Shown here piece by piece: positions 1 through 64,000 of a stretch of 64,000 nucleotides of DNA. Each line of letters starts with the position of its first letter. Within the stretch, counting starts at the first letter, position 1. Both the position numbers and the translations under genes were made by a program. Under the pieces are notes generated by a model that was given only the letters and a program-made list of their open reading frames with translations, had not been told where the DNA came from and did not search any database. The DNA comes from an uncultured Candidatus Saccharibacteria bacterium (GTDB taxonomy: Bacteria > Patescibacteriota > JABMPQ01 > JAQVVF01): positions 535,020-599,019 of the forward strand of contig CAZNOH010000001.1 of assembly GCA_964574655.1 (NCBI GenBank), in the 5' to 3' direction.

Positions 1-141
1 TTAAAAGCACAGAGCAATATTGATCCAATAGCTGAATATGAAAATTGCGCTACTCTATATGACAAGGATAATGAATATTTAAAAGAAAAAAATCCTAAAA
101 AGAATTGGGTTAATTATGAATATGAAGATGTTAATAGCTTT

Positions 142-1134
142 ATGAATGATATTCCTAAAACTATGCAGAATGAAAAAATTTGCTATTTTAATATTGACGG
201 ACTTTACGATTTAGCTAAAGTGTGGGATTACTCTGCTGCTTCCGAAACAAATAGTTTTGATTATTCATTTAAAGGCTTTGCAGCGATCAAAACATATTTG
301 GCAGAAGAAGATCTAAATTTTAGTTTTGATTATCAAGACTTAAACAGCTTGCAAGAAAAGAGTGATTTTAATGTTTTTGTTTTTAAGGGCGATGAAAAGA
401 TTTTAGAAAAAAATATTTCTGATGATGGTAATGAAAATGGCGATGAAGTTTTTTCTGATATTAAAAATTTAAGTATTATAATTCCTAATTTGCAAGCAGG
501 TCTTTATAATATCTATCTTGACGCAAATGATGATGTTGAATTTAATTCTTTTACAACAAAACAAAAATATTGGGTTTTTGTTAATACATTGAATCTTTCT
601 GATCCTGAAAAAAGTGTCGATTTGTATTCTAATAGTGGAAATATGGCATTTACTGCTTTACATGATTCATCTCTGCAAACTATTTTAATTAATAAAGAAA
701 AAGGAATGGTTACTGAATCTGGTCCTGAATTTCAAAAAAAGGAATTGGATATCATAAAAATTGATAAGCCTTATATTTTTAGCAGAAATATTTATTCTAA
801 AATATCTTTGCCAAAAGCAGATTTAAATATTAATTTCAACAATTTAGTTTCGACAAACATTGAATCTTTACAAGCATTAAGTACAAATAATTTAGTTAAT
901 TTTTCTGATTTTGCAAAATTCAATGAAGAAAGTTGTAATTATATAATTTCAGATTATTTTGAAAAGCCTGATGAAAAAAACGGCACAATAACAGCTTCAG
1001 TTGATTTCGATGTTAAAGACTTGTTTCTTGATGAAAATAATAATTTTAATTTGTTGCTGGTATTTCCTCAATACAATCGCAATGATGCTGGTGATGTTAA
1101 AATTAGTAGAATTGATTTAAAATATAGCCGTTAA
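142..1134 (+). CDS. hypothetical protein, N/D/K-rich, host-like AT-rich codon usage
   Basis: Long ORF from the track; no recognisable motif; composition matches the host genes. Confidence 0.4.
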   Translation: MNDIPKTMQNEKICYFNIDGLYDLAKVWDYSAASETNSFDYSFKGFAAIKTYLAEEDLNFSFDYQDLNSLQEKSDFNVFVFKGDEKILEKNISDDGNENGDEVFSDIKNLSIIIPNLQAGLYNIYLDANDDVEFNSFTTKQKYWVFVNTLNLSDPEKSVDLYSNSGNMAFTALHDSSLQTILINKEKGMVTESGPEFQKKELDIIKIDKPYIFSRNIYSKISLPKADLNINFNNLVSTNIESLQALSTNNLVNFSDFAKFNEESCNYIISDYFEKPDEKNGTITASVDFDVKDLFLDENNNFNLLLVFPQYNRNDAGDVKISRIDLKYSR

Positions 1135-1138
1135 AATT

Positions 1139-1567
1139 ATGGAAAAATCTGCATCAAAGTCAAATAATTATTTTGAAATATCAAAAAATATTTGCGAACA
1201 GATATTTGGAATTTTTTTGATTGGTTATTTATTTTTCTTTTTAATTGATCAAATATTTGATGATTTTGTTAGCAATTTTATCAATTTGAATTATATTCTA
1301 GCAACTGTATTAGTTTTTGGAATTCTAACTGTTTTGCTAAAAGAAAATAATGAAGTTAAAAAAGATGTTTCTGATAATCAACAAAATTCTTGGAAATATT
1401 CTATTCTTTCTTTTTTCTTGGGTTTTATTGCTGCGATTGTAATATTTATTCAAATTTTGAGCCTAGGAATTTTACTGAGCTTATTTATTTCTATAATTTC
1501 AGGATTACTGATTGCCCTAATTTCTTTTCTGCTTCTTGATTTCAAGGAATCAAAAAACGAGCTTTAA
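1139..1567 (+). CDS. hypothetical small membrane protein
   Basis: ORF 4 nt after the previous one; several hydrophobic helices. Confidence 0.4.
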   Translation: MEKSASKSNNYFEISKNICEQIFGIFLIGYLFFFLIDQIFDDFVSNFINLNYILATVLVFGILTVLLKENNEVKKDVSDNQQNSWKYSILSFFLGFIAAIVIFIQILSLGILLSLFISIISGLLIALISFLLLDFKESKNEL

Positions 1568-1582
1568 AAGCTCGTAGTTTGT
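1557..1582 (+). terminator. Rho-independent terminator (ACGAGC-TTTAAAA-GCTCGT hairpin) overlapping the stop codon
   Basis: Perfect inverted repeat ACGAGCTTT/AAAGCTCGT followed by a T-rich tract; similar CGAG/CTCG hairpins recur after other host genes (e.g. 19915-19945). Confidence 0.45.
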
Positions 1583-1622
1583 ATTTGTGAAATTGGTGTT
1601 AAATTTGTGTAAATTAGCGATT

Positions 1623-2912
1623 CTATGCTCGGCCGATTCCAAAATATTGAAAGCCGAGTTTTTTAATTATAACAGAATTCAATAAGTTTCGCCCGTCAAT
1701 TATGATTGGCTTTTTTAATAAACTTTTAATTTTGTGAAAATCTAGATTGGCAAATTCCGGCCACTCTGTTGCGATTACTAACGCGTCAGCATTTTTCATT
1801 GCTTCATATGGATCATTTGTTATCTTAACGCCTGAATTTAAAATTTCCTTTGCATTATTATTTGCTTTTGGATCATAGGCTTTTACTCTTGCGCCGACAC
1901 CTGTCAACATTCTAATGATATCAATTGAAGCTGATTCTCTGACATCGTCAGTATTATTTTTAAAAGCAAGACCAAGAACAGCAATTCTTTTGTTTTTTAG
2001 ATTGCCAAAAATTTGTTCAAGCTTGTCAATTACTGATTGTCTCTGCCTCGTATTTACCTCAATAACTGCTTTTAACAATCTAAAATCATAGCCTTTTGTG
2101 CCGGCAATTTGATTCAGGGCTGATGTGTCTTTAGGAAAACATGATCCGCCGTAACCAATTCCAGCGCATAAAAAACTCTTGCCTATTCTCTTATCAAGAC
2201 CCATTCCATGAGAAACTTCTTTGACATCAGCATTAACTTTTTCACATAAGTTAGCAATTTCATTAATGAATGATATCTTTGTTGCTAAAAAAGCATTAGA
2301 TGCATATTTGATCATTTCTGCGCTTTGCACTGTTGTAAAAACTTTTTTACCTAAAACTTTCTTATATATTTCTTGCATTACTTTCTTAGCTTGCTTGTCA
2401 TCGCAACCCATTACAATGCGATCTGGCCTCATAAAATCAGAAACAGCATAACCTTCTTTTAAAAATTCTGGATTTGAAACTACAGCAAATTTTCCTTTGT
2501 ATGTTTTTAAAATAATATTTCTAACTTCGTTTGCTGTGCCAACTGGCACTGTACTTTTATTAATAATGACTTTGAAATCTTTAATGTTTTCACCAATTTC
2601 TTTAGCAACTGCATGGACATATTGTAAATCTGCTTTGCCGTCTTTTTTAGCTGGCGTGCCAACAGCAATAAATATCGCTTGAACATCTGGTAAAACTTTT
2701 TTTAAAGATAATTCAAAAGCTAGTTTGCCTTTCTTGACTACATCTTTAACAACTTTGTCTAGGCCTGGTTCATAGATTGGAATAATTCCCTTTTTTAATT
2801 TTGTAATTTTTTCTTTATCAATATCTACACAAGAAACTATGTGACCAACCTTTGCTAAGCAAGCGCCAGTAACAAGTCCTACATATCCTGTGCCGACAAC
2901 TGCTATTCTCAT
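1623..2912 (-). CDS. ugd: UDP-glucose 6-dehydrogenase / nucleotide-sugar dehydrogenase
   Basis: N-terminal Rossmann motif GTGYVGLVTGACLA and a central catalytic Cys region typical of the UDP-glucose/GDP-mannose dehydrogenase family. Confidence 0.8.
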   Translation of the reverse strand: MRIAVVGTGYVGLVTGACLAKVGHIVSCVDIDKEKITKLKKGIIPIYEPGLDKVVKDVVKKGKLAFELSLKKVLPDVQAIFIAVGTPAKKDGKADLQYVHAVAKEIGENIKDFKVIINKSTVPVGTANEVRNIILKTYKGKFAVVSNPEFLKEGYAVSDFMRPDRIVMGCDDKQAKKVMQEIYKKVLGKKVFTTVQSAEMIKYASNAFLATKISFINEIANLCEKVNADVKEVSHGMGLDKRIGKSFLCAGIGYGGSCFPKDTSALNQIAGTKGYDFRLLKAVIEVNTRQRQSVIDKLEQIFGNLKNKRIAVLGLAFKNNTDDVRESASIDIIRMLTGVGARVKAYDPKANNNAKEILNSGVKITNDPYEAMKNADALVIATEWPEFANLDFHKIKSLLKKPIIIDGRNLLNSVIIKKLGFQYFGIGRA

Positions 2913-3000
2913 ACAAGCGCTGATTTAACGCTGATTTCTAACGCTGATACAACGCTGACATGCGTTTTTATAATCAACAAGAAACAACGTTAATCAATAA

Positions 3001-4155
3001 TTATATTTTTGCTAATTTCTTAATGTCCTTAATTTTGTCTGTTTTTTCCCAAGTAAAATCCTTATCATTTCGACCAAAGTGTCCGTAAGCTGCTGTTTTT
3101 TTATAAATTGGTCGTTTTAATTTCAAAGTTTCGATTATTCCTTCTGGAGTTAAATCAAAAACTTGTCTGATTATTTTTTCAATTTGTTCGCTACTTATTT
3201 TGGAGGTTCCGTGAGTATTGACTAAAATACTGATTGGATCAGCTACTCCGATGACATAAGCAATCTGGATTTCGCAACGATCTGCCAAGCCAGATGCAAC
3301 AATATTTTTGGCAATATATCTGGCCATATAAGAACCTGAACGATCAACCTTTGATGGATCCTTGCCAGAGAAACAACCACCGCCATGGCTTCCATGACCG
3401 CCATATGTATCGACGATAATTTTTCTACCTGTCAAACCACAGTCTGCAGGAGGACCGCCTTTGATAAATTTACCTGTAGCATTGACAAAAAATTTAGTTT
3501 TTCTTGTAAGCCATTTTTCGCAAACTGGTTTAATTACTTTTTCAATGATATCTTTTCTAATTTGAGCAAGCTTGACTTCAGGATTGTGCTGAGCAGCAAT
3601 TACAACAGTATTAATTCTTTTTGGTTTTCCGTCTTCATATTCAATAGCTACTTCGGATTTGCCATCTGGCCTTAGATAGCTAAGTGTTTTATTTTTTCTA
3701 ACTTCTGCTAATTTTTGACTAAGTTTATGAGCTAGAATAATTGGAAGAGGCATTAATTCTGGCGTTTCGTTTGTAGCGTAACCGAACATTAATCCTTGAT
3801 CGCCTGCTCCTTGTTTTTTCTTTTTAGTTTTGTTGACACCAATTGCGATGTCAGGACTTTGTTCATCTATGCTAACAATGATACCGCAGTCATCATGATG
3901 AAAACCGTAATCATGTTTCGTATATCCAATCTCTTTAATTGTTTTTCTAGCAATTTTTGCAATGTCAACATAGGCTTTTGTTGTAATCTCGCCAGCAACA
4001 ACAACTAATCCTGTTGTGACTAAAGTTTCACAACCAACTCTTGAATCTGGATCTTGTTTTAATAATTCATCTAGAATTGAATCTGAAATTTGATCTGCTA
4101 CTTTGTCAGGATGACCCTCTGTTACTGATTCGGATGTAAAGATGTACTTGTTCAT
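3001..4155 (-). CDS. metK: S-adenosylmethionine synthetase
   Basis: N-terminus [20 protein letters not shown] and the [16 protein letters not shown] motif are diagnostic of MetK. Confidence 0.9.
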
Positions 4156-4175
4156 TATTTTAAGTTAATTTATTT

Positions 4176-5099
4176 TTATTTACTTTTAAACCATTCATAA
4201 GTCATTTTAAGCCCGTCTTCTAATTTTACTTTTGGCTCCCAATTTAATTCTTGTTTAATCTTTGTGTTGTCTATGGCACTTGTTTTTTGATCACCTAGTC
4301 TTGCCTCTCCATGTTTTTCAGAAATACTTTGACCTGAAATTTTGGTTAGATTCTGAAAGATAGCATTAATATCTGTTTGAATTCCTGTGCCGACATTATA
4401 AATATTTTGTGATTTTTCGCTTTTTAAAGCTAGCAGATTTGCGTTTGCAACATCTTTGACAAAAACATAGTCTCTTGTACATTTGCCATCGCCGTTGATT
4501 ATTGGTTGTTCATTATTCACAATCTTTTGGCAAAAAATTGCAACAACTCCTGCTTCACCAAAAGGATCTTGCTTTGGACCATAAACATTGGCATAACGTA
4601 GAATAGTATAGTTTAACTTATTTAGAAAATTGAAGCAATATAAATATTTTTCAACGGCTAATTTTGTGACACCATAAGGAGAGACAGGTTTTGCTTCGTA
4701 ATTCTCTGGAGTTGGTAAAACATCAGCATCGCCATAAAGAGCGCCGCCTGTTGAAGCGAAAATTAGCTTTTTGATATTATGTTTTATTGCTAATTTAAAA
4801 ATATTTATTGATCCTAAAATATTATTTTCAGCATCACTGATTGGATCTTTGACAGATTCTGGGACTGAGGCATGAGCTGCCTGATGGCAAATGTATTCTG
4901 GCTTTTCTTGTTCGAAAATCTTTTCTATTTCATCAAAATTCTTAATATCTGCTTGATAAAATTTTGCTTTTTCATTTAAGTTTTCTTTTTTGCCAGTTGA
5001 TAAATTATCAATAATAACTACCTCATTGTTTTCTTCAATTAGTTTATCAGCAATGTGCGAGCCAATAAACCCCGCACCACCTGTAATTAATATTTTCAT
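4176..5099 (-). CDS. NAD-dependent epimerase/dehydratase (GalE-like UDP-sugar 4-epimerase family)
   Basis: GGAGFIGSH Rossmann motif plus a YxxxK catalytic region (YGVTK); sits inside the sugar-nucleotide cluster. Confidence 0.7.
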   Translation of the reverse strand: MKILITGGAGFIGSHIADKLIEENNEVVIIDNLSTGKKENLNEKAKFYQADIKNFDEIEKIFEQEKPEYICHQAAHASVPESVKDPISDAENNILGSINIFKLAIKHNIKKLIFASTGGALYGDADVLPTPENYEAKPVSPYGVTKLAVEKYLYCFNFLNKLNYTILRYANVYGPKQDPFGEAGVVAIFCQKIVNNEQPIINGDGKCTRDYVFVKDVANANLLALKSEKSQNIYNVGTGIQTDINAIFQNLTKISGQSISEKHGEARLGDQKTSAIDNTKIKQELNWEPKVKLEDGLKMTYEWFKSK

Positions 5100-5140
5100 A
5101 GTTTTATTTTTATGGTTAAAGATTAAAGATAATAGTAATT

Positions 5141-6502
5141 TTATATTTTGACCTTTTTTCCTGTTTCATGCATTTTTCTAATCTTATAGGGCGCACCGAT
5201 TACGTTCTCATATTTATATCCCATTTTTTCAAACATTTCTTTTGAGATTGGCCTTTTCTTGCCATATTCAACGACGTATAAATTTTCAGCGCCATCTTTA
5301 ATTAGTGTTCCGTCTCTAAATAAAACTGGACTGCCTGTTTTTAATTTGTTTAATGTCTGTTGAGATACTGCAACTAAATTATTTGGATCAAATTGATTAT
5401 TATAAATTATATTACTAATGATCGACCTTTTTTGGCTATTTTCTAATAAATATTTTATATTAGATTTTTTTTCATAGACAACAGTACCATCGATTGGAAA
5501 AACTGTGATTTTTGTAATACGTGAGCCTTTTTTGTAGAATTTTTTTCCGTTGGCATCAATTGGTTGAGCGTTTTTTTTATGATATCCGAGTATTTTAAAT
5601 ACTTTTTCTGATTGAAAGCGCCTAATAGTTTGATGACTAATAATAAAATAATTATTGTTTTGATCATACAATAATGTGCCATCTGGAAAAATTGTTGGTT
5701 TGCCGGTTAAATACTTGTCTTGACCTGTTGAAATTGTTATTGCTTGGGTCTCTTTATATTTTGATGCAAACGTAATTCTGTCAGAAAGAAAAGGCTTTTT
5801 CTTTTCATTTTGCAAAATGTAAAGAGTATTGTCGCCTTCTACTTTTAATAAGGTTCCATTTGGATAGTAATTTGCAAACCAATTTGTCCAAATCTGCCAG
5901 AACAGAAAATTGCCGTTGCCTGAGTCATCAATAGTTGCACCTTTGCCTGCTCCAGCATGTGGAGTGTAATTATATAATCCGGCTGTTGCATCATTCTTCG
6001 GAGTGATAGTGTAGCCGTCTGAAGTTGTTTTTGTGACTCCTTTTTGATAGCCATAGTATTCTGGATGATCAATGTACTGTCTGAATTGCCAAGTAGCACT
6101 GTCAATTTGCTTGAAAACGCCTTGATATTTGTATTGGATAGGATTAAATCGATCAAATACAGCATAGCCCATTAAATATTTCTTTTGATAATCTGTTAAA
6201 CTTGAATCAGTGATTGCACTTTGTTCTTTTTGAGCTGTAGCAATTATTAATTTCGGATTTATTTCATATTTTTGCGCTGAATCATAAATAATTTTTGCAA
6301 CGCTTTTGCCATTATATTTTAGCACTGCCAATTCACTTCCTTTTTTAATCAAGAATTTTTGGATTGCTGATTTTGTAAGTGATTTGGAATTTGTATATTC
6401 TTCATCTGTTAAAACATTGTCTGGATTAAAATATGCAGCCATTGAATTATGGGCTGAGATAAAAAAAAGGAATAGTGCGACAATTATTGTTTTTGTTTTC
6501 AT
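5141..6502 (-). CDS. secreted hypothetical protein with repeated (F)PDGTLL beta-strand motifs
   Basis: N-terminal signal peptide (MKTKTIIVALFLFFISAHNSMA); PDGTLLKV / PDGTLLYD / RDGTLIKD repeats; no known catalytic motif. Confidence 0.4.
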   Translation of the reverse strand: MKTKTIIVALFLFFISAHNSMAAYFNPDNVLTDEEYTNSKSLTKSAIQKFLIKKGSELAVLKYNGKSVAKIIYDSAQKYEINPKLIIATAQKEQSAITDSSLTDYQKKYLMGYAVFDRFNPIQYKYQGVFKQIDSATWQFRQYIDHPEYYGYQKGVTKTTSDGYTITPKNDATAGLYNYTPHAGAGKGATIDDSGNGNFLFWQIWTNWFANYYPNGTLLKVEGDNTLYILQNEKKKPFLSDRITFASKYKETQAITISTGQDKYLTGKPTIFPDGTLLYDQNNNYFIISHQTIRRFQSEKVFKILGYHKKNAQPIDANGKKFYKKGSRITKITVFPIDGTVVYEKKSNIKYLLENSQKRSIISNIIYNNQFDPNNLVAVSQQTLNKLKTGSPVLFRDGTLIKDGAENLYVVEYGKKRPISKEMFEKMGYKYENVIGAPYKIRKMHETGKKVKI

Positions 6503-6520
6503 TTTTTATTTAATATAATA

Positions 6521-6616
6521 CAAATAAACGTACGAATAATGCAAATGATACGAATTACGAATCGACGAATTTGCAATTCGCAACATTCGCATTATTCGTA
6601 TTTTCATTCGTATTTT
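6521..6616. repeat. ACGAAT-word palindromic intergenic element
   Basis: Inverted arms built from acgaat/attcgt words around a tcGACGaattt centre; related blocks at about 12160-12200, 24925-24990 and 27995-28065. Confidence 0.5.
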
Positions 6617-6617
6617 G

Positions 6618-7496
6618 TTAAAATAATGTTTTTTCGTTGGCAATTTTTATCAAATACTGGCCATACTGATTTTTGCTAAGAGGTTCAGCTAATTTTAGCA
6701 ATTGTTTTTTATTAATATAGCCATTGCTGAAAGCAATTTCTTCAAGACATGAAACTTTTAGTCCTTGTCTTTTTTCAATAGTTTGAATGAAATTTGATGC
6801 ATCTAAAAGACTTTCATGAGTGCCGGTATCTAACCAAGCGAATCCACGTCCTAGCATTTCTAGTTTTAATTTTTTTTCATTCAAATATAATCTGTTTAAA
6901 TCTGTTATTTCCAACTCACCTCTTGGCGATGGTTTTAATGATTTAGCTTTTTTAACTACGCTATTATCGTAAAAATAAAGTCCGGTAATTGCATAATTTG
7001 ATTTTGGATGTTCTGGTTTTTCTTCAATGCTCAAAACTTTGCCTTTTTTATCAAATTCAGCGATACCATATCTTTCTGGATCGTTAACATAATAGCCAAA
7101 AATTACTGCACCTTTTTTTATGCGAGCTGCTTTTCTCAGCATATCTTGAAAACCGTGACCATAAAATACATTATCGCCTAAAATTAGACTGACACTATCT
7201 TTGCCGATGAATTTTTCACCAATTATAAATGCTTGCGCCAATCCATCTGGAGATGGTTGAATTGCATAAGAAATTTTTAGGCCAAACTTTTTTCCATTGC
7301 CTAATAAATCTTTATAAGTACTGATGTCTCTTGGAGTTGAAATGATTAAAATTTCGCGTATCCCTGACAGCATTAAAATAGACAAAGGGTAATAAATCAT
7401 CGGCTTGTCGTAAATCGGCATGATCTGTTTTGAGATGCTCTGGGTGAGCGGATATAATCTTGTTCCTGATCCTCCTGCTAGAATAATGCCTTTCAT
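6618..7496 (-). CDS. rmlA: glucose-1-phosphate thymidylyltransferase
   Basis: [17 protein letters not shown]-terminus characteristic of RmlA/RfbA. Confidence 0.85.
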
Positions 7497-7518
7497 ATAT
7501 TTAGTGTTATCGCTAAAA

Positions 7519-7650
7519 ATTCAAAACTCTAAATCCTAAATTCTAAATAAACTCAAATTTCCAAAATCAAAATGCTAAACTTGACGATGGTTTTCTTTAT
7601 TTTGAATTTAGAATTTATAATTTATTTAGAGTTTAGGATTTAGGATTTTC
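7519..7650. repeat. long imperfect palindromic element (CTAAAT/ATTTAG-word family) overlapping the rmlD 3' end
   Basis: Left arm aaactctaaatcctaaattctaaataaactcaaatt pairs with right arm aatttagaatttataatttatttagagtttaggatttagg; homologous copies at about 22134-22280 and 42086-42199. Confidence 0.55.
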
Positions 7651-8472
7651 TAGGTAGTCTGCTAATGCTTCTTTCCAATTCCTCATTGCTGGTAATTTTG
7701 TATTAATAAGTGCCGAATATTCTGGTCTTTTAGCAGGTCTTGGAAATTCAGAAGTTTTGCATGGCGTAACTTTTATTTTTATGCCTTTAATTTTAAATAT
7801 TTCGTTAGCAAAATCAAACCATGTAGCCTCGCCTTCATTAGTGACATGATAGATGCCTGGCGCTAACTTTTTATCTAGAATTTCTTTTGTTCTTTTGGCT
7901 AAATCAACAGTATATGTTGGTTTGCCATGCTGATCGTTTACTACCTTCAAAGTATCATTTTCTTTGGCTAATTGCAACATTGTATCAACAAAGTTTTTGC
8001 CATTTTTGCCATAAAGCCAGGCTGTTCTTAAAATATAATATTTCTTACAATTATTTTTAATTAATTTTTCTCCCAATGCTTTTGTTTTGCCATAAGCATT
8101 GATTGGATCTACTTTATTATAGTTTTCACGATAGCCATCTTTTTTTAGGCCATTAAAGATATAGTCAGTACTATAATGAAAAAAAGGAATTTTTAATTTA
8201 TTGCAAGCCTTGGCTAAATTACCTGGACCAATACCATTTACTTTTTTAGCAATTGCTTTTTTGTCTTTGTCTTCACAGCCGTCAACATCTGTAAAAGCAG
8301 CACAATTGATTATTGCATCTGGATTTAATTTAGCAACAATTTTGTTGACCATTTTGGCATTGGTAATGTCTAGTTCCTCGCGATCATATTTAATTAACTC
8401 GTTATCTTTTTCTAGTAAGACGCATAAATCTTTACCTAGCATGCCTCGAGCACCGGTTATTAATATTTTCAT
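7633..8472 (-). CDS. rmlD: dTDP-4-dehydrorhamnose reductase
   Basis: MKILITGARGMLG N-terminus, length and position between rmlA and rmlB. Confidence 0.8.
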   Translation of the reverse strand: MKILITGARGMLGKDLCVLLEKDNELIKYDREELDITNAKMVNKIVAKLNPDAIINCAAFTDVDGCEDKDKKAIAKKVNGIGPGNLAKACNKLKIPFFHYSTDYIFNGLKKDGYRENYNKVDPINAYGKTKALGEKLIKNNCKKYYILRTAWLYGKNGKNFVDTMLQLAKENDTLKVVNDQHGKPTYTVDLAKRTKEILDKKLAPGIYHVTNEGEATWFDFANEIFKIKGIKIKVTPCKTSEFPRPAKRPEYSALINTKLPAMRNWKEALADYLENPKS

Positions 8473-8488
8473 AGTTTTTAATTAATCG

Positions 8489-8603
8489 TAAAAAACAAAT
8501 TCCAAATTCCAAACAAATTGCAAACCACAAATTACAAAAATTTTAGTAAATAGTTTTGTGTTTTGTAATTTAGAATTTGTTTGGTATTTGTGATTTGTGA
8601 TTT
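8489..8603. repeat. long imperfect palindromic element (CAAATT/ACAAA-word family)
   Basis: Arms aaacaaattccaaattccaaacaaattgcaaacc... and ...ggtatttgtgatttgtgattt; a related copy at about 28960-29088 shares ccaaattacaaaa. Confidence 0.5.
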
Positions 8604-8609
8604 CGAAAA

Positions 8610-9626
8610 TTATCTTTGGACATATTGCTTTTTGTAATAATTCAAGTACTCACCAGTCTTAATTTTTTTCCACCAATCTAAATTATTTTTGTACCAAGAA
8701 ATAGTTTGAGCAATACCTGAATCAAAAGAATACATAGGCTCCCAGCCTAATTCTGCTTTTATTTTTGCAACATCAACTGCGTAACGGCGATCATGACCAG
8801 CGCGATCTTTGACATATTCAATTGATTTTTCGTCTTTATTGCAAGCGCTAACGATTCTTTTTGTTAAATCTAAATTTGGAATTTCTGGATTTTGATTTGC
8901 ACCAATATTATAAATCTCTCCGTCCTTGCCCTTATGCAAAACTAAATCAATCGCAAAACAATGATCATCAACGTGCAACCAATCACGAATTTGCTGACCA
9001 TCGCCATAGACAGGGACAGTCTTGCCTTCTAAAAGATTTGTAATAAATAATGGAATAATTTTTTCTGGATATTGGTAAGGTCCATAATTATTAGTGCATC
9101 TTGTAATCATTACTGGCAAGTTGTAAGTTCTGCTGAATGCTAAAACTTGCAAGTCTCCGCCAGCTTTTGAGGCAGCATATGGTGATGACGGCCTTAGAAG
9201 ATCTGTTTCTTTGGCAAATCCACCATTATCAAAATCACCATAAACTTCATCTGTTGAAATTTGAATATAGCGCTTTATATTATGATCTTTGACAGCATTA
9301 AGTAAAATGTGAGTGCCAAAAACATCCGTATTAATAAAATCACCAGGATTCATAATTGACCGGTCAACATGCGTCTCTGCGGCAAAGTTAATGATGCTAT
9401 CTGGCTTTTGGACTGAAATTAAACTATTGACTAATTTGTCATCAGCAATATCACCTTTGAAAAATTGATAACGAGGATCTTTATCAATGCCTTTTAAATT
9501 TTCAAAATTACCAGCATAAGTAACTTTGTCAAAATTTACAATTTGATAACTTTCATATTTTGCAAGCATGTAGCGAATAAAATTGCTACCGATAAAACCT
9601 AGACCTCCTGTAATTAGGATTTTCAT
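8610..9626 (-). CDS. rmlB: dTDP-glucose 4,6-dehydratase
   Basis: GGLGFIGSNF Rossmann motif, YAASKAGGD catalytic region, length about 340 aa. Confidence 0.85.
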   Translation of the reverse strand: MKILITGGLGFIGSNFIRYMLAKYESYQIVNFDKVTYAGNFENLKGIDKDPRYQFFKGDIADDKLVNSLISVQKPDSIINFAAETHVDRSIMNPGDFINTDVFGTHILLNAVKDHNIKRYIQISTDEVYGDFDNGGFAKETDLLRPSSPYAASKAGGDLQVLAFSRTYNLPVMITRCTNNYGPYQYPEKIIPLFITNLLEGKTVPVYGDGQQIRDWLHVDDHCFAIDLVLHKGKDGEIYNIGANQNPEIPNLDLTKRIVSACNKDEKSIEYVKDRAGHDRRYAVDVAKIKAELGWEPMYSFDSGIAQTISWYKNNLDWWKKIKTGEYLNYYKKQYVQR

Positions 9627-9648
9627 AATATTAAATTAGTTTTTGTTT

Positions 9649-9777
9649 AATAAATAATTACCAAGAAACAAGATACAAACAAATTAGAATATTCAATAAT
9701 CAAACCTTTTCGACGGACGAGTTTGGTTATTTTAATTTGAAATTTGTTTGTTTCTTGTCTCTTGGTTATTTATTTTA
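9649..9777. repeat. long palindromic element, CCAAGAAACAAG family
   Basis: ccaagaaacaagatacaaacaaatt ... aatttgaaatttgtttgtttcttgtctcttgg with a central caaac-cttttcgacggacgag-gtttgg mini-hairpin; a half copy lies at 52382-52465. Confidence 0.6.
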
Positions 9778-10185
9778 TAATACTTTTTTAATTTTCTTAA
9801 TAATTTTTTCAGCTTCTGTTGCTCGGTATCCTTGTCTTTGTGGCCAAAGCTTTAAACCATCTTTCGCTAATCTTGGAATAACATGAAAATGGACATGATT
9901 AATTTTTTGGCCAGCAACTTTGCCATTATTTATGCTCAAGTTAAATCCTTTAACTTTCAGGCTTTTCATAATTGCCTTGCCGACTTTTTTAGAAACTAAA
10001 ATCATTTCTGACAATACTTTGTCTTGAACATCAACCATTGTATCAAAATGCTTTTTAGTGACAACTAAAATATGTCCAGGATTTACTGGCATAATATCTA
10101 AAATTGCCATCAAATTTTTATTCTCAAAAATGATGTCTGATGGAATTTCCTTTTTTGCTATTTTACAAAAAATACAATCTTTCAT
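9775..10185 (-). CDS. HIT-family (histidine triad) nucleotide hydrolase/transferase
   Basis: HVHFHVIPR histidine-triad motif near the C-terminus. Confidence 0.7.
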   Translation of the reverse strand: MKDCIFCKIAKKEIPSDIIFENKNLMAILDIMPVNPGHILVVTKKHFDTMVDVQDKVLSEMILVSKKVGKAIMKSLKVKGFNLSINNGKVAGQKINHVHFHVIPRLAKDGLKLWPQRQGYRATEAEKIIKKIKKVL

Positions 10186-10188
10186 AAA

Positions 10189-10668
10189 TTATAATTTTGC
10201 CCAATTAAAACCAATCTTTGGATCATTGTGCGGGATTCTTTGTTCGTCTGGCTTTTTAGGATTATACGGTCTCGTTGTATGATAAAAAAGCAAAACTGGT
10301 TTTCTTCCTTGCGCTTTATAGCCATGAGCAACGCCGATTGGAATTAAAACTAGCTTTGGATCTTTTTCTGCATTGCATTCGATGATTTGAGTATTACCAA
10401 AAGTTTTTGATTTTTTGCGAGTGTCATATAAAACAATAGTTGCCTTACCTGTTGCAAAAAACCAAAGATCGTCTTGTTTTTTGTGCCAGTGAAAAGCTTT
10501 GATTGTGCCTGGGTGCGCAACTGTAAAAGTTGTTTGACCAAACTTGGTTAATAACTTTTCATCTGCTCGTAGAATTTCCATTAAATGCCCTGCCTTTACT
10601 TTTTTCTGATCTAAGTCTGGCTGATCTTTCCAAATTTTTATTTGTTTGATTCTCACTCCGCTTATCAT
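10189..10668 (-). CDS. rmlC: cupin, dTDP-4-dehydrorhamnose 3,5-epimerase-like
   Basis: Cupin core with FHWHKKQ, IPIGVAHGY and DPKIGFNW resembling RmlC GLHFQ / IPPGFAHGF / DPELGIDW; follows rmlABD in the same orientation. Confidence 0.55.
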   Translation of the reverse strand: MISGVRIKQIKIWKDQPDLDQKKVKAGHLMEILRADEKLLTKFGQTTFTVAHPGTIKAFHWHKKQDDLWFFATGKATIVLYDTRKKSKTFGNTQIIECNAEKDPKLVLIPIGVAHGYKAQGRKPVLLFYHTTRPYNPKKPDEQRIPHNDPKIGFNWAKL

Positions 10669-10982
10669 AACATTTGACAGTTAATAGTTGACAATTAACA
10701 ATTAAATAAACTGCTAATGTTGCTGTTAACCAAATTTTATTTTCTTATAACTTATTCAGCCATGTTTTAGCTTATTTAAAGTATAAAACATATTTATCAA
10801 CAGGGCTAGATTATTTTTCATTATTCTTCTTTTTTAATTCTCGTGTAATATAAAAGCAGGGTGACATAGAAGCGCCACACCTGCTTTAAGGAGATGAACT
10901 CGATTTTGGAGTTTATCTCCTGAAATATAATTTTAATACTTTAAACTTAAAATTAGCTTAAAATTACATTTCAGGAAATAAT

Positions 10983-12161
10983 CTAAATTTCTATTTTACG
11001 TAAATTAAAAGATAACTCTTCTCTATTTTGAAGAGTTTTTTCATATATAATTTCTGTTTCTAAACTTAGGATATCCCAATTATAATTCTCTAGAGCATAA
11101 GCTTTAGCTTTTTCGCCTTTTTCAATTATCAAATCTGTTCTTTTATTTAAGATTTCTAATTTTGAAGCAAGGTCAGAAATATTTTTGTTCATAAATAAGT
11201 AACCTAATCCTGCGAATGCTTCAATGTTTTCTGGAATATTAGAAACTAGAACACATCTTCCATGGCTCATTGCTTCTAAGACAGTAGTTGGCAAACCTTC
11301 AGCTTCTGAAGGCTGTACGTAAAGATAGGCTTTTTTATAAAGCATATGTAAATCTTTGCCAAATACAGCACCGGTTAAAATAATGTTTGGATTGCTTCTA
11401 GCTTTTTCTTTAATGAATTTTACATAATCATCTGTGCATGCTGAATCACCGACAATAACTAATTTTTTGTCAGTTTTAATTTTGTTGAATGCATCAATAA
11501 GATAGTGAATGCCTTTGTGTTTAACTAAACGGCCAACAGTCAAAATGTATTTGTTCTGTTCTAAATTTAATTTTTCTAAAACATCACTTTCTTGATTTTT
11601 AAGATCTAAAAAGTTAATTCCGTTTGGAATATAAACTGTCTTGGTGTTGTATCTTTCTTTGGCAATTTGCCTTAGAATTTTTGAGACAACAATTGTCTGA
11701 TGAGCAAATTTGCATATTGCCCATTCACCAAATTTTAAATATTTGCGAGCTACGAAGCCCCATTTTTGATGATATTGATCTTGGCAGTGAAATGTTGAGA
11801 TAATTTTTGATTTTGTAAATAATCTAGCAATAAAAGCTAGCGTTGATGGTCCAACACCTTGATAATGAATAATATCGTATTTTTGAAATAAAGCGTGAAA
11901 TGTAGAAATTATGGTATGCGAAATCGCGTCAAAATTTTTTGAGTTGATTGAAGGCAAGGAAATTAATCTGACGTTTTTGTAGAATTTAATGTTTGGGTCA
12001 GAATAATTTGGTCTTGAGTAAGCAAAAACTTCATGGCCTTGCTTGGCCAATCTAGTTGCTAAATCTTCTACGTGTCTTTCAACACCGCCCGATTTAGCTG
12101 GAAGTCCTTTTTGTCCGATAAATGCGATTTTCATAAATATAATACGAATATACGAATGCAT
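10983..12161 (-). CDS. glycosyltransferase family 4
   Basis: N-terminal GT4 fold (KGLPAKSGGVERHV) and a C-terminal EAEGLP-type motif. Confidence 0.7.
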   Translation of the reverse strand: MHSYIRIIFMKIAFIGQKGLPAKSGGVERHVEDLATRLAKQGHEVFAYSRPNYSDPNIKFYKNVRLISLPSINSKNFDAISHTIISTFHALFQKYDIIHYQGVGPSTLAFIARLFTKSKIISTFHCQDQYHQKWGFVARKYLKFGEWAICKFAHQTIVVSKILRQIAKERYNTKTVYIPNGINFLDLKNQESDVLEKLNLEQNKYILTVGRLVKHKGIHYLIDAFNKIKTDKKLVIVGDSACTDDYVKFIKEKARSNPNIILTGAVFGKDLHMLYKKAYLYVQPSEAEGLPTTVLEAMSHGRCVLVSNIPENIEAFAGLGYLFMNKNISDLASKLEILNKRTDLIIEKGEKAKAYALENYNWDILSLETEIIYEKTLQNREELSFNLRKIEI

Positions 12162-12503
12162 GCTAATCTACGAATATGCAAATATTCTGATACAAATTTA
12201 GCCCTGCATAACATATATTGAATTTTTGGGTTATTTTGTAAGTCTTATTACAGACCTATAAATATAGCACTTTTTGTATGTTCCGTCAAGGCTTTTTTGT
12301 AAATCTTTGTTTTTTTGGCTTGTTTAAGACATTTCCATTTGGACTGAATATCTTAGCAAATTGTAGTTCTAGTGTCAAGGTTTACTGTGGATAAAACACT
12401 TTAACTAATAAAAAAAGCGTACAAAAGTTGTACGCGATGAACAAGATTGTTATTCAGCAACATTTTTATATAACATATTTATATCTTGCTAATTTCATTT
12501 TGT

Positions 12504-12512
12504 TGGTATAAT
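12504..12512 (+). promoter_or_regulatory. extended -10 promoter element (TGgTATAAT) for the 12551 ORFan
   Basis: tggtataat lies 39-47 nt upstream of the ATG; a TTGCTA-like -35 sits 15 nt upstream. Confidence 0.4.
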
Positions 12513-12550
12513 ATAACTTGAAGTTTGCACCTTAAAGAAGGAGGGACAGA

Positions 12551-13054
12551 ATGACATTAAAAGTCGGGCAAGCTGTTATAATTCGAATATTGGAAGAAGG
12601 TGTTTGTCAGCGCCTGCTTGATGCTTTTGTAGAACGACTTGAGCCACTGACGTTCAGAGTTGCAACTACAGGTAGCTATTGGCACAAAAAATTTCAATTA
12701 TCTCAATGCGAATTTATTGCTCTAGGCCGTATGGAACCGAAGATCTACTGGTTCTGCAGACATACTATTCCTGATCCTCAAGGATTAGGTCAAAAACTAG
12801 ATCTTCGTCTTGTTGCCATTTCAGCATTGTGCGAGGTAACTGCTTGGGAAATTCTTTTCAGATCCCAGGGTGCCAAAATCGGTGATGCTGACTGTGACTT
12901 GCCTACTTTTAAGCAACATTTTCATATTGAAGCTACGACCAGCAACATGGACACTGAAGGAGTGTTGATCATCCACGATTGCTCCTTAGTCGCACCTTTT
13001 TGGATTGCTGATTCTGAGCCTTGCTATACGATTGAGAATATGAAACTGCGTTGA
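12551..13054 (+). CDS. ORFan protein (167 aa) in an intermediate-GC, strong-RBS cassette
   Basis: AAGGAGGG 6 nt before the ATG; G+C and codon usage clearly richer than neighbours; no recognisable domain. Confidence 0.5.
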   Translation: MTLKVGQAVIIRILEEGVCQRLLDAFVERLEPLTFRVATTGSYWHKKFQLSQCEFIALGRMEPKIYWFCRHTIPDPQGLGQKLDLRLVAISALCEVTAWEILFRSQGAKIGDADCDLPTFKQHFHIEATTSNMDTEGVLIIHDCSLVAPFWIADSEPCYTIENMKLR

Positions 13055-13083
13055 TATATTGCACAAGTTTTTTTAAAAAAAAT

Positions 13084-13108
13084 AATCAGCTTTCTAGGCT
13101 GATTTTTC
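13084..13108. terminator. bidirectional intrinsic terminator (ATCAGC-tttctagg-GCTGAT flanked by an A-run and a T-run)
   Basis: Perfect 6 bp stem followed by TTTTT on the plus strand with an A-run before it; lies between convergent genes. Confidence 0.55.
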
Positions 13109-13128
13109 TTGCTTGTTTTATTATATAA

Positions 13129-14343
13129 TTATTTTAATCCCCTGTAAATTTTGATTATTTGTTGATAATGGTCTTCTGAACTATATTTTTGTTCAACAAG
13201 CTTTTTGGCATTATCGCCCATTTTTTTAGCTAGTTCTCGATTGCTGGCTAAGTCGTTTATTTTGCTTGCTAAATCCTGACTATCACCTGTTTTGAATAAT
13301 AAGCCAGTTTGTTTATCTTTGACTATCTCTGGCAAGGCGCCTAAGTTAGATGCAATTACAGGTTTTGCTAAAGCGTAATTTTCTAGAATTGATAAACCAA
13401 AAGTTTCATAAACTTCTGAGGGATGAATTATGAATTGAGAATTGTTAATTTCTTGCTGTATTTTTTCTTGATCCAAAAAACCTAAATACTTAATGTTATT
13501 TAGATTCTCTTTTTTAGCTAAATTCTTAAATTCTTGTTCATCTAGTCCTGATCCTGCGATATGTAATTCAATATTTTTAACATTTTTCATGGCTTTGATC
13601 AAAGTCTTGATTCCTTTTTCTTTAATTAAACGGCCGAAATATAAAATATAGTTTTGCTGATTTTGTGGTTGAATCTCATTATACTCTGTAAAAATAAATT
13701 CAGGCAAAATAGTAATTTGATCAGGCTTAATGATGCCAAATTCTAGAATTTTGTCATAAACAAATTTGCTTGGAGCTAAAAATAAATTAACATTATTTTC
13801 ATAAATTCTGATTAGCTTGTGAAAATACATTTCTTTAGACGCAAGCGCGCTTTGCCAAAATTTGTTTTTAATGCATTTTCTAAATGTGCATTTGTAATAG
13901 CGATATTTTTTGCATTGCTCGCAAAGTTCATTCTTTGAATATAGCGTGTAATTTGGACAAATTAATTTAAAATCATGCAGAGTTTCAACAACTGGAATTT
14001 TGTATTTTTTCGCGACTGTCAAAATTGATGGCGAAATTTGATGGTAAATATTATGAATATGAATTAGATCTGGCTTGGTATCAATAATTAATTGCTCAAA
14101 CTTTTTCTTAGCTTCAAATGAATACAATACTCTTCTGGCTTTTTTAAAATTATAGCCTGGCTTTTCAAAATTAATGTTGCTTACAAAATATTTAGAATAT
14201 TTGCTTGGATAATTTTTTTCATCTTGCATTGAAAAAGGAATGACTTCATGACCCTTTGATTCAAGCAATTTTGTTAAATTAAAATAGTAGCGTTCTGCAC
14301 CGCCTTTTACATAATGAAACTTATTGGCTTGGATTATCTTCAT
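13129..14343 (-). CDS. glycosyltransferase family 4
   Basis: GT4-like N-terminal domain and a conserved C-terminal E-x7-E region (EVYETFGLSILE). Confidence 0.7.
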   Translation of the reverse strand: MKIIQANKFHYVKGGAERYYFNLTKLLESKGHEVIPFSMQDEKNYPSKYSKYFVSNINFEKPGYNFKKARRVLYSFEAKKKFEQLIIDTKPDLIHIHNIYHQISPSILTVAKKYKIPVVETLHDFKLICPNYTLYSKNELCEQCKKYRYYKCTFRKCIKNKFWQSALASKEMYFHKLIRIYENNVNLFLAPSKFVYDKILEFGIIKPDQITILPEFIFTEYNEIQPQNQQNYILYFGRLIKEKGIKTLIKAMKNVKNIELHIAGSGLDEQEFKNLAKKENLNNIKYLGFLDQEKIQQEINNSQFIIHPSEVYETFGLSILENYALAKPVIASNLGALPEIVKDKQTGLLFKTGDSQDLASKINDLASNRELAKKMGDNAKKLVEQKYSSEDHYQQIIKIYRGLK

Positions 14344-14360
14344 ATGTTACTTTTTATATC

Positions 14361-14432
14361 GTCATCTCGAGCGAAGCGAGAGATCCCGTAATTCTATAAA
14401 TTCACGGAATTCCTCACTTCGTTCGGAATGAC
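14361..14432. repeat. palindromic repeat GTCATCTCGAGCGAAGCGAG...CGTTCGGAATGAC (REP/MITE-like)
   Basis: Roughly 30 bp imperfect inverted arms; second copy at 19831-19907; partial cgaagcgaag motif also at about 38215-38235. Confidence 0.55.
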
Positions 14433-14437
14433 ATGTG

Positions 14438-15886
14438 CTATTTTTGGTCTAGCTGATACATTTTATACAAGCTGACAATTAACCCCATAGCTATCCAATA
14501 AAATATATTAAGCATATTTGTAACTAAATACAAGGAGAAAAGCAGGCCAACACAGGTTGCAACGTAAAATGCAAATAAAGCAATTAATTCAGGCATTTCT
14601 TCAATTTTGGTTTTGTAGAGCTTAATAAAATATTTTATTAAATAATAATTGATAAATAAAAATGGAATAAGACCGATGATTCCAGCTTGAATTAAGACTC
14701 CCAATAGCTCATTATGCAAAGCACGCATTTCTACAGTTGAAACAAATCCTTTGAATTCGACATTAAGCATTTTTCCAAAACCAATACCTAGAATTGGATT
14801 TTTGGCATATTGCACTAATCCTTCTTGCCAGGCTTTCAAACGCCAGCCAGCTGCTTCCTCGATGTTGCCAGATTTTAGAGTAAATAAAGACTGAACTCTT
14901 TCTGTAAATCTTTGCGCATAAGTAGAGGCTTTAATATTTATATCTGCATTTAACATGGCTGTAATCCAGATGAACAATGAAAAAACAATTAGGACAACGA
15001 GCAAAATTCCAAAAATATTTTTCAAAGCAACTTTTCTTTTTTCTTTGTCTGATAAGAGAAAAATTGTGGCAAGGCCGGATAAAAATCCAAGCCAAAGATG
15101 TCGATGCATACCAGCAACAATGCCAACTGATTGGACTAAAATGACTGCTTGAGTTTTGATGTGGCCATAAATTTCTTTGCCATATATTAAAAAGACTATT
15201 GCAATAAAGACTGGCAGTAAAAGATAATAGGTATGCGTCTGAGCTAAGAATCTTGTTCCTGGAGTAAATTCACTCCACAAACCATTTCCAGTAGCTAAGC
15301 CATAAATAACAAAGCCAATTAAAATAATACCGCCTGCAAGAAAAACTTTGATAATTCTTTTGAACTGAACTTTTGTTCTAATTATAAATATTGTTAAAAA
15401 TAAAATTAATAAATAGCTGTAGTTCTTAAATGTTGCTAAAGCTAATTCTTTGTCAGGATTTTTGATAATGCTATAAACTAGAGCTGCTATCAAGGCTAGA
15501 AAAAAGATGAATGTTGCTTTTTCTAATCTGGTGTATCTTATTTCTTTACTATTGAGATTTCCAAAATGATGAATCAAAAAACTGATAAAAGTAATAATTA
15601 GCAAAACGTCAATTGGATAAATCTTGTAGATATTAATGTCTAGAATAATTGGCTGCAAGGTAAAGAATCTTTCATAAATCATTGTACAAAGGATAATTGT
15701 GTACAAGCCAACTTCTGGGACTTTTAGAATAAATAACGAGGCAAATCCAATTCCGAAAAGATATAAATAAATATTAAAAGGTATAAAAAGGGTTGGTAGG
15801 ATAAAAATGCTGACATAAATAAAACAAAGCACAGTATAGATTGTGGATTTTGATAAATTCTGAATTTTGTTTTTGATTGATGCCAT
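14438..15886 (-). CDS. O-antigen ligase/polymerase-like polytopic membrane protein (Wzy_C-like)
   Basis: About 10-12 predicted TM helices with a large loop; context among GT4 genes. Confidence 0.5.
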   Translation of the reverse strand: MASIKNKIQNLSKSTIYTVLCFIYVSIFILPTLFIPFNIYLYLFGIGFASLFILKVPEVGLYTIILCTMIYERFFTLQPIILDINIYKIYPIDVLLIITFISFLIHHFGNLNSKEIRYTRLEKATFIFFLALIAALVYSIIKNPDKELALATFKNYSYLLILFLTIFIIRTKVQFKRIIKVFLAGGIILIGFVIYGLATGNGLWSEFTPGTRFLAQTHTYYLLLPVFIAIVFLIYGKEIYGHIKTQAVILVQSVGIVAGMHRHLWLGFLSGLATIFLLSDKEKRKVALKNIFGILLVVLIVFSLFIWITAMLNADINIKASTYAQRFTERVQSLFTLKSGNIEEAAGWRLKAWQEGLVQYAKNPILGIGFGKMLNVEFKGFVSTVEMRALHNELLGVLIQAGIIGLIPFLFINYYLIKYFIKLYKTKIEEMPELIALFAFYVATCVGLLFSLYLVTNMLNIFYWIAMGLIVSLYKMYQLDQK

Positions 15887-15957
15887 ATCAGTATATGTTT
15901 TTAGATTAACATAATTTTTGAATAAAAAAAAGCAGTATTAAATTGGTAACTGCTTGA

Positions 15958-16024
15958 TGGTGCCCGGAGCGGGATTCGCCCTGCCATGAAGGCAGGGCGC
16001 CCCGCCCTTGTGGCGGGGCGAACC
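15958..16024 (-). pseudogene. partial duplicate of the tRNA-Leu 3' end interrupted by two GC-rich mini-hairpins
   Basis: tggtgcccggagcgggattcg (identical to the tRNA 3' terminus), then ccctgccatgaaggcagggcg and ccccgcccttgtggcggggcg, then aacc. Confidence 0.5.
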
Positions 16025-16066
16025 CAAATTATAAGCAAAAAAAACAGCACATTACTATGCTGTTGA

Positions 16067-16150
16067 TGGTGCCCGGAGCGGGATTCGAACCCGCATGTCT
16101 TGCGACGGAGGATTTTAAGTCCCCTGCGGCTACCTTTTCGCCATCCGGGC
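16067..16150 (-). tRNA. tRNA-Leu (anticodon TAA), long variable arm, CCA encoded
   Basis: Reverse complement folds as a cloverleaf: acceptor GCCCGGA/TCCGGGC, anticodon loop CTTAAAA, long variable arm, T-arm GGTTCGAATCC. Confidence 0.8.
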
Positions 16151-16272
16151 TGAAGGAACAGAAGGTACGCGTTTTTTGTAACATTGCATTATACTACAAT
16201 GGCCAAATTTGTCAATGTTTTGTGCTTACAAATCTCACGAATGCCTTAAGCTCGAATAACACTAATATACGA

Positions 16273-16554
16273 AACTCGGTTTTTTCTTGTTTAAGGCTCG
16301 GCTTTTTACTTAAAGATTTAATGTATTTTTATATTATTTTTGCTAGATAATTATAATTTTGAAACATGTGCAAAGCCGAGCCTTTTAAATCAATGCTCTT
16401 ACTATAAATTAAAAGGTTCGGCCTTATCAAAAATCCATATCTAAATTGCTTAACAAAATTATTCTAAGATATGTATTGTTTTCTTCAATCAAAAGACCGA
16501 ACCTTGTACTAAAAAATTCATTCTTTAACTCTCATTCTTTGAACTCGGTTTTCG
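16273..16554. repeat. nested inverted-repeat pairs bounded by a direct repeat, between tRNA-Leu and the high-GC block
   Basis: AACTCGGTTTT at 16273 and 16542; AAGGCTCGGCTTT (16293) vs AAAGCCGAGCCTT (16372); AAGGTTCGGCCTT (16411) vs AAGaCCGAACCTT (16491). Confidence 0.45.
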
Positions 16555-16691
16555 AAAAAGCATTGGAGTGAGCACAAAAAAAGAGCCCACTGAAAGTGAA
16601 CTCTTGAAGGAACGAACGCTGAAAGAACTGGAATTGTTGGAGAGAAGCCGCACCCGACGCACTTGCGTTTGTCGGATGGGAACTGAAGATT

Positions 16692-17276
16692 CTAGGGGAG
16701 CTTGAGGTAGTGGCCGCCGGAGGGATCCGACATGATCTTGAGACCATCGTAGACGTTGCATCCGACGACGGTCAGCCAGTCTTCGCCACTCCGAGGCCAC
16801 GCGGAATCGACACCAGCAGGAATCATCGCGCAAGCACCGTTGTTCGCCGTCTGCAGAGCGCAGACCGGCTCGACCCCAGGAGGCATGCACCCGAAGGTCC
16901 ACGCACCGAGGCCGACGATGTTGCCGCAGATCTGGCCGTTGTCGATCCACACCTCGCATATATCGGTGTCGGGCGGATTGTTGGGCACGCACTGGGTCTG
17001 GCCCGCCTGGCACTCGTTGCCACCTTCGCCTTCGCCCTCGCAGCCGCAGTCGCACCCCTCGCCCTCGCCTTCGCCACCGTCCACCACGCCACTGTCCGTC
17101 TCACCCTCGCCCTCGTTGCCCTCACCTTCTCCTTCTCCCTCACCTTCACCCTCGCCCTCGACGCCCTCACCCTCGCCCTCGTTGCCGTTGTCCTCCATGT
17201 CCTTCTCGCGCAGGGCGCAGTTCGTGTTGATGATCGTCAGGCCGAACAGGATCCACATCGTCGCGCGCTTCATCAC
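16692..17276 (-). CDS. secreted protein with (EG)n repeat and Cys-rich C-terminal domain, in the high-GC island
   Basis: GGAGGAGG RBS; N-terminal signal peptide; GEGEGEGEG tract; 14 cysteines; GC-rich codon usage unlike the host. Confidence 0.5.
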   Translation of the reverse strand: MMKRATMWILFGLTIINTNCALREKDMEDNGNEGEGEGVEGEGEGEGEGEGEGNEGEGETDSGVVDGGEGEGEGCDCGCEGEGEGGNECQAGQTQCVPNNPPDTDICEVWIDNGQICGNIVGLGAWTFGCMPPGVEPVCALQTANNGACAMIPAGVDSAWPRSGEDWLTVVGCNVYDGLKIMSDPSGGHYLKLP

Positions 17277-17351
17277 AGCACCTCCTCCTCTCTCGTTGAC
17301 TCACCCGAACCGGGCGCTCGACTCCTTGCGAAGCCGAGCGCCCGGACGACT

Positions 17352-18416
17352 CTAGAACCGCACGCCGAAGTTACCGGCGCCGGACTTGATCATCTGCCAC
17401 CCACGCCGGTCCTCCACGTCACCCTTGAGCTCGCCACGCATCTCGTAGATGAACGACCAGCCCTCGAGCTTCGCGAGTTCTCCGACGAATCCCACGCCAC
17501 CACCGACCTCACCGCGACCGAAGTACATGTGGGTGTCGAGGTCGAACGTCCTGCCGATCAGACAGAAGTGTGGCTTGATCCACTGCTTCCAGTCGTACTC
17601 GGCGTTCAGCTCGAACCCGGCAGCACCGACCTCGTTGGCCTTGCCGTACTGCGCGCCCACCCCGATGGTCCAGCTCTCGCTGACCGGGAAGTTGACACGG
17701 AGCATGGCTCCGACGAAGTTGTCGCGCTCGGGGCTCCAGAGGTACTGTCCGACCAGGTCGTAGGTGATGTTCACCTTGGCCTCGCCGTCGTCACCCCTGC
17801 AATCCATCACGTCGCACTTCGTGTCCTTGTTCACGTCCTCATCACCATCACACTTGTAGTTTTCATTGCTGTCCCAGCACTGGACCGACGGCTTGGGCAG
17901 GCAGTCTTCCACGAGCCGGATGATAGCACCGCGCTGCCCTTCCTGGGCTCGCGTGAACATCGTCCCCTCGCGGATTCTGTTGCCGTTGACACCGATCTCC
18001 ATCAGCTTGTTCATCATGTAGCTCGCCCGCGCCCGCGCCCGAACAGCCCTGAGCGGATCCTGACCCCCAGCAGCGCGCACCTCTGCGGTGCCGCCGAACG
18101 GGGTCACGTCCTCCACCCCGCTGACTTCCAGGCATCCGAACTGAGCGGTATCCAGAGTAGCCTTGGCGCCGTTGAGGGCGTCGGTCCACTCCGTCTTCCA
18201 GCTCACGTTCTGCCCGGTCAGGTCGGCGTTGAGGAACGTCCAGATCTTCTTCTGCGCGGTTGCCCGGTCTTCCTCGGCCACGGGGGCCTCGGGAGCCGGC
18301 TGCGCGTAGGCGATCTGTCCCTCCTCGTCGTCCATCCAGAAGTAGTTGTAGGGGTTGATGTTGAAGAAACCGCAGATGAAAACCACCACCATCAGCCAGT
18401 TGATCTTGCGCTTCAT
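17352..18416 (-). CDS. outer-membrane-protein-like protein (OmpA-like segment, Asp-rich Ca-binding-like motif, C-terminal Phe), in the high-GC island
   Basis: RBS GAGGAGG; signal peptide; segment RAVRARARASYMMNKLMEIGVNGNRIR resembles the OmpA C-terminal domain; CDGDEDVNKDTKCDVMDCRGDDGE; alternating beta-strand-like C-terminal half ending GVRF. Confidence 0.45.
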   Translation of the reverse strand: MKRKINWLMVVVFICGFFNINPYNYFWMDDEEGQIAYAQPAPEAPVAEEDRATAQKKIWTFLNADLTGQNVSWKTEWTDALNGAKATLDTAQFGCLEVSGVEDVTPFGGTAEVRAAGGQDPLRAVRARARASYMMNKLMEIGVNGNRIREGTMFTRAQEGQRGAIIRLVEDCLPKPSVQCWDSNENYKCDGDEDVNKDTKCDVMDCRGDDGEAKVNITYDLVGQYLWSPERDNFVGAMLRVNFPVSESWTIGVGAQYGKANEVGAAGFELNAEYDWKQWIKPHFCLIGRTFDLDTHMYFGRGEVGGGVGFVGELAKLEGWSFIYEMRGELKGDVEDRRGWQMIKSGAGNFGVRF

Positions 18417-18674
18417 CGTCTTGCCCTCCTCATCCTCGTTCTCTCGTGTTGTAGGGTCCTAACCCTGTTGTCGGAATCTGTAGAAAGTAACATTGAATAC
18501 TAGCACAATTGAAAAAATTTGTCAACAGGATTTGATGGTTTTACCTTATATAAGCCAAAATTTAACTCTAATTTGTTATAATTATGTTTATTTGGTAAAA
18601 TAGAAGCATTAAGTTATAAGCTATAAGCTATATTTTCTTATTGCTTACAGCTTTTAGCTATAGCTCAAAAAAAC

Positions 18675-19829
18675 ATGAAAAAATCATTATTTCTCACCTT
18701 CTTTTTTCCGCCAGAACGAGGTGGAATTCAAAATTATCTGTATAATATTTGCAAAAGATTGCCTAAAGAATCAGTCGTTGTTTGGGCACCAATTAATTCG
18801 AATTCTTTCGATTTTGACAAAAAACAAGGCTTCAAAATTGTCCGAAAAAGTTATAATAGCGCATTGCGAATGTTTGGTTTGAGCAGTCTGGAATATTTTT
18901 TTACAGTCCGAAAATTAGTTAAACAAAATAAGATAAATATTATTCATTGCGGGCATATTCATCCAATGGGCATGACTGCTTATTTGATTAAAAAGATTTT
19001 GCATATCCCCTACATTGTTTATACTTATGGAACTGAGATGAAAGAAATAGAAAGCAAGTCTGGATTCACAAAGAAGATGATGAAAAAGGTATTAGATTCC
19101 GCGCAAAATATTGTTGTGACAACTGATTATATGCAAGATTATATAGTGTCCAAATTCAATTTTTCTAGAGACGAAAAAATTCTAGATAAAAAATTTATTA
19201 AAATTTGTCCTGGCGTTAATTCTGATCTTTTTCATCCTTTAGATTCTTTCAAAATTAAACAAAGATTTGGACTAGAAGATCAAAAGATTATCTTGACTTG
19301 CGGAAGATTGGTGCCTCGCAAGAATCATGAAATGGTAATCAAGGCAATGCCAAATGTTTTGAAGCGCGTGCCAAATGCAAAGTATTATATTGTCGGCAAT
19401 GGTCCGACTTTAGAAAAATTAAGGCTGTTAATTAGAAATTTAAGGCTTGATGATAAAGTAAAAATTTTTACTAAAGTTTCTGATAAGGATTTGAATTTTT
19501 ATTATAATGTTGCAGATGTATTCATAATGGCATCTAAAGAAATTGACAATAAAAAGGATATTGAAGGATTTGGGCTTGTTTACTTGGAGGCCAATGCATG
19601 CAAAAAGCCAGTTATTGCTGGCAATACTGGAGGCGTAGCTGAAGCTGTACTTGATGGTCAAACTGGGATTTTAGTCAATCCAGAAAACATAAAAGAAATT
19701 ACTGATGCGTTAGTTAAGATATTGCGAAATGATGAGCTGGCAAGAGACTTGGGTGAATTTGGATATGAACGAGCTGTAAATGAATTTAGTTGGGACAAAT
19801 TGGTGCAAAAATTAATGAGAATATTATAA
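18675..19829 (+). CDS. glycosyltransferase family 4
   Basis: GT4 architecture with a C-terminal EGFGLVYLEANACKKPVIAG motif. Confidence 0.7.
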   Translation: MKKSLFLTFFFPPERGGIQNYLYNICKRLPKESVVVWAPINSNSFDFDKKQGFKIVRKSYNSALRMFGLSSLEYFFTVRKLVKQNKINIIHCGHIHPMGMTAYLIKKILHIPYIVYTYGTEMKEIESKSGFTKKMMKKVLDSAQNIVVTTDYMQDYIVSKFNFSRDEKILDKKFIKICPGVNSDLFHPLDSFKIKQRFGLEDQKIILTCGRLVPRKNHEMVIKAMPNVLKRVPNAKYYIVGNGPTLEKLRLLIRNLRLDDKVKIFTKVSDKDLNFYYNVADVFIMASKEIDNKKDIEGFGLVYLEANACKKPVIAGNTGGVAEAVLDGQTGILVNPENIKEITDALVKILRNDELARDLGEFGYERAVNEFSWDKLVQKLMRIL

Positions 19830-19830
19830 C

Positions 19831-19907
19831 TGTCATCCCGAACCGCTGTGAGGGATCCCGTGTTTTTAGAACAATCACGGGATTCCTCGTTGCGACTCGG
19901 AATGACA
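19831..19907. repeat. palindromic repeat TGTCATCCCGAACCGCTGTGAGGGATCCCGTG...CACGGGATTCCTCGTTGCGACTCGGAATGACA
   Basis: Second copy of the family seen at 14361-14432. Confidence 0.55.
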
Positions 19908-19958
19908 ACAAAAAAAACGAGTCTCTTTTGAAACTCGTTTTTATATCAAAATATTATT

Positions 19959-20783
19959 CTATTTATTAAAACGTCCTGTCTTCACCCATTCATCAACTTT
20001 GCTTTCTGAATATTCTTCGCCAGTATAGCCCTTTTTTTCTTCTGCTTTTTCTGACTTTTTGGCTATTGGCAAGTTATTAGGAACTGTTGAAGTAATTTTT
20101 TTATATTGATGGCTAGATTTATTTTCTTTAGGTTTTACTTTTTTCTGCTCCTTTTTTTCAGGCAGCAAGAATATAATTCCGATAGAAGCGAATAAACCAG
20201 CAATAAATCCAAGTATAGTATTTAGATAAATATTTGGGCTAACAGGCTTTGTTGAAGTAATTGGTTTTTCAACCATTTTGACATCAACTTGCTGTCCGCC
20301 ACCATGGTATTCGCTGCCATTCGTGACTGAGATATAAGCAATACCATAAGCGATTTTTTCAGCTTGATCTCTATTTTTGTCTCTAACAATAATTTGAAAG
20401 TTTCCAGCTTCTAAAAGCCTTGCATTAATCTCTTTTTTCCAAGCTTTTTTTCTTTCCTTAAGATCTTTTGGAAAATTGTCAGCAATATCAAGCGGAGCGC
20501 TCAAAACCTGTCTCATAAATGAGCTTGTGTAAACAACACTTGATAATGTTTCAGCGACTGTTTCAGCTGATCTTTTAGCTGTAAAAGCATCAAATTGATC
20601 ACCATATTTTTGAATAACCAAAAGTTGAACAGTTGATTCATATTTTGGTGTTTGAACAATAGATGCAACAAAACCAATCACACTAAAAATTAGAGTGAAT
20701 GAGATCAAAATCAGCCAATATTTTTTTAGATTAAGTAAGTTTTTCATACAGGTCAATATAACATAACGATAATAATTTGTCAA
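19959..20783 (-). CDS. Wzz-like polysaccharide chain-length determinant protein
   Basis: N-terminal TM helix, periplasmic-type domain starting TPKYESTVQLLVIQ, second TM near the C-terminus; polysaccharide context. Confidence 0.5.
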   Translation of the reverse strand: MTNYYRYVILTCMKNLLNLKKYWLILISFTLIFSVIGFVASIVQTPKYESTVQLLVIQKYGDQFDAFTAKRSAETVAETLSSVVYTSSFMRQVLSAPLDIADNFPKDLKERKKAWKKEINARLLEAGNFQIIVRDKNRDQAEKIAYGIAYISVTNGSEYHGGGQQVDVKMVEKPITSTKPVSPNIYLNTILGFIAGLFASIGIIFLLPEKKEQKKVKPKENKSSHQYKKITSTVPNNLPIAKKSEKAEEKKGYTGEEYSESKVDEWVKTGRFNK

Positions 20784-20913
20784 CGTTTTTTAGCAGATAT
20801 CTAGTTATTTTGTTTGAATTAAGCCCTAATTGCTCAATTGCTAAATGGCTGAATTGTTAGCTATAATTAACGTTAAACAATTTAACAATGGGGCAATTTA
20901 GCAATTACGTGAT

Positions 20914-21669
20914 TTAGAATTCCCACTGCGTTGTTAGTAATGCTAGCAAAAGGATTATAATACTGATTATTACTATATTCCTAACAACCTTCTTGTTCAG
21001 AGTCTTATTGAAATTATGCTTGGAAAGATTAGTAAATGCGTAAAAAACCGTGAATAGAACCATTGCTCTTGGCATAAAACCTGTTGGCCAAAGTGTTAGA
21101 GCCCAGCTAATTTCTGAAATTACTAATGTCAGAATAATAGAATAAACAATATGCTTTTGCAGTAGCATATTATGCCAAAAAAATTCGTAAGTCAGAATGA
21201 ATGTGACAAATGCTAGAAGGATCAGAAATATCCAAGACGGCCATAACAAGAGAAGATAAAGTCCAAATATACTTGCATATAGCAAAAAAGCAGAAATTGT
21301 TATTATAAAATCGCAAGCTTGGAATGATTTTCGGCTATTGATATCCTTGCATATTTTGTCAACTAAATTTATTGTTGCAAGGAAAAGAATAACTATTATA
21401 GCAAGATAAATCTGCTGAAGATAATATAATTCTGGAATAAATAATAAAAAGACTGTTGCACTCAGAATGTATGATAAGGGTAAAATCGAAATATTTACTT
21501 GTCCCCAAAAACCAATTTTGTGCAGAACCTTTAGACGGACTGACGACAACAAAGAAAGCAGAAATAACGTGATAGAAGCAATAATAATAACAACGCTTGA
21601 TTTCTGGAAATAAATAATTGATTCCAATGAACCTAAAAATATGATGCCTAAAACTAATTTCTTGATCAT
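20914..21669 (-). CDS. polytopic membrane protein, hypothetical
   Basis: Multiple hydrophobic helices; no motif recognised. Confidence 0.4.
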   Translation of the reverse strand: MIKKLVLGIIFLGSLESIIYFQKSSVVIIIASITLFLLSLLSSVRLKVLHKIGFWGQVNISILPLSYILSATVFLLFIPELYYLQQIYLAIIVILFLATINLVDKICKDINSRKSFQACDFIITISAFLLYASIFGLYLLLLWPSWIFLILLAFVTFILTYEFFWHNMLLQKHIVYSIILTLVISEISWALTLWPTGFMPRAMVLFTVFYAFTNLSKHNFNKTLNKKVVRNIVIISIIILLLALLTTQWEF

Positions 21670-21849
21670 AATGTTTTTCTAATTTGATTATATCAGTATT
21701 TATCTGCATCCGTCTATAAATTTTTTAACGACGCAGAAAAACGCAAAAGCTAACGCAGAAAGACGCAGAAACCTATTTATATTATTTTATTGCAAATTAA
21801 AAAAGAGCTTTACGCTCTTTTTTATGATTACACAGAAATGGTGTTGAAA

Positions 21850-21993
21850 TTATTTAGCTTTTCCAATTCTGAACATCTTTGTTCCGCATTTTGGGCATTT
21901 GCCAGTTGTTGCTGGTCTGCCATTCTTCATCTTGATTTCTTTTGCTTCTAACATTTCTTGTTTCGCTTTACATTTTACACAATATGCTTCCAT
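21850..21993 (-). CDS. 47-aa zinc-ribbon protein (MEAYCVKCKAK...KCPKCGTKMFRIGKAK)
   Basis: Absent from the ORF track (<60 aa); AGGAGA RBS 6 nt upstream; two CxxC pairs; looks like a small conserved zinc-ribbon protein. Confidence 0.5.
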   Translation of the reverse strand: MEAYCVKCKAKQEMLEAKEIKMKNGRPATTGKCPKCGTKMFRIGKAK

Positions 21994-22133
21994 TGTTTTC
22001 TCCTGGTCCCCTTTTCGGATCTTAATTGATTCAAAAATTAGGGATGATTAAATATTAATAAATTAAACTCAAATTCAATTTCATTAGAATATTAGCAAAA
22101 TTAGGCTCAAAAGTAAATTAAGTTATACACAGA

Positions 22134-22280
22134 CGAAAACTCTAAATCCTAAACTCTAAACTCTAAACAAACTCAAAATTCCAATATCCAAATTTCAGGA
22201 AACTCCGAAGCCATGCTTTTGAATTTTATATTTTAGTAATTTGTATTTATTTAGAGTTTAGTATTTAGAGTTTAGGATTT
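22134..22280. repeat. long palindromic element, CTAAAT family copy
   Basis: aaactctaaatcctaaactctaaactctaaacaaactcaaaattcc ... atttagagtttagtatttagagtttaggattt. Confidence 0.5.
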
Positions 22281-23667
22281 ATTCGTGGATCACAACTGGA
22301 TTTCCAATATCTGCCCAATTGTAAAGTTGCTCTGCAAAAGGCGTTGGTAAATTTACACAACCATGGCTCATACGGTTGCCAAAATTATTATGCCAATAAG
22401 TGCCATGAATTGTATATGGACCTAGAAATGATAAAACATAAGGAACTCCTGGAAGATAATAGCCTGGTCCTGCCATTAACACTGAAACTCTTTTTGAAAA
22501 AACATTAAAGATACCCAGTGGCGTGTCTGTGCCATAATTACCAGTCGATGTTAATGAATAACCAATCTTGCGCGTGTTCTCAAAATATTTTAACCATTGT
22601 TCACTAATATCTACTTCAATATATTTTTGATAAGGATAGCCGCCTCTTTCACCTTTGTAGTTGGCAATTGATACTTCAATTTTATTTTTTCCTGTCTTTG
22701 TCAATTTGCCACTGGCAACATTAATTCCACCTTTATAATTTTGATCAAAAGCAAAAAAATCTTTTCCCAATGAACGGCCTGAGGCAGTAAAAATTTTGAC
22801 TTGCGGACCACCGCCATATCCTGCGCCAGTAATTATTTCGGCTTTCTTATCATTATTAACATCTATTGCTGAAACAGTTGTTCCGCCTTTGAAATTCGAG
22901 CTGTAGGCTAAAAAATTACCTAAAACAGTAACGTCTTTATTTGCTTTAAAAACCTTAACCCAAGCTTGGCCTTCTGATGCTTGGCTGGCAATTATTTCAT
23001 CTTTCAAATCTTTATCAACGTCTCCGACGGCAACATTAACTCCGCCATTAAACTCAGAATCAAATGGATAGGAAGAAAATAAGACATCGCCCTTTTTATT
23101 GAAAACCCTGACTTGCGGACCGCCACCATATCCTGCGCCAACAATTATTTCGTCTTTTAAATCACCATTGATGTCGCCAGAAGCAATATTTGCTCCACCC
23201 TTAAAGCCAGATGGAAAAGCTAGGAAATTTGATAAAACTTTTTTTCCTGTTTTATCATAAATTTTAATCCAAGCCTGACCAGAGCTTGCTTGAGAGCAAA
23301 TTATTTCATCATAGCCATCCTTGTTTAGATCTCCGGCAGCAACATTGACTCCACCTTTAAAACTTTCGGAAAAAGCGAAAAAAGAAAATTTTTCGTTGCC
23401 TAGTTTATCAAAAATTTTTACTTGCGGGCCACCGCCATATCCTGCGCCGGTAATGATAAAATTATTGTTGCTATCATCGAGCTTGGCAAATGCAACACTT
23501 GCACCGCCTTTGAAATTCTTGTCATAAGCATAAAACGCCTTATTTAATCTTAATGTTTTGGCATTATAGATTTTTACTTCTGGAGAGGAGGCATCATAAG
23601 CTAATGCTTGATTAAAACAGATGCACAAACTAATAAGCGCTAGAGCGCCGACAAGAATTTTTTTCAT
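22279..23667 (-). CDS. secreted FG-GAP-repeat protein with C-terminal L,D-transpeptidase (YkuD) domain
   Basis: Signal peptide; repeated D-x-N/D-x-D-G-x-x-E-I-I motifs with GAGYGGGPQV; C-terminal HGT...SHGCVNL catalytic motif. Confidence 0.65.
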   Translation of the reverse strand: MKKILVGALALISLCICFNQALAYDASSPEVKIYNAKTLRLNKAFYAYDKNFKGGASVAFAKLDDSNNNFIITGAGYGGGPQVKIFDKLGNEKFSFFAFSESFKGGVNVAAGDLNKDGYDEIICSQASSGQAWIKIYDKTGKKVLSNFLAFPSGFKGGANIASGDINGDLKDEIIVGAGYGGGPQVRVFNKKGDVLFSSYPFDSEFNGGVNVAVGDVDKDLKDEIIASQASEGQAWVKVFKANKDVTVLGNFLAYSSNFKGGTTVSAIDVNNDKKAEIITGAGYGGGPQVKIFTASGRSLGKDFFAFDQNYKGGINVASGKLTKTGKNKIEVSIANYKGERGGYPYQKYIEVDISEQWLKYFENTRKIGYSLTSTGNYGTDTPLGIFNVFSKRVSVLMAGPGYYLPGVPYVLSFLGPYTIHGTYWHNNFGNRMSHGCVNLPTPFAEQLYNWADIGNPVVIHE

Positions 23668-23700
23668 TATTATTTAAGTTATAATTAAATACAAAATACT

Positions 23701-24372
23701 CTACACCTGTTTTTTAGCAACCTGCCTAAGAATCAAATTAAATACTATTATCAACACCAAATAAATAATCCAAAAGAAATTATCATCATTTGCCTGCCAG
23801 ATATAGATAGAAGAAATTATAAAAGCTAATGCAATATTAAGTCCGCCAAAAGAATTATAAAGAAATATTTTTCTATCTATTCCAGGATGGTGCATTTCTT
23901 TATGAAAATAGAGATAGAGCCAAATAATAAAAGACATTATTGACACAAAACTGATGCTTAAAGCAAAAATTATTGTGGTTGTGATTTTATCAAAATGAGT
24001 ACTGAATAGATCTGACGGAAAAGGCAAAAAAGTGATTGATAACAACATTACGCAGATGAGATACAAAAAGGTCCTGTTAACTAGCTTTATATAACTAAAT
24101 AAATGGAGATGGCTAATCCAATACTTGATAATTACATAAAAACAAATTAGATAGCCAAGTATTTGAGGCCAAATAATTTGAAATTCGTCAACTAATGAAT
24201 TTTCAGTCCAGTCTATAGGAACTTCAATTTGAATAATTAATAAAGTTAGAGAGAAAGCAAAAATAGCGCTCGAAAAATCCATGATACGCTCAGTATTTTT
24301 AACATTTTTTATCCACAAATCACTTTCTTCTAAAACGTCTTTAAGCTTGTGAGGCTTGATTATTCCTTGCAT
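23701..24372 (-). CDS. polytopic membrane protein, hypothetical
   Basis: Hydrophobic helices throughout. Confidence 0.4.
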   Translation of the reverse strand: MQGIIKPHKLKDVLEESDLWIKNVKNTERIMDFSSAIFAFSLTLLIIQIEVPIDWTENSLVDEFQIIWPQILGYLICFYVIIKYWISHLHLFSYIKLVNRTFLYLICVMLLSITFLPFPSDLFSTHFDKITTTIIFALSISFVSIMSFIIWLYLYFHKEMHHPGIDRKIFLYNSFGGLNIALAFIISSIYIWQANDDNFFWIIYLVLIIVFNLILRQVAKKQV

Positions 24373-24375
24373 ATT

Positions 24376-24915
24376 TTATGAATCAATTTTTTTTATTTGT
24401 ACACCAAACATCATCAATAGAATACCAAATATCAAAGCATAAATTCCTAATAACCAAGACAGAACTAACAGACTTCCTGATGGATATAAATATATGAATA
24501 CACCTAAAATAATTGAAGCAAGTCCTGCTAAGCCAATTAATAATTTTGTTGGCTCATCCCAACCTGATGAAAAAACTGCAATGATTTCCATTAAGCCTGT
24601 AATCACTGCCCATGCAGCAATGACATAAAGCAAAACAAATAATGTTACTTCTGGTAAAATTAAAGCAAAAATACCAGCAGCAATTCCTAAAATACCTTCA
24701 AGCAAAAATGCCCACCATTGTTTGTGATGCTTGATTGAGCTGATGGCAGCGATGATTGCAATAATGCCGTCAAACAAAACGTAAAAAGCAAAAAGAAAAA
24801 CCAAAAGCTCTAAAGTTATGTCTGGCCAAAACAATGCCAAGACGCCGAATAGAATTGCAATGATACCTCTAATAATCATTGCCCATGAATAACGAGACAA
24901 TGCACCTGTTTTCAT
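24376..24915 (-). CDS. HdeD/DUF308-family membrane protein
   Basis: Repeated GxxxxxxG-rich TM pairs; N-terminus RGIIAILFGVLALFWP typical of the family. Confidence 0.55.
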   Translation of the reverse strand: MKTGALSRYSWAMIIRGIIAILFGVLALFWPDITLELLVFLFAFYVLFDGIIAIIAAISSIKHHKQWWAFLLEGILGIAAGIFALILPEVTLFVLLYVIAAWAVITGLMEIIAVFSSGWDEPTKLLIGLAGLASIILGVFIYLYPSGSLLVLSWLLGIYALIFGILLMMFGVQIKKIDS

Positions 24916-25063
24916 AAATTTTATTTTTTATTTTTAAATATATAATACGAATGACGATACAAATAATGCGAATGTTACGAATTACGAATACGTCAAATAT
25001 TTTTTGTTTAGTTTAGTATAGCATAATTTTTTGTTTTTGGGCAAATAAAAAAGTGAGAGTAAC

Positions 25064-25423
25064 TCACTTAGGATGAACTTCAATGTCAAAATCTTTTTGA
25101 GACGCAGAGAGCTTGCTTTCGAGACGATGTACACAACTATCAAGAATCCTGTGAATCCAATCCTCATACTCTACTAAAAATAGGGGCGCTCTTTCAGAGA
25201 AGAAATTTGTTCTATCGAGATCGTGTACTACCTTTCTCGCATGTTCAGGCTTTAGCGATGCATTTTCCAACATAAAACAAATCCTACGGATGATCTCAAG
25301 GTACACTTCTCTTGCTTCATTAGGATAATCGTCATCTTCACTAAAGATTCCTTGTATGAGAATCAGATTTCGAAGCTCATCAATCAAAAGTTCGTGCAAC
25401 AATTTTTCTTTTGAATCTGCCAT
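25064..25423 (-). CDS. ORFan protein (119 aa from MADSKEK), second gene of a self-contained cassette
   Basis: GGAGGAAAAC RBS before ATGGCAGAT; intermediate G+C; a terminator hairpin AAGTGAG-agtaa-CTCACTT plus T-run overlaps the stop. Confidence 0.45.
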   Translation of the reverse strand: MADSKEKLLHELLIDELRNLILIQGIFSEDDDYPNEAREVYLEIIRRICFMLENASLKPEHARKVVHDLDRTNFFSERAPLFLVEYEDWIHRILDSCVHRLESKLSASQKDFDIEVHPK

Positions 25424-25458
25424 GTTTTCCTCCTGTCTCAAGGTACGGCCAACTCTTT

Positions 25459-25713
25459 TTAGAGTCGGCAGCTAGGACAAATTTTCATTGTAGCATCATT
25501 GACAGTTTTACCGGCTGGAATGTCATCTGAATGGCAGAGAGCAACATGACTGATTTTGCCTCTTTTCCCGCATTTATCACATTTTTCAATATATCTTTGC
25601 AAAATCATGTCCCAAAGTCCTATCAGAGGCACAAAAAGAATGAGAACGAGGAATATAAACAGCGTTGCTAATAACATACAAATTACTATTAAGAAGTCTT
25701 TTACTGTTTTCAT
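25459..25713 (-). CDS. small membrane-anchored zinc-ribbon protein (84 aa), first gene of the cassette
   Basis: GGGAGG RBS; N-terminal TM helix; C-terminal CDKCGK...C...CPSC. Confidence 0.5.
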   Translation of the reverse strand: MKTVKDFLIVICMLLATLFIFLVLILFVPLIGLWDMILQRYIEKCDKCGKRGKISHVALCHSDDIPAGKTVNDATMKICPSCRL

Positions 25714-25766
25714 TCTTTTTCCTCCCTTTGAGTTGGTTGGTTACTGAAAAGAGCTTAACTGGATTA

Positions 25767-25795
25767 AATATATTCTTTTTTGCCTTGAAAGTCAA
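25767..25795 (-). promoter_or_regulatory. near-consensus sigma70 promoter TTGACT-17-TATATT driving the 25713 to 25064 operon
   Basis: Read on the minus strand: ttgactttcaaggcaaaaaagaatatatt; the RBS and ATG lie about 50 nt downstream. Confidence 0.5.
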
Positions 25796-25826
25796 CAAAA
25801 AAACCGCGTAAGGCGGTTTTTATTTT
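25796..25826. terminator. bidirectional terminator AAACCGC-gtaag-GCGGTTT flanked by A and T runs
   Basis: Hairpin with an A-run on one side and a T-run on the other, between the kamA-like gene end and the cassette promoter. Confidence 0.5.
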
Positions 25827-25858
25827 ATTAGTGAAGTATTCGTGATATTAGCGTGTTA

Positions 25859-26974
25859 TTAGTGTATAGTGTGTTTTTTCTTTTTGAAATCTATGAATGA
25901 ATCATAGTTTACTTTCCAAGCATTGCCTTCTGGAATTGGAATTTTGCCATAACCATGAGGAGTGTCAATTACGAATCTAGCTGTTGCAGCGATGCCTGAT
26001 AGTCTTGAACGAAGTTTTGACCAAATCGCGAGTGCTTTTTTAAATGGCACTGTAAAATGTTGAGCCCAATAGACTGGATCATTTTGATACATGTAGTAAG
26101 GTCTGATTCCTTCTTTGACCATTTTTATAAATAGTTGGTATAAAGTTTCAACATTATCATTTACGCCTTTTAACAATACTGTCTGACTGTAAATTGTTGC
26201 TAAGCTTTTTTTTCTAAAATTATATAAAACATCTGATGACTGTTCTGTAATCTCAGCAGGATTATTGATGTGTACCATTAAATTTAAGTTTCTGATTTTG
26301 GCTAACAATTCATAATGCCATTCTTGGATAGCCATTGGATTAACTATTGGCAATCTTGTACCTAATCTTACAACATCAATATAGCCTTGCTCTTGTAATT
26401 TTGCCAGGCTCGTAATTATTTTTATTAAATAATCTTTTGGAGCAATTAAAGGATCACCACCTGATAAAATAATTTCGTTGATTTCTTTGTGATCTTTGAT
26501 GAATTTAAAAACTTCATTAATTTGTTTGTCAGTCAAAAAAGCGTTGTTAGCAATTGTACCTTTTGTCTTGCCACAAGATCCAGCTGGAATACCGATTTCT
26601 CGGCCACGCGTACAAAAACGGCAATAAGTAGCGCAAAATCTAGTTACAGTCCACAAAACTCGGCCATAAGTTACAACTTTACCTTTTTTTAATTTACCTT
26701 CATATTTGTAAATTAAGCCAGGAGCAACTTCATGTTCATCTTCGGATAATGGATCAAGATTATTTGTCTTTGAAAATCTTTTTTCCTTTTCAGGCTGAGC
26801 AACAAATTGCTTGCCTAACGGTCCATCAATTCCGCCATTTTTGGAAATTAAATCAGCCATGTAAGGAGAGATGATTTCTGGCAAACCTCCATGTGGCAAC
26901 ATGACTTTCATTCCACGAGAAATAAGTTTTTGTTTTGGGAACAAAAACTTTTGTTCCCTACTATTTTTTTGCAT
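25859..26974 (-). CDS. KamA-family radical SAM aminomutase (lysine 2,3-aminomutase-like)
   Basis: CATYCRFCTR CxxxCxxC radical-SAM motif in the KamA context; length about 370 aa. Confidence 0.75.
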   Translation of the reverse strand: MQKNSREQKFLFPKQKLISRGMKVMLPHGGLPEIISPYMADLISKNGGIDGPLGKQFVAQPEKEKRFSKTNNLDPLSEDEHEVAPGLIYKYEGKLKKGKVVTYGRVLWTVTRFCATYCRFCTRGREIGIPAGSCGKTKGTIANNAFLTDKQINEVFKFIKDHKEINEIILSGGDPLIAPKDYLIKIITSLAKLQEQGYIDVVRLGTRLPIVNPMAIQEWHYELLAKIRNLNLMVHINNPAEITEQSSDVLYNFRKKSLATIYSQTVLLKGVNDNVETLYQLFIKMVKEGIRPYYMYQNDPVYWAQHFTVPFKKALAIWSKLRSRLSGIAATARFVIDTPHGYGKIPIPEGNAWKVNYDSFIDFKKKKHTIH

Positions 26975-27995
26975 ATCTTTGTAAGGATGTATTAATAATT
27001 TGTGTTAATAATTTTTCGTAATCGATTCCGGCTGTTCTTGCGGCTAATGAAAAATAGGATGTTGTTGATACTTCTGGCGGAATCATGCCGGCTGGAGAAT
27101 TAACTTCCAAAACATATGGATTATTTTTTGAATCACACCTGATATCAATTCGGCACCAATCTCTAAGGTTTAAGGCATTCCAGGTTTTTAGACAAAGTGA
27201 TTCAATTTTATTTTCAAATGATTTTGAAATTTTTGCTGGGCAAATTAAGTGTTCTGATGCGCCTTTTTGATCTTCTTGTTCTTCAAAAAACCATTTAACT
27301 TCTAATGAATCAATTGGCAAATAATTTTTTGGCAATTTGCTATGATCAGCTTCAATTATTGGTAAAATTCTTGGTGGATTGCCTAACAATGCAACTGAAA
27401 ATTCTCGGCCTGTCAAAAAAGGCTCAATGATTGCTTCTTGATGGTATGTTTTTACAACTTGGGTAATTTGTTTTTTAAGTTGTGTCTGATTAAAAACAAC
27501 ACTTTTGTTAGTGATTCCTCCAGACGAACCTTGTCCAATTGGTTTGACAATTAAAGGGAATTTTAAATTTTTATCTAATTTTTCTTTACCAGTTTTGAAT
27601 AACTGATGGATTGTTGTTGGTACTTTATTGGCGACTAAAATTTCTTTAGCCTTGGCTTTGTTCAAAGCTAATGCTTGAGTCAGAGGAGTTGAACCAGTGT
27701 ATGGAATTTGAAGCATCTCTAACATTGATGGCAAATGAGTTTCGCGATCATGGCCATTCTTTCCTTCAGAATAATTAAAAACTAAATCAATATTTTCTTT
27801 ATTTTTATATAATTTTAAATATGCTTTTTCATCAGCTTCTATTGGTAAAACTTCAAAACCAGCATTTTTAAAATGCTTAATCATTGTCTTGATAGTAATT
27901 GGGTCGTCAAAATCAATTTCAGCGTGAGTGCTCAAATCTTTTTGATCAAGATATTTGTGTCTTACGTTGTATAAAAACGCGATTCGTTTCTTCAT
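26961..27995 (-). CDS. ATP-grasp ligase, D-Ala-D-Ala ligase-like
   Basis: FNYSEGKNGHDRETHLPSMLEMLQIPYTGS resembles Ddl HGxxGEDG...GIPYVGS; ATP-grasp C-terminal half; overlaps the kamA-like start by 14 nt. Confidence 0.55.
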   Translation of the reverse strand: MKKRIAFLYNVRHKYLDQKDLSTHAEIDFDDPITIKTMIKHFKNAGFEVLPIEADEKAYLKLYKNKENIDLVFNYSEGKNGHDRETHLPSMLEMLQIPYTGSTPLTQALALNKAKAKEILVANKVPTTIHQLFKTGKEKLDKNLKFPLIVKPIGQGSSGGITNKSVVFNQTQLKKQITQVVKTYHQEAIIEPFLTGREFSVALLGNPPRILPIIEADHSKLPKNYLPIDSLEVKWFFEEQEDQKGASEHLICPAKISKSFENKIESLCLKTWNALNLRDWCRIDIRCDSKNNPYVLEVNSPAGMIPPEVSTTSYFSLAARTAGIDYEKLLTQIINTSLQRYAKK

Positions 27996-28507
27996 ATTTT
28001 CTTTGCTTACGAATATCTCGAATGGCTTAGGCCCTCGAATAAGACGAATAATTCTATTCGCGTAATTTGTGGCCGTAAGGCATTAGTGAGATTCGCAAGC
28101 ATTAAAAAAGAAGCCCAAAAACTAGTGACTTCTGTTAGTAGCTATTAAATTTGTTGAAACTCTGCTTACTTGATTAGCATCCTCGGGTAGAGGAACATCG
28201 TCGTTTTGCATCATTATTTTATTGGGACTGCTTTGTTAAAAATTAATTATTTTAGTATAGCAGTTACCTTGTTTTCTGTCAATAGATTATAATATTTTAC
28301 AAAAACTTGATTCGTAAAAAATTGATACATAGCTAAGTATAACAACATTTTTTCTAGTGTAAAGAAGATTTTATTGTGGATAAATAAAAAGACAAAATAA
28401 TATAAAGTTTCATGATTTTTTTCAACAATAAAACCGCCTTTTACAGCGGCTTTATTATCTTCAACCTTCGTTGAGACTTCGGTTGATAAAAAAGACTGAA
28501 GACTTAA

Positions 28508-28825
28508 TTAGAATCTTGCAGGTCTTTTTGCTTTCCAGCAATCCTTGCAATGTACTGGTCTATCACCTGAAGGTTGAAATGGCAATTCTGTGATTTCTTT
28601 GCCACATTCTGAACATGTCCAATTTCCTGACACCATTTGTCTAGGAGCTCTTTCTTGGAAATTTGATCTACCTTCTGATCTTTTCTTTGACCAACAATCT
28701 TTGCAATGTACTGGTCTGTCTCCTGAAGGCTGAAATGGCAATTCTGTGATTTCTTTGCCACATTCCGAGCATGCCCAATTACCTTGGAACATTTGTCTTG
28801 GAGCACCACTATCGTTATTAAACAT
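28508..28825 (-). CDS. tandem-duplicated zinc-ribbon protein (two CSECGKEITELPFQPSGDRPVHCKDCW units)
   Basis: Near-identical internal repeat of about 45 aa, each with a CxxC...CxxC pair; intermediate G+C. Confidence 0.5.
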   Translation of the reverse strand: MFNNDSGAPRQMFQGNWACSECGKEITELPFQPSGDRPVHCKDCWSKKRSEGRSNFQERAPRQMVSGNWTCSECGKEITELPFQPSGDRPVHCKDCWKAKRPARF

Positions 28826-28959
28826 CGTGTTTTGTAGTTACAATTTAATATAAACGGCCTACTCGACCTCAAGCCGTTCTATATAAAATATATACGACTT
28901 GTAAGCTTAAATATAGTATACAGTATAATTAATTTTTGTAAATAGATTTTCTTTTAAAA

Positions 28960-29088
28960 GAACAAAAACACAAAAAGACAAAAAAACAAACAAAAACCAA
29001 ATTACAAAATACAAAATCGACAGTTTGTTTTCTTTGTAATTTGGTTTTTGTAATTTGTTTGTTTTTTGTTTTTTTAGGTTTTTATTTT
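28960..29088. repeat. long palindromic element (ACAAA/CAAATT family) overlapping the typA 3' end
   Basis: caaacaaaaaccaaattacaaaatacaaaatcgacagtttgttttctttgtaatttggtttttgtaatttgtttg. Confidence 0.5.
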
Positions 29089-30887
29089 CTGATTTTTCTT
29101 CTTCTATCATTTTCATCAAGAAATTCTTTTCTAATCCTGATATTTTGTGGAGTAACTTCTACTAATTCATCATCGCTAATATATTCCAATGCATCTTCTA
29201 AATCCATGGTCATTGGCGCATTAAAATGGACAGCAACGCCTTCACCCTTGGAACGCATATTTGATAATTTTTTTTCTTTGCAGACATTAACAACTAAATC
29301 ATTTGATCTAGAATTTTGACCAACAACTTGGCCGACATAAACTGTAATGCCAGGTCCTAAAAACAAAGCGCCTCGGTCTTGGACATTAGACAAACCGTAT
29401 AAACATGTTTTACCTTGTTCGTTAGAAATTAATGATCCCTGATCTCTTTCCTTCCAAACGAAATTATCTGGCTGGTATTTGTAAAAACAAGAGTTAATAA
29501 TACCTAATCCACGCGTATCAGTTTTGAATTTGCTTCTATATCCAAACAAGCCTTTTGTTGGAATGGTAAATTCAAGATAAACTATGCCATTATCAATTCT
29601 CATATCAACTAATTCAGCGTGGCGACTGCCAAGCTTTTGAATAATTGTACCTTGATATGTTTCTGGCGCTTCAATGAATATTCTTTCATATGGAGCCATT
29701 TTTTGACCGTCAATTTCTTTGTAAATTACTTGCGGACGAGAGACTTGGAATTCGTAACCTTCTCTCCTCATTCTTTCAATTAAAATGGCCAAGTGAAGTT
29801 CACCGCGTCCTGATACAACCCAATCCCCCTCTGCAGTATCCACAACTCTTAGAGCCATGTCAGTTTTTAATTCTTTGTGTAAACGTTCGGCTATTTGACG
29901 AGAAGTGGTGTATTTTCCTTCATCTCCCGCAAAAGGAGAATCGTTAATGCTAAAAGTCATTTTGATTGTTGGCTCTTCAATATTCAAAACTGGCAATGCT
30001 TTTGGATTAATTGGATCAGCAATAGTTTCGCCAATTTTCACATTTGGAATTCCGCCAACTGCAACGATATCACCAACCTGAGCCTCTTCTGCTTCAACTC
30101 TTTCTAGGCCATCAAAAGTTAATAAAGAAGTAAGCCACGCTTTTTCCTGCTTTCCGTCTCTAGCGATATGCATTACTTCTTGCTTGTTTTTTAATGAACC
30201 ATTGCTAATTCTACCAACAGCAATTCTGCCCTTGAAATTGTCTTCGCTAACTGTTGTTACTAACATTTGCAACGGCGCTTTTTCATCGCCTGAAGGCTCT
30301 TTGATATATTTCAAAATTGCATCAAACAATGGCGTGATATTTTCCATTTTTTCTAGCTCTGGAGTATTGCCTGCCTTACCTTGTTTTGCAGATGCATAGA
30401 TAACTGGAAAATCAGCTGATTCATCATCAGCTCCCAATTCTAAAAATAACTCAAAAGTCTTGTCCAAAACATATGCTGGTCTAGCAAAAGGTTTATCAAT
30501 CTTATTTATAACAACAATGATTTTGTGTTTCATCTCTAATGCCTTTTTTAGCACAAATCTTGTTTGTGGCATCGGACCTTCTTGAGCATCAACTAGCAAC
30601 AAACAGCCATCAGCCATTTTTAAAACTCTTTCTACTTCACCGCCAAAATCAGCGTGTCCAGGAGTGTCAATAATATTAATCTTTGTATCGTTGTAATGAA
30701 TTGAAGCGTTTTTGGAGAAAATAGTAATACCTCTTTCGCGCTCTAGTTCGTTACTATCCATAATACAAGTTTTTTCGGAAACTTCTTTTTTTAGATGCGT
30801 TTTTGATTGACGCAAAAGAGCATCAACTAAAGTTGTTTTACCGTGATCTACGTGAGCAATAATCGCGATATTCCTGATATTTATCAT
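29082..30887 (-). CDS. typA: translational GTPase TypA/BipA
   Basis: IRNIAIIAHVDHGKTTLVD G1 motif, about 600 aa, EF-G-like domain order. Confidence 0.85.
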   Translation of the reverse strand: MINIRNIAIIAHVDHGKTTLVDALLRQSKTHLKKEVSEKTCIMDSNELERERGITIFSKNASIHYNDTKINIIDTPGHADFGGEVERVLKMADGCLLLVDAQEGPMPQTRFVLKKALEMKHKIIVVINKIDKPFARPAYVLDKTFELFLELGADDESADFPVIYASAKQGKAGNTPELEKMENITPLFDAILKYIKEPSGDEKAPLQMLVTTVSEDNFKGRIAVGRISNGSLKNKQEVMHIARDGKQEKAWLTSLLTFDGLERVEAEEAQVGDIVAVGGIPNVKIGETIADPINPKALPVLNIEEPTIKMTFSINDSPFAGDEGKYTTSRQIAERLHKELKTDMALRVVDTAEGDWVVSGRGELHLAILIERMRREGYEFQVSRPQVIYKEIDGQKMAPYERIFIEAPETYQGTIIQKLGSRHAELVDMRIDNGIVYLEFTIPTKGLFGYRSKFKTDTRGLGIINSCFYKYQPDNFVWKERDQGSLISNEQGKTCLYGLSNVQDRGALFLGPGITVYVGQVVGQNSRSNDLVVNVCKEKKLSNMRSKGEGVAVHFNAPMTMDLEDALEYISDDELVEVTPQNIRIRKEFLDENDRRRKIRK

Positions 30888-30928
30888 AAATATTTATTTT
30901 TTGTGGTCAAGGTTTTAGCCCCGAACTT

Positions 30929-30946
30929 CCCGGCCTAAAGGCCGGG
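30929..30946. other. GC-rich mini-hairpin CCCGGCC-taaa-GGCCGGG in the typA leader
   Basis: Same CCCNGCC-N-GGCNGGG architecture as the two hairpins at 15979-16018. Confidence 0.45.
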
Positions 30947-30983
30947 CCACGATTTAACTAGAATTATATTTTATTCAAATAAA

Positions 30984-31009
30984 AATTCTACTGAAAATTC
31001 AGTAGAATT
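30984..31009. terminator. 12-bp perfect hairpin AATTCTACTGAA-aa-TTCAGTAGAATT with an upstream A-run (terminator/insulator before the 31132 cassette)
   Basis: Read directly; the T-run follows on the minus strand. Confidence 0.45.
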
Positions 31010-31057
31010 TCTTAGAATAAGTATAACAAATAATTATAATTGTGTCAAACTTTTATA

Positions 31058-31086
31058 TTGACAGTTAGATGATTACATATTATATT
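31058..31086 (+). promoter_or_regulatory. consensus sigma70 promoter TTGACA-17-TATATT
   Basis: ttgacagttagatgattacatattatatt about 45 nt upstream of ATG 31132; 5'UTR hairpin TGCCAC-aaaaa-GTGGCA then AAGGAGGA. Confidence 0.5.
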
Positions 31087-31131
31087 TATTTGATCTGAAA
31101 GGTGCCACAAAAAGTGGCAAGGAGGAAGATA

Positions 31132-31548
31132 ATGGGAATGGTACGCGCATGCACTGGACAGCAATCTGAAAAAACAATCGGAAGTGTTCTAAAAAGTGTA
31201 ACTCCTTTTGTTGGATCTGATCGCGAAGGTGAAATTTCGCAATTGGGCATTGGATTGATTGATGGTACTTCTGCGTCTTTTTGGGGTTTGCTAGTACCAC
31301 ATCTGGTTATCAGATCATGGCGTGCAATGAAGATTTTGGAGCAACTGCAAACTATTCAGGCAGACTCTCTATGCGCATGCTACTATGCAGCAAGGCGTGA
31401 AATTGATGATACAAATAAAAACTTGATTGAGAGTCTTGCTAATCTTTTCGGCGGTATCAATAAATTCGAGGCAGTTCGCAGAACAGTTCTGGCAAGCGCT
31501 CCTAGCGCTGATGAACTGAATGAAATGCTAGCAATTTTCCATGCATAA
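31132..31548 (+). CDS. ORFan protein (138 aa), first gene of a two-gene intermediate-GC cassette
   Basis: Strong RBS AAGGAGGA 6 nt upstream; the track ORF begins at a GTG at 31102 inside the UTR hairpin, but ATG 31132 is better supported. Confidence 0.45.
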   Translation: MGMVRACTGQQSEKTIGSVLKSVTPFVGSDREGEISQLGIGLIDGTSASFWGLLVPHLVIRSWRAMKILEQLQTIQADSLCACYYAARREIDDTNKNLIESLANLFGGINKFEAVRRTVLASAPSADELNEMLAIFHA

Positions 31549-31551
31549 GGC

Positions 31552-32181
31552 GTGGATGTTAGCTGTCATGAACTGAAGGAAGAGATCGAGTCTAAAAGAA
31601 TTTCTACTTCTCCTCTGATTGAGTCCTTGATTCGCGAAGCAGAAGAACGCAGTGTCGCCTATCAACGTCAGGAAGAGGAAATTAACAGACCATTGCCTCG
31701 CGAGGAAAGTCTTGGCGCTTTTTTTGAAGATCTTCAGATTGGCAATTTCATCATTGGCAGTGGAATTGGCGGATATGGCATGGACTGGGGACATATCGAA
31801 TTGTCAAATCTGGATAAGATAGCCAAACAAGCTAGTTTAAGCAAACACTGTCCCGATGGACACAGGCTGGAGCATACTACTAAAGGTCCATATACGCGTA
31901 TTGTAAAGGGGTCTGGCATTACTATGTACACGACTTCGTTTGGTGAAATCGAACAGCCTTGGTTTGTTGCCAAAGACGGCACTCATTATACTTTCCTGTT
32001 TGCCAAATTCCGTGAAGGATATTTTCATGTCAGAGTGGCAATCACAAGACCTGGAAACGAGGAAGTTCTCAAAGAAGAACATACTCTTGTTGAACTGCGA
32101 GCCATGATTGGAGAACTACCGCCAAGGCCCGTGATGAAATCTGGCTTGCTATCTAGGTTTGCATCTTTGATTGGCCTGTAA
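31552..32181 (+). CDS. ORFan protein (209 aa), second gene of the cassette
   Basis: Starts 4 nt after the upstream stop; no recognised domain. Confidence 0.45.
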   Translation: MDVSCHELKEEIESKRISTSPLIESLIREAEERSVAYQRQEEEINRPLPREESLGAFFEDLQIGNFIIGSGIGGYGMDWGHIELSNLDKIAKQASLSKHCPDGHRLEHTTKGPYTRIVKGSGITMYTTSFGEIEQPWFVAKDGTHYTFLFAKFREGYFHVRVAITRPGNEEVLKEEHTLVELRAMIGELPPRPVMKSGLLSRFASLIGL

Positions 32182-32200
32182 ATCATTTTGTACTTTTTCT

Positions 32201-32232
32201 AATTCCTACTGATGTGGGAATTTTTTTATTTT
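32201..32232 (+). terminator. intrinsic terminator ATTCCTAC-tgat-GTGGGAAT plus T8
   Basis: Hairpin followed by tttttttatttt. Confidence 0.5.
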
Positions 32233-32759
32233 ATTTCTAGTAATTCAATTTCAAAAATCAACACTGCATTCGGAGGAATAACGTTGCCTGCTCCTCGCTC
32301 ACCATATCCTAAAGATGATGGTATAGTAAGTTTTCTTTTTTCTCCTACCTTCATGCCAACTAAACCTAAATCCCAGCCCTTGATAACTTCACCTGCGCCA
32401 ACTGTAAATTCAAATGGTTGATTATATTTGTAGCTAGAATCAAATTCTGTGCCATTTTCTAATATGCCTTTGTAATGTACAGAAACTAAATCGCCATTTT
32501 TAACTTGTTTGTCACTTGTTCCTTGTTTTAGAATTTCAGTTTTTAAGCCATTAGCATTTTCTTTTTTTACATCGCTATTTTTGTTAGTTACGTTAACTTT
32601 TTGAGATCCATTTACTTCATTATTTTCGACAACTGTTTGATTAACATCTTCTTGATTTTGATTTTCATTTGTTGTTTTGTTGTTGTTCATTTTTGTTGAA
32701 ATAAAAAATAAAATAATTGAGATAATAACGACTGCGATTGCGATGTAAATTTTTTTCAT
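32226..32759 (-). CDS. FKBP-type peptidyl-prolyl cis-trans isomerase with N-terminal membrane anchor and low-complexity linker
   Basis: C-terminal FKBP domain motifs GDLVSVHYKGILENGTEFDSS and LIFEIELL. Confidence 0.8.
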   Translation of the reverse strand: MKKIYIAIAVVIISIILFFISTKMNNNKTTNENQNQEDVNQTVVENNEVNGSQKVNVTNKNSDVKKENANGLKTEILKQGTSDKQVKNGDLVSVHYKGILENGTEFDSSYKYNQPFEFTVGAGEVIKGWDLGLVGMKVGEKRKLTIPSSLGYGERGAGNVIPPNAVLIFEIELLEIK

Positions 32760-32787
32760 AAATTTAAATTAAATTATTTTTAATTTT

Positions 32788-32879
32788 TTCTACTTGGCTT
32801 TAGCCAAAGGGTCAAAAAGCTTTAGCTTTCGTCGCCGAGAACTAAAGTTCTTTAACCCCTCAGCTAAAGCTGGGTAGAA
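32788..32879. repeat. REP/MITE-like palindromic element (TTCTACTTGGCTTTAGCCAAAGGG ... CCCTCAGCTAAAGCTGGGTAGAA), copy 1
   Basis: Terminal inverted repeats with GCTTTAGC/GCTAAAGC sub-hairpins; the right end supplies the last 5 codons and the TAG stop of the 32864..34108 gene. Confidence 0.6.
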
Positions 32880-34108
32880 ACGACACTTTCTCCAGCTAAA
32901 TATCCAGTACTCCAGCAAACCTGTAAATTATAGCCACCAGTTGGGCCGTCCAGATCTAATATTTCGCCAGCGAAATAAAGGTTGTCAATTATTTTTGACT
33001 TCATTGTTTTTGGATCTATTTCTTTCAAATCAATTCCGCCAGAAGTTACAATTGCTTTTTTGAAACCAGCAAGTCCCTGAATTTCTAGTTTAAATTCTTT
33101 TAATAAATGAACTAAGCTTTTTCTTTCATCTTTAGAGATTACATTCACCTTTTTATATGGATCAATATTTGAGAGTTTAATAATAACAGGAATTAATTTT
33201 TGAGGCAACAAATCATCTAAGCTATTCTTAAAGTATTTGCCATTAAATTTTTGAAAATCTCTGATAATCCTTAAATCTAATTTTTTGAAATCTAGAGCTG
33301 GCTTAAAATCAATTTGCATAGTAACTTTTTCGATCTTTAACAGTTCGCCAATTTTTTTACTCATGTCTAAAATTATTGGACCACTCACGCCTTCATGAGT
33401 AAACAAAGCCTCGCCGAATCTTTCATCCTGTTTTTTGTTATTTTGGTAAATGCTGATATTAACATTTTCTAAATTAAGACCTTGCAGATCTTTAATCCAT
33501 GATTCTCTAATTAAAACTGGAGTCAAGGCTGGCATTGGAGAAATGACGTTATGTCCTAGATCTTTAGCGAATTCAAAGCCCTCGCCTGTTGCGCCTGTTT
33601 CTGGATAAGACAAACCTCCGGTTGTTAATATGTAATTTTTGGCGTAAAAATCACCTTGCGATGTTTTTATTTTTACGATTTTATTTCCTTCTTTAATAAT
33701 TTTAGAAGCTTTTGCGTTTCCTAGAAATTTTACTTTATTTTTCATTAAATATTTTTCTAAAGCTTTTACAACACTTAATGCTGAATCAGTTGTTGGAAAA
33801 ATTCGGTTGCCATGCTCTACTTTTGTTTCAATTCCTAATTTCTTAAAAAAATCTAATGTGTCTTGAATGTTAAATCTGTTTAGCGCTTTATATAAAAATT
33901 TACCATTTTTTCCAAATTGATTAATAAAATTTTTAATATCTTCTTCTTGATGAGTGATGTTGCATCTGCCCTTGCCAGTTAATAGTAATTTGGCGCCAAC
34001 TTTTGGATTTTTTTCAATCAAAAGGACCTTGACACCAAGCTCAGCTGCTCTTCCTGCAGCCATGATGCCAGCGGGACCTGCACCGATTACTATTAGATCG
34101 TATATCAT
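32864..34108 (-). CDS. HI0933/BaiN-like FAD-dependent oxidoreductase (flavoprotein)
   Basis: N-terminal GAGPAG dinucleotide-binding motif, about 410 aa. Confidence 0.7.
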   Translation of the reverse strand: MIYDLIVIGAGPAGIMAAGRAAELGVKVLLIEKNPKVGAKLLLTGKGRCNITHQEEDIKNFINQFGKNGKFLYKALNRFNIQDTLDFFKKLGIETKVEHGNRIFPTTDSALSVVKALEKYLMKNKVKFLGNAKASKIIKEGNKIVKIKTSQGDFYAKNYILTTGGLSYPETGATGEGFEFAKDLGHNVISPMPALTPVLIRESWIKDLQGLNLENVNISIYQNNKKQDERFGEALFTHEGVSGPIILDMSKKIGELLKIEKVTMQIDFKPALDFKKLDLRIIRDFQKFNGKYFKNSLDDLLPQKLIPVIIKLSNIDPYKKVNVISKDERKSLVHLLKEFKLEIQGLAGFKKAIVTSGGIDLKEIDPKTMKSKIIDNLYFAGEILDLDGPTGGYNLQVCWSTGYLAGESVVSTQL

Positions 34109-34111
34109 AAA

Positions 34112-35059
34112 TTATTCAATTGAATCTTGAAACTCAAAAATTTGCTTAGAAATTTTAGCAATTGCAATTTCGGCAATATCTTGTTTTAATGTTTTCTTAG
34201 AATAAACACTTATAACGTACGGCCTTTGTTTCAAAAACACTATGCCAACATCACTGATTTTGTCCTCATACATTCCAATCTTGTGAGCAATGATAACATT
34301 AGCAGGAATTCCAGGTACTAAACGATTATCGCCAATTGAATTAATCATTAAATAAATCAGTTTGTCTGCTGATTCTTTGGAGATTATTTCGTTATTATAT
34401 ATTTTCTGTAGTAATGCTGACATAGCTCTTGGAGTAGTAGTATTGTTTAGAATATTCATGCCCGTTATTCCAGAATTATTAACGAAATTTTGAATGTTTG
34501 CCGTTCCCAAATAATTTAATAATATATTTGTAGCAATATTATCGCTTTTCTGAATCATCAGTTCATTCAGATAACTAATCTTGTATGACTTTCCTGCTTC
34601 TTTATATTGTAAAATACCGGTTCCTTCTTCAAAGAATTTTTTTTGATTAACTAGTTTTTTGTCTGGATTGATTTTACCTGAATCAATTTGATTATACAAA
34701 TAAGCAGAGACAGCAACTTTGAAAGTGCTGGCCATAAGGTAGCTACTGTATTCTCTCGCACCATATGTCTTACCACTACTTATATCAACAACAGAGTAGC
34801 CATATTTGCCTGACAAATTTGTTATATAATTCTCAAGAGTTGCCACTGTCTGGCTTGGATCGAATTCTACTAATTTTGCTGCTGGTTCTATCACAACTGA
34901 TTCTGCCTCAACTTCTTTTGTTACGCTTAGATCTTTTTTATTAATATAATTATTTTTTATTGAAAATGAACTTATTGCCAATATAAAAAGCGCCAAGAAG
35001 CATTGGATTATTTTTCGTCTGACAAGACTTGATTTTTTATTAGATTTATTTGAATTCAT
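34112..35059 (-). CDS. class A beta-lactamase-like serine hydrolase
   Basis: S-T-F-K (SxxK) and S-D-N motifs at the right spacing; N-terminal anchor/signal. Confidence 0.55.
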   Translation of the reverse strand: MNSNKSNKKSSLVRRKIIQCFLALFILAISSFSIKNNYINKKDLSVTKEVEAESVVIEPAAKLVEFDPSQTVATLENYITNLSGKYGYSVVDISSGKTYGAREYSSYLMASTFKVAVSAYLYNQIDSGKINPDKKLVNQKKFFEEGTGILQYKEAGKSYKISYLNELMIQKSDNIATNILLNYLGTANIQNFVNNSGITGMNILNNTTTPRAMSALLQKIYNNEIISKESADKLIYLMINSIGDNRLVPGIPANVIIAHKIGMYEDKISDVGIVFLKQRPYVISVYSKKTLKQDIAEIAIAKISKQIFEFQDSIE

Positions 35060-35218
35060 GGTTTTTATAATATGGATTCTTTCTGATAATAAGCTTAAAA
35101 TTTTAATAAATTATTATACCATATTATCTTGATTTGACAATGCTTTTTGGTAAATTAGTTTTGGGATTTAAAAAAAGACTAATATCTGAATACTAGCCTT
35201 TTAAAATTTTTTGTTAAT

Positions 35219-35371
35219 TTATTGATTGAATAATTCGAGAAGTGCTCTGCCGAATGTTGCTTTTTTTACACCGACAATTTTACCTCCAATCCAAAAGAAT
35301 AATGCGCTAATAATCGCTGTAATAGCAGCAACTGCCAGCATTATTCCAAGAATTGATGCTAAGATTTCCAT
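35219..35371 (-). CDS. 50-aa small membrane protein (not in track)
   Basis: ATG start and TAA stop read directly; single hydrophobic helix; 8 nt downstream of the 35379 gene in the same orientation. Confidence 0.35.
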   Translation of the reverse strand: MEILASILGIMLAVAAITAIISALFFWIGGKIVGVKKATFGRALLELFNQ

Positions 35372-35378
35372 TTTGTTT

Positions 35379-35675
35379 TTAATTAATTGTTAACTTTTTT
35401 TGATTTTTAAATTTTTGAATTAGTATTGCAATTAGCCATATTAAAATTACAGGAACTATCATTATTATTCCAAGCAAGGTGCCATTTTCTATCAACCCAT
35501 CAGTTTTTGTTTCAAAAAATATGCCGCCTTCATATCCTAGAACATGGTCAACTAATATCATTATGGTTGCACCCCAAAGCATTAAGCTTAATAGTCCTAA
35601 TTTATATTTCTTTTTAAAGATAAACCATAATGAAGTTGCCACTACCGCAGTAATAAAAGTAGTTAATAACCACAT
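35379..35675 (-). CDS. small two-TM membrane protein, paralog of the upstream gene
   Basis: Shares the L(S/T)MLWGxxxMxLV(D/E)H motif with 35680..36027. Confidence 0.45.
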   Translation of the reverse strand: MWLLTTFITAVVATSLWFIFKKKYKLGLLSLMLWGATIMILVDHVLGYEGGIFFETKTDGLIENGTLLGIIMIVPVILIWLIAILIQKFKNQKKLTIN

Positions 35676-35679
35676 ATAC

Positions 35680-36027
35680 TTAGGTTGTTAAATTCTTAAT
35701 TTTGTCTTTACGCATCTTTAATATCTTAGGCATATTATTTACAACTAAAACCATTAATGCCCAAACAAAAAAAATTGCGATTGTCATTCCTACGCCAATT
35801 GTTGTAATTTCTTGCAACATAACAGGAATATCAGCAGGATCTTTCATTGCCGTTAAAAATGGCGGATAAAATACAACTTCTTGATGAGCAATATGCTCTA
35901 CTATTAACATTGCAACGCCACCCCAGAGCATTGTAATCAACCAATCAATATGATATCTTGCTGGAACTCTTTTTCTCACAGAAGAAACAACAATTACTGC
36001 TGCTGTTGGTGCTAAAAAACATGCCAT
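35680..36027 (-). CDS. small two-TM membrane protein (paralog pair member)
   Basis: WLITMLWGGVAMLIVEHIAHQE vs LLSLMLWGATIMILVDHVLGYE in the neighbour. Confidence 0.45.
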   Translation of the reverse strand: MACFLAPTAAVIVVSSVRKRVPARYHIDWLITMLWGGVAMLIVEHIAHQEVVFYPPFLTAMKDPADIPVMLQEITTIGVGMTIAIFFVWALMVLVVNNMPKILKMRKDKIKNLTT

Positions 36028-36144
36028 AATATTTTGATTAATTTATTATAAATTTATTTTAATACATTTCATGCTTCTTGACAAACAAGCTTTTGCATAA
36101 TTCGCAGCTTTAATTCAGATTTTAATTATGCTAAAATATATTTT

Positions 36145-36798
36145 ATGATACAAAAAATATTTTCTGCTGATGATTTCGGAAAATTTAAAGATGGAGATAA
36201 CTTAATATTAAAGTCAGGAATTAATCGAATTTCGGTAATGGTAAATCGAGGCACTGATTTTTCTGGATTAAACGGAAAAACGCTAGGACTTCATGCTGAT
36301 TTTGGCGGAGAGAATCTGTCTGATTTTTTTGTACTAATGTTTAAAAGAAAATATGTTAAACAACAACTTGAACAGCAGATTGAAAAATTTGTTAAAATTT
36401 TTGGCAAAAAACCAAATCATTTAGATACACATCGCTATTTGCATTTGCATCCTTTTTTGTTTTCTCTTTTTTTGAATGCTTGCGATAAATACAAAATTCC
36501 ATATTTGCGAATAACTCGAAAAGGCGTTGTTAAAATTAGCAACATGACTTCTTTTATTGTACATAGCATGGTAAAAATGGATAACCTTTTTTATGGCAAG
36601 AGAATTGATAAGTTTGTTGAAGCTGATTACTTTTTATCTCTAGATTGGTATAAAAATTTAGACTTCAAAATTCCTGATGCCATTATTAAAGTCATTTATC
36701 ATCCAGAAAATGATATCAATTTGTTGAAACAATTACAAGATAAATCGCAGAATGACGCAGAAGCTAACGCAGAAAACGCAGAAGACTTTAATAAATAA
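36145..36798 (+). CDS. YdjC/ChbG-family carbohydrate deacetylase-like protein
   Basis: N-terminal SADDFG and HLDTHRYLHLHP (HxDxHxxxHxHP) motifs; the C-terminal 15 aa are encoded by ACGCAGAA repeat DNA. Confidence 0.55.
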   Translation: MIQKIFSADDFGKFKDGDNLILKSGINRISVMVNRGTDFSGLNGKTLGLHADFGGENLSDFFVLMFKRKYVKQQLEQQIEKFVKIFGKKPNHLDTHRYLHLHPFLFSLFLNACDKYKIPYLRITRKGVVKISNMTSFIVHSMVKMDNLFYGKRIDKFVEADYFLSLDWYKNLDFKIPDAIIKVIYHPENDINLLKQLQDKSQNDAEANAENAEDFNK

Positions 36799-36801
36799 AT
36801 T

Positions 36802-38124
36802 ATGATGAAGAAAAAAATTGATTGGATTATCGCTTTAGGTTTAGTGGCAATAACATTGTTAACAAGAATTCCATATGCTACAAAATTTCTATTTGCTTGG
36901 GATTCAGGAACCGTAGCATTAGGAACTCAACATTATAATTTGGCTTTGCATGAACCACATCCGCCTGGCTATGTTTTATATGTCTTGTTAGCAAAAATTG
37001 TTAATTATTTTGCTAACGATATTAATGCTGTCTTGGTTTGGATCAGCATTATCTCTTCTATCTTAGCAGTCGTATTCTTGTATTTACTTGGAAAAGAAAT
37101 GTTTGGCAGATCAGTTGGTTTGATTGCTGCTTTAGTTTTGATTTTTAGTAAAATATTTTGGGCTTATTCTGAAGTTGCTTTTAGCTATACTTTGCAATGT
37201 TTTTTAGCAACTCTGATTGCCTATCTTGGATATAAATATATTAAGAATACTGATCAAAAAAAATATTTATATCTTGGCAGTATTGCGCTTGGAATTGCTG
37301 GCGGTTTTAGACAGGATTTAATTGTTTTTATGATTCCGCTCTGGTTATTTGTAACTTGGAAATTTGCGAAAAATGAATTTTGGAAAAACTGGTTGATAAT
37401 AGGTGGAATTTGTGTTGCTTGGATGTTAGGAATGATTTTTTGGGATGGCGGTTTTAAGGCTTATTTTAGTGCCTTATTTAATCAGTTTGAATATGTTTCA
37501 GGATTCTCTGCTGAAAAAAGGGGCATGTTGGGCTTGATTGATAATTACAAAACAATGCTTTTGTTTTTGAATGAAGCAATTCAGCCTTTTACAGCTGTTA
37601 TCTTTTTTAGCGCCTATATGTTTTTGCCAAAGAAGATTAGAGATGATAATCGTTCTCAAGTTTTGTTGCTCTGGCTTTTGCCTTCATTAATATTTTATAT
37701 CTTTGTTCACATTGGTGAGCGCGGATATTTACTAACTTTTATTCCGGTCTTGATGTTGATTTTGGATTATGGATTGGTTTGGTTTGTAACTGAAATTTGC
37801 TTGCTTTTCAAATTTAATAGATTTGTTAAACCGATCGTTTTAACTATTTTAACTTTATTGCTTATTGCATTTAACGGATATTATTTTGTTAAAACTAAAG
37901 ACTTTTTATCTTTGTATCATTTGCAAACACAAGATAAAGCGACTGAAGAAAAGATAAATTTCATTGAACAACACAAAACAGGCGATAAAAATTTTGTTGA
38001 TCGAGAAAATTACAAGCAATTACATTATTATTTACCTGAGCAAAATATTTTTCCTGAAGCTGACAAAGTTCCAGATAATAGAAAAGAGACAATTGATTTG
38101 ATGAAGAAATTTCCAGTATTATAA
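36802..38124 (+). CDS. GT-C-fold polytopic membrane glycosyltransferase-like protein (PMT/ArnT-like)
   Basis: About 11 TM helices with an early loop containing an acidic motif (FAWDSG); family assignment tentative. Confidence 0.4.
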   Translation: MMKKKIDWIIALGLVAITLLTRIPYATKFLFAWDSGTVALGTQHYNLALHEPHPPGYVLYVLLAKIVNYFANDINAVLVWISIISSILAVVFLYLLGKEMFGRSVGLIAALVLIFSKIFWAYSEVAFSYTLQCFLATLIAYLGYKYIKNTDQKKYLYLGSIALGIAGGFRQDLIVFMIPLWLFVTWKFAKNEFWKNWLIIGGICVAWMLGMIFWDGGFKAYFSALFNQFEYVSGFSAEKRGMLGLIDNYKTMLLFLNEAIQPFTAVIFFSAYMFLPKKIRDDNRSQVLLLWLLPSLIFYIFVHIGERGYLLTFIPVLMLILDYGLVWFVTEICLLFKFNRFVKPIVLTILTLLLIAFNGYYFVKTKDFLSLYHLQTQDKATEEKINFIEQHKTGDKNFVDRENYKQLHYYLPEQNIFPEADKVPDNRKETIDLMKKFPVL

Positions 38125-38302
38125 AATTATTAAAATAAAAACGGAATTGATATCCGTTTTTTATTTAGTAAATATTTAAATTCTAATTTTTGTGAACAAA
38201 AACTCCGGAACACACCTTCGCTTCGCTCCGGTGGGTAAACTTGGATTTTCTTTTTATATTTTGCAAATGAAGAGAGCGTTTCTAAAATTTTGCCAACAAA
38301 AA

Positions 38303-38373
38303 CTCCGGGGCTTGGATTCGAACCAAGATAAGCAGCTTCAAAGGCTACTGTCCTACCATTAGACGACCCCGGA
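38303..38373 (-). tRNA. tRNA-Gln (anticodon TTG), CCA not encoded
   Basis: Reverse complement TCCGGGGTCGTCTAATGGTAGGACAGTAGCCTTTGAAGCTGCTTATCTTGGTTCGAATCCAAGCCCCGGAg: 7-bp acceptor stem, anticodon loop CTTTGAA; an 12-nt direct repeat of the 3' flank (caaaaactccgg) lies about 100 bp away at 38196. Confidence 0.7.
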
Positions 38374-38523
38374 ACATTGCGAATTATAAATTATAAATGA
38401 AAAATTCAAAATTTACTAGAAATTTAACATTACAAATATTTTATCCTTGCTTTAAAATATTGTCAAATATGCTATAATAAATATATTGATTTTTTTAAAA
38501 ATTTAAAAATTAAAAACAAAAAT

Positions 38524-39153
38524 ATGGCAATTGGAAAATATGAACTAAAAAAGGCAATGAAAGGCACAAAAACATCATGGTCGCAACGCGGAGGACAAAC
38601 TGCAAAAAATATTATGAAGCAAGCTCCGGGCCACAAAATGTCAACTTATGAAACCAAGCAATTTTTGAATGAATCAGGAATGAGTAAATCCGGTGTAAAA
38701 GAAGTAATGGGAACGTTGAATCAGCCTACTCAGCCAAAACAAGAATCTTTCCAGAAACCAGATGCGCCAAAAACAAGAGAAATAAAAGGACAGGAACCGC
38801 AAAAAGGCGGCGTGAAAACGCCAGGATGGGTGGAAAAAGTGGAAAAACAAGGCGAAATAGCACCGCAAAAAACTTTTGGCAAGCAAATACAAGAAGATGT
38901 TAGATTACAAAAAGCGGGACAGCCGCAGCAAGGCGGACAAAGACAACCAAGCTCTGATGTTGATCGCAGTCGATATACACAAGAAGAAGTTGATAGATTA
39001 GAGCAAAAAGGGCAAACAGAATATTATGATAAAGCTTCGCAATCAAGCAAATTTGATAAATTAGACGAAGCAGAAGATGCCAATGCTGCAAAGATTGATG
39101 CGATGCTAGGCGGAGGAGGCGGGGGCGAAAATTCTGGGAGTAGAGAAAAATAA
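38524..39153 (+). CDS. low-complexity Q/K/G-rich, probably disordered protein
   Basis: Long ORF without hydrophobic core; TTTAAA-16-TATAAT promoter-like sequence upstream; intermediate G+C. Confidence 0.4.
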   Translation: MAIGKYELKKAMKGTKTSWSQRGGQTAKNIMKQAPGHKMSTYETKQFLNESGMSKSGVKEVMGTLNQPTQPKQESFQKPDAPKTREIKGQEPQKGGVKTPGWVEKVEKQGEIAPQKTFGKQIQEDVRLQKAGQPQQGGQRQPSSDVDRSRYTQEEVDRLEQKGQTEYYDKASQSSKFDKLDEAEDANAAKIDAMLGGGGGGENSGSREK

Positions 39154-40749
39154 TTAGACATTTTCACCAAAAGCCGAAACAGCAGCATTATAAAGTTCTG
39201 CTGTTTTTTGTTTTTCTTTTTGTTTTTTTTCTTTATCAATATTTTCTTGTATTTCTTTGGGTAAGTCTTTTGTTAAAATAAGTTTTGTGGAAATTTTTGC
39301 TTGGCAAATTTTAGAAATTGCTTCTTCTAATAAAATTTTATTTTTCATTTCATGGATAATTTCTTGATGAAAAGGATATTGACAAGCAATAGTTAAGCAA
39401 TTATTTTCTAAGCTAATTAATTTCAGAGAATTTAGCATTCCGGCTAAAGAAAAATTTGCTTTTTTAATTTCTGAAAGTATAGTTTGCCATTGTAATTTGA
39501 TTTTAGAAATATTTAAATCAGCTGATATTTGATTTTGATTAGACAAATTTTCTTGAATAACTGGCTGTGCGATTTCTACTTTAGGTTGTGCGTTGATTAT
39601 TGGCTTTTGCATTGGCTGTTCTGCTGGATTCTGTAAACTAGGCTGAATATTATTTTGAACTGGTAAATTTTCAATAATAGCTAATTCTAAAGATAATTGT
39701 ATAAAAGGCGTGTCATTAATTTCCTTACTTCTTTTAATAACTGAATCAATAAACTTTAATAAGAAAATCTGGTCAATCTTTAAAGCTTGCTCTTGCATCT
39801 TTTTTGTTTGTTCATCTGAAAAACTGAAATTGTAGAGTTTTGATAATTCGTTGCTAACTTTTAGAAGCATTATCTTTCTTAAATAATCAATTAGATCTAA
39901 ACAGAATTGATTCATATTGACGCCATTTTCAACTAATTCGTTGACTTGCCTTATCGCTTGAGTCTGGTCCTTATTGATGATGTAATCGACGAACTTTGTT
40001 AAAGTAATTTGATCAGTAATTCCTAAAATTTCTTTTACTTTTTCATATGTGATATCAGAATCAGCAAAAGACGATAAACTGCCCAGCAAGCTTAAAGCAT
40101 CTCTAGATGAACCGCTGGAGTTAGCAGAAATTAGTTTTAGAGAATTGTCATCAATTTTAATATTTTCTTTTTGAGAAATAATTTTTAAATGCGGGATTAG
40201 GTCATTGATTGAAATTTTCTTTAAGTCAAAACGTTGGCAACGAGATTTTATTGTATCCGGCACTTTGTGATGTTCTGTTGTGGCTAAGATAAAAAGAATA
40301 TGGGCTGGTGGCTCTTCTAAAGTTTTAAGAAGCGCATTAAAGGCTTCTTTAGTCAGCATATGAACTTCGTCAATAATAAAGACTTTAAATTTTAATTTAG
40401 TTGGCGTGTATCTGGAGGAATCTCGAAGCTCTCTGATTTCATCAATGCCTCTATTTGATGCTGCATCAACTTCGATAATATCTAAACTATTTCTTTGAAT
40501 CTCCTTGCAATTTTCACATTCCAAACATGGCTCGCCTGTTTTTTTTAGGTTTTCTAAATCTAAGCAGTTGACTGCCTTGGCAATAATTCTAGCTAAGCTT
40601 GTTTTTCCAGTTCCTTTTGGACCACAAAAAAGATAGGCATGTTGCATTTTGCCCATCTTCAAAGAATTGATTAAAGTTTGAGTAATATGATCCTGACCAA
40701 TTACCTCCTTGAACTGATTAGGTCTGTATTTTCGGTAAAGCGCCAACAT
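39154..40749 (-). CDS. dnaX: DNA polymerase III subunit gamma/tau
   Basis: YRPNQFKEVIGQ, Walker A GPKGTGKTS and the zinc module CLECENCKE. Confidence 0.85.
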   Translation of the reverse strand: MLALYRKYRPNQFKEVIGQDHITQTLINSLKMGKMQHAYLFCGPKGTGKTSLARIIAKAVNCLDLENLKKTGEPCLECENCKEIQRNSLDIIEVDAASNRGIDEIRELRDSSRYTPTKLKFKVFIIDEVHMLTKEAFNALLKTLEEPPAHILFILATTEHHKVPDTIKSRCQRFDLKKISINDLIPHLKIISQKENIKIDDNSLKLISANSSGSSRDALSLLGSLSSFADSDITYEKVKEILGITDQITLTKFVDYIINKDQTQAIRQVNELVENGVNMNQFCLDLIDYLRKIMLLKVSNELSKLYNFSFSDEQTKKMQEQALKIDQIFLLKFIDSVIKRSKEINDTPFIQLSLELAIIENLPVQNNIQPSLQNPAEQPMQKPIINAQPKVEIAQPVIQENLSNQNQISADLNISKIKLQWQTILSEIKKANFSLAGMLNSLKLISLENNCLTIACQYPFHQEIIHEMKNKILLEEAISKICQAKISTKLILTKDLPKEIQENIDKEKKQKEKQKTAELYNAAVSAFGENV

Positions 40750-40813
40750 AATTAACAGTTAATGGCTAACAGCTAACAGAAATCTGCTAATTGCTAACTG
40801 CCAAGTGTTAATC
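40748..40813. repeat. TAACAG/GCTAAC-word palindromic intergenic element
   Basis: cataattaacagttaatggctaacagctaacagaaatctgctaattgctaactgccaagtgttaatcg; related copy at 10667-10732. Confidence 0.45.
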
Positions 40814-41263
40814 GTCTTTCTTGAATGCCCACAATTTGTAGCCCGTAAAATTCCAGATCCATGAAACCGCAGTTGCGGAAATTGCGCCAATATTTGCCCA
40901 TAAATGCTCACTGATACCAAATTGCGCGCCAATTATGTTTACAATCAATGAAGCGACTCCGACATTGACTCCAAAACCAACTAAACTGATTAGAATGAAT
41001 TTACCAAATTGAGCAGCTGGATTTTTTTCTTGTCTGTCTTTGAATGTCCAAAATCTATTGAAGAAATAGCTATTAATGACTGCTACAGTAAAGGACATTC
41101 CCTTGAAGATTGAAAAATATATTCCTGATGATTTATCAGTAGCAAAAATTAATAAATTCAGAACACCAAAATCTAATATTGTATTAATGAACCCGGTAAC
41201 AGCAAATTTGAAAAACTGATAAGCTGTTGGATATTTTTCGGTAATTTTATTTATGAAAGACAT
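40808..41263 (-). CDS. GtrA-family polysaccharide-synthesis membrane protein
   Basis: Four-TM, about 150 aa, N-terminus FKFAVTGFINTILDFGVLNLL. Confidence 0.7.
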   Translation of the reverse strand: MSFINKITEKYPTAYQFFKFAVTGFINTILDFGVLNLLIFATDKSSGIYFSIFKGMSFTVAVINSYFFNRFWTFKDRQEKNPAAQFGKFILISLVGFGVNVGVASLIVNIIGAQFGISEHLWANIGAISATAVSWIWNFTGYKLWAFKKDD

Positions 41264-41307
41264 AATTATTTTTATTTTTTGCGAAATACAGTATTCTATA
41301 GTTTTTT

Positions 41308-41410
41308 ATTTCTACTTGGCTTCAACGCAGAATTACGCGGAATTGAACGCGGAATGTGCGGAAAATGCTTCTGCGTTTTTCTGCGTTAGCTTCTGCGTTT
41401 TTTTGCGTAA
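41308..41410. repeat. ACGCAGAA/TTCTGCGTT tandem-word repeat block fused to a partial REP end (ttctacttggctt)
   Basis: ttctacttggcttcaacgcagaattacgcggaattgaacgcggaatgtgcgg...ttctgcgtttttctgcgttagcttctgcgtttttttgcg; related blocks at 21728-21772, 36747-36790 and 44796-44812. Confidence 0.5.
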
Positions 41411-41413
41411 GAG

Positions 41414-42004
41414 TTAGATATCTAAATCATCTCCCAATTTCGCAACATCGCCGTTTGATTTCTTAATAACGTTTTCAACTGCAGCCCATGTACTTTCTTT
41501 GTCTTTTGGAACGATGATTGTTACTTGATCGCTCTCTTCAGCCTTGAAATATGTCAAAGATGCAGTTAGGACTTTGTATTTTTTTCCTTCTGCTGAGACT
41601 TTTACTTCGCCATCTTCTTTTATAAGAGAACCAATAATTTTTTTGCGTTCAATCGGACCAATTTGCTTGTACATAAAAGTACCGTCAGCTGCAATTGTTA
41701 ATTTCAGAACATCGCCTTCAACAAGCTTTGATTTTGAGGCATAATTTGCTGGAATTGGATATTGTTTTTCGTCTGGACCAATCATATTCTGGCCATCAAA
41801 AATTCCTTCAATTATTTTATCTTTTTCCAATATTGAAAGTTTTTTAGCTTTTTTCTTAAAATCGCTGTCTCTTCTTTCCAATTGCTTCATTTCAGAAGAC
41901 GTCAGCTCTGTTTTATCCTCTAACAAACGCATTGCGCTCTGAATATTGCGTTCTGCGCTTGATAACATTTGTTTTAAAAAATCAATGTCTATTTGTTTTG
42001 GCAT
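41414..42004 (-). CDS. hypothetical protein
   Basis: Host-like composition; no motif recognised. Confidence 0.4.
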   Translation of the reverse strand: MPKQIDIDFLKQMLSSAERNIQSAMRLLEDKTELTSSEMKQLERRDSDFKKKAKKLSILEKDKIIEGIFDGQNMIGPDEKQYPIPANYASKSKLVEGDVLKLTIAADGTFMYKQIGPIERKKIIGSLIKEDGEVKVSAEGKKYKVLTASLTYFKAEESDQVTIIVPKDKESTWAAVENVIKKSNGDVAKLGDDLDI

Positions 42005-42085
42005 ATATTTGTTTTTGTTTTAATTAGTTAGATTAGTAAATATAATTTAACATTATTTATTAGAATAAGCAAGATTTTTTGTTAT

Positions 42086-42199
42086 AAAATCCTAAATCCA
42101 AAATTCTAAAACCAAATTTTAAGACAATGACGTCTGCTTTAGATTTTTTATTTTGAAATTTGAATTTATTTAGAATTTATAATTTGGGATTTAGAATTT
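42086..42199. repeat. long palindromic element, CTAAAT family copy with an aatGACGtctg centre
   Basis: aaaatcctaaatccaaaattctaaaaccaaatttt ... gaaatttgaatttatttagaatttataatttgggatttagaattt. Confidence 0.5.
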
Positions 42200-44721
42200 C
42201 ACAACGTCTTTACTCCTGCTACTTCTAATGCTTTTTTTTCAGATTCAGCAATTTGAGCTCTCTCCATTATCTCGCCTGCAACGATTGACTTACTGCGTCC
42301 ATATTGTAAGCGTGATAATTCTCTAACTGCATTCGCGATCTTCATGTTTGCACCTTCGGCTGGCGGATATGTTGCCATTGTAAATGCTTTTGATTTTGCG
42401 CTATCAATCATTAATCTAAGATAAGCGTGATATTTCTCAATATTAATAACATCATTTTCAGTGAAAACTGGCTCAAGCTCCTTGGCTACGATTTCTGCAT
42501 CTTCAACACCAACACGAAATGAGGTAAACGTACCGACGTTTCCAAAAACTGCATCTCTTATTTTTTCTTCAAGCTGTTTTATGTACTGGTGAGCGACGAT
42601 CAAATTGAGTTTGTATTTTCTAGCTTCAGACAAAATTGAAGCAAAGCTATCTGTAGCAAAATTTTGGAACTCATCAACGTATAAATAAAAATCCTTTCTT
42701 TCAGATTCTGGAATATCAGCGCGTGAATACGCTGCCATCTGAATCTTAGAAACAATAATCAAACCTAACAAAGACGAATTCGTCTCACCGATCTTGCCTT
42801 TAGAAAGATTTACAAGCAGAACTTTGCCTTCATCCATTATTTTTCTTAAATCAAACGACGAATGGCTCTGACCAATTATATTTCTCATCATTTCATTTTC
42901 CACAAAACGACCAACTTTAGAGATTATGTAACCCAACATTTCTGATTTATGAAAGTCTGAAGTTTTTGCCATTTCTTTTTCCCAGAAAGCTCGAACAACT
43001 GGATCTTTTAATTTTGCAATCCATTCTTTTGCATATTCAGTGTCTGTGAACATTCTCGGAATTTCTGCTAAAGTGCCTGGATTTTCTTTATCAGACATCA
43101 AAGTCAGCATAACATTTCTCATTTGGTGTTCGAACATCGGACCGATCATCTCTGGCGGAAATAATTTGAAGAAAATTTGCATCATCTCCTGTACAGCAAA
43201 ATCTTTTTGATCTTCTGTTTTAAATTCAAGCATATTTAAACCCATCGGACGATCAATATCAAAAGGTTCAAACAAAATAACATCGTCAACTCTTTCTTTT
43301 GGAATGAAAGGCAAAATACTTTCAACTAAATCACCATGCGGATCAACAACGCAGATGCCTTTGCCAGCTTTGATATCCTGGATAATCATATTTTGCAAAA
43401 GATTGGATTTACCAACACCGGTTTGACCAATAACATACATATGCCTTCTTCGATCATCATCTTTGATGTGAATAGGAGTTTCGATTCCACGATAGACATT
43501 TTTTCCTAATAGCAAGCCTTGTTTTGGAGTATTGTGCGGAGCTGGAGCATCACGAGCCAATAGCCAATGGACATTTGGAGTTTCGGTGAATTTTGTTGGA
43601 AGATGGAATATTGATGCTAACTCTTCAGTATTAAGAATACACTTTTTTTTATTGTCAAAACTGCGGAATATAAAATCCTGAATTAATTTTGATAAGCGAA
43701 CTTTGCGCTTAAAGAATTTGTTTGATGATGGGTCTGCATATTGCGAAAAAGCGCCAATAATGCTTTCTAAAGTTTCTTCTGCTTTAGTCTCTTGATCTGA
43801 GCAAGCGATGATTCTAATATTTGTGAAAAAGCCGAGCTTGTTTGATTTTATTTCTAAAGCTTTGATTCTTTCTTGGACCAAAGGTGACAAATTTGGCAGT
43901 CCTCCTGATTGTGATTGTTCTGGTCCAGACATAGGGTTGACTGCTTGTTCTAGAACACTTCTTTCTTCTTCTTTTTTTCGACGGAAAAGTTTGCCAATAA
44001 GATTTGCAGAGGCATGCTCATATGTTTCGCCACGTTGCATTTTTCTAGCAATGTGCGGTCCTTCTTTCATCCAAGACTTGCCTGCAGGACGAATTAGATA
44101 TTGAATTGCTGCACCTTCTGTTTTTTCATTTAATTTACTCAAAGCATTTGTAATGCCGTTCAATGGATCTGATTCAATGGTCTGATAGGTCTTGATTGGC
44201 AGAAAATCTTGGTTTTCAGTTGTTAACATGGCGCCTCTAATCTTGCACTTTGGAGTAAAAATATTATACTCACCCTCTTCAGAAATGAAAGCTTTAGGAA
44301 ATTGAGAGTGGATAACTTTTTCAACATATTGTTGCAATCTCCTTGGCACTGCAACATAAAAACGAATTTCTCCTTTTAACGAGACTATTTCAAAAGATAT
44401 ATATTCTTTTCCATAAAAACTTGCCAACAAACCCTTAGTAACTGATTCAATAGAATGAAGATTGGCAAACATAGTTTCAGCAACAGAAATCATTTCTTTT
44501 TCTTCTTTCTTGGCTTCTTCAGCAACTGGCTTGGTTTCTTTTGGAACAGAAATGAGCAAGGTAACCATATCAAGAGAATGCGGTATTATGTTTCTTTTTT
44601 TGAGAGCAGAAATTACTAAAAGATATAATAATATAGCCAAAGCTAAAAGAGTTATTACAAAAATAATGCTAACAAACGGTTCAGAACTAGAACTGAATAA
44701 ATTAATATAATTACTTATCAT
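42199..44721 (-). CDS. membrane-anchored VirD4/TraG/TrwB-like (type IV coupling protein / DUF87-type) P-loop ATPase
   Basis: N-terminal TM helix; Walker A VIGQTGVGKSN; Walker B region DEFQNF ... LIVAHQ. Confidence 0.55.
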   Translation of the reverse strand: MISNYINLFSSSSEPFVSIIFVITLLALAILLYLLVISALKKRNIIPHSLDMVTLLISVPKETKPVAEEAKKEEKEMISVAETMFANLHSIESVTKGLLASFYGKEYISFEIVSLKGEIRFYVAVPRRLQQYVEKVIHSQFPKAFISEEGEYNIFTPKCKIRGAMLTTENQDFLPIKTYQTIESDPLNGITNALSKLNEKTEGAAIQYLIRPAGKSWMKEGPHIARKMQRGETYEHASANLIGKLFRRKKEEERSVLEQAVNPMSGPEQSQSGGLPNLSPLVQERIKALEIKSNKLGFFTNIRIIACSDQETKAEETLESIIGAFSQYADPSSNKFFKRKVRLSKLIQDFIFRSFDNKKKCILNTEELASIFHLPTKFTETPNVHWLLARDAPAPHNTPKQGLLLGKNVYRGIETPIHIKDDDRRRHMYVIGQTGVGKSNLLQNMIIQDIKAGKGICVVDPHGDLVESILPFIPKERVDDVILFEPFDIDRPMGLNMLEFKTEDQKDFAVQEMMQIFFKLFPPEMIGPMFEHQMRNVMLTLMSDKENPGTLAEIPRMFTDTEYAKEWIAKLKDPVVRAFWEKEMAKTSDFHKSEMLGYIISKVGRFVENEMMRNIIGQSHSSFDLRKIMDEGKVLLVNLSKGKIGETNSSLLGLIIVSKIQMAAYSRADIPESERKDFYLYVDEFQNFATDSFASILSEARKYKLNLIVAHQYIKQLEEKIRDAVFGNVGTFTSFRVGVEDAEIVAKELEPVFTENDVINIEKYHAYLRLMIDSAKSKAFTMATYPPAEGANMKIANAVRELSRLQYGRSKSIVAGEIMERAQIAESEKKALEVAGVKTL

Positions 44722-44767
44722 ATGAATGTTGTCTTAAAAATTTACCTTGTTTTTTACGTTAAACTAT

Positions 44768-44790
44768 GCGAAACCTTACCTGCCTGCCGG
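44768..44790. promoter_or_regulatory. 22-bp perfect GC-rich palindrome ACCTGCCTGCCGGCAGGCAGGT about 50-70 nt upstream of the ATPase gene
   Basis: Read directly; same CCTGCC/GGCAGG arm type as the hairpins at 15979 and 53592. Confidence 0.45.
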
Positions 44791-44885
44791 CAGGCAGGTG
44801 CAAAAAAACGCAGAAAGTCGTATTTCTTTACTATGTCTGTGAATTATTGCAAGTTTTAAGGTTTGTTTTTTTAATCTCTGAAAAA

Positions 44886-45338
44886 TTAGAGTTTCTTTTT
44901 TTCTTTTAACTTTTCGTGAAGTTCACCTACCAGTATACCACGAAATTCTGCTAATGCAGACGGGTCGTTCATTTTTCTGGCAATTTCCATAGCATAAGGC
45001 ACTCCTTTTTCAAAAGCGCGATAAGCCAATTGAACGACTTGTGGTGATGCGCCTGATTCTATAACTCCTTTTAATTCTTTAAGAATTTCTGGATCGTTCA
45101 TGCTTTCAGACAATGCTGTTGGAACTTTTTCTTCTTTTTGTGTTTCAGCTTTAATTTCTTTTTTAGCTTCAGCAATTTCTTCTGGTTTTGATTTTTCTTC
45201 TTTTTTAGTAATTTCTGTTTTAGGCTTAACTTCTTTTTGCTCGCCAAGCATTTTTTCTTTTTCTGCTAGTTGAGCTTTTAATCTCTCGATTTCTGATTCA
45301 ACATTGGCTGGAGCCTTTTCTTGTGGGTTTTTTACCAT
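44886..45338 (-). CDS. hypothetical K/E-rich protein with structured C-terminal region
   Basis: ORF track only. Confidence 0.4.
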   Translation of the reverse strand: MVKNPQEKAPANVESEIERLKAQLAEKEKMLGEQKEVKPKTEITKKEEKSKPEEIAEAKKEIKAETQKEEKVPTALSESMNDPEILKELKGVIESGASPQVVQLAYRAFEKGVPYAMEIARKMNDPSALAEFRGILVGELHEKLKEKKKL

Positions 45339-45497
45339 AATATAAAATATTAACTTATAATTATATTAACATATTTTTATTATGCAACAAATATTTTATT
45401 TTTTTAATGTTTTGTTATATAATGTTTCTATGAATTAGTTTTCTAATAATTTTATAATTAAAAGATTTAAAAATCAAATTTAAAATCAAAAAATAAT

Positions 45498-46604
45498 ATG
45501 ACAACAAGTATTTGGGCTATCATTTTTTTAGTTGCAGTTGCTATTGCTTATTTGATTTGGCTGAATCGCGATCGCTTCAAAGGAGTTGGCAGAAAAACTT
45601 CTGGAGGCGGAAAAACTCCGATTCTTGATTCTTATTCTAGAGATGTAACTACAGATGCAAGAGAAAAAAGATTAGATCCTGTTATTGATCGCGAATCTGA
45701 AATTGAAAGAATTACGCAAATATTATCAAGAAGAACTAAAAATAATCCAATTCTATTAGGAAAGGCTGGCGTTGGCAAAACAGCAATTGTGGAAGGATTG
45801 GCGCAAAGAATTGTAGAAAAAAAAGTACCAGAAAGTTTGCAAAACAAAAGAGTGTTGGCATTGAATGTCAGCAGTTTAATTGCTGGCACAAAATACAGAG
45901 GCGAATTTGAACAGAGATTAAGAAAAGTAATGGATGAACTTAAAGCTTCAAATAGAACTATTATATTATTTATTGATGAAGTGCATTTGATCGTCCAATC
46001 AAAGGGCGCTGAAGGCGCTTTAGATCCATCTGATATTCTTAAACCGGCATTATCAAGAGGAGATTTGCAAGCTGTTGGCGCAACAACTTTAGATGAATAT
46101 AATCAATATATCAAGCCAGAAGCAAGTTTGGAAAGGCGTTTTCAACCTGTTATGGTTGAACCGCCAGACTTGGAAATGACAGTAAAAATTTTAGAGGGCT
46201 TAAAAAAAGTTTATGAAGACCATCATAAAGTAACTATTACTCCTGAAGCAATCTCTGCAGCAGTAAAATTATCTGACAAATATATTAAGAATAGATATTT
46301 GCCGGACAAAGCAATTGATTTGATTGATGAAGCTTCAGCAATGGTTAGATTGCAAATTATTGATGCGCCTGGAAAAATAAAGCAATTAGAAGCAAAGCTT
46401 TTAGAAGTTCAACAAAAAAGAGAAAAAACGACTAATGAAATAGAAATTAAAAATTTGTCACAGAAGGAATTAGAAATTAACGAAAAAATTGAGCGATTAC
46501 AATTATCCGCACAAGAAGAAAAATCTGGGACAAAAGTTCCTGAAGTTAAGGCAATTGATATTAAAGAAGTGCTGGAAGAATGGATTGGCAAAGATGTCGA
46601 ATAA
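45498..46604 (+). CDS. membrane-anchored Clp/Hsp100-like AAA+ ATPase consisting of a D1 module only
   Basis: N-terminal TM helix; ILLGKAGVGKTAIVEGLAQRIV Walker A, FIDEVH Walker B, and the sensor of ClpB/ClpC D1 plus the start of the coiled-coil M-domain; no D2. Confidence 0.6.
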   Translation: MTTSIWAIIFLVAVAIAYLIWLNRDRFKGVGRKTSGGGKTPILDSYSRDVTTDAREKRLDPVIDRESEIERITQILSRRTKNNPILLGKAGVGKTAIVEGLAQRIVEKKVPESLQNKRVLALNVSSLIAGTKYRGEFEQRLRKVMDELKASNRTIILFIDEVHLIVQSKGAEGALDPSDILKPALSRGDLQAVGATTLDEYNQYIKPEASLERRFQPVMVEPPDLEMTVKILEGLKKVYEDHHKVTITPEAISAAVKLSDKYIKNRYLPDKAIDLIDEASAMVRLQIIDAPGKIKQLEAKLLEVQQKREKTTNEIEIKNLSQKELEINEKIERLQLSAQEEKSGTKVPEVKAIDIKEVLEEWIGKDVE

Positions 46605-46636
46605 CTAAATTATAAATAACAAAATAACAAAATTAT

Positions 46637-48043
46637 ATGGCGGAAACACTAATAAAAACAACAACTAAAGTCCGCGTTGGCACATTGATTGGCGTCTTAT
46701 TTGCTGGCGCTGCAATGATGGCAGCAATGGGCTACACGGTTTATAAAGGCGCCTACAAAAATGAGTCAATTATTCCCCAATCAATTGTAGAGAAAAAAAG
46801 TACGGGTCCAAATATTCAGGATTTGTTCCCAGTTCTAGCTTATAAAGCTGGCTGGCCGAGAAGCATTAGCGGTGTTCCTTCAAGAACAACTGTTGGTGAT
46901 ATTGACAATGATAAAAAGCCAGAAATTATTTTTGGTACAAGCGAACATTTGATTTATGCTTTGAATGATGATGGATCTGAAGTTCCGAATTGGCCGATTA
47001 AAATTGATGAATATTTGGGAAAATCTGTTCCTTCTATTGCAGATCTGAATCTTGATGGCAAGCTTGAAGTTATTATTGGAACAAGCAATTCTGTTTATGC
47101 ATTTTCAGGCAATGCTGGAATTATGAATGGCTGGCCGAAAGCTTTGGAAAATTTAGGTAACGAAAATACGCCTGTGATAGCTGATATTACTTCTGATAAT
47201 AAAATGGAAATTATTGTTTATGGCGACAGAATTATTTATGCTTTATCTGATAATGGATCAATTATTTCTGGCTGGCCGAAAGAAACAAGCGAAAAAATCA
47301 CTTCTGCCGTAGCTTCAGGAGATTTAAATGGAGATTTTAAGTCTGAAATTGCTTATACTGTTTTAGAATCTGGCAAGACTAAATTATATGCTTTGAAAAA
47401 TGATGGTCAAGTTTTGGCTGGCTTTCCAAAAGAAATTGATTCTACTTCTCCTGAAATGGAAATTGTATTAGGAAATGTGATGAATGCAACTGACACAAAT
47501 ATTATTGTTAGCACAAAAGAAAAAGATATTTTAGTTTATGCTACAGACGGAAGACAGCTTTTATCTGTAAATTTTGAAGATGGCGTTTCTGATCTTGCAT
47601 TAGGCGATGTTGATAATGATGGAAAAGCAAATATTGCTTTTGCAAATAAATCTGGCGTTCATGTCTTAGGTAACTTGGGAGTTGATATTAGCGGCTGGCC
47701 AAAAAATTCTGAAAAAGGCATTAGGTTTGTTAATTTAGCTGATCTTGATAATGATGGCAATTGCGAGATTTTAGGAACTGCTGATGACAGAATTTACGCT
47801 TGGAAAAATAATGGCGAGATACTAAAAAATAACTGGCCTCTTGCTGTTGAATCTTCTGGCGGAAATTTTTTAACCTATCCAACATTATCTGATGTTGATA
47901 ATAATAAAGTTTTGGAAGTTATTTCAAGCCTAACTGATAATTCTGTTTACATTTGGAATCTCTCTGATTTTTATGATAAATCTGGAAAATCTTGGTGGCC
48001 GATGGAAAGAGCTGATGTGAGAAATTCTGGGAGCTTGAGATGA
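46637..48043 (+). CDS. FG-GAP/beta-propeller repeat protein with N-terminal anchor
   Basis: Seven repeats of the D-x-D/N-x-D-G-x-x-E-I-I type with adjacent NGWP motifs. Confidence 0.55.
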   Translation: MAETLIKTTTKVRVGTLIGVLFAGAAMMAAMGYTVYKGAYKNESIIPQSIVEKKSTGPNIQDLFPVLAYKAGWPRSISGVPSRTTVGDIDNDKKPEIIFGTSEHLIYALNDDGSEVPNWPIKIDEYLGKSVPSIADLNLDGKLEVIIGTSNSVYAFSGNAGIMNGWPKALENLGNENTPVIADITSDNKMEIIVYGDRIIYALSDNGSIISGWPKETSEKITSAVASGDLNGDFKSEIAYTVLESGKTKLYALKNDGQVLAGFPKEIDSTSPEMEIVLGNVMNATDTNIIVSTKEKDILVYATDGRQLLSVNFEDGVSDLALGDVDNDGKANIAFANKSGVHVLGNLGVDISGWPKNSEKGIRFVNLADLDNDGNCEILGTADDRIYAWKNNGEILKNNWPLAVESSGGNFLTYPTLSDVDNNKVLEVISSLTDNSVYIWNLSDFYDKSGKSWWPMERADVRNSGSLR

Positions 48044-48084
48044 TGGGAAATGTGATGCTAGAAATTGAATATTAAATATTAAAA

Positions 48085-48116
48085 TAAAAAAACCGGTAGA
48101 TTAAATGCCGGTTTTT
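48085..48116. terminator. bidirectional terminator AAAAAAACCGG-tagattaaatg-CCGGTTTTT
   Basis: Hairpin flanked by an A-run and a T-run between convergent genes. Confidence 0.5.
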
Positions 48117-48145
48117 GATTGAGCGAAATTTTTTAAGGTTCTTTT

Positions 48146-48496
48146 TTATGGACATTTTCCGTCTGATCTCCAAACTACTTCTCCGTCACAAACCATCGAT
48201 TTCGCAGGAAAAGGACTAATGGAATCTAAAACGCCATATGGAACATTATTGCATGCAACATATACATGATTGCAGGCTCCGGTTGAAAAGAAAAGGATAG
48301 TCAAAACCAGAGCAAAAATGCCAACGGTTGCGCGAATACTGCCCTCTTCAGCATTCGCAATAATAAATCCAGCGACTATCCAGATAAAAGCGACAACGCT
48401 GAGAACTCCTAGGATTCCGCCGATTGCAGCGCCAAGAACAAAAAGGACTCCAAAAAAAAGAATGATGACAACAATAATTCCAACTATCAGTCCCAT
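48146..48496 (-). CDS. small membrane protein (116 aa) with Cys-containing C-terminal tail, intermediate-GC
   Basis: GGAGGGAAAGAAG RBS before the ATG; three hydrophobic helices; divergent from the LOG-like gene. Confidence 0.45.
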   Translation of the reverse strand: MGLIVGIIVVIILFFGVLFVLGAAIGGILGVLSVVAFIWIVAGFIIANAEEGSIRATVGIFALVLTILFFSTGACNHVYVACNNVPYGVLDSISPFPAKSMVCDGEVVWRSDGKCP

Positions 48497-48584
48497 CTTC
48501 TTTCCCTCCTGCTTGGGTTTAAAAGAGCTATGAAATAGTTTAATCTTTTATCTAAAAAAACACAAGAGTATACGCTTTTTTTCT

Positions 48585-48613
48585 TTGACAAAAATTATTT
48601 ATTATGCTATGTT
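48585..48613 (+). promoter_or_regulatory. sigma70-like promoter TTGACA-17-TATGTT for the LOG-like gene
   Basis: ttgacaaaaattatttattatgctatgtt about 40 nt upstream of RBS AAGGAGGAGG. Confidence 0.5.
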
Positions 48614-48653
48614 TAAAAATTGAATTTGCACCTGAGAGAAGGAGGAGGAAAAG

Positions 48654-49184
48654 ATGGCGAGGATCGCAATCATCGGTGGCTCAGCAGATGAAAAGATTCG
48701 CGATGAATTGGTAGAAAAAATCACTCGCGAACTGGTTGCAAGAAAACATCAAGTATTCCATGGCGGATTGGATTTTGGAGTCATGCTTGCCTGTCATAAA
48801 GGTGGCGGTATTGGCATTACTCACCAAGATCAAATTGACGGTGGCTTTGCTTTAGCTGATGCCATGAACGTTAGCGTGTTGAAACATCAATTTCCTGGAT
48901 TCAATGAAATTGATTTTGGACGCGCAATTCGTCATCAGCTGTTGACACAAGAGTGCGATTTGGTAATTGCTTTCGGAGGTGGAATCAGAACTTTTGACGA
49001 GCTGATTGGAGCAATCATGACAAAGAGAAAGATTGTTCTTGTAGGACACGATTGGTCGCCTTTGCTATATGTTTTGTTTGGAAAAATCGAGATCGAGCAT
49101 GAAAAAACCTTGCTATGCAAAGTTTTACCTCACCATCCAATTGAAACCATTGTGTCTGCAATCGAAGCTCATTTGAAGAAATAG
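48654..49184 (+). CDS. LOG/TIGR00725-like (SLOG Rossmann) nucleotide-binding protein
   Basis: IAIIGGS ... GGLDFGVMLACHKGGGIGIT ... VIAFGGGIRTFDELIGA matches the GGGxGxM ... PGGxGTxxEL pattern of LOG-family proteins; strong RBS. Confidence 0.55.
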   Translation: MARIAIIGGSADEKIRDELVEKITRELVARKHQVFHGGLDFGVMLACHKGGGIGITHQDQIDGGFALADAMNVSVLKHQFPGFNEIDFGRAIRHQLLTQECDLVIAFGGGIRTFDELIGAIMTKRKIVLVGHDWSPLLYVLFGKIEIEHEKTLLCKVLPHHPIETIVSAIEAHLKK

Positions 49185-49206
49185 AGACTGTTAGTCTCTT
49201 TTTTAT
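49183..49206 (+). terminator. intrinsic terminator AGAGACT-gtt-AGTCTCT plus T7
   Basis: Perfect 7-bp stem then ttttttatt, overlapping the stop codon. Confidence 0.55.
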
Positions 49207-49300
49207 TGACTCACACTAATACCACACGAATTACACTAATGCTTTTTTCGAATAAGCTATTTGTAAATTTGGTTAAAAAATGATAATTTATAAATATAGT

Positions 49301-49412
49301 TTCTACTTGGCTTTAGCCAAAGGGTCGAAGAGCTTTAGCTCTTTTTATGGCTAAAGTTCATTAAAAATTTTGCAATCCAAAATTTTTAATCCCCAGCTAA
49401 AGCTGGGTAGAA
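49301..49412. repeat. REP/MITE-like element copy 2 (full length), immediately upstream of cysS
   Basis: ttctacttggctttagccaaagggtc ... ccccagctaaagctgggtagaa. Confidence 0.6.
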
Positions 49413-49425
49413 ATCTAAAAAGACT

Positions 49426-50850
49426 ATGCTAAAAATATACAATACATTATCAAGAAAAACTGAAGAATTTAAATCGTTGAAAGATAATCAAGTTGGGCTA
49501 TATACATGTGGTCCGACTGTTTATAATTATGCTCATATTGGAAATTTAAGAACTTATGTTTTTGAGGACGTTTTAAAACGTGTTTTAATTTATAATAATT
49601 TTGAAGTAAGGCATGTTATGAATATTACTGATGTTGATGACAAGACAATAAAAGCTGCTAACGGAAATAAAAATGAATTGGCTAAATTGACAAAAGATTA
49701 TGAAAATAAATTTTTTGAAGATTTGGATAAACTAAATATTATCAAGCCTGATGTTGTTACAAATGCCGTAAAATATATTGAAAAAATGGTTTTATTTATT
49801 CAGGAATTAATTGATAAAGACTTTGCCTATAAAACAGAAGATGGATCAGTTTATTTTAAAATTGAGAAATTTAAAGATTATGGAAAATTAGCCAAGCTAG
49901 ATAAATCAGGATTGAAAGTTGGAGCTCGAGTAAATAATGATGATTATGAAAAAGAGAATTTGTCTGATTTTGTTTTGTGGAAAAGTTATGACAGCGATGA
50001 TGGCGAAATTTATTGGGAAACAAAATTAGGAAAAGGCAGACCAGGCTGGCATATTGAATGTTCAACAATGGCGCAAGATATTCTTGGCGATACTTTAGAT
50101 ATTCATGCTGGTGCTGTTGATTTGATTTTTCCTCATCATGAGAATGAAATTGCTCAAGCTGAAAGCAAAACAGGAAAGCCATTTGCAAATTATTTTATTC
50201 ATGGTGAACATCTTTTGGTAGAAGGCAAGAAAATGTCAAAAAGCTTGAATAATTTTTACACGCTAAAAGATATTGTTGGCAAAGGCTTCTCCCCTCTTGA
50301 TTTTCGTTATTTGGTTTTAGGCTGTCATTATCGAACAAAATTGGATTTTAGTTTTGATAATTTGAAATCAGCTCAGAATGCTTTGAATAAACTTTATGAG
50401 AGAATTAGAGATTTTAAAGATTCAGGCGAAATTTCTGAAGAATTTAAGGTTAAATTTTTAGAAGCAATTAATAATGATTTAGACATGCCAAAAGCATTGG
50501 CTGTTGTTTGGGAAATGCTGAAGTCTGATTTAGATGATGGAATTAAAAAAGCAACACTAGAGGATTTCGATAAAGTACTTGGACTTGGATTATCTTACGT
50601 AGAAGTTGAAGGACCTGAAGGGTCTGAACAGCTTTTGACAAAGATTGATGAATTACGATCAGACAAAAAATTTAAGGAATCGGATAACTTAGCTAGGAAA
50701 ATTGAAGAACATGGTATTGAGCTTGAGGATTCTCGTACTGGAACGAAAATAAAGATTGCTGGAGGCAATAAAGTAAAATTTGGTGACGGAGTAAAAATAG
50801 TAATTGGAAAAAATGTTAAGATAAATTTTCCTGACAAAAAAGATAATTAG
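49426..50850 (+). CDS. cysS: cysteinyl-tRNA synthetase
   Basis: HIGN and KMSKS motifs plus the CysRS N-terminus YTCGPTVYNYAHIGN. Confidence 0.9.
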   Translation: MLKIYNTLSRKTEEFKSLKDNQVGLYTCGPTVYNYAHIGNLRTYVFEDVLKRVLIYNNFEVRHVMNITDVDDKTIKAANGNKNELAKLTKDYENKFFEDLDKLNIIKPDVVTNAVKYIEKMVLFIQELIDKDFAYKTEDGSVYFKIEKFKDYGKLAKLDKSGLKVGARVNNDDYEKENLSDFVLWKSYDSDDGEIYWETKLGKGRPGWHIECSTMAQDILGDTLDIHAGAVDLIFPHHENEIAQAESKTGKPFANYFIHGEHLLVEGKKMSKSLNNFYTLKDIVGKGFSPLDFRYLVLGCHYRTKLDFSFDNLKSAQNALNKLYERIRDFKDSGEISEEFKVKFLEAINNDLDMPKALAVVWEMLKSDLDDGIKKATLEDFDKVLGLGLSYVEVEGPEGSEQLLTKIDELRSDKKFKESDNLARKIEEHGIELEDSRTGTKIKIAGGNKVKFGDGVKIVIGKNVKINFPDKKDN

Positions 50851-51014
50851 TGTTTTTTAACTATTTGTTCTTGTCTAGCGTACAAATTATCATTAATATC
50901 TTGAAAGTTAATTTTAAAAGAGCTCGCATACACAGCTCTTTTATATTATCCTCAGCCTTGAGGATTGTTTTTTTATGTTAAAATGATATATTGATATGAC
51001 TACTAAAATTTGTC

Positions 51015-52367
51015 ATGGAAAACCAAAGCGAAAATTTTGAAAAATTACCGCCGAGAAATAAGGAAGCTGAACAATCAGTGTTGGGCTCTCTTTTGATTGA
51101 TAAAGATGCAATTATTAAAGTATCTGATTTTTTGCGATCAGAAGATTTTTATGAAGAAAAAAATAGCATTATCTTTTCTTCAATGCTGGAATTATACGAA
51201 AAGCGCGAGCCAATTGATGTCGTAAGCTTGGCTAATTCTTTGACTGACAAAGACCATTTGGATTTAATCGGCGGACGAAGTTATTTAGTTTCATTGGCTA
51301 ATATAGTACCAACTGCTGGAAATATTATTCATTATGCTAAGATTGTTCAGAAAAAATCGACTTTAAGAAAACTAATTTCTACGGCTGGCGATATATCAAG
51401 ATTAGGATATCAAGAAGGAAAAGATATTGAAAAATTGTTAGATGAAGCTGAGCAAAAATTGTTTGGCATTTCACAAAAATATTTAAAGCAAAATTTTATT
51501 GTTATTAAAGATGTTCTAACTGATGCTTTTGAAAGAATTGATGAATTGCACAGAGATGGCAGTAAACTTCGAGGAATTCCAACTGGCTTTCCTGCTTTAG
51601 ATAATGTTTTGGCTGGTTTCCAAAAATCTGATTTGATAATTTTAGCAGCTAGGCCATCTATGGGTAAAACATCTTTAGCGCTAGACTTTGCAAAAAATAT
51701 CGCAAAGCAAAAAATACCTGTTGGCATATTCAGCCTGGAAATGTCTAAAGAACAGCTAGTTGACAGAATCCTTTGCTCAGAAGCAAATGTTGACTTGTGG
51801 CGAATGAGAACAGGAAAATTGTCGGACCGCGAAGAGGATGATGACTTTCCGAGAATCGGTCATGCCATGGGCGTTCTTTCAGAGGCTCCAATATATATTG
51901 ATGACTCCCCTTCTTCAAACATCATGGAGATGAGAACAAAAGCGCGAAGATTACATTCTGAACATGGCTTAGGTTTTTTGGTTGTTGACTATTTGCAATT
52001 GATGGAAGGCCGTTCAACAGAAAATAGAGTGCAGGAAGTTTCAGAAATATCACGCGCATTAAAAGGAATTGCTCGCGAGCTTAATATTCCTGTTTTAGCT
52101 TTATCTCAGTTGTCACGTGCAGTAGAAAATAGATCTCCCCAGATTCCTCAATTGTCGGATTTAAGAGAAAGTGGTAGCATAGAACAGGATGCGGACGTGG
52201 TAATGTTTATCTATCGCGAAGAGGTTTATAAAAAAGATACGGAGAAAAAGAATATAGCAGAAATTCATATTAAAAAGCAACGAAATGGACCGACTGGTGT
52301 TATTGAATTGTTTTTTGAACAAAATGTTGCAAGCTTCCGTAATTTGGAAAAAAGAAGAGAAATTTAA
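51015..52367 (+). CDS. dnaB: replicative DNA helicase
   Basis: DnaB N-terminal domain (EQSVLGSLLID), Walker A AARPSMGKTS, RecA-fold C-terminal motifs. Confidence 0.9.
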   Translation: MENQSENFEKLPPRNKEAEQSVLGSLLIDKDAIIKVSDFLRSEDFYEEKNSIIFSSMLELYEKREPIDVVSLANSLTDKDHLDLIGGRSYLVSLANIVPTAGNIIHYAKIVQKKSTLRKLISTAGDISRLGYQEGKDIEKLLDEAEQKLFGISQKYLKQNFIVIKDVLTDAFERIDELHRDGSKLRGIPTGFPALDNVLAGFQKSDLIILAARPSMGKTSLALDFAKNIAKQKIPVGIFSLEMSKEQLVDRILCSEANVDLWRMRTGKLSDREEDDDFPRIGHAMGVLSEAPIYIDDSPSSNIMEMRTKARRLHSEHGLGFLVVDYLQLMEGRSTENRVQEVSEISRALKGIARELNIPVLALSQLSRAVENRSPQIPQLSDLRESGSIEQDADVVMFIYREEVYKKDTEKKNIAEIHIKKQRNGPTGVIELFFEQNVASFRNLEKRREI

Positions 52368-52381
52368 AAAATTGCTAATTA

Positions 52382-52465
52382 CCAAGAAACAAGAAACAAA
52401 CAAATTAAAAATTAAAATATTCAATAACCAAACTTGACGAGTTTGAATATTATAATTTGGTTATT
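52382..52465. repeat. half copy (left arm plus centre) of the CCAAGAAACAAG palindromic element
   Basis: ccaagaaacaagaaacaaacaaatt ... caaacttgacgagtttg; the matching right arm is absent. Confidence 0.5.
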
Positions 52466-52499
52466 AAATATTGTTTTAATCAATTATTAAACTAAAAAC

Positions 52500-52793
52500 A
52501 TGTTCGAACAATTAAAAAATTTGGCAAGTTTAAGAAAGCAAGCTAGTGAAATGAAAAAACAATTAGAATCTGAATTAATCACTGGCGAGGCATTAAATGG
52601 TCAAGTAAAAATTTCGATGGATGGCAGTCAGCAAATTAAGGAAGTTTTTATTGATGAATCATTATTGGTGTCTGGAAATCAAGACAAATTACAGAATGCA
52701 ATTAAAGATGCTTTTTCAAAAGCTAATAAAGAGTTGCAGATGATGATGGTTAGAAAAATGCAAGCTGGTGAAATCCAAATGCCGCAATTATAA
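52500..52793 (+). CDS. ybaB: YbaB/EbfC-family nucleoid-associated protein
   Basis: About 97 aa; MFEQLKNLASLRKQASEMKKQLE start typical of YbaB; lies upstream of recR as in the conserved dnaX-ybaB-recR arrangement. Confidence 0.8.
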   Translation: MFEQLKNLASLRKQASEMKKQLESELITGEALNGQVKISMDGSQQIKEVFIDESLLVSGNQDKLQNAIKDAFSKANKELQMMMVRKMQAGEIQMPQL

Positions 52794-52899
52794 ATATGAT
52801 GCCAATATGCGAATCTTATGCCAATTATGCTAATTGCTAATGCTATTATTCGCAATTTGTAGATTGGCATAAAATTAGTAGATTTGCATCATTTTTTTT

Positions 52900-53502
52900 A
52901 TGAATATTTTACCAATTCCCCTACAAAATTTAATTATAGAATTCTCAAAACTTCCTGGAATAGGTCCAAAAACTGCTTCTAGGTTGTCTTTTTATTTGTT
53001 AAAATCAAAATCTGTTGATGTTGAGGCTTTTGCCAGAGCTTTGTTTGAACTTAAAAAAACAGTAACTTTTTGTTTAAATTGCTATAATCTGACTGAAAAA
53101 AATCCTTGTCCAGTATGTTCTGATATGAGGCGAGATAAATCATTGATTTGCATTGTTGAAGAACCAATGGATATTGTTGCTATAAATTCTTCTGGTGAGT
53201 TTAATGGACTTTATCATGTTTTGCATGGTTCGATTTCTCCGATAAATAATGTTGGACCAGAAGATCTTAAAATAAATGAATTATTAGGACGCTTAAAACA
53301 AGATTCTGGAATTAAAGAAATTATATTGGCAACTAATCCAAACTTAGAAGGCGAGGCTACAGCAATGTATATTGCAAAATTAATTAAGCCTCTGGGCATA
53401 AAAACAACAAGAATTGCTCGCGGTCTTCCTTCTGGCGGAGATTTGGAATATGCTGATGAAGTAACATTAAGCAATGCAATGAAAGGCCGGAAAGAATACT
53501 AA
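52900..53502 (+). CDS. recR: recombination protein RecR
   Basis: C4 zinc finger CLNCYNLT..CPVC, Toprim domain, 200 aa. Confidence 0.9.
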   Translation: MNILPIPLQNLIIEFSKLPGIGPKTASRLSFYLLKSKSVDVEAFARALFELKKTVTFCLNCYNLTEKNPCPVCSDMRRDKSLICIVEEPMDIVAINSSGEFNGLYHVLHGSISPINNVGPEDLKINELLGRLKQDSGIKEIILATNPNLEGEATAMYIAKLIKPLGIKTTRIARGLPSGGDLEYADEVTLSNAMKGRKEY

Positions 53503-53539
53503 AGATATATATAAAGCCGAAAGGCTTTTTTTGTCAGGT

Positions 53540-53568
53540 TTGACTTTAAATTATAAATTTGCTAAATT
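53540..53568 (+). promoter_or_regulatory. sigma70-like promoter TTGACT-17-TAAATT for the 53623 ORFan
   Basis: Preceded by the recR terminator (aaagccgaaaggcttttttt); followed by 5'UTR hairpin CCTGCCG-agaa-CGGCAGG (53592-53609) and a GGAGG RBS. Confidence 0.45.
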
Positions 53569-53622
53569 AGATAATTGCACATTATATTTCACCTGCCGAG
53601 AACGGCAGGATTGGAGGTTAAA

Positions 53623-54189
53623 GTGAAACAGCCACTGATATTGAGAGTAGCGAAACAGCCATTGGAATGGGAGACAGGAGCTGTTTTTGAAGAATATCCG
53701 ATTGGCACAATGATCAGATTGCCGATAACAAAGCGATTTGGTCCTTTTTGGCTATTCAAGTATCATACTGATGTTACTGCAAAAGTTGTTGCTCAAGATG
53801 CTGAAATCGTGAAGAGAAAAAGCAATGGAAAAACAATTCCCTTTTTTCATAGTGTTGCGGAATTGTATATTGCACCATATGGCAAACGATGCTTGTTGGG
53901 AGTATTGGATAAGTTTATGATGGACGGATTTGCTGAAGTTCTTTCTGTACCAGATTGCGAGATGCATGATGAAGATGGGAAAAAAGTCTTCACGGAGCTT
54001 GCAGTTGGAGATTCTGTCAGAGCATACAGAGAAGACACTCGCATAGAAGGAAAGATTATTGCTATAACTGGATTGAATGTATATACAATTTCTGATCTTC
54101 GCGATCCAGACTGGACTCATTACCTTAATGTTTCGCTGAGAGATTTGCTTTGGTACAAGAGAGAGCCGAATAAGGGGCAACTGGTTTGA
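53623..54189 (+). CDS. ORFan protein (188 aa from GTG 53623; the track ORF starts at a TTG at 53575 inside the 5'UTR)
   Basis: GGAGG 5 nt before GTG; intermediate G+C; no recognised domain. Confidence 0.45.
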   Translation: MKQPLILRVAKQPLEWETGAVFEEYPIGTMIRLPITKRFGPFWLFKYHTDVTAKVVAQDAEIVKRKSNGKTIPFFHSVAELYIAPYGKRCLLGVLDKFMMDGFAEVLSVPDCEMHDEDGKKVFTELAVGDSVRAYREDTRIEGKIIAITGLNVYTISDLRDPDWTHYLNVSLRDLLWYKREPNKGQLV

Positions 54190-54203
54190 TTATCGTTCTT
54201 TTT

Positions 54204-54264
54204 TAGACATGAATTCATGTCTTTTTTTAATACAAAAAAAGACTGCATATCTTTGCAGTCTTTT
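54204..54264. terminator. two tandem bidirectional terminators (GACATGAATTCATGTC plus T-run; AAAAAAAGACTGC-atatcttt-GCAGTCTTTT)
   Basis: Perfect palindromes flanked by A and T runs between convergent genes. Confidence 0.55.
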
Positions 54265-54274
54265 AAAATATTAT

Positions 54275-54589
54275 TTAGGAAATTTTTGTGATTTTTACTT
54301 CAGTATATACTGGTCTGAAACCAACTGTTCTTTTGTATCTTTTTTTAGCCTTATATTTGACTGTTAGAACCTTGTCGCCTTTTACTTCTCCTCTTAGAAC
54401 TTCAGCTTCTACTTTTGTTCCAGAAATTCTTGGCGCGCCAATCTTAGTTGCTTTTTCATCTATGAACAAAAGCACTTCTTTAAACTCTATTGTCTTCTTT
54501 GGATCCATAATTTTGTCAATCAAAATAATGTCACCTTCAGAGACCTTGTATTGCTTACCGCCTGTTTTTATAATTGCAAATTTTGTCAT
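54275..54589 (-). CDS. rplU: 50S ribosomal protein L21
   Basis: MTKFAIIKTGGKQYKVSEGD N-terminus. Confidence 0.85.
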   Translation of the reverse strand: MTKFAIIKTGGKQYKVSEGDIILIDKIMDPKKTIEFKEVLLFIDEKATKIGAPRISGTKVEAEVLRGEVKGDKVLTVKYKAKKRYKRTVGFRPVYTEVKITKIS

Positions 54590-54596
54590 ATAAGTA

Positions 54597-54625
54597 AGTA
54601 TATGCTTGTTTTATGTTTTGGTCAA
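54597..54625 (-). promoter_or_regulatory. sigma70-like promoter TTGACC-17-TATACT for rplU (minus strand)
   Basis: Reverse complement reads ttgaccaaaacataaaacaagcatatact about 10 nt upstream of the start. Confidence 0.4.
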
Positions 54626-54743
54626 GTCTTTTCGTATTGACTTAATTTTATGTTTGTTGTTTGATTGTTAGAATATTTTTCGCTAGTAATTTGATAATAA
54701 AATAATTGAGTAACTACTTTTTGTTATCCCCAAAAAAATTATT

Positions 54744-54772
54744 TTGTGAAGTTATAAAAAATCTGGTAGACT
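54744..54772 (+). promoter_or_regulatory. promoter-like TTGTGA-17-TAGACT upstream of the 54807 gene
   Basis: Correct spacing to RBS GGAGGG at 54795-54800. Confidence 0.35.
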
Positions 54773-54806
54773 GAAATTGGGTAGCTAAGTGTCGGAGGGA
54801 AACAAC

Positions 54807-55208
54807 ATGCCAGCCAGAAAAGTCACCGAGAAGTCTGCTAGTAGCCAGGATCCTGGCAGTAAAAACGCAGGCTGCACTGACAAAAAAACGATGGTGCTGT
54901 TGATGGAGTGTGACGCGCAGAAATGTAGAGCCCTTTGTAAAGCATTGGAAGATGCGGGATTCGGTATTTTTGTTTGTAACGATTTGAGTTCCTGCATTCA
55001 CACAATTAGAGTTGGTTACGAAATTGGATTTGCTCTGATTGCTCCAACTATTGAAGGTCGCAATGGATACATGTTAACAGTTAGGAAGTTTTGCGCAGAA
55101 CAGAAAATCCCTCTTGAAGAAATTGATGACTATACTGTTGGCAAAATCAAAAGACACGGCATTCATTTCCAACAGCAAATTGCTCCACCGCAAATTATCA
55201 CACAATAG
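54807..55208 (+). CDS. small receiver(REC)-like protein lacking the canonical acid pocket (133 aa from ATG 54807)
   Basis: Alternating beta/alpha pattern MVLLMECD...GFGIFVCND...GFALIAPTIEGRNGYML resembling CheY-like receivers; GGAGGG RBS; intermediate G+C. Confidence 0.4.
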   Translation: MPARKVTEKSASSQDPGSKNAGCTDKKTMVLLMECDAQKCRALCKALEDAGFGIFVCNDLSSCIHTIRVGYEIGFALIAPTIEGRNGYMLTVRKFCAEQKIPLEEIDDYTVGKIKRHGIHFQQQIAPPQIITQ

Positions 55209-55218
55209 ATTGCTCATT

Positions 55219-55245
55219 AACAGACTATCCAGTCTGTTTTTTTTT
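55219..55245 (+). terminator. intrinsic terminator AACAGACT-atcc-AGTCTGTT plus T9, overlapping the convergent gene's stop
   Basis: Read directly. Confidence 0.55.
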
Positions 55246-56328
55246 GTAAAAAATTACTAGTAATATCGCAAGAATAGCCATCAATCCGATAAGGATAATG
55301 AAAGCTAGTATCTTTTCCTTTCCCTGAATAAATAGCGCAAAAAGCCCAAATAATGCCGAAATTGACCATAAGAAGATAACAGCACTCCGTTGCGAGAATC
55401 CTAAATCATAAAGACGAAAATGGAGATGCTGGCGATCAGCTTGAAAAGGAGATTTATGTTTAAATATTCTTCTCAAAATTACCCAGATTACATCAAGAAT
55501 TGGAATACCCATAATTAATAATGCTGTTGCTATTTTTCCGCCAGAAATTATGGCTAAAGCTCCTAGCATAAAACCGATAAAAGTACTGCCACCTTCTCCT
55601 AAAAATATTTTGGCAGGATGAAAATTAAAAATTAAAAATCCTAAAGATGCACCAGCTAAAATTATGCAAAGCAAGGCAGTTTCTGGTTGCATAACTTTTG
55701 TGCTTAAGCTTAAGAAAAATAAAATTATAGATGCAATTACTGATATTCCAGGAACAAGTCCGTCCATGCCATCTAAAAACTTTGTGGTATAGATCATGCC
55801 TAACAGCCAAATCATGGTGAAGATATCGGCAAAAACTGTAAAAAAGTAAGGAATATTATTAATCGTAAAAAGTCTGATTCTTATTTCATCTAAATTGATT
55901 GTATTACCAATTGGATTGCTGATAAAAGTAATACCAATGCCGGAAATTATAACAACAAGACAAGAAATAATTGGAAAAATAAATTGTTGTTTTGGACTTA
56001 AATTGTATTTGTCATCTATGATACCGCCAATAATTAAAATAAGTCCGCCAAGCGCTAAACCTAAAATATATTTTGGAAGCATATAACCGCTAAAGAAATC
56101 GCGATCAATTAAAATAAAATATCCTAGAGTAATAAAAAAGCCGATAAAAACGGCTAAACCTCCCATGAGCGGGATATTACTTTTGTGAATTTTTCTTTCC
56201 TTATTCGGGCGATCTACTATCTGGTATTGTAATGCTAATTTCCTGATTAAATATGTGAATAATAAAGTTATCAAAAAAGCCAAAGCAAAGGCTAAAATAA
56301 AATTAAATTTGGTGAATAAAATCTCCAT
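55225..56328 (-). CDS. MraY/WecA-family polyprenol-phosphate HexNAc-1-phosphate (or MurNAc-pentapeptide) transferase
   Basis: 10-11 TM helices; HKSNIPLMGG and DGMDGL motifs shared by the MraY/WecA family; adjacent to murI and alr. Confidence 0.65.
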   Translation of the reverse strand: MEILFTKFNFILAFALAFLITLLFTYLIRKLALQYQIVDRPNKERKIHKSNIPLMGGLAVFIGFFITLGYFILIDRDFFSGYMLPKYILGLALGGLILIIGGIIDDKYNLSPKQQFIFPIISCLVVIISGIGITFISNPIGNTINLDEIRIRLFTINNIPYFFTVFADIFTMIWLLGMIYTTKFLDGMDGLVPGISVIASIILFFLSLSTKVMQPETALLCIILAGASLGFLIFNFHPAKIFLGEGGSTFIGFMLGALAIISGGKIATALLIMGIPILDVIWVILRRIFKHKSPFQADRQHLHFRLYDLGFSQRSAVIFLWSISALFGLFALFIQGKEKILAFIILIGLMAILAILLVIFYKKKQTG

Positions 56329-57119
56329 TAATCAAGACTTACTTGTTTGACTTTTATTTTTTGATCTAATATCTTTTCCGAGAATTCTTGAAATTTGAAT
56401 GGAATGTCACTGACAAAAAATTTGTGCTTTTTACTTTTTACTAATCTTTTTTCAATTACTGGATGATTTTTTAAGAATAAATCAACTTCTTTTGCCACTT
56501 CTTCTCCTGGATCAATGATATTAATTTTTCTTTTGATCGCCTTTTTAATTGCTTCTTTTGCTAAAGGATAATGAGTGCAAGCTAAAACTAGAGTATCAAT
56601 TTTTTCTTTTCTAAAAGGCTTTAGATAAAACTTCACAATCTTTTTAGTTTCTGAACGATTGATCCAGTCCTCCTCAACTAAAGGCACAATCAATGGACAA
56701 GCCTCGGTATAAACTTTGATATCTTTGTTTAATTTCTTTAAATAGTTTTCATGGACCTGGCTTGCAATTGTCGCCCTTGTTCCGATAATGCCGACTTTCT
56801 TGTTTTTTGTTATTCTCTCTGCTTTGATTAAACCTGCTTTAACAACATCAAAAATTGGAGTTCCTGGAAACTTTTCACGCAATTCTTTTGAAGCAACTGC
56901 TGAAGCAGTATGGCAGGCAATAACAATTATCTTCGCGCCATTTCGCAATAAAAATTTTGTATCCTGGATAGCATACTTAATAATCGTTTCTTTGCTTTTG
57001 TTGCCATAAGGAGTCCTGGCAGTATCACCAAAATAAATAATTTGATATTCTGGTAGCTTTTTTATAATTTGGCGAGCAACTGTCAGTCCGCCGATGCCGG
57101 AATCGAAAATACCTATCAT
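56328..57119 (-). CDS. murI: glutamate racemase
   Basis: IGIFDSGIGGLTV N-terminus and the two catalytic Cys regions (ACHTAS, ACTHYP). Confidence 0.8.
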   Translation of the reverse strand: MIGIFDSGIGGLTVARQIIKKLPEYQIIYFGDTARTPYGNKSKETIIKYAIQDTKFLLRNGAKIIVIACHTASAVASKELREKFPGTPIFDVVKAGLIKAERITKNKKVGIIGTRATIASQVHENYLKKLNKDIKVYTEACPLIVPLVEEDWINRSETKKIVKFYLKPFRKEKIDTLVLACTHYPLAKEAIKKAIKRKINIIDPGEEVAKEVDLFLKNHPVIEKRLVKSKKHKFFVSDIPFKFQEFSEKILDQKIKVKQVSLD

Positions 57120-57120
57120 A

Positions 57121-57212
57121 GTTTAATTTTAAATTTTGAATTTAAAATTTTAAATTAATTTCGAAATTAGAATTTTAAAATTTATTTGAAATTTATAATT
57201 TAAAATTAGAGA
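57121..57212. repeat. AATTTTAAA-word palindromic intergenic element
   Basis: aattttgaatttaaaattttaaattaatttcgaaattagaattttaaaatttatttgaaatttataatttaaaatt. Confidence 0.45.
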
Positions 57213-58364
57213 TTATTCAACGACTACTCTTTTAATCAGCGGATTAATGCGTGTCACAATTTCATAATTAATTGTATTGATCTTTTTGGCAATTTCATCA
57301 GCTGTAATATATTCTTTGCCTTGCGTTCCTAATAAAACAACTTCATCTTCAGGCTTAATATTTTTAATGTGACTAACATCTACCACAATCATATTCATAC
57401 AAATACGGCCTAATATTTTGCATCTTCTGCCTTTTATTAAAACATTTCCAATACTTGATAATTTGCGATCAAAGCCATCATTATAACCAATTGGCAAAAT
57501 GGCGATTGTCGAATCTTTATGCAAAGTTTCTGTTAGTCCATAGCTAATTGGTGTTCCTGATTTAAGATTTTTAACTTGAGCGACAATTGTCTTCCAAGAT
57601 AATACAGGCTTGAGATCTAAATTAATCTTTTTGTGAGAAGCTGAAACTTTTGTTTCGCTAGATGACCAGAGACCATACATACTAATCCCAAGTCTTACTA
57701 AATCAAAATGTGTTTCTTGAAATAGTATGGTGGCAGCAGAACAAGCCGTGTGTTTTATTTCAATTTTTTGGCCATATTCTTTTTCTGCGATATTTATTAA
57801 TTGCTTAAAATTATTTAATTGTTTTTCAGCATAAGAATGATCAGTCGTATCTTCGATATTCGCAAAATGAGTAGATGCACCTTCTAAAACTAAATAAGGA
57901 TATTTCTTTATTAACTTTATAATTTTTGATAAATCTTTTTCTAGAACTCCTTGCCTTGATGTACCAGTTTCAAGTTTTATATGCAGATATGCTTTCTTTT
58001 TTAGCTTTGAAGAAAGCTCGCCAAGTTTTTTTATTGTCTCTAAATTATAAACTATTTGTCTAAATTCGTTCTTAACTACTTCAGCTAAACGGCTATAAAC
58101 AGTATATCCTAATATAATAATTTGTTTCTTTGTTTTTTTGCTTTCTTGCTTTATTGCGATTGCTTCATCAATTGAATCAACGCCAAACCAGTCAGCTTCA
58201 GAATTTTCTAAAATTTGGGCAGTTTCTAAAAGACCATGGCCATAGGCATTTGATTTAATTATGGCCGCTAGCTTTTTTTCTTGGCCAATTATTTTTCTGA
58301 ATTGCTTTAGATTAAAAATTAAAGCGCTCTGGCTTATTTCAACCCAGGTTTTGTGATTGATCAT
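57213..58364 (-). CDS. alr: alanine racemase
   Basis: PLP-lysine motif AIIKSNAYGHG; length about 380 aa. Confidence 0.8.
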   Translation of the reverse strand: MINHKTWVEISQSALIFNLKQFRKIIGQEKKLAAIIKSNAYGHGLLETAQILENSEADWFGVDSIDEAIAIKQESKKTKKQIIILGYTVYSRLAEVVKNEFRQIVYNLETIKKLGELSSKLKKKAYLHIKLETGTSRQGVLEKDLSKIIKLIKKYPYLVLEGASTHFANIEDTTDHSYAEKQLNNFKQLINIAEKEYGQKIEIKHTACSAATILFQETHFDLVRLGISMYGLWSSSETKVSASHKKINLDLKPVLSWKTIVAQVKNLKSGTPISYGLTETLHKDSTIAILPIGYNDGFDRKLSSIGNVLIKGRRCKILGRICMNMIVVDVSHIKNIKPEDEVVLLGTQGKEYITADEIAKKINTINYEIVTRINPLIKRVVVE

Positions 58365-59668
58365 CTTTTGATTTCTTTAATTCCGCAATATCCCCACAAA
58401 ACTTCTGGAATTTTTATAGAGCCGTCTTTTTGCTGATTATTTTCCATAATTGCAATCAGGATTCTGCCAATTGCAAAAGCAGTTGCGTCGTTTGTGTGAA
58501 CATATTTATACTCGCCTTTTTCATTTTGATATCTGGTGTTCAGACGGCGAGCTTGATAATCCGTCATTAAGTCTGACGTATGAGTTTCTCGGTATTTATT
58601 TTCACTCGGCAACCAACATTCGATATCAATTTGTCGAGCATCTGGATCTCCCATATCACCTGTGCAAATTTGGACAACCTGATAAGGAAGTTTTAATGAT
58701 TTTACTAAATATTCTTGGATTGCAACAAAAAAGTCTTGTTCTATTTTAGAATTCTCAGAAATCGAAAAACTTTCCATCTCGAGCTTGTCAAACTGGTGAA
58801 CTCTTAGGATGCCTTTTGTATCTTTGCCGTAGCTTCCGGCTTCTCGACGAAAGCTTGTTGAAAAGCCTAAATAACGAAGTGGCAAATTTTTCGCCTGCAA
58901 AACTTTATCTATGTGCATTGGACCAAGAGTATGTTCCGCACTGCCAATTAGGAAAACTTTATCTGAAGGAATATAATAGCGCTCTTCCTGTGGCTCAAGC
59001 CTGGCCATTTTTTCAAATATCTCAGGCCTAATCATGACTGGGGGGATAATCGGAATAAATGGCGTTGCACTATACCCTGGTTTTATACTATCAGCAATTT
59101 CTTTAAGTATTTTGGGGTCTGTAAGTGTTTTTATGGTATGTTGTATGATGGCAAATTCTAGAAGCACAGCTTCACTTTTTAGATAATTAAAACGCGTTCC
59201 AGAAATTTTTCCAGCTGTTTTGACATCAATAATGTCTAGTTTTTCACCAAGGTCAAGATGGTCTTTTGGTTTGAAATCAAATTTTGTCGGCTTGCCTATT
59301 TGGCGAATTGGTTTGTTTTCAGATTCATCTTTGCCAACAGGAACATCTGATAAAGGAATATTTGGAAACTTTAGTAGCATTGTTTTCCATTCTTTTTCCA
59401 TAATAGCAAGCTTGCTCTCGAGATCTTTTAGTCGTTCCGAAGTTCCTTTTATATCAAGAATTGCCTGCTGTTTTTCTAAATCAGATAATTTTGCGATTTT
59501 GTCAGAAGCTTGATTTTTTTTGGCTCTAAGCTCGTCAACTTTTAGTTGAAGACGCCTTTTTTTATTATCGAGATCAATAAAATAGTCCATGTCAAATTTT
59601 TTATTGCGATCTTTGATCGCTTTCATGACTATTTTTTTGTCTTTTCGAATTAAATTAATATCAAGCAT
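58361..59668 (-). CDS. serS: seryl-tRNA synthetase
   Basis: N-terminal coiled-coil (MLDINLIRKD...), class II motifs; overlaps alr by 4 nt. Confidence 0.9.
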   Translation of the reverse strand: MLDINLIRKDKKIVMKAIKDRNKKFDMDYFIDLDNKKRRLQLKVDELRAKKNQASDKIAKLSDLEKQQAILDIKGTSERLKDLESKLAIMEKEWKTMLLKFPNIPLSDVPVGKDESENKPIRQIGKPTKFDFKPKDHLDLGEKLDIIDVKTAGKISGTRFNYLKSEAVLLEFAIIQHTIKTLTDPKILKEIADSIKPGYSATPFIPIIPPVMIRPEIFEKMARLEPQEERYYIPSDKVFLIGSAEHTLGPMHIDKVLQAKNLPLRYLGFSTSFRREAGSYGKDTKGILRVHQFDKLEMESFSISENSKIEQDFFVAIQEYLVKSLKLPYQVVQICTGDMGDPDARQIDIECWLPSENKYRETHTSDLMTDYQARRLNTRYQNEKGEYKYVHTNDATAFAIGRILIAIMENNQQKDGSIKIPEVLWGYCGIKEIKR

Positions 59669-59769
59669 GTTTAAAAATTAAAAATTAAAAAGGAAAAAAC
59701 CTTTGTATCAGTTATAAGGTATAAGAAATTGCCGATTATGTCAAATATTAATTATCTCGCTAACAATCT

Positions 59770-60165
59770 TTATTCTTTTACTTCTTCCATTGCGGTATCT
59801 AATTTTAAGTCCGTAATCAGTCCTGGAAGTTCTTCTAAGAATTCTTTGTCCTCGCTATGAAAGACAATTCCGCCGGCTTTTTCTAATCTTTCTGTATTTG
59901 GATGTTTATAGTCCCATTCGATTCCCTCTAATTCAATATCTTTTGGAACCCAAAGTCGTCCTCTCCTTTCTCTGCCTTCAATCGATTTTAGTTCATCTTT
60001 TATATAGATAGGAACGCGTAACCATTCCTTTTTTGTTACTTGTGCCTGCTCATCTCCTGTAAGCCACCAAATCAGTAAGTTTTTTGGTAATTCTTTATCT
60101 TCTATGGAAAATCCTTCTTCTTCATCTAAGTTAGCTGGATTTTCTCCTTCTTGTTCTATATTCAT
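59770..60165 (-). CDS. hypothetical acidic protein
   Basis: ORF track only. Confidence 0.4.
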   Translation of the reverse strand: MNIEQEGENPANLDEEEGFSIEDKELPKNLLIWWLTGDEQAQVTKKEWLRVPIYIKDELKSIEGRERRGRLWVPKDIELEGIEWDYKHPNTERLEKAGGIVFHSEDKEFLEELPGLITDLKLDTAMEEVKE

Positions 60166-60175
60166 ACTGTGACTA

Positions 60176-60424
60176 TTAATTTAAAAGATTAATTATGCTT
60201 AATTCTTTGGAAATTAATTTAATTGCCTGATTAACTTTTTCTTTTTTTGTTTTTAATAATAACAAGGATTCTTTTTCATCAACAATCTTTCCATCCCACC
60301 AATAGATTGAATTGACCTTTTCTATTATATTAACACAAATTGCTAATTTTTGCTCGATCAATTTCCTGCCAATTTTTCTGGCTTCTTCTAAATTCTTGCA
60401 GGTTGTGTGGATATCGTAGAACAT
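60176..60424 (-). CDS. CutA1-like divalent-cation-tolerance protein, short (N-terminus possibly truncated by the adjacent repeat element)
   Basis: LAICVNIIEKVNSIYWWDGKIVDEKESLLLLKT matches the CutA core (ACvN...S.Y.W.G.i..e.E..L.lKT); the REP-like element abuts the start codon. Confidence 0.45.
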   Translation of the reverse strand: MFYDIHTTCKNLEEARKIGRKLIEQKLAICVNIIEKVNSIYWWDGKIVDEKESLLLLKTKKEKVNQAIKLISKELSIINLLN

Positions 60425-60434
60425 AGATTAGAGA

Positions 60435-60533
60435 TTCTACCTGGCTTTAGCCAGGGGGTTGGTGTGCTTTAGCTCTGGCCGTCGTCGACTTAGGACTAAA
60501 GTCCTTCGACCCTTTGGCTAAAGCCAAGTAGAA
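60435..60533. repeat. REP/MITE-like element copy 3 with left-type terminus at both ends
   Basis: ttctacctggctttagccaggggg ... gaccctttggctaaagccaagtagaa. Confidence 0.6.
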
Positions 60534-60536
60534 GTT

Positions 60537-61136
60537 CTACACGCCTTTAGGCAATGAGTTCGAAAATTTAGTGTTTGGTTTGATATTTGCAAGATCCTTA
60601 ATATTAATAAATCCTTTATTATCTTCTGATAAATCGATTACTGATCTAACTAATTCATGCATTTCTTTATCACTATATTTTTTTGCATAATAACCATAAC
60701 TTGAAAATTTGTTATTTTTTAATTCTTCAAAAGTGCTGACTTCTTTATGCTTTAATAAATTGCCAATAATATAACCAGTAACTCGCCAATCCATGATCTC
60801 GGATGCAATTTGTAAAAGTTTAGTACTCTGCCAAAGCTGTGTTTCTTTTATTACGTGCCAATATTTTTTCTTATACAAGAAAGATGTACCACCATGAAGA
60901 ATCTGTTTGATTTTTGGAATTAATAATCCATTCTTGAGATAAAATTTAATGTGAAAATGATTAATTGCGATGCTATAAGCGCTTATTTTAACATTATATT
61001 TAACTCTTAGTTTTTTGAATTGGTCATAAATGATTTGCTTTTGTTCTGGTTCGCTAAAATATGGAGTGTGTAAAAATGTGGAGGTTGTTAAAAAGTATAT
61101 GCAATCATTTGGCCAATATTGTTTTTGTTTGAACAT
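60537..61136 (-). CDS. putative HuH (Y1) transposase, RAYT-like, flanked by REP-like elements
   Basis: HuH-like motif AINHFHIKF, conserved downstream Tyr candidates, about 200 aa; flanked within 20 bp on both sides by the GCTTTAGC palindromic elements. Confidence 0.45.
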   Translation of the reverse strand: MFKQKQYWPNDCIYFLTTSTFLHTPYFSEPEQKQIIYDQFKKLRVKYNVKISAYSIAINHFHIKFYLKNGLLIPKIKQILHGGTSFLYKKKYWHVIKETQLWQSTKLLQIASEIMDWRVTGYIIGNLLKHKEVSTFEELKNNKFSSYGYYAKKYSDKEMHELVRSVIDLSEDNKGFINIKDLANIKPNTKFSNSLPKGV

Positions 61137-61151
61137 CTTTATAGAGAACTA

Positions 61152-61263
61152 GTGCTAAAGCCCATTAAAAATTTTGTAATCCAAAATTTTTAATCCCCTC
61201 AGCTAAAGCTGGGTAGAATATTTCTACCTGGCTTTAGCCAAGGGGTGTTGGAGCTTTAGCTCC
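61152..61263. repeat. REP/MITE-like element copy 4, circularly permuted (right half - tat - left half)
   Basis: gtgctaaagccc...cagctaaagctgggtagaa + tat + ttctacctggctttagccaaggggtgttggagctttagctcc. Confidence 0.55.
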
Positions 61264-61269
61264 ACGTTG

Positions 61270-61677
61270 TTAAAGCCGAAGTTTCAATTTTGATGATTTA
61301 TATTTTTCTGGTTTAAATGATTTTAATCTAACGGTTTTAGTTTTAAAGCCAAATTCTTTAATCTTGTCCTCTAATTCTTCTGTGTATGAATTTTGATCAT
61401 AGCCTAAAGCGATAATATCTGGTTTTTCCTGCTTAACTATCTTGTACGGATCATCTAAATTGCCTAGCTTTGCTTCATCAACAATTTTCTGATTTTTAAC
61501 ATTTGCTAATCTTTCTTTTTCATTAAATAATGTGCGATGTTTTTTGATCGCGCTAACTGTTTGATCTCGAGCAACGATTACTGTTAGATTATCGCCTAAT
61601 TTCTTTGCTTGCTTGAAAAAATCCAGATGGCCTGGATGCAAAAGATCAAATGTGCCGAAAATTAAAACTTTTTTCAT
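61270..61677 (-). CDS. cytidylyltransferase-like nucleotidyltransferase (HIGH-type; FAD synthetase RibL / GCT-like)
   Basis: IFGTFDLLHPGHLDFF (HxGH nucleotidyltransferase motif), about 135 aa. Confidence 0.6.
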   Translation of the reverse strand: MKKVLIFGTFDLLHPGHLDFFKQAKKLGDNLTVIVARDQTVSAIKKHRTLFNEKERLANVKNQKIVDEAKLGNLDDPYKIVKQEKPDIIALGYDQNSYTEELEDKIKEFGFKTKTVRLKSFKPEKYKSSKLKLRL

Positions 61678-61687
61678 AAATTTATTA

Positions 61688-62872
61688 TTAAGGCTTCATC
61701 CACATTACTAATCTTCTTTTTGTTTTTTCAGCGAAAATTTCTTCAACTTCTTTTGGAGTACCAGGAAGCTTCGGCAACCATAAAACATCTTCGTCTGTAT
61801 GTGTTGCAAGTGCTGTTGCTACTTCTGGAGTCAATTCTTTTAAGCCCTGTAAATTTAGAGCGCCTTTAACTTTTGCCAATTTTTTCGCCATATCAACCGA
61901 TATCGAAGTAAGTCCTGATAAAACTAAAGTACCTTCAATATGAGATAGCCCCTCAGCAACTTCTAATGAAATTTCAGTCAAAGATTCAAGATGCAAATCA
62001 CCTTTTAATTTGCCTAGATGTTCAGCAACTTCATCAGAAATATTTTTTAGCCCTAAACTAAGTTTTTTGTAGGGATTATAAACTAATTTTTTTGCGCTTT
62101 CAGCCGAAAGATCTTCTACTCCCGACAGATATAAAATATGAGTGTTATATTTATAACCGCCAAAACGACCTAATCCTTCAGCAACATCTTCGGGAAGAGT
62201 AGCTAATTTTTCTAAATAAAGATCAGACTCATGTGCTGATAATCTTGCGGCTGCTACTCCAGAAAGAGTGGTTACCCCGTTAAAAAATAGCCTGCTATTT
62301 CTGTTCATTCCAAACCATCTTGCAGCTTCATCAGAAATTTCGGTTAAGCCAGATAACCCTAAGGCACTCATATTACCCTTGTGTCTGGCAAGTCCTCTAG
62401 CAGCGCTGTCAGATAACGAGGTCAAACCCATGAGATTTAAATCTCGATCATGACGACCTAATATGCTCGCTGTCTCATCTGAAATTTCTGTAACTTTTGG
62501 AAATGCAAACCAACGATGGCTGTCAGCAATTATTTGCGCCATTTCTGGCGTAAGAATTGTTAATTCTTCATGATGTTCAAAATTTCTTTGTAGAAATTCA
62601 ATATATAATTTTCCTTTTGCTTTTGCTTCTTCAAGTGTCATTTCAATTCCAACGACATTAATTTTTATTTTGCCTAAAGCTTCATCTAAATTTAAGACAT
62701 CTTGTCCTGTAACTTTTTCATCTCGTTCAATTTTTCCAGTTAAATTGTTTGCAGACTCAATAACTCTTTCTGATTCAGGATTTTTTACAATTTCAAGACC
62801 TTCAACTTTATCTTGTTGAGGTTCTTTGACGTCGGCTAGTTTTTCATCAATTGGTTGTTCTGAATTTGGCAT
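61688..62872 (-). CDS. repeat-containing hypothetical protein (about 24-aa L-x-G-L-x-x-I-S-x-E-x-A repeats)
   Basis: Repeated LSGLTSIS../LQGLKELTPEVA.. units visible in the translation. Confidence 0.4.
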   Translation of the reverse strand: MPNSEQPIDEKLADVKEPQQDKVEGLEIVKNPESERVIESANNLTGKIERDEKVTGQDVLNLDEALGKIKINVVGIEMTLEEAKAKGKLYIEFLQRNFEHHEELTILTPEMAQIIADSHRWFAFPKVTEISDETASILGRHDRDLNLMGLTSLSDSAARGLARHKGNMSALGLSGLTEISDEAARWFGMNRNSRLFFNGVTTLSGVAAARLSAHESDLYLEKLATLPEDVAEGLGRFGGYKYNTHILYLSGVEDLSAESAKKLVYNPYKKLSLGLKNISDEVAEHLGKLKGDLHLESLTEISLEVAEGLSHIEGTLVLSGLTSISVDMAKKLAKVKGALNLQGLKELTPEVATALATHTDEDVLWLPKLPGTPKEVEEIFAEKTKRRLVMWMKP

Positions 62873-62986
62873 CTTTTTAAATTATTATATTTATATTCGC
62901 GTAGGTGACAAATCTTGTTTGTCACCTACCGCCCGCAAACAAGATTTGCGGGGCTACGCGAAAATTGATTACACAAAAATATTATA

Positions 62987-64000
62987 TTATAATACTAAAT
63001 CATCATTAATTTCTTGCATTGCTTTGATAGCTAAAGCAACAAAATCATTTAAACTAATTCCTAATTTCTCTACATCCTGAATATCTTGTCTGCTGATATT
63101 TCTGGCAAAAGATTTTTCTTTCATTTTTTTAATAACTGATTCTGGTTTTAATGATGATAATTTTTTGTCTGGCAAAACTAAAGTTGCAGAGACGATAAGA
63201 CCGCTAAGCTGTTCTGATGCTGACAAAGCAAAATCTAAATCTGTTTTTTTAGTTATTCCTGTATTTTCATAATTATGAGATTTAATAGCATCAATCATAT
63301 CTTCCGGTACATCATATTCGTCTAAAATATCTGCAGTCATCAAAGCATGCTTTTCTGGAATATTTTTTGTTTGATCAAAATCTAAATCATGAACTAGTCC
63401 AGTAATTCCCCAAGCTTCTTCTGGTTTATTTAATTTCTTGGCTAGTCCTTTCATGATTGCCTCTGATGCCAAACAATGTTTTATTAAATTTTCTGTTTTG
63501 ATATTTTGCTTTAACAACTCCCAAGCTGTTTTTCGGTCAATGACTGAATCTAAATTTTTGACTTCTTCAACATCAGAAGATTTTTTTGATTCTGCTTTAA
63601 CCTCTTGTCCTTTTTTTTCAGGACGCATTAATGGGAAGAAAATTACATCCCTAATATTTTCTGAATTTGTTAAAATTGCAAATAAACGATCAATACCAAC
63701 TCCAAATCCAGCTGTTGGAGGCATGCCATATTCCAAAGATTCTACAAAATCCTCATCCATCATTTGTGCTTCTGTATCGCCTTCTCTGCGTAATTTTGCT
63801 TGCTCTTCGAATCGCTGTCGTTGATCTAATGGATCATTTAATTCTGAAAAACCATTGCCTAATTCTGATCCGGCGATTAAAACTTGGAGACGTTGAGTTG
63901 TATTTTGATTTTCTTCATTCTTTTTGGCAAGTGGTGAAATCGCAACTGGCTGGTTGATTAAAAAGCATGGCTGTATTAATGATGGCCTGACTGTTTTTTT
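62987..64000 (-). CDS. lysS: lysyl-tRNA synthetase (5' end outside the window) with a C-terminal HD-domain extension
   Basis: Frame stays open to the window edge and reads ...GSELGNGFSELNDP...EYGMPPTAGFGVGIDRLFAILT (class II motif 2/3 region of LysRS), followed by about 170 aa containing H...HD-type motifs (LIKHCLASEAIMKGLA...GLVHDLDF). Confidence 0.75.
   Translation of the reverse strand, partial: KKTVRPSLIQPCFLINQPVAISPLAKKNEENQNTTQRLQVLIAGSELGNGFSELNDPLDQRQRFEEQAKLRREGDTEAQMMDEDFVESLEYGMPPTAGFGVGIDRLFAILTNSENIRDVIFFPLMRPEKKGQEVKAESKKSSDVEEVKNLDSVIDRKTAWELLKQNIKTENLIKHCLASEAIMKGLAKKLNKPEEAWGITGLVHDLDFDQTKNIPEKHALMTADILDEYDVPEDMIDAIKSHNYENTGITKKTDLDFALSASEQLSGLIVSATLVLPDKKLSSLKPESVIKKMKEKSFARNISRQDIQDVEKLGISLNDFVALAIKAMQEINDDLVL

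Follow-up and report, generated by a model that had tools for sequence, protein, structure and literature searches.

Hairpin repeats of known classes

Hairpin-forming bacterial MITEs (ERIC/IRU, Correia/CREE, RUP, BOX) are non-autonomous imperfect palindromes of 100–150 bp that are inserted between co-transcribed genes, are polymorphic among strains, and may serve as terminators, promoters or RNase processing sites; Correia elements duplicate TA on insertion. Eukaryotic Foldback transposons, which are kilobase-scale and transposase-associated, carry long terminal inverted repeats of short tandem subrepeats, and the whole element folds back.

We analyzed a 64-kb window (the whole stretch of DNA under study, 64,000 nt) from the small, compact genome (654 kb) of a member of the Patescibacteria (candidate phyla radiation, CPR), in which many intergenic gaps are filled by AT-rich, hairpin-forming elements of 60–150 bp. 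These share with bacterial MITEs their size, imperfect palindromy, polymorphism and positions between co-transcribed genes, but have neither target-site duplications (TSDs) nor a known partner insertion sequence (IS), and consist of low-complexity heptamer arms placed strictly at or over stop codons in a CPR host. Their likeness to Foldback transposons is one of architecture only, given the scale, eukaryotic hosts and transposase of the latter. Integron attC sites are likewise imperfect palindromes of 57–141 bp; they immediately follow the ORFs of cassettes arrayed in one orientation, and their structure is better conserved than their sequence. However, RYYYAAC/GTTRRRY core sites were not found in the elements, the window encodes no integrase, and the neighbouring genes (BipA, DnaB, RecR, Alr) have housekeeping functions.

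The REPINs of REP/RAYT systems (Bertels & Rainey; PMC3116915, PMC3337134) resemble the AT-rich elements as intergenic hairpin repeats of ∼100 nt at gene 3′ ends, with several families per genome, an inner part that varies yet still pairs, 5′ A runs and 3′ T runs, a RAYT with HUH and Tyr in the same genome, and no TSD. The flanking A and T runs of REPINs have been interpreted as co-option for termination (PMC3337134). Unlike REPINs, the AT-rich elements are made of 7-nt tandem words, do not flank the RAYT, and have arms that lack the REP unit, which is a short, imperfectly palindromic sequence containing a GTAG box; the true REP/RAYT pair of this genome is a separate GGCTTTAGCC...GGTAGAA family.

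Palindromic structure of intergenic spacers

The original prediction described the spacers as long imperfect palindromes. Across the 41 intergenic spacers of the window (non-coding share ∼16–19%), ungapped inverted-repeat scores were set against those of 100 dinucleotide-shuffled versions of each spacer; ∼18 of 41 carry inverted repeats with z > 5 (range 5–15), far exceeding the shuffled sequences and bearing the description out. Most palindromes scoring ≥ 13 in the window are non-coding (21/23). The main AT-rich copies also fold strongly as RNA (z −5.2 to −8.9), and none of 200 shuffles folded as well.

Each arm consists of words repeated in tandem with a period of 7; A and C dominate the 5′ arm, which is nearly G-free, and T and G the 3′ arm, with uniform A-to-T polarity; sense and antisense folding energies show no consistent difference. 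Arm–arm scores are 21–33 within a copy versus 17–35 between copies. These scores do not point to selection for pairing and match the expectation for near-perfect ancestral copies whose arms have decayed independently.

Hairpins had been proposed at every repeat site. This holds for the main copies, and the site at 40748–40815 is a genuine though short (60 nt) hairpin of TAACAG/GCTAAC words (40751–40812; z −3.8) that fills the 58-nt GtrA-to-DnaX spacer. The sites at 12160–12200, 24925–24990 and 10667–10732, by contrast, are single-arm arrays or weak folds (z −0.6 to −0.9), the one at 52378–52480 is a decayed copy (z −2.0), and that at 57120–57218 folds weakly as RNA (z −2.4).

Families and a shared centre

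All-versus-all blastn of the spacers yielded 29 region pairs with matches versus 1.5 in shuffles, and nine versus zero pairs at ≥ 50 bits, so copies within the window are more alike than shuffled sequence, as had been proposed. Among the suggested word families, the block structure of the arm score matrix recovers CTAAAT (three copies), ACGAAT (two and a half copy) and CCAAGAAACAAG (two copies), but not CAAATT/ACAAA as a single family: its members at 8490 and 28958 score 19–27, near the between-family background of 8–24. Families have just 2–3 copies each, counted in the 64-kb window only. Copies diverge from one another by 10–25%, and hence a recent transposition event is not captured; unlinked loci, and loci of different genomes, share stretches of 32–43 nt with 90–97% identity.

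The predicted TGACG-type loop centre was confirmed as an enrichment of YGACG, with eight occurrences in ∼540 nt of palindrome centres versus 0.68 expected (P = 6.5 × 10⁻⁷). Its carriers are five AT-rich elements and two GC-richer ones, and a GACGA/CGACG centre is common to AT-rich elements and two of the four palindromes of the GC-richer type B family.

Placement at stop codons

Four elements lie inside the rml operon, between its genes. An ACGAAT palindrome (6509–6622; MFE −49.2, z −8.6) fills the spacer between RmlA and a 453-aa gene; its arms (6509–6562/6569–6622) pair at 43 of 54 positions (z 10.9) around a TCGACG loop at 6562–6567. The CTAAAT palindrome of the RmlD-to-RmlA spacer (7523–7649) overlaps the last five RmlD codons, and its arms (7523–7573/7599–7649; period 7, 7.6 copies) pair at 42 of 51 positions (z 15.5) around TTGACG at 7581–7586. 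The RmlB-to-RmlD spacer holds a CAAATT palindrome (8490–8603; z 10.5 for 8495–8598, RNA-fold z −8.8), and the HIT-to-RmlB spacer a CCAAGAAACAAG palindrome (9656–9770; z 12.6, loop TCGACGGACGA) in place of the short GC hairpin carried there by relatives.

Three further elements precede the conserved promoter of the following gene: a GCTAAT/CAATTG palindrome after the DUF5656 gene (20827–20907; z 6.7, RNA-fold z −3.3), a CTAAAC/CTAAAT palindrome from the stop codon of a YkuD-domain gene (22137–22281; z 9.4 for 22137–22273, RNA-fold z −7.4), and an ACAAAAA palindrome over the last BipA codons (28958–29097; z 9.9 for 28972–29083). Another CTAAAT copy follows a VirD4/TraG-like gene (42081–42205; centre ATGACGTC, z 6.5, RNA-fold z −5.2). 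A decayed CCAAGAAACAAG copy follows DnaB (52376–52485; RNA-fold z −2.0), with left arm and loop 91–97% identical to 9655–9770 and a degraded right arm. A GCCAAT/GTAGATT palindrome fills the ybaB-to-recR spacer (52787–52901; z 8.0, RNA-fold z −4.5), and the Alr-to-MurI spacer contains an AT-only AATTTTA palindrome (57124–57215; z 5.5) that is weak as RNA (z −2.4). The ACGCAGAAA palindrome at 41324–41408 (16/19 paired) has a related word array at 21730–21775, 92.5% identical over 40 nt. Only one element, a CGAAT palindrome with GGCTTAGGCC-type mini-hairpins (28004–28101; 35/47, z 7.2; RNA-fold z −5.8), sits beside a start codon instead of a stop codon.

Of 15 elements, 13 start at −17 to +14 nt relative to the preceding stop codon. 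Overlap of an arm with the last upstream codons, also part of the original prediction, applies to nine of the 15 (codons or stop codon) but not to the remaining six. Canonical terminators (GC stem plus T run) occur at 0/13 AT-rich junctions versus 16/27 others (P = 3 × 10⁻⁴). The originally proposed second role as bidirectional terminators would fit this placement: like intrinsic terminators, the elements lie after the stop codon, run from an A-rich 5′ side through a hairpin to a U-rich 3′ side, and in the window exclude, and are excluded by, canonical terminators. Their stems, however, are AU-rich, mismatched and 40–55 bp long as opposed to GC-rich and 5–14 bp, the elements are not conserved among relatives, and some are inside an operon.

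Comparison with relatives

AT-rich palindromes with arms ≥ 30 nt number zero in 80 other CPR loci (1.0 Mb in total), versus ∼12 AT-rich palindromes in the 64-kb window; they are also found in close relatives and one more distant genome. The elements were recovered independently in assemblies from NCBI, JGI and Logan, which excludes an assembly artefact, and replicate strains are identical.

Orthologous junctions vary in content. The palindrome of the YkuD-domain gene is missing from relative L030, with conserved flanks, clean edges and no intermediate small hairpin. After DUF5656, the AT-rich palindrome of the window contrasts with a type C repeat in L030; type C (TGTCATCCCGAACCGC...; 19831–19907, second copy 14361–14432) occupies the same stop-codon niche and is interchanged with AT-rich elements between relatives, as at Alr-to-MurI, where L124 has type C versus the AATTTTA palindrome of the window. 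The junction between RmlA and the next gene is empty in L114 (15 nt) and holds ACGAAT words in the window, GCAAAT/GTAGATT in L117 and TAACAG in L112. Depending on the genome, the RmlD-to-RmlA junction has no repeat, type C, CTAAAT or TTTTCAATT, and the epimerase-to-MetK junction has a palindrome in L114 only. The rml genes of L114 are 15–48 nt apart, with no long palindrome at their junctions and only a short GC hairpin in the HIT-to-RmlB spacer. The 3′ arm of the ybaB-to-recR palindrome matches a palindrome of L117 that lies at another locus (7249–7289; 90% over 41 nt, E = 9 × 10⁻¹¹), and the same query has no match in the 1-Mb control.

These indels with conserved flanks, family swaps at junctions and occurrences of one family at non-orthologous loci uphold the view of homologous, copy-propagated elements. 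The label "MITE-like" is apt in that sense but not established in the strict one: neither TSDs nor a consistent terminal motif were found at the elements, nor was an autonomous IS that matches the AT-rich families.

RAYT and type B repeats

The candidate cognate transposase, a RAYT-like gene (60537–61136, reverse strand; 199 aa), is the only transposase among the 60 window ORFs scanned. It proved a genuine HUH/Tyr transposase, but its flanking repeats belong to a different family, type B, to which it is cognate. Its HUH motif and catalytic Tyr are invariant and its fold is closest to 4ER8, and it looks catalytically competent; a paralog elsewhere brings the number of RAYT-type HUH transposases in the genome to at least two.

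Abutting the RAYT stop codon is a REP-like palindrome of type B (60429–60539) with GGCTTTAGCC units and a GTAGAA box; further copies lie at 61150–61262, 32787–32880 and 49300–49413. The RAYT, its paralog and homologs in other genomes (82–60% identity) are all flanked by GGCTAAAGCC...GGTAGAA, and the five RAYT loci (100–51% identity to the window RAYT) are flanked exclusively by type B REPs. The RAYT is cognate to this GC-richer family and not to the AT-rich ones. At locus L128, where a RAYT occurs together with type B repeats, 20 kb of sequence contained no AT-rich palindrome. The RAYT locus of a more distant genome, L127, has a similar stop-abutting A/C–G/T palindrome with a nested GGTAGA mini-hairpin.

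Origin of the AT-rich palindromes

On balance, the AT-rich palindromes are probably several related non-autonomous foldback families, MITE- or REPIN-like in behaviour, whose copies, placed at many sites within a single Patescibacteria lineage, are undergoing decay. They behave as copy-propagated elements, not as chance low complexity or conserved terminators. Copying would probably proceed via a single-stranded hairpin intermediate, with a putative HUH-type enzyme, acting in trans, probably recognising the GC-containing YGACG(A) centre. Insertion may be tolerated almost solely just after stop codons in so compact a genome, and elements would accumulate there because tolerated sites are few; the TAA-rich words could provide a new stop when an insertion falls a few codons early. 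Decaying foldback elements that persist only at gene 3′ ends are the best reading of this placement. In transcripts, long A/C–G/U hairpins would form, which may attenuate or terminate transcription between transcription units and may serve as processing or stability sites inside operons; such effects would be by-products, not the cause of the elements' existence.

That the elements are instead lineage-specific bidirectional intrinsic terminators or hairpins protecting mRNA 3′ ends, selected for structure and evolving in place, appears unlikely. Their start at the stop codon, very stable folds, A-rich 5′ arms and U-rich 3′ arms with terminal U runs, the layout of A-tract/hairpin/U-tract terminators, and location upstream of conserved promoters at BipA, DUF5656 and the YkuD-domain gene would all suit this role, and the absence of canonical terminators from AT-rich junctions and the uniform polarity are equally expected if the hairpins are terminators. 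Yet orthologous junctions of close relatives are empty or filled differently, one sequence family occurs at unrelated loci, complementarity within copies does not exceed identity between them, and folding energies do not consistently favour one strand. Moreover, no extended −10 promoter (TGNTATAMT) is present at the four rml junctions holding elements, so efficient termination would silence downstream genes; because of these four elements, a terminator role, if any, is incidental. Even less probable is local generation, whereby slippage of 7-nt words and hairpin-templated quasi-palindrome correction or hairpin elongation enlarge small hairpins. It would account for the tandem arrays in both arms, their matching heptamer numbers (3 + 3 at 7523–7649, 4 + 4 at 22137–22281), the existence of single-arm arrays and the variation of words from genome to genome, but not for the stretches of 90–97% identity across unlinked loci and genomes, which convergence could not produce, for the lack of excess complementarity within elements, or for clean-edged indels without intermediates.

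Compared with the foldback families favoured here, a divergent REPIN class mobilised by the host's RAYT-type transposases through recognition of GTAGAT words or of the YGACG(A) centre, is also improbable. The RAYT and its paralog, the centre common to AT-rich and type B palindromes, the combination of CGAAT words with REP-like mini-hairpins at 28004–28101 and the palindrome at the L127 RAYT locus point towards it, and the absence of TSDs fits Y1 HUH transposition; against it, all five RAYT loci have type B REPs only, the AT-rich arms lack the REP unit, and L128 combines RAYT and type B without AT-rich palindromes. Regulatory arrays of binding sites in 7-nt register for a nucleic-acid-binding protein (e.g. 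a cold-shock-domain or nucleoid protein) seem very improbable: the periodicity is common to families of differing words and a single-arm array in a 5′ UTR is conserved between the window and L030, but no candidate protein was identified, most orthologous sites have no conserved array, and such a role would not require palindromy. Two single-arm arrays lie on the reverse strand. One, of ATTCGTA/GTAGATT words, is at a gene start (12160–12200; no hairpin, z −0.8), and the other, the ACGAAT half copy orthologous in L030 (24940–24994), follows a TGcTATACT promoter in the 5′ UTR of a DUF308 gene.

Long palindromes in the intergenic spacers

The window has ∼32% GC, and its minus strand carries most of the genes. 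For each of 41 intergenic spacers, we compared the best ungapped inverted repeat with those of 100 dinucleotide-preserving shuffles of that spacer. Inverted-repeat scores exceeded those of all shuffles in ∼18 spacers (z = 5–15.5), bearing out the original prediction of long imperfect intergenic palindromes, which shuffles of equal composition do not match. Across the entire window, 23 inverted repeats reach a score of ≥13, 21 of them in the 16–19% that is non-coding. RNA folds of the main copies reach −30 to −49 kcal/mol (z = −5 to −9), with none of 200 shuffles as stable.

The AT-rich elements are 60–150 bp long, with an arm complementarity of 74–83%, and resemble miniature inverted-repeat elements (MITEs) in being shorter than 300 bp, non-coding, and bounded by terminal inverted repeats. 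Their arms are period-7 arrays, resolved by Tandem Repeats Finder as ATTTAGA ×7.6, AAACTCT ×4.6, AAAAAAC ×8.6, and AATTTAA ×12.6. In all low-complexity elements the 5′ arm is A/C-rich (43–74% A and 0–6% G in the core families) and the 3′ arm T/G-rich, a polarity that is identical whichever strand of the palindrome is read. The main copies among the predicted hairpins were recovered, but 12160–12200, 24925–24990, and 10667–10732 either consist of a single-arm word array or fold weakly, and the entry at 52378–52480 is a decayed copy of a palindrome.

All-vs-all blastn of the spacers yielded 29 spacer pairs with matches, against 1.5 in shuffles, and nine pairs with ≥50 bits, against none; shuffling of inverted repeats, blastn matches, and RNA folds together rules out chance or low complexity as the source of the palindromes. 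Families were assigned from an arm-by-arm score matrix, which shows clear blocks for three of those predicted: CTAAAT (7523, 22137, and 42081), ACGAAT (6509 and a half copy at 24940), and CCAAGAAACAAG (9656 and 52376, with left arms 97% identical over 32 nt). The copies at 8490 and 28958, predicted to form one further family, do not group in the matrix. Similar copies are thus dispersed as in MITEs, with two to three per family in 64 kb and a cross-genome copy elsewhere.

The shared TGACG-type centre proved real: YGACG occurs eight times in ∼540 nt of palindrome centres, compared with 0.68 expected (P = 6.5e-7). A role of the loop TTGACG as a −35 promoter box was rejected because it lies at the wrong distance from any −10 box, its orientation is independent of gene direction, and the true promoters here are of the form TGNTATAMT and lie outside the elements.

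Placement at stop codons

Thirteen of 15 elements start between −17 and +14 nt relative to the end of the upstream stop codon, and nine extend over the stop codon or the final codons, an overlap that had been predicted for the arms. In the window, the RmlD protein ends in LENPKS*, running into CTAAAT words, and its counterparts in relatives stop three residues sooner. Where the spacer is long enough for alternative placement, the element abuts the stop codon in six of seven cases, and none of the five divergent promoter spacers in the window contains an element.

Distribution and turnover among related genomes

The window BipA/TypA is 70–74% identical to Patescibacteria proteins (Parcubacteria, Magasanikbacteria). 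No AT-rich palindrome with arms ≥30 nt was found in 80 CPR loci fetched with BipA (49–73% identity; 1.0 Mb, including loci of 29–36% GC), compared with about twelve, and 14 palindromes of any kind, in the 64-kb window under the same criterion. This control rules out the palindromes as a general CPR feature. They are present in L030, the locus of a close relative (JGI; BipA 86%), and in relatives with 92–93% identical RmlB, namely L112/L113 (NCBI GCA_028699085.1), L114–L116 (JGI), and L117–L119 (Logan). One similar stop-abutting element occurs in the more distant locus L127, reached via its RAYT gene. AT-rich palindromes are largely confined to the lineage of the window, and an assembly artefact is ruled out because the same architecture was independently assembled several times, in NCBI, JGI, and Logan data.

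Flanking non-coding DNA of the window and its relatives aligns at ∼85–95%, whereas the palindromes do not align. After the YkuD-domain gene, the window carries a ∼135-nt CTAAAT element right behind the TAA, and L030 reads TAA-TTGCTA followed by identical downstream sequence, with no element. After DUF5656, an AT-rich palindrome in the window is matched in L030 by a GC-richer palindrome of a different family, type C (TGTCATTCTGAGCC...), between identical flanks. After BipA, both genomes have long CAAAT-type palindromes that cannot be aligned with each other, followed by a promoter that is ∼90% identical.

The dTDP-rhamnose (rml) cluster gives a similar picture. Between RmlA and the next gene, the window has an ACGAAT element, L114 nothing (15 nt), L117 GCAAAT/GTAGATT, and L112 a short TAACAG/GCTAAT element. 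From RmlD to RmlA, a CTAAAT element in the window corresponds to 36 nt with a Shine-Dalgarno sequence in L114, type C in L117, and TTTTCAATT in L112. From HIT to RmlB, the window has CCAAGAAACAAG, and L112, L114, and L117 share a short GC hairpin. The reverse occurs between the epimerase and MetK genes, where L114 carries a palindrome and both the window (20 nt) and L112 (21 nt) have nothing. From Alr to MurI, an AATTTTA palindrome in the window is replaced by type C in L124, a locus with a RAYT homolog. Replicate contigs of near-identical strains are identical to each other. The palindromes turn over faster than the neighbouring non-coding DNA.

The cluster also varies in gene content (window 6500–10700, L112 8587–15844, L114 8587–15241): DUF6016, NUDIX, and HD-domain genes are part of it in L112 and L114 and absent in the window and L117, and the junctions that lost them are among those bearing palindromes.

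A non-orthologous copy was identified: over 41 nt, the 3′ arm of 52787–52901 (between ybaB and recR) shares 90% identity with the palindrome that L117 carries at its RmlA junction, and it has no match in the 1-Mb CPR control. Together, the occupation of one site by different families, the presence of one family at several sites, and the existence of empty sites indicate copying between loci and loss. The original prediction of copy-propagated, MITE-like elements is therefore supported by comparative evidence, including insertion polymorphism between occupied and empty junctions with conserved flanks, but falls short of a strict MITE definition in lacking a target-site duplication. No consistent direct repeat borders the outermost pairs of 11 elements, although one L117 element has a possible 9-nt direct repeat (TTATTTTAA), and a Pfam scan detected no DDE transposase among the 60 window ORFs.

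A RAYT gene flanked by a separate repeat family

The sole transposase-like ORF among the 60 window ORFs in Pfam searches lies at 60537–61136 on the minus strand and encodes 199 aa. It scores 24.1 bits against Pfam Y1_Tnp (cut-off 23) and 36.4 bits against NCBIfam REP_Tyr_transpos, below the cut-off of 80. The motif N59-H60-x-H62 and Y122 are invariant across 26 homologs, and the AF2 model (pLDDT 88) has as its best PDB match 4ER8, the E. coli RAYT with a REP hairpin (E = 3e-8). With a Y1 HUH fold, an HUH motif, and a catalytic tyrosine, the ORF is a divergent member of the RAYT family. Its 82% identical ortholog in L124 shares a cytidylyltransferase gene upstream and SerS and Alr downstream, indicating vertical inheritance at a fixed chromosomal site.

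The original prediction proposed this RAYT-like ORF as a candidate mobilizer of the AT-rich families. That assignment was mistaken: in the window, L120, L124, L127, and L128, RAYT is flanked by type B repeats and not by AT-rich copies. The type B family is made up of GGCTTTAGCC/GGCTAAAGCC mini-hairpins that carry a GGTAGAA box and form inverted doublets, and it occurs in the window on both sides of RAYT (60429–60539 and 61150–61262) and at 32787–32880 and 49300–49413. It also flanks the second RAYT paralog of the same genome (L120), the 82% ortholog, and the 62% (L127) and 60% (L128) homologs. With GTAG-box units, inverted hairpin doublets, and a flanked RAYT, as in REPs and REPINs, type B and this gene are a textbook case of the REP/RAYT pair defined in PMC3337134, and the pairing appears conserved across CPR. 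In the literature searched, we found no description of REPIN/RAYT in Patescibacteria or of the GGCTAAAGCC-GGTAGAA and RAYT pair. A near-identical 13-bp AT-only hairpin (ATTAAAAATTTTG-loop-CAAAATTTTTAAT) at 49360–49390, 61164–61194, and L120 1–29 always adjoins a type B unit, giving a BIME-like mosaic.

The AT-rich families are built differently, as heptamer arrays without internal palindromes, and REP-like mini-hairpins appear only at 28004–28101. Hints of a link to the REP/RAYT pair are this chimeric element, a common GACGA/CGACG centre, and, inside the L127 palindrome, a nested GGTAGA mini-hairpin. Evidence against such a link comes from L128, which contains RAYT and no AT-rich palindromes in 20 kb.

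Hairpin function and origin

If the hairpins were maintained for their pairing, the arms of a copy should match each other best; instead, same-family arm scores are 21–33 within a copy and 17–35 between copies. Within-copy arms are no more alike than between-copy arms, which fits independent decay from near-perfect ancestral palindromes and not hairpin selection. Among the three CTAAAT copies, 5 of 36 pairs carry double changes, a covariation count made unreliable by the register of the repeated words. An RNA-level G-U asymmetry was rejected, as sense minus antisense folding energies range from −13 to +11.5 kcal/mol with inconsistent sign.

The original prediction also had the palindromes double as bidirectional terminators; some attenuation, termination, or processing activity is possible, if somewhat less than probable. 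Canonical terminators with a GC stem and T-run exist in this genome, at 16 of 27 other gene-end junctions, yet at none of the 13 AT-rich ones (Fisher P = 3e-4), and the A-rich to U-rich polarity is as in bidirectional terminators. Three of the elements, those after BipA, DUF5656, and the YkuD-domain gene, precede a conserved promoter. The AT-rich stems, however, are 40–55 bp long at 8–29% GC, are missed by a consensus terminator scan, and differ from the arrangement of intrinsic terminators, a short GC-rich stem before a U tract. Moreover, none of the recognizable TGNTATAMT promoters lies within the four rml junctions, and the rml genes are only 15–48 nt apart in L114; the rml elements therefore lie inside an operon and cannot terminate transcription efficiently. 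As sister genomes do without them, the palindromes are also dispensable. Any attenuation, termination, or processing is plausibly a by-product of the elements and not their origin.

Several known systems were rejected as identities. No element has both the RYYYAAC and GTTRRRY cores of integron attC sites, and Pfam scans detected no integrase. TIGR arrays comprise tandem repeat/stem-loop units with box C/D motifs beside a Nop-domain Tas gene (PMC12045711); the elements here are single and dispersed, one per junction, and Pfam scans detected no Nop-domain protein. Rfam matches in the window are two tRNAs only. Among known systems, REPINs and MITEs that fold over their whole length (ERIC and Correia, for example) come closest; the AT-rich elements differ from them in their heptamer-array arms, strict stop-codon niche, swapping of several types, conserved short centre, and CPR host. 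We found no description of AT-rich stop-codon palindromes in Patescibacteria in the literature searched.

A bolder and, in our estimation, improbable reading is that the AT-rich palindromes are a new type of hairpin element. Only the short GC-containing centre YGACGA would be conserved, nicked or recognized by an HUH enzyme, for example one of the CPR RAYT clade; the arms would be free-running 7-nt word arrays expanding by slippage; and the elements would home to, and replace, a hairpin already behind a stop codon. Such replacement would explain the swap of four unrelated palindrome types at identical junctions and, if true, would mean that ultra-small genomes harbour a system of mobile hairpins that replace terminators.

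CPR/Patescibacteria genomes are usually called streamlined and repeat-poor. This CPR lineage has four or more kinds of intergenic palindrome, which have entered even an operon whose genes are closely spaced in a sister genome; if the whole ∼650-kb genome is as dense in them as the window, it would hold roughly 100 copies. The lineage offers a natural system for studying how selfish hairpins persist under strong genome reduction, how they are exapted as terminators or RNA processing sites, and whether RAYT-type HUH enzymes act outside Proteobacteria. The junctions are hypervariable markers and probably cause contigs to break in metagenome assemblies of CPR bacteria.

Other hairpins, word arrays, and unusual loci

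Type C palindromes (TGTCATYCYGARCSNNRGYGARGGATCCC...) have ∼50% GC, are 75–100 nt long, lie right behind stop codons, and swap with AT-rich elements at orthologous junctions. They occur in the window (14361–14432 and 19831–19907), L030 (12519–12597, 18955–19032, and 20026–20124), L117 (6190–6270), and L124 (1–75 and 7985–8061). A fourth hairpin family, CGYAGGCGAGATTC-loop-GAATCTCGCCTRCG, is found at L030 18064–18097, L114 5380–5410 and 15265–15300, L112 9965–9995, and L117 4112–4145 and 4160–4195; its copy between HIT and RmlB has compensatory changes when L112 is compared with L117, and the window lacks it at that junction. Unlike the repeats, a non-repetitive hairpin of 24/27 bp (AGTTTATCTCCTGAAATATAATTTTAA...) at a GT4 glycosyltransferase stop codon (10910–10984) is conserved in the window, L112, L114, L115, and L117–L119 and looks like a selected structure.

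Non-palindromic tandem word arrays with a period of 7–11 (2918–2958, 12160–12200, 21730–21775, and 24940–24994; L114 5415–5460 and 11025–11063) use the words CGCTGATTTAA, GACGCAGAAA, ACGAAT, ATTAGAGA, and TCTAGAA and lie upstream of start codons or promoters; the array at 24940–24994, in a 5′ UTR, is conserved with L030. A 125-aa ORF at 25064–25441, which matches no family and has a canonical terminator of its own, is missing from the syntenic L030 stretch. At 45339–45497 minus-strand genes give way to plus-strand genes, with a sign change in GC skew near 45 kb; a replication origin at this 45.4-kb strand switch is not supported, as there is no DnaA-box cluster.

Adjoining tRNA-Leu (16067–16150), a sharp-edged 1.9-kb block at 16600–18500 has 55–73% GC in a 32% GC genome. 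It has no Pfam or Rfam match and is missing at the orthologous position in L112 and L114. The block has its own promoter (TTGACA-17-TAGTAT, 18525–18497, minus strand) and terminator (16605–16581). Its ORF (17352–18416, minus strand, 354 aa) has an N-terminal hydrophobic segment and the C-terminus ...GNFGVRF and looks like a horizontally acquired gene for a secreted or beta-barrel-like protein.

Follow-up and report, generated by a model that had tools for sequence, protein, structure and literature searches.

Phage morons are independent promoter-gene-terminator units located between the conserved genes of lambdoid prophages. Integron gene cassettes are promoterless, end in attC sites and are stacked beside intI/attI. 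In the Lawrence and Ochman model, horizontally acquired islets undergo amelioration. A further precedent is the translation of Bacteroidia, which is blind to the Shine-Dalgarno (SD) sequence with rpsU as an SD-led exception (PMC7797042, PMC9976891, PMC13000453). The window analysed here is a stretch of 64,000 nucleotides from the 31% G+C chromosome of an uncultured ultra-small Patescibacteria (CPR) bacterium, whose DnaB is 94% identical to that of its closest relative, the Patescibacteria MAG STF1_73. All six loci listed in a preliminary description were found where it had placed them. They are genuine self-contained transcription units, each with a promoter, a short leader, a strong SD, one or two ORFs and an intrinsic terminator, and they lie in spacers between housekeeping genes (CysRS, DnaB, RecR, L21, BipA, Ddl and similar). 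Their products are restricted to the lineage or the phylum; besides ORFans they comprise small proteins with a membrane-anchored and Cys-rich look, one SLOG-domain protein and one that is receiver-like.

Like morons, these units are autonomous, are wedged among conserved genes, deviate in composition from their flanks, encode mostly accessory ORFans and are exchanged for different genes at one site across related genomes. Unlike morons, they do not lie in a prophage, have housekeeping neighbours and are mostly as old as the clade; nor does the moron concept include the contrast between SD and no-SD initiation that defines the units here. With integron cassettes they share small size, a mostly single-gene layout, richness in ORFans and atypical composition, but they own a promoter and a plain terminator, are dispersed and have no common recombination site or nearby integrase. 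Atypical G+C and codon usage, accessory content, patchy distribution and a GC3 excess that is smaller in one lineage than in another are also features of ameliorating islets. However, no tRNA, integrase or repeat signature was found at the six loci, and a related operon of 62% G+C shows no amelioration over dS ~1. The Bacteroidia resemble this genome in that an SD is missing from nearly all genes, whose leaders are A-rich, and that a very small set has a strong one. They belong to another phylum, and the SD-led set here makes up ~15% of the genes and consists of accessory ORFans, not a ribosomal protein.

SD pairing was predicted for the 20 nt upstream of each start against the canonical anti-SD, the 16S rRNA and bS21 genes lying outside the window. 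The 10 ORFs of seven loci (the six and one described below) gave -10.0 to -13.4 kcal/mol, in keeping with the strong GGAGG-type ribosome-binding sites of the preliminary description. The median of 55 native genes was +0.6; 54 of these lack SD pairing, again as described, and start translation from A/U-rich leaders. The sole native exception is a conserved 47-aa DUF5679 gene (-7.5). Outside the cassette genes, a GGAGG-type motif leading into a start codon and a plausible ORF is seen at just two further genes, at 16.7-18.4 kb. The richer composition that had been claimed also holds, since cassette G+C is 0.36-0.44 against a native mean of 0.324, and per-gene GC3 is 0.31-0.39 against 0.17-0.31, with ranges that barely overlap (Mann-Whitney p=1e-6). 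In the cassette proteins, Cys is over-represented 3.7-fold, and Lys, Asn and Tyr are under-represented. The cassettes are, as proposed, compositional and translational outliers, accessory and mostly ORFans.

Cassette 1 (12486..13108, forward strand) has a promoter with an extended -10 (12486-12512), the leader TTTGCACCTTAAAGAAGGAGG (12524-12544), a CDS for a 167-aa ORFan with 8 Cys (12551-13054) and a terminator (13084-13108). Its protein gave no match in Pfam, PHROG, PADLOC, PDB or phage searches. Cassette 2 is a bicistronic unit on the reverse strand (25047..25795), running from a promoter (25795-25767) through an 84-aa CDS (25713-25459; by eye hydrophobic in an N-terminal segment, with CxxC...CxxC), an intercistronic hairpin (25469-25448) and a 119-aa CDS (25423-25064; helical by eye) to a terminator (25069-25047). 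Both cassettes are missing from STF1_73 and present in the outgroup L092, where the ortholog of cassette 1 occupies the syntenic site (44% aa identity) and the site of cassette 2 holds two paralogues of the 119-aa protein and a third SD-led ORF. L091 lacks cassette 1 and retains its terminator hairpin; at the cassette 2 site it has a 102-nt spacer with the hairpin kept. An upstream-side hairpin had been regarded as part of each cassette, yet the hairpins upstream of cassette 2 and downstream of cassette 1 persist in a relative without the cassettes, and from their position they would terminate the neighbouring host gene.

Cassette 4a (48086..48565, reverse strand) consists of a promoter (48565-48537), a 116-aa CDS (48496-48146), whose product by eye has some three hydrophobic segments and a C-terminus rich in Cys, and a terminator (48116-48086). 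Its ortholog in L003 shows 86% identity, dS 0.35 and dN/dS 0.19. Cassette 4b (48585..49204, forward strand) has a TG-extended promoter (48585-48613), the leader TTTGCACCTGAGAGAAGGAGG (48625-48645), which has 19 of 21 nt in common with that of cassette 1, a 176-aa CDS of SLOG cluster 4 (48654-49184) and a terminator (49183-49204). The protein matches PF18306 at 2.5e-10 and 40.6 bits (cut-off 26.3), and no close homologue was found in 5.8e9 proteins or JGI metagenomes. L003, the closest relative, lacks the gene and has 137 nt that include a promoter-like sequence ahead of cysS.

Cassette 5 (53540..54264, forward strand) comprises a TGc-TAAATT promoter (53540-53568), a leader hairpin (53590-53609) inside a structure of -19.7 kcal/mol that overlaps part of the SD, a 188-aa CDS with a GTG start (53623-54189) and two terminators (54205-54228 and 54237-54264). 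The L003 ortholog is 44% identical (dS 1.07, dN/dS 0.45) with promoter and hairpin conserved, and in L004 the same recR/rplU spacer holds two unrelated SD-led ORFans. Cassette 6 (54744..55245, forward strand) has an extended -10 promoter, TGgTAGACT (54744-54772), a 133-aa CDS for a stand-alone receiver-like protein (54807-55208) and a terminator (55219-55245). Orthologs are present in L003 (66% aa) and L004 (100 aa), and a profile of the three sequences matches CheY-like receiver structures (3cg4 at 9.5e-7), with no further homologue among 1.8e9 representative proteins.

Cassette 3 (31058..32227, forward strand) had been read differently; it is a single gene of 349 codons (31132-32181) with an in-frame TAA (31546-31548), preceded by a promoter (31058-31086) and a leader hairpin (31101-31119) and followed by a terminator (32201-32227). 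Its family is conserved in Patescibacteria, with members in MAGs labelled Niyogibacteria and Moraniibacteria and in other MAGs, and in distant Patescibacteria it occupies five unrelated contexts, each time led by an SD of its own. Promoter and terminator are recognisable in the window, L085, L086 and L175. The G+C of gene and locus is 0.43 and 0.31 in the window and 0.57 and 0.46 in L086, where the gene has a GC3 of 0.675 versus ~0.37. A search for the cassette 3 site returned only relatives at <=73% identity. In addition to the LOG-like product, the only one for which an obvious family had been named, the products of cassettes 6 (receiver-like) and 3 (a Patescibacteria family) could be placed.

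As had been reported, every locus has an intrinsic terminator and a promoter that is near-consensus or has an extended -10. The promoter type is not a foreign mark, though, because the native tRNA-Leu, tRNA-Gln and rplU promoters are of the same TTGACA-17-TATAAT type. Taken together, promoter-like matches in this AT-rich window are barely over chance (95 found, 77 +/- 10 expected). The 5'UTR hairpins said to be frequent are significant for cassettes 3 and 5 (z -3.6 and -5.0).

The preliminary description took the units for recently acquired cargo of one kind of mobile vehicle, integron-like or phage-moron-like, or for non-native insertions. Uniform architecture, atypical composition, a promoter and terminator for each unit as in morons, the leader common to cassettes 1 and 4b, an IS200-like Y1 transposase gene at 60537-61136 and GC-rich hairpins in spacers would agree with this. 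Presence and absence between relatives was indeed seen for the SLOG gene and for cassettes 1 and 2, and the recR/rplU spacer has other SD-led ORFans in L004. However, cassettes 1, 2, 4a, 5 and 6 occupy the same sites in sister genomes. Cassettes 4a, 5 and 6 are syntenic in L003, whose DnaB has dS ~1 from the window; cassettes 5 and 6 have a similar dS (1.07-1.14). Where measured, dN/dS is 0.19-0.45, which indicates fast evolution under purifying selection. No boundary repeats or attC-like sites common to the loci were found, nor any integrase or phage gene next to a unit, nor phage homologues in PHROGs, IMG/VR, GenBank phages or BFVD, by sequence or fold. The units are dispersed rather than arrayed, and the same units recur in several independent environmental assemblies, which speaks against non-native insertions in the sense of engineering. 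Orthologous loci in relatives hold the same genes with GC3 of 0.27-0.33 versus ~0.24, that is, only slightly enriched in G+C, and so a shared recent origin fails. Recent cargo, already contradicted for five of six units, is thus very improbable.

In a metagenome-assembled genome with an abrupt composition change at the borders of each unit, an artefact might be suspected: a chimera from assembly or binning, or spurious ORFs where non-coding DNA is richer in G+C. It is scarcely credible here. Exact proteins with the same host-gene junctions recur in separate Logan assemblies, orthologs are present in MAGs of other studies, dN/dS is below 0.5, and a Pfam domain, a profile match and a confident fold prediction were obtained. 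The ancestor of the genus-level clade already had most of the units, which have since been inherited vertically under purifying selection while evolving several-fold faster than core genes, with losses or replacements in single lineages. They thus form a class of old genomic islets rather than the recent cargo of one element.

We favour, with about even confidence, the explanation that the cassettes are old accessory genes, each autonomous and dependent on an SD, which probably spread by transfer inside the phylum. On this reading native genes start from their A/U-rich leaders and the units depend on canonical SD/anti-SD pairing; a likely reason is that initiation from unstructured A/U-rich RNA is closed to the units, whose 5′ regions are richer in G+C. 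Their most likely source is gene transfer, at various times, from other Patescibacteria that have a higher G+C and use SDs. With no sign of a dedicated vehicle, uptake followed by illegitimate or flank-guided recombination would be the route. Transfer inside the phylum is suggested by the cassette 3 family, with its unrelated contexts and a gene G+C above that of the locus. Most detected transfers into Patescibacteria are reported to come from other Patescibacteria (PMC12455944). Amelioration appears feasible, since by a rough two-state estimate a GC3 excess of ~0.10 after dS ~0.55 per branch would fit an ancestral GC3 of ~0.5. No donor was identified for any cassette. The SLOG protein and cassette 6 have no homologues outside the clade, and nor, as far as the searches went, do cassettes 1 and 5.

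The SD is kept in all cassette orthologs, which together with the DUF5679 gene fits a functional class as well as a foreign origin. It is possible, if rather unlikely, that the six units, the 62% G+C operon and the DUF5679 gene form a native class in which selection or biased gene conversion preserves SD dependence and a higher G+C, with composition as a property of the class and not a trace of transfer. The reason may be that translation of these genes has to wait for an available anti-SD, a proposal made for Bacteroidia rpsU, or that they need stable, structured mRNAs, and the SD-blind Bacteroidia ribosomes offer a precedent (PMC9976891, PMC7797042). Such a class is consistent with the conservation of SD, promoter and leader hairpins in orthologs, and with cassette GC3 above native in all three genomes compared. 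Polarised third-position changes show no excess past the mirror-image bias of the AT-rich flanks (31:10 versus 38:82). The similar leaders of cassettes 1 and 4b also fit, as does a similar GCACCY-N-AGGAGG leader in L004 and L085, but across 170 Patescibacteria loci the SD-led ORFs show no enrichment of the GCACC motif (2.9% versus 2.1%). Predicted SD-masking stems are no better than shuffled sequences. An SD goes with higher GC3 across the phylum (+0.041), but most of this link remains in a control with shifted windows (+0.032) and is therefore largely compositional confounding. The GC3 excess of the six units is small and lower in L003 (0.27 versus 0.35 in the window), as ongoing decay predicts; the extra G+C at four-fold sites is mainly in G-ending codons, not the C-ending ones typical of translational selection; and gains, losses and replacements argue for dispensability.

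The seventh unit, of the same architecture and overlooked in the preliminary list of six, also bears on such a class. It lies on the reverse strand (16576..18525), with a promoter (18525-18497), a 354-aa CDS (18416-17352), a 193-aa CDS (17273-16692) and a terminator (16605-16576). Its G+C is 0.62-0.65 and its GC3 0.81-0.85, and it is found at the same site with the same composition in L087/L091, L089/L092, L093 and L094. GC3 stays at 0.73-0.86 in five genomes despite dS of ~0.8-1.3, and simple amelioration is therefore no explanation for it. As this unit keeps its deviant G+C for the lifetime of the clade, that of the six units may likewise be maintained and not a remnant of transfer. Read by eye, the 193-aa protein is hydrophobic at its N-terminus, has an acidic region of EG repeats and is rich in Cys over its C-terminal half. 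The 354-aa protein, found in one Patescibacteria clade only and with no Pfam match, is predicted from structure and fold matches to be an OmpA-like outer-membrane barrel protein; the phylum is generally considered to have no outer membrane. Compared with the OmpA/OprF/Pal family, its domain order would be inverted, the peptidoglycan-binding domain preceding the barrel, and its codon usage is extremely G+C-rich for a 31% G+C genome.

The six loci numbered here as cassettes 1 to 6 (12408–13108, 25035–25826, 30984–32232, 48085–49206, 53513–54264 and 54744–55245) lie in host chromosome, as follows from the gene content of the window. At a G+C of ~31–32%, it encodes CysRS, DnaB, YbaB, RecR, ribosomal protein L21, BipA, Ddl and alanine racemase, together with SerRS, the DNA polymerase III tau/gamma subunit and many glycosyltransferases; an Rfam scan matched two tRNAs and nothing else. 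The DnaB shares 94% identity with its counterpart in the Patescibacteria MAG STF1_73 (JAQVVF010000001.1, locus L003), and the remaining close DnaB matches are all from Patescibacteria/CPR MAGs. Two separate Logan assemblies, SRR13723397 and SRR13723394, contain the exact cassette proteins with the same host-gene junctions, which shows that these junctions did not arise as chimeras in a single assembly; an artefact, whether of assembly or otherwise spurious, is ruled out for practical purposes. The reading that we rank highest, and to which we give about an even chance, is that the six loci are old, autonomous accessory genes dependent on Shine-Dalgarno (SD) sequences, acquired from other Patescibacteria and vertically inherited since.

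The strong SD sequences described at the six loci are borne out, since a scan for a GGAGG-like motif, a start codon and an ORF recovers the cassette genes, in addition to two genes at 16.7–18.4 kb and only a few spurious internal sites. Computed against the canonical anti-SD (the 16S rRNA, rpsU, rpsR and rpsF genes lie outside the window), the 20 nt upstream of the 10 SD-led ORFs pair at −10.0 to −13.4 kcal/mol. That host genes lack a strong SD is equally correct: the median for the 55 native genes is +0.6 kcal/mol, and 54 of them are weaker than −6 kcal/mol, the sole exception being a 47-aa DUF5679 gene at −7.5 kcal/mol. Upstream of native genes the sequence is A-rich (A fraction 0.49, G+C 0.19). 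Among conserved native genes, the DUF5679 gene alone (21850–21993, minus strand; SD AGGAG) carries an SD, which is kept in all four relatives examined.

The richer G+C attributed to the cassettes holds when tested per gene. Cassette ORFs have a G+C of 0.36–0.44 versus 0.24–0.41 in native genes (p=1.6e-6) and a GC3 of 0.31–0.39 versus 0.17–0.31 (p=1e-6), with GC1 and GC2 likewise raised; in their proteins, Cys is enriched 3.7-fold, and Lys, Asn and Tyr are depleted about two-fold. SD-led ORFs of 87 other Patescibacteria loci also have a higher GC3 (+0.041), an association that is mostly reproduced by a shifted-window control (+0.032). Patescibacteria make up a large share of bacterial diversity, and their accessory genes are mostly of unknown function. 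In this one clade, accessory ORFans can be recognised by a near-binary signal, a strong SD in an otherwise SD-less genome combined with slightly richer G+C, and the SD signal offers a practical handle on fast-evolving genes that may act on the symbiont surface or against the host. The window also shows two modes of translation initiation side by side in one small genome.

A recognisable promoter and an intrinsic terminator accompany every unit, as reported, the 3′ hairpins being short G+C stems followed by T runs. The near-consensus promoters are present, but their type is native: the tRNA-Leu, tRNA-Gln and rplU genes share the TTGACA-17-TATAAT architecture, and the tRNA-Leu promoter matches 12 of 12 consensus positions. 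Promoter-like matches overall are near chance level in the AT-rich DNA of the window. The hairpins described beside cassettes 1 and 2 exist as well, but lie outside the indel, as STF1_73, which has neither cassette, retains the hairpin upstream of cassette 2 and that downstream of cassette 1. Judged by position, they would terminate the adjacent host gene. The leader hairpins of cassettes 3 and 5 exceed shuffled controls by far in stability (z −3.6 and −5.0). The sole element shared among the loci is found in the leaders of cassette 1 (12524–12544) and of 4b, the plus-strand gene of cassette 4 (48625–48645), which are identical at 19 of 21 nt (TTTGCACCT..AGAAGGAGG); GCACCY-spacer-AGGAGG leaders of similar type occur in a more distant relative (L004) and in a distant Patescibacteria locus (L085). 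The SD-masking stems predicted for the two leaders are weak and not above shuffled controls, and the GCACC motif is enriched neither across the window (7 found, 6.6 expected) nor among SD-led ORFs of other loci. The CACCU of these leaders matches a stretch of the canonical 16S 3′ tail and might base-pair with the SD.

The main rival explanation, possible but held only tentatively, is that the six units belong to a maintained, translationally distinct gene class. In the mechanism typical of Bacteroidia, the anti-SD is sequestered by bS21, bS18 and bS6, and rpsU is SD-led. From their near-absent SDs and A-rich leaders, the native genes of the window would appear to be translated in a similar SD-independent manner. 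The closest precedent for a distinct class comes from Bacteroidia, whose ribosome is SD-blind and whose rpsU is SD-led (PMC7797042, PMC9976891).

For the preferred reading of old accessory genes, comparison with relatives is informative. L003 is ~80% identical to the window in nucleotide sequence, and cassettes 4a (the 116-aa minus-strand gene of cassette 4), 5 and 6 are collinear there, flanks included; their orthologs retain the SD and promoter, and that of cassette 5 also the leader hairpin. Protein identity to L003 is 86% for 4a, 44% for cassette 5 and 66% for cassette 6, versus 94% for DnaB, and dN/dS is 0.19–0.45 for the three cassettes versus 0.04 for DnaB. The preliminary description took the units to be recently acquired, which is contradicted by the dS of cassettes 5 and 6 (1.07–1.14), similar to that of core genes (DnaB 1.07), and by a GC3 excess of merely ~0.03–0.10; the dS of 4a is 0.35. 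Cassette 6 has a further 100-aa ortholog in L004. After the loci around a seventh unit, discussed below, had been extended, a 44%-identical ortholog of cassette 1 was found at the syntenic site of the outgroup Ga0376277_0000067 (L092), and at that of cassette 2 two paralogues of its 119-aa protein with a third SD-led ORF. On whether each cassette is an insertion, the relatives give a mixed picture, with cassettes 1 and 2 absent from STF1_73 (L091) and 4b from L003, where 137 nt that align with the promoter region of 4b sit directly before cysS. The recR/rplU spacer of L004 contains two SD-led ORFans, neither of them detectably similar to cassette 5. From synteny, dS, outgroup presence and absences it follows that most units are at least as old as the clade and prone to loss and replacement. 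Homologue searches and a JGI metagenome scan found no donor for the units. A metagenome scan with BipA toward the site of cassette 3 yielded only relatives at ≤73% identity, none with cassette homologues.

Cassette 3 bears on transfer between lineages. It was described as two ORFs, yet 31132–31548 and 31552–32181 share a frame with a single TAA between them and constitute one gene of 349 codons; when joined, they match a family of ~350 aa over its full length. The in-frame TAA lies at 31546–31548, where homologues carry Lys or Glu; three bases further on is a GTG. The TAA may be a fresh disruption by nonsense mutation, a site of read-through, or one of re-initiation at the GTG. The family has 36 homologues at 28–61% identity, none with a Pfam domain, and the three with source-given names are from a Niyogibacteria MAG, a Moraniibacteria MAG and an unclassified bacterial MAG. 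In four distant Patescibacteria loci (L083, L085, L086 and L175), the homologues have unrelated neighbours and are SD-led throughout; L085, L086 and L175 each have a recognisable promoter and terminator, and L083 a recognisable terminator. G+C of the gene and of its locus is 0.43 and 0.31 in the window, 0.42 and 0.38 in L083, 0.57 and 0.46 in L086 (GC3 0.675 versus ~0.37), 0.57 and 0.52 in L175, and 0.57 and 0.59 in L085. The family shows mobility within the Patescibacteria phylum. The units would have come from other Patescibacteria at different times and then been inherited vertically, evolving fast and turning over. Published work describes most transfers into Patescibacteria as coming from within the phylum (PMC12455944).

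A different origin had been proposed, in which the units are recent cargo of one mobile vehicle, integron-like or phage-moron-like. This is contradicted for five of the six units, and we consider it very unlikely. Integron cassettes carry an attC at each 3′ end, whereas comparing the seven loci, flanks included, all against all revealed no shared boundary or terminal sequence, and the units end in plain hairpin-T-run terminators. Some of these 3′ hairpins persist in relatives without the cassette. Integron cassettes are also promoterless and arrayed in tandem by intI/attI, while the units are dispersed over 43 kb with a promoter each. No integrase domain was found in the ~30 of 55 ORFs scanned, most neighbours included, nor in the precomputed Pfam annotation of syntenic genes. 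The units resemble phage morons in having their own promoter and terminator and a composition unlike the flanks. However, a moron sits in a prophage or phage, and the neighbours of the units are CysRS, DnaB, RecR, L21, BipA, Ddl and glycosyltransferases, with no recombinase or phage gene among the neighbouring ORFs scanned. The cassette proteins have no meaningful match in PHROGs (one at E 0.04) and none in PADLOC, and phage homologues were absent from IMG/VR (cassette-3 profile), GenBank phages (cassettes 1, 3 and 5) and BFVD folds. The sole mobile-element gene found in the window is an IS200-like Y1 transposase (60537–61136, minus strand), 5 kb from the nearest unit. The transposase is RAYT-like (PF01797, 24.1 bits against a cut-off of 23), and G+C-rich, REP-like hairpins are scattered in spacers (30918–30950, 49300–49410 and 15980–16025).

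The products had been said to lack an obvious family except for one LOG-like protein. This remains so for cassettes 1 and 5 and the 119-aa protein, which are ORFans, but not for cassette 3 with its 36 homologues or for cassette 6. Pfam, PHROGs and PADLOC searches with all cassette proteins returned only SLOG for 4b (176 aa), which belongs to SLOG cluster 4 (PF18306, 40.6 bits against a cut-off of 26.3) and scores below the cut-off of 27 with PF03641, the LOG/'lysine decarboxylase' family (15.9 bits). Read by eye, its sequence ...AFGGGIRTFDEL... resembles but does not match the LOG catalytic motif PGGxGTxxE. PDB sequence searches with cassettes 1, 5 and 4b gave nothing significant, 4b having a weak match to 1rcu (E 0.064). 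The only homologue of 4b among 5.8e9 proteins is the protein itself, and a JGI metagenome scan gave no relatives. The cassette 6 protein has no Pfam match as a single sequence and only itself as a homologue among 1.8e9 representatives. A profile of its three orthologs matches 3cg4 (9.5e-7) and ArcA (7.5e-4) in the PDB, nearly all 33 matches being receiver domains, which makes the product of cassette 6 a stand-alone receiver-like protein. By-eye alignment of its GFALIAPTIEG to GFVISDWNMP of CheY puts Ala at the phospho-acceptor position at the end of beta-3, and the L004 ortholog likewise has no Asp there. By eye, the 4a and 84-aa cassette 2 proteins are small, with hydrophobic N-terminal segments and a Cys-rich or zinc-ribbon-like tail.

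The two further SD-led genes form a seventh unit, a high-G+C operon at 16576–18525 (minus strand) of the same architecture as the six: a TTGACA-17-TAGTAT promoter in AT-rich DNA, genes for 354-aa and 193-aa proteins, and a terminator. Its genes have a G+C of 0.62–0.65 and a GC3 of 0.81–0.85 in a 31% G+C genome. The operon occupies the same place in four further assemblies (L087/L091, L089/L092, L093 and L094), beside the polysaccharide genes GT4, Wzz and Wzy, with a G+C of 0.59–0.67 and a GC3 of 0.73–0.86. Between assemblies the proteins are 46–76% identical, and dS is 0.8–1.3, the same as in the AT-rich flanks (GC3 0.23–0.28). Only seven homologues were found among 5.8e9 proteins, and all five whose context was examined are at the same site in the same clade. 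By our own two-state relaxation estimate from the measured dS and GC3, with about one relaxation time per branch, the present GC3 excess of 0.60 would require the ancestor to have had a GC3 greater than 1, which rules out simple amelioration and means that the composition is maintained. Parsimony polarisation of third-position changes was too biased by the skewed composition to decide the equilibrium. The operon weakens the assumption that deviant G+C in this clade means recent transfer, being a rare compositional island that has not decayed over saturating synonymous divergence. For the 354-aa protein, an inverted OmpA-like architecture is predicted, in which a peptidoglycan-binding, OmpA-C-like domain precedes an 8-stranded outer-membrane barrel with a C-terminal aromatic signal (...GVRF). 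Patescibacteria are commonly regarded as having no outer membrane. If confirmed, either the undecayed composition or the outer-membrane protein would need explaining, for example by selection acting on composition, by biased gene conversion, or by an unusual envelope or host interaction. In relatives, SD-led paralogues of the OmpA-like gene with a G+C of 0.35–0.41 (L091 12740–13549 and 13729–14988; L092 12880–14133) occupy the interval from the operon to the Wzy gene, where the window has only tRNA-Leu.

An improbable but more far-reaching explanation is that the six units and the OmpA-like operon are a separately maintained expression class under a different translation regime, with the SD and G+C-rich codons under selection. 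Compatible with it are the maintained composition of the operon, the conserved SDs, a VirD4/TrwB-like ATPase encoded in the window and the lack of a known donor lineage. In one version, the SD-led genes may be translated by ribosomes whose anti-SD is accessible. In the most extreme version, the genes may be expressed in a diderm host cell after transfer of DNA or RNA, much as the T-DNA genes of Agrobacterium are equipped with plant expression signals, and the outer membrane of the host would be the destination of the predicted barrel. The ATPase is an 840-aa protein (42199–44721, minus strand) with a coupling-ATPase domain of the VirD4/TrwB/TraG type (PF10412, PF02534), conserved in L003.

The leaders of native genes are built of tandem repeats of 7–11-nt 'words', including TACGAAT, ATTTAGA, TAACAAT and TAACAGC, at 2918–2958, 6549–6616, 7599–7648, 10668–10705, 12142–12185, 22249–22281, 40753–40779, 57125–57207 and other positions. 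A word array lies within 90 nt upstream of 16 of the 55 native genes and of none of the 10 SD-led genes; 39 of 58 arrays are in intergenic DNA, which makes up 15% of the window, and orthologous leaders in relatives have similar words. The repeats may be part of native SD-independent initiation or of the promoter context. Beside tRNA-Leu(taa) (16067–16150), the segment 15954–16030 carries an exact 25-nt copy of the tRNA-Leu 3′ end and then two G+C-rich hairpins at the position expected for the T-loop. This segment, which has no Rfam match, is a conserved element resembling a tRNA 3′ half. In STF1_73 (L091 ~12300–12600), two such copies lie downstream of tRNA-Leu, each ending in GGGCACCA and a terminator.

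Follow-up and report, generated by a model that had tools for sequence, protein, structure and literature searches.

The open reading frame (ORF) at 12551..13054 on the + strand of the window, as we call the whole 64-kb stretch of DNA analyzed here, is a real coding gene. Our preferred explanation, which we consider probable, is that it represents an ordinary, fast-evolving, lineage-specific gene that encodes a small, soluble protein with two modules and has for a long time occupied the same slot of a cell-surface glycan cluster. Under the same explanation, the gene would be autonomous and monocistronic, lie on the strand opposite to the glycan operon, and experience relaxed but real purifying selection. 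It would also be dispensable, as it was lost in one sister clade and two lineages keep only one module. The original prediction had described an acquired cassette, and every sequence feature it claimed is present in the DNA. However, the proposal of an insertion specific to this genome was refuted by synteny of the GT4-GT4 junction, where three other lineages carry diverged homologs at the same position and in the same orientation. The presence of such homologs in this slot marks the gene as part of a family (hereafter family X) and not a recent insertion.

The ORF, taken from the ORF list, starts with ATG, ends with a stop codon at 13052-13054, and encodes 167 aa. We divided the protein into an N-terminal module (residues 1-59; 12551-12727) and a C-terminal module (residues 60-167; 12728-13051). 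It is soluble, mildly acidic (pI 5.7), and Cys-rich, with neither a transmembrane segment nor a signal peptide found in the 167 residues. Its coding nature was established by comparison with its relatives. Homologs align along their whole length, all indels within the family X alignment are in frame, and identity by codon position (0.60/0.62/0.43) is lowest at the third. The dN/dS ratio is 0.22-0.41. In the three longer members, 28 columns show no variation, among them W, C, and the CE(V/T)TAWE and EPC motifs. Between the window and L012, dN is 0.53 for the ORF and 0.06-0.11 for its neighbours, such that the ORF evolves 5-9 times faster than they do. Truncated and deleted versions, together with high dN, are also expected of a decaying gene.

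Searches of about 15 billion proteins and the fetched loci identified only P0001, P0002, P0004, and a 59-aa ORF in L021 as members of family X, which as sampled is confined to one clade of Patescibacteria. The designation of "ORFan" was therefore nearly right: none of the profile libraries searched contains a match, but three relatives exist. At E values up to 1-10, the ORF had no match in Pfam, NCBIfam, PHROG, or PADLOC; its homologs likewise had none in Pfam. In PDB sequence-profile searches, queries built from the family as a whole or from either module returned only noise (E above 0.3). AlphaFold2 produced no confident fold, with a pLDDT of 31 from the single sequence and 40 from a 3-sequence alignment. 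Among known defence and TA systems, no model matched the ORF, and it had neither a conserved partner gene nor an antisense RNA recognized by Rfam. The sole Rfam match was a eukaryotic snoRNA model (E 0.18) lying on the T2 hairpin region described below, which is not a credible RNA. No paralogs of family X were found within the 64-kb window, and a literature search on glycan loci that vary among Patescibacteria brought up no relevant work. One further candidate, P0003 (603 aa, E 1e-9, seven stretches), was rejected: it is the translation of an 84-aa tandem repeat, and its score merely adds up weak matches to the repeats.

The closest of the three relatives is P0002 (169 aa, 44% identity, E 5.5e-24), which occurs in L012-L015 and L017. 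It is encoded on the + strand between the GT4-383 and GT4-407 orthologs, in convergent orientation. P0004 (114 aa, 34% identity, E 2e-5) corresponds to the C-terminal module only and adjoins the GT4-404 ortholog in L016. The third relative is the 59-aa ORF at the L021 junction, which comprises the N-terminal module only (about 38% identity). The flanking proteins are far better conserved, with 80-92% identity to the window for L012 and 73-92% for L012 and L021 together. L016 has one flanking gene in common with the window (81% identical). In every locus carrying family X, it adjoins the 3' end of the GT4-404 ortholog. The original prediction had named a gene with host-like codon usage at the same position in multiple relatives as evidence against itself, and diverged copies do occupy that position in three other lineages.

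Other genomes present a different picture of the slot. In the closest sequenced relative, L002, segment 12395..13083, which includes the ORF with its 5'UTR and promoter as well as T2, has no counterpart. A blastn synteny map and pairwise semi-global alignment showed that homology stops at 12394 and resumes at the T1 hairpin; between these points, L002 contains about 150 bp of unrelated sequence (11298-11449). One empty junction is common to L002, L018, and L019/L020, and no trace of family X remnants was found within it. The L002/L018/L019 sister clade thus appears to have lost family X. In the outgroups (L022/23, L024, L025, L026/27), the slot is occupied by an orthologous convergent gene of 694-1028 aa, which probably encodes a surface-exposed protein. 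Descent of family X from this large gene was considered and rejected, as hmmsearch, tblastx, and blastn detected no similarity. A tree of GT4-404 places the inner clade with family X nested within the outgroups, which orders the gains and losses, yet GT4-404 itself recombines.

In total, the slot was observed in five states over 10 loci (family X, empty, 59-aa, 114-aa, and 694-1028-aa gene), which supports the earlier proposal that its content varies between genomes. The flanks of the slot (rmlB, epimerase, GT4, Wzy, and Wzz) are conserved. L002 and L019 are 99-100% identical except in Wzy and GT4-404, where identity falls to 74-89% before rising again at the junction. These alignments indicate that the Wzy-GT4 module recombines and that the slot marks its breakpoint.

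Placement of the ORF between two GT4 genes of a polysaccharide cluster was likewise confirmed, as both neighbours are PF00534/PF13439 glycosyltransferases within an rml/Wzy/Wzz cluster. GT4-404 (13129..14343, - strand; Pfam PF00534 and PF13439) is convergent with the ORF, and its orthologs share 58-86% identity over 10 loci. On the other side, GT4-392 (10983-12161, - strand) was identified by Pfam and lies downstream of T2. With the sites found by promoter scan, its unit spans 10983..12378. These promoter-like sites are TTGACA-17-TAAGAT (12378..12350) and TTGACG-17-TATATT (12289..12261), and the region upstream of GT4-392 is conserved in L002, L012, L018, L019, and L021. Both flanking GT4s exceed the cut-off for PF20706 (34.5 and 32.9 bits vs 26), a GT4-conflict family, but score 3-4 times higher on PF00534, PF13692, and PF13439.

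The base composition of the ORF, originally described as intermediate in G+C, is mildly atypical but does not appear distinctive. Its G+C is 0.423, whereas genes average 0.338 (z = 2.06) and the genome has about 31%; GC3 is 0.351 vs 0.256 (z 1.88). By codon log-odds, it ranks as the 4th least host-like of 58 genes. Seven other small genes in the window that lack Pfam matches have similar G+C (0.38-0.44). ORF G+C of 0.37-0.42 (GC1 about 0.5) also stands apart from the AT-rich, stop-rich local intergenic DNA (0.27-0.31). No integrase, transposase, or other mobility gene lies beside the ORF, and no tRNA is adjacent; the nearest, tRNA-Leu, is 3 kb away with two genes between. Scans of phages, plasmids, viral contigs, and metagenomes for family X returned only the L014/L017 contig, which had been identified before. 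A 44-nt imperfect inverted repeat (12375-12418 / 13111-13154; 73%) was discarded, as 7 of 60 shuffles matched it and its right arm falls within the part of GT4-404 that codes for protein. With G+C and codon usage mildly atypical, the gene could nevertheless have come from a foreign source at an older date, when the clade arose.

The expression signals upstream of the ORF are strong. A predicted sigma-70-type promoter (12486..12514, + strand) was read from the sequence, with TTGCTA as the -35 element (12486-12491) and, across a 15-nt spacer, the TG-extended -10 element TGgTATAAT at 12504-12512. An alternative -10 reading, TAATAT (12509-12514), lies 17 nt from the -35. The extended -10 was claimed correctly, as TGGTATAAT occupies exactly 12504-12512, with the ATG 39 nt further on. 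TGNTATAAT by itself is not rare, occurring 10 times in the window vs 5.1 expected. The corresponding cores are TTGCAA-17-TAATAT in L012, TTGAAA-17-TATATT in L016, and TTGTAT-17-TATAAT in L021. None of these has TG at -15/-14, such that the extension is not conserved, while the -35/17/-10 core and the Shine-Dalgarno (SD) sequence are conserved in all four lineages (window, L012, L016, and L021).

The short 5'UTR (12524..12550, + strand) contains a conserved box, TTTGCACCTTAAAGAA, and the SD GGAGGGA (12540-12546). By alignment, GCACC(C/T)TA(G/A)A(A/G)A and GGAGGGAC are conserved across the window, L012, and L016. The box is thus present in three of the four lineages; L021 retains the SD GGAGGGA only. 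The strong ribosome binding site was borne out: AAGGAGGG is located at 12538-12545, with ATG 5 nt later. The arrangement AAGGAGGG-N3-8-ATG occurs once in 64 kb, with 0.06 expected, and the SD of the ORF is the strongest in the window. A second conserved ORF within the transcription unit was sought and not found. These data support the description of a single-gene, self-contained transcription unit encoding an orphan protein of mildly atypical composition.

Two terminator-like hairpins bracket this unit. T1 (13084..13104) has an ATCAGC / GCTGAT stem and is common to the ORF (+) and GT4-404 (-), located 30 nt past the ORF stop and 24 nt past that of GT4-404. A terminator scan classified it as terminator-like on both strands, with a stem of 7-9 bp flanked by an A-run and a T-run, giving T-rich tails on both strands. 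Energetically it is modest (-8.8 and -8.9 kcal/mol, z about -2). Its stem is invariant and its loop variable in L002, L012, L016, L018, L019, L021, and L022. Of these, L002, L018, and L019 lack family X and L022 is an outgroup with another cargo gene. The claimed bidirectional terminator is therefore present, but it is not part of a cassette, as it occurs in relatives without the ORF. Its presence there, and beside a different cargo, indicates that T1 is GT4-404's own terminator, and by this comparison it predates the gene with which GT4-404 now shares it.

The second hairpin, T2 (12410..12435, - strand), was detected by the same scan and resembles an intrinsic terminator, with an 8-bp stem (12417-12424 / 12428-12435) followed by U7 (12416-12410). 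Its arms, GCGTACAA-aag-TTGTACGC at 12417-12435, contain four G-C pairs. The predicted fold has an energy of -10 kcal/mol (z = -5.1), and none of 200 shuffles was equally good. The minus-strand terminator had been correctly recognized, although its limits (12414-12436) included flanking A's. In L012 both the hairpin, in a slightly shifted register, and the U-run are conserved; T2 is absent from L021, L016, and the empty junctions. T1, T2, and the promoter are consensus-level predictions, with T2 conserved in only one other lineage.

The role originally assigned to T2, protection of the ORF against antisense transcription, did not survive this analysis. Leftward transcription meets T2 only after crossing the ORF, so T2 cannot shield it from antisense RNA. 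Given this arrangement, T2 could only stop leftward transcripts ahead of the conserved GT4-392 promoters. We propose that the promoter at 12486-12514 drives rightward transcription that would end at T1. As T1 also serves as the GT4-404 terminator, it would limit antisense transcription into the ORF. T2 may then halt leftward RNA that crossed or arose within the unit before it reached the GT4-392 promoters. Such RNA could stem from read-through of T1 or from divergent transcription starting at the -10 region, which is symmetric and rich in A+T.

Several other explanations for this locus were weighed. A structured RNA in place of a protein gene would account for locally raised G+C in an AT-rich genome, but is practically dismissed by the codon-position substitution pattern, the in-frame indels, the SD with ATG, and the absence of any Rfam match beyond the E 0.18 snoRNA model at T2. 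A recently acquired foreign single-gene cassette with its own insulating terminators is in keeping with the higher G+C (0.42 vs 0.34), the unusual codon usage, a variable slot, and the missing segment in L002, the closest GTDB relative. Nonetheless, this reading is very improbable. Homologs of 34-44% identity share the slot, orientation, promoter core, and SD in L012-17 (L016 among them) and L021, T1 is older than the gene, and the composition is matched by seven other window genes. Nor is there an integrase, a significant flanking repeat, an adjacent tRNA, or any relative in phages, plasmids, or viral contigs. Only slightly less improbable is de novo birth, or overprinting, within the junction after deletion of the large convergent ancestral gene. 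About 15 billion proteins include no homolog from beyond the clade, in outgroups the place is taken by a different, large gene, and there is no confident fold, all as expected of a new gene. However, the ORF has no similarity to the large gene or the flanks in any frame, its G+C is well above that of the stop-rich local intergenic DNA, and its two modules with conserved Cys and Trp motifs resemble a mature protein.

Somewhat more credible, but still unlikely, is a decaying relic, a non-functional or nearly neutral leftover that is still open in this genome. Loss in the L002/L018/L019 clade, retention of the C-module alone in L016 and the N-module alone in L021, the high dN relative to neighbours, and the failure of AlphaFold2 to find a confident fold would all suit such decay. 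Against it, dN/dS is <1, indels remain in frame, 28 columns do not vary among the three longer members, and a strong SD and promoter core are kept in all four lineages, truncated ones included. An open frame of 167 codons is also improbable in AT-rich DNA absent selection. We assign a similarly low probability to a conflict gene, i.e. an immunity, antitoxin, phage-defence, or counter-defence protein engaged in an arms race within a phage-exposed glycan locus. Its fast divergence, presence/absence polymorphism, modular truncation, and strong, constitutive-looking predicted expression signals fit this role, as do its site at the recombination breakpoint of a serotype-like module and the secondary PF20706 matches of the flanking GT4s. 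However, PADLOC and PHROG gave no match even at E up to 10, no conserved partner gene adjoins the ORF, and the GT4s fit generic GT families far better in what is a classical rml/Wzy/Wzz cluster. At this resolution, a dN/dS of <1 also gives no indication of positive selection.

We therefore retain the long-resident, fast-evolving accessory gene as the preferred explanation. The protein itself may be a non-essential cytoplasmic accessory factor of the variable glycan module, acting as a modulator or in a conflict/immunity-type role, an assignment we make with low confidence. A function tied to the glycan module is suggested because the slot is the Wzy-GT4 breakpoint and because outgroups carry there a large gene for a probably surface-exposed protein. 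A bolder and, in our estimation, unlikely proposal is that family X constitutes a new fold or family and that, in episymbiotic Patescibacteria, its proteins are made at high levels in the cytoplasm as dedicated partners of the exchangeable Wzy-GT4 module. Such a partner might, for example, act as a factor for specificity or immunity, varying in step with the type of surface glycan and thereby aiding host or phage recognition. The two modules would then function independently, as the existence of N-only and C-only versions suggests. These episymbionts are presumed to attach to their hosts, and to be recognized by phages, through surface glycans. The locus would matter more if the protein indeed couples to the exchangeable module. 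As it stands, it is a well-documented case of an accessory gene that evolves fast, is restricted to one lineage, and occupies a variable glycan slot of a reduced Patescibacteria genome. It is also a cautionary case, in which atypical G+C, expression signals of the gene's own, and a missing counterpart in the nearest reference genome did not signify recent acquisition.

The slot resembles the variable, serotype-like regions of surface-polysaccharide loci, such as O-antigen and capsule clusters and the "flexible glycotype islands" of free-living bacteria. As in those loci, the slot is bordered by conserved rml, Wzz, Wzy, and GT genes but changes in content from one close relative to the next, and near-identical strains swap Wzy-GT4 for an allele of 74-89% identity with the breakpoint at the junction. 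In contrast, the cargo here is a small cytoplasmic protein with its own promoter that runs against the operon, and not a sugar-pathway enzyme, and the host has a Patescibacteria genome of 0.65 Mb. PF20706 GT4-conflict neighbourhoods share with this locus flanking GT4s that both pass the cut-off, but here the setting is rml/Wzy/Wzz and no other conflict-system component was found.

Like orphan bacterial genes in general, the ORF is short, restricted to a narrow clade, atypical in composition, fast-evolving, and patchily retained. It differs in that orthology of family X can be traced by position over four lineages, purifying selection is measurable, and its expression signals are unusually strong and conserved. 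Finally, the arrangement with GT4-404 is that of convergent gene pairs sharing a bidirectional intrinsic terminator, with one predicted hairpin at 13084-13104 serving both genes. Here, however, the terminator is older than the partner, and it occurs elsewhere alone or with another partner.

To establish whether the 167-codon ORF at 12551 to 13054 (plus strand, ATG start) encodes a protein, we searched for relatives of its product. Pfam, NCBIfam, PHROG and PADLOC models gave no match, and among 5.8 billion clusters a word-indexed search recovered no protein but the query, which is on record from a single 654-kb contig of a Patescibacteria bacterium. When 1.84 billion representatives were scanned exhaustively with HMMER, two true relatives emerged, both labeled 'Patescibacteria group bacterium'. 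P0002 (169 aa) is 44% identical across its full length (E 5.5e-24), while the match to P0004 (114 aa) is confined to residues 63-164. A 603-aa return of the same scan was rejected as a tandem-repeat artefact. A profile search yielded nothing further, and no additional relatives were present in the metagenome contigs, viral contigs, phage records and plasmid records scanned. Synteny supplied a fourth member, a 59-aa ORF in the related locus L021 whose match covers the 55 N-terminal residues. The ORFan status originally proposed is nearly correct: the protein belongs to a family, here family X, with three relatives in one clade.

Alignment of the three longer members at the nucleotide level showed that all indels were multiples of three and that conservation was lowest at third codon positions. 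Together with dN/dS values (NG86) of 0.22-0.41, this indicates a selected coding region. We conclude that the ORF is a genuine gene for a protein whose family is tiny. Its non-synonymous divergence is 5-9 times faster than that of its neighbors.

The gene lies between two minus-strand genes for GT4-type glycosyltransferases, GT4-392 (10983-12161) and GT4-404 (13129..14343), in a cluster that includes rmlB, a sugar epimerase, a HIT protein, Wzy and Wzz. The P0002 gene, present on the 645-kb contig L012 and on three further contigs, occupies the junction between the orthologs of these two genes; exactly as in the window, it lies on the strand opposite to theirs and converges with the GT4-404 ortholog. 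Flanking proteins of the window and L012 are 80-92% identical, compared to 44% for the ORF products. The P0004 gene (L016) and the 59-aa ORF (L021) hold the same position, adjoining the GT4-404 ortholog. Presence at one position in several relatives was originally named as the refutation of an acquired cassette, and it is what L012, L016 and L021 show. In L016, the place of GT4-392 is taken by a divergently oriented gene (2-913, minus strand) whose 304-aa product has a signal peptide and belongs to no known family, so the left boundary of the slot varies too.

Other relatives revealed different slot contents. The junction is empty in L002, the closest GTDB genome, and likewise in L018 and L019/L020. 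These have roughly 150 bp of unrelated sequence in place of window 12395-13083 and keep the GT4-392 promoter region and the downstream hairpin T1. In more distant loci (L022/23, L024, L025 and L026/27; GT4-404 58-73% identical), the slot holds an orthologous convergent gene of 694-1028 aa (L022 1591-3675, L024 1502-3184, L025 1463-2368 and L026 5250-8336, all minus strand). Its product has an N-terminal hydrophobic anchor and, in L026, FG-GAP repeats. These membrane-anchored proteins are 50-72% identical among themselves and show no similarity to family X in any frame. L022 also encodes a 169-aa glycine-zipper-like membrane protein (3843-4352, plus strand; G+C 0.44). Single-gene differences occur elsewhere in the cluster. 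L002 carries a DUF6016/cupin-like 158-aa gene (also in L012, L019 and L021), a NUDIX 178-aa gene and a 434-aa ORF, all absent from the window (window junctions 10186-10189, 8473-8610 and 15886-15914 versus L002 13625-14096, 15573-16096 and 5869-8486).

Expression signals of the gene were as originally described: an extended -10 element, TGGTATAAT (12504-12512, plus strand), and a ribosome-binding site, AAGGAGGG (12538-12545, plus strand), five bases 5' of the ATG. The extended -10 motif by itself is no rarity, with 10 copies in the window against 5.1 expected; the SD-plus-ATG pattern occurs once in 64 kb (0.06 expected). Transcription would begin a few bases past the -10 element, at about 12520, giving a transcript with a 30-nt leader that bears the strongest SD of the window and an end at T1, 30 nt past the stop codon. 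With a 17-nt spacer, the -35 and -10 elements read TTGCTA and TAATAT in the window, TTGCAA and TAATAT in L012, TTGAAA and TATATT in L016, and TTGTAT and TATAAT in L021. The SD GGAGGGA is alike in all four. A 5'UTR box (GCACCTTAAAGAA in the window, GCACCCTAGAAAA in L012 and L016) was not seen in L021. In L012, a hairpin-capable, G+C-rich insertion of 41 nt (9962-10002; GCCCGCC...GGCGGAC) separates this box from the SD. The annotated start of the L012 ortholog (ATGGAGGG) is probably the SD itself, with the true start 12 nt downstream (MKNEWQ). A second TGTTATAAT within the first codons of the window ORF (12574-12582, plus strand), over the conserved 'VIIRI' coding stretch, is probably fortuitous.

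Both predicted hairpins are present. T1 (13084-13104) is terminator-like on both strands in the terminator scan, if energetically modest (z about -2). It recurs in every locus examined, whether or not family X is there, and its stem is invariant whereas its loop varies. T1 is therefore primarily the putative terminator of GT4-404, common to the convergent ORF, rather than part of a cassette. T2 (GCGTACAA/TTGTACGC; 12417-12435, minus strand) is followed by seven U's and folds at -10 kcal/mol (z = -5.1 against shuffles). For leftward transcription T2 lies beyond the ORF, and so it cannot give the protection from antisense RNA proposed for it; antisense transcription into the ORF would instead be limited by T1. 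T2 could only keep leftward RNA out of the conserved GT4-392 promoter region (sites from the promoter scan at 12378..12350 and 12289..12261). Such RNA might come from read-through of the weak T1 or from a divergent transcript of the symmetric AT-rich -10 region. The hairpin plus U-run accompanies only full-length family X (window and L012); L021, L016 and the empty junctions lack it.

Composition was examined as a possible trace of transfer. The intermediate G+C noted originally was confirmed (42.3% versus a gene mean of 33.8%; z = 2.06), and among 58 genes ranked by synonymous-codon log-odds the ORF comes 4th from the least host-like end. This tail also holds seven small genes (116-209 aa) without a Pfam match that share its raised G+C (0.38-0.44) and weak host codon bias (25064-25441 and 48146-48496, minus strand; 31102-31548, 31552-32181, 38524-39153, 53575-54189 and 54789-55208, plus strand). 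Orphan genes as a class appear richer in G+C than the conserved core of the genome. Homologs of family X are nearer host composition (G+C 0.375 and 0.383), and the locus has no mobility gene and no significant flanking repeats. Either an old foreign origin or amino-acid and expression effects could underlie the composition of the ORF, which is no evidence for recent transfer. Elsewhere in the window, a 1.9-kb island (16500-18450) reaches 56-69% G+C in a roughly 31% G+C genome. Its two minus-strand ORFs (17352..18416 and 16692..17276) adjoin tRNA-Leu(taa) (16067..16150), have signal-peptide-like N-termini and lack Pfam matches; one has GEGEGE repeats and many Cys. The 354-aa gene of the island (GC3 = 0.85) is by far the least host-like of the window. 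As the island is conserved in place and still G+C-rich in L002 (64% aa identity) and L012 (49%), it is not a recent import, and yet it has not drifted towards the AT-rich composition of the host.

The family X protein is soluble (no transmembrane segment or signal peptide; pI 5.7), with three Cys kept in full-length members, and has two modules, each found alone in one lineage. The N-module (residues 1-59; motif GQxVxIRI) is predicted to be beta-rich by a low-confidence model (pLDDT about 40). The C-module (residues 60-167) contains the motifs IYWF, CE(V/T)TAWE and EPC. AlphaFold2 gave no usable fold (pLDDT 31 from a single sequence, 40 from a three-sequence alignment), and PDB profile searches returned only noise. 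Family X is dispensable, bears what read as strong expression signals, and is physically linked to the 3' end of a recombining Wzy-GT4-404 module. With low confidence, we favor a cytoplasmic accessory factor, non-essential and linked to the variable surface glycan, which might act as a modulator or be of the conflict/immunity type. A slowly decaying gene is the main alternative: the family is truncated in two lineages and evolves fast, while its substitution pattern is that of a selected coding region.

In a neighbor-joining tree of GT4-404, the loci that carry family X group with the empty ones in an inner clade, which is nested among the large-gene loci and in which the empty loci are monophyletic. 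In the most economical history, family X would have occupied the slot at the base of this small clade, diverged rapidly, and then been deleted once and truncated twice. Since GT4-404 itself recombines, its tree need not equal the organismal tree, and any tally of gain and loss events is tentative; homology of family X by position stands regardless. The original observation is correct, and its reading as an acquired, antisense-insulated cassette only partly right: the gene is an orphan in a variable slot, restricted to one clade and long in place.

Recombination of GT4-404 is evident between L002 and L019, which are 99-100% identical across 9.2 kb apart from Wzy plus GT4-404. That segment (L019 2600-5250; window equivalent 13129-15886) is 74-89% identical, a difference of 11-26%, and the return to high identity falls exactly at the GT4/GT4 junction. 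The drop indicates that the module was exchanged by homologous recombination with the slot as a breakpoint, which accounts for the differing slot states among close relatives. The main interest of the locus is as a clean example of a clade-restricted orphan in a variable glycan slot, and it may offer a handle on how glycan modules work in Patescibacteria. Orphan genes of this type, confined to a clade and set in a variable, recombining slot of a glycan locus, are a known kind of thing. Exchange of the Wzy-GT4-404 module is like that of serotype loci, and the difference between L002 and L019 is a serotype-switch-like allelic replacement in Patescibacteria.
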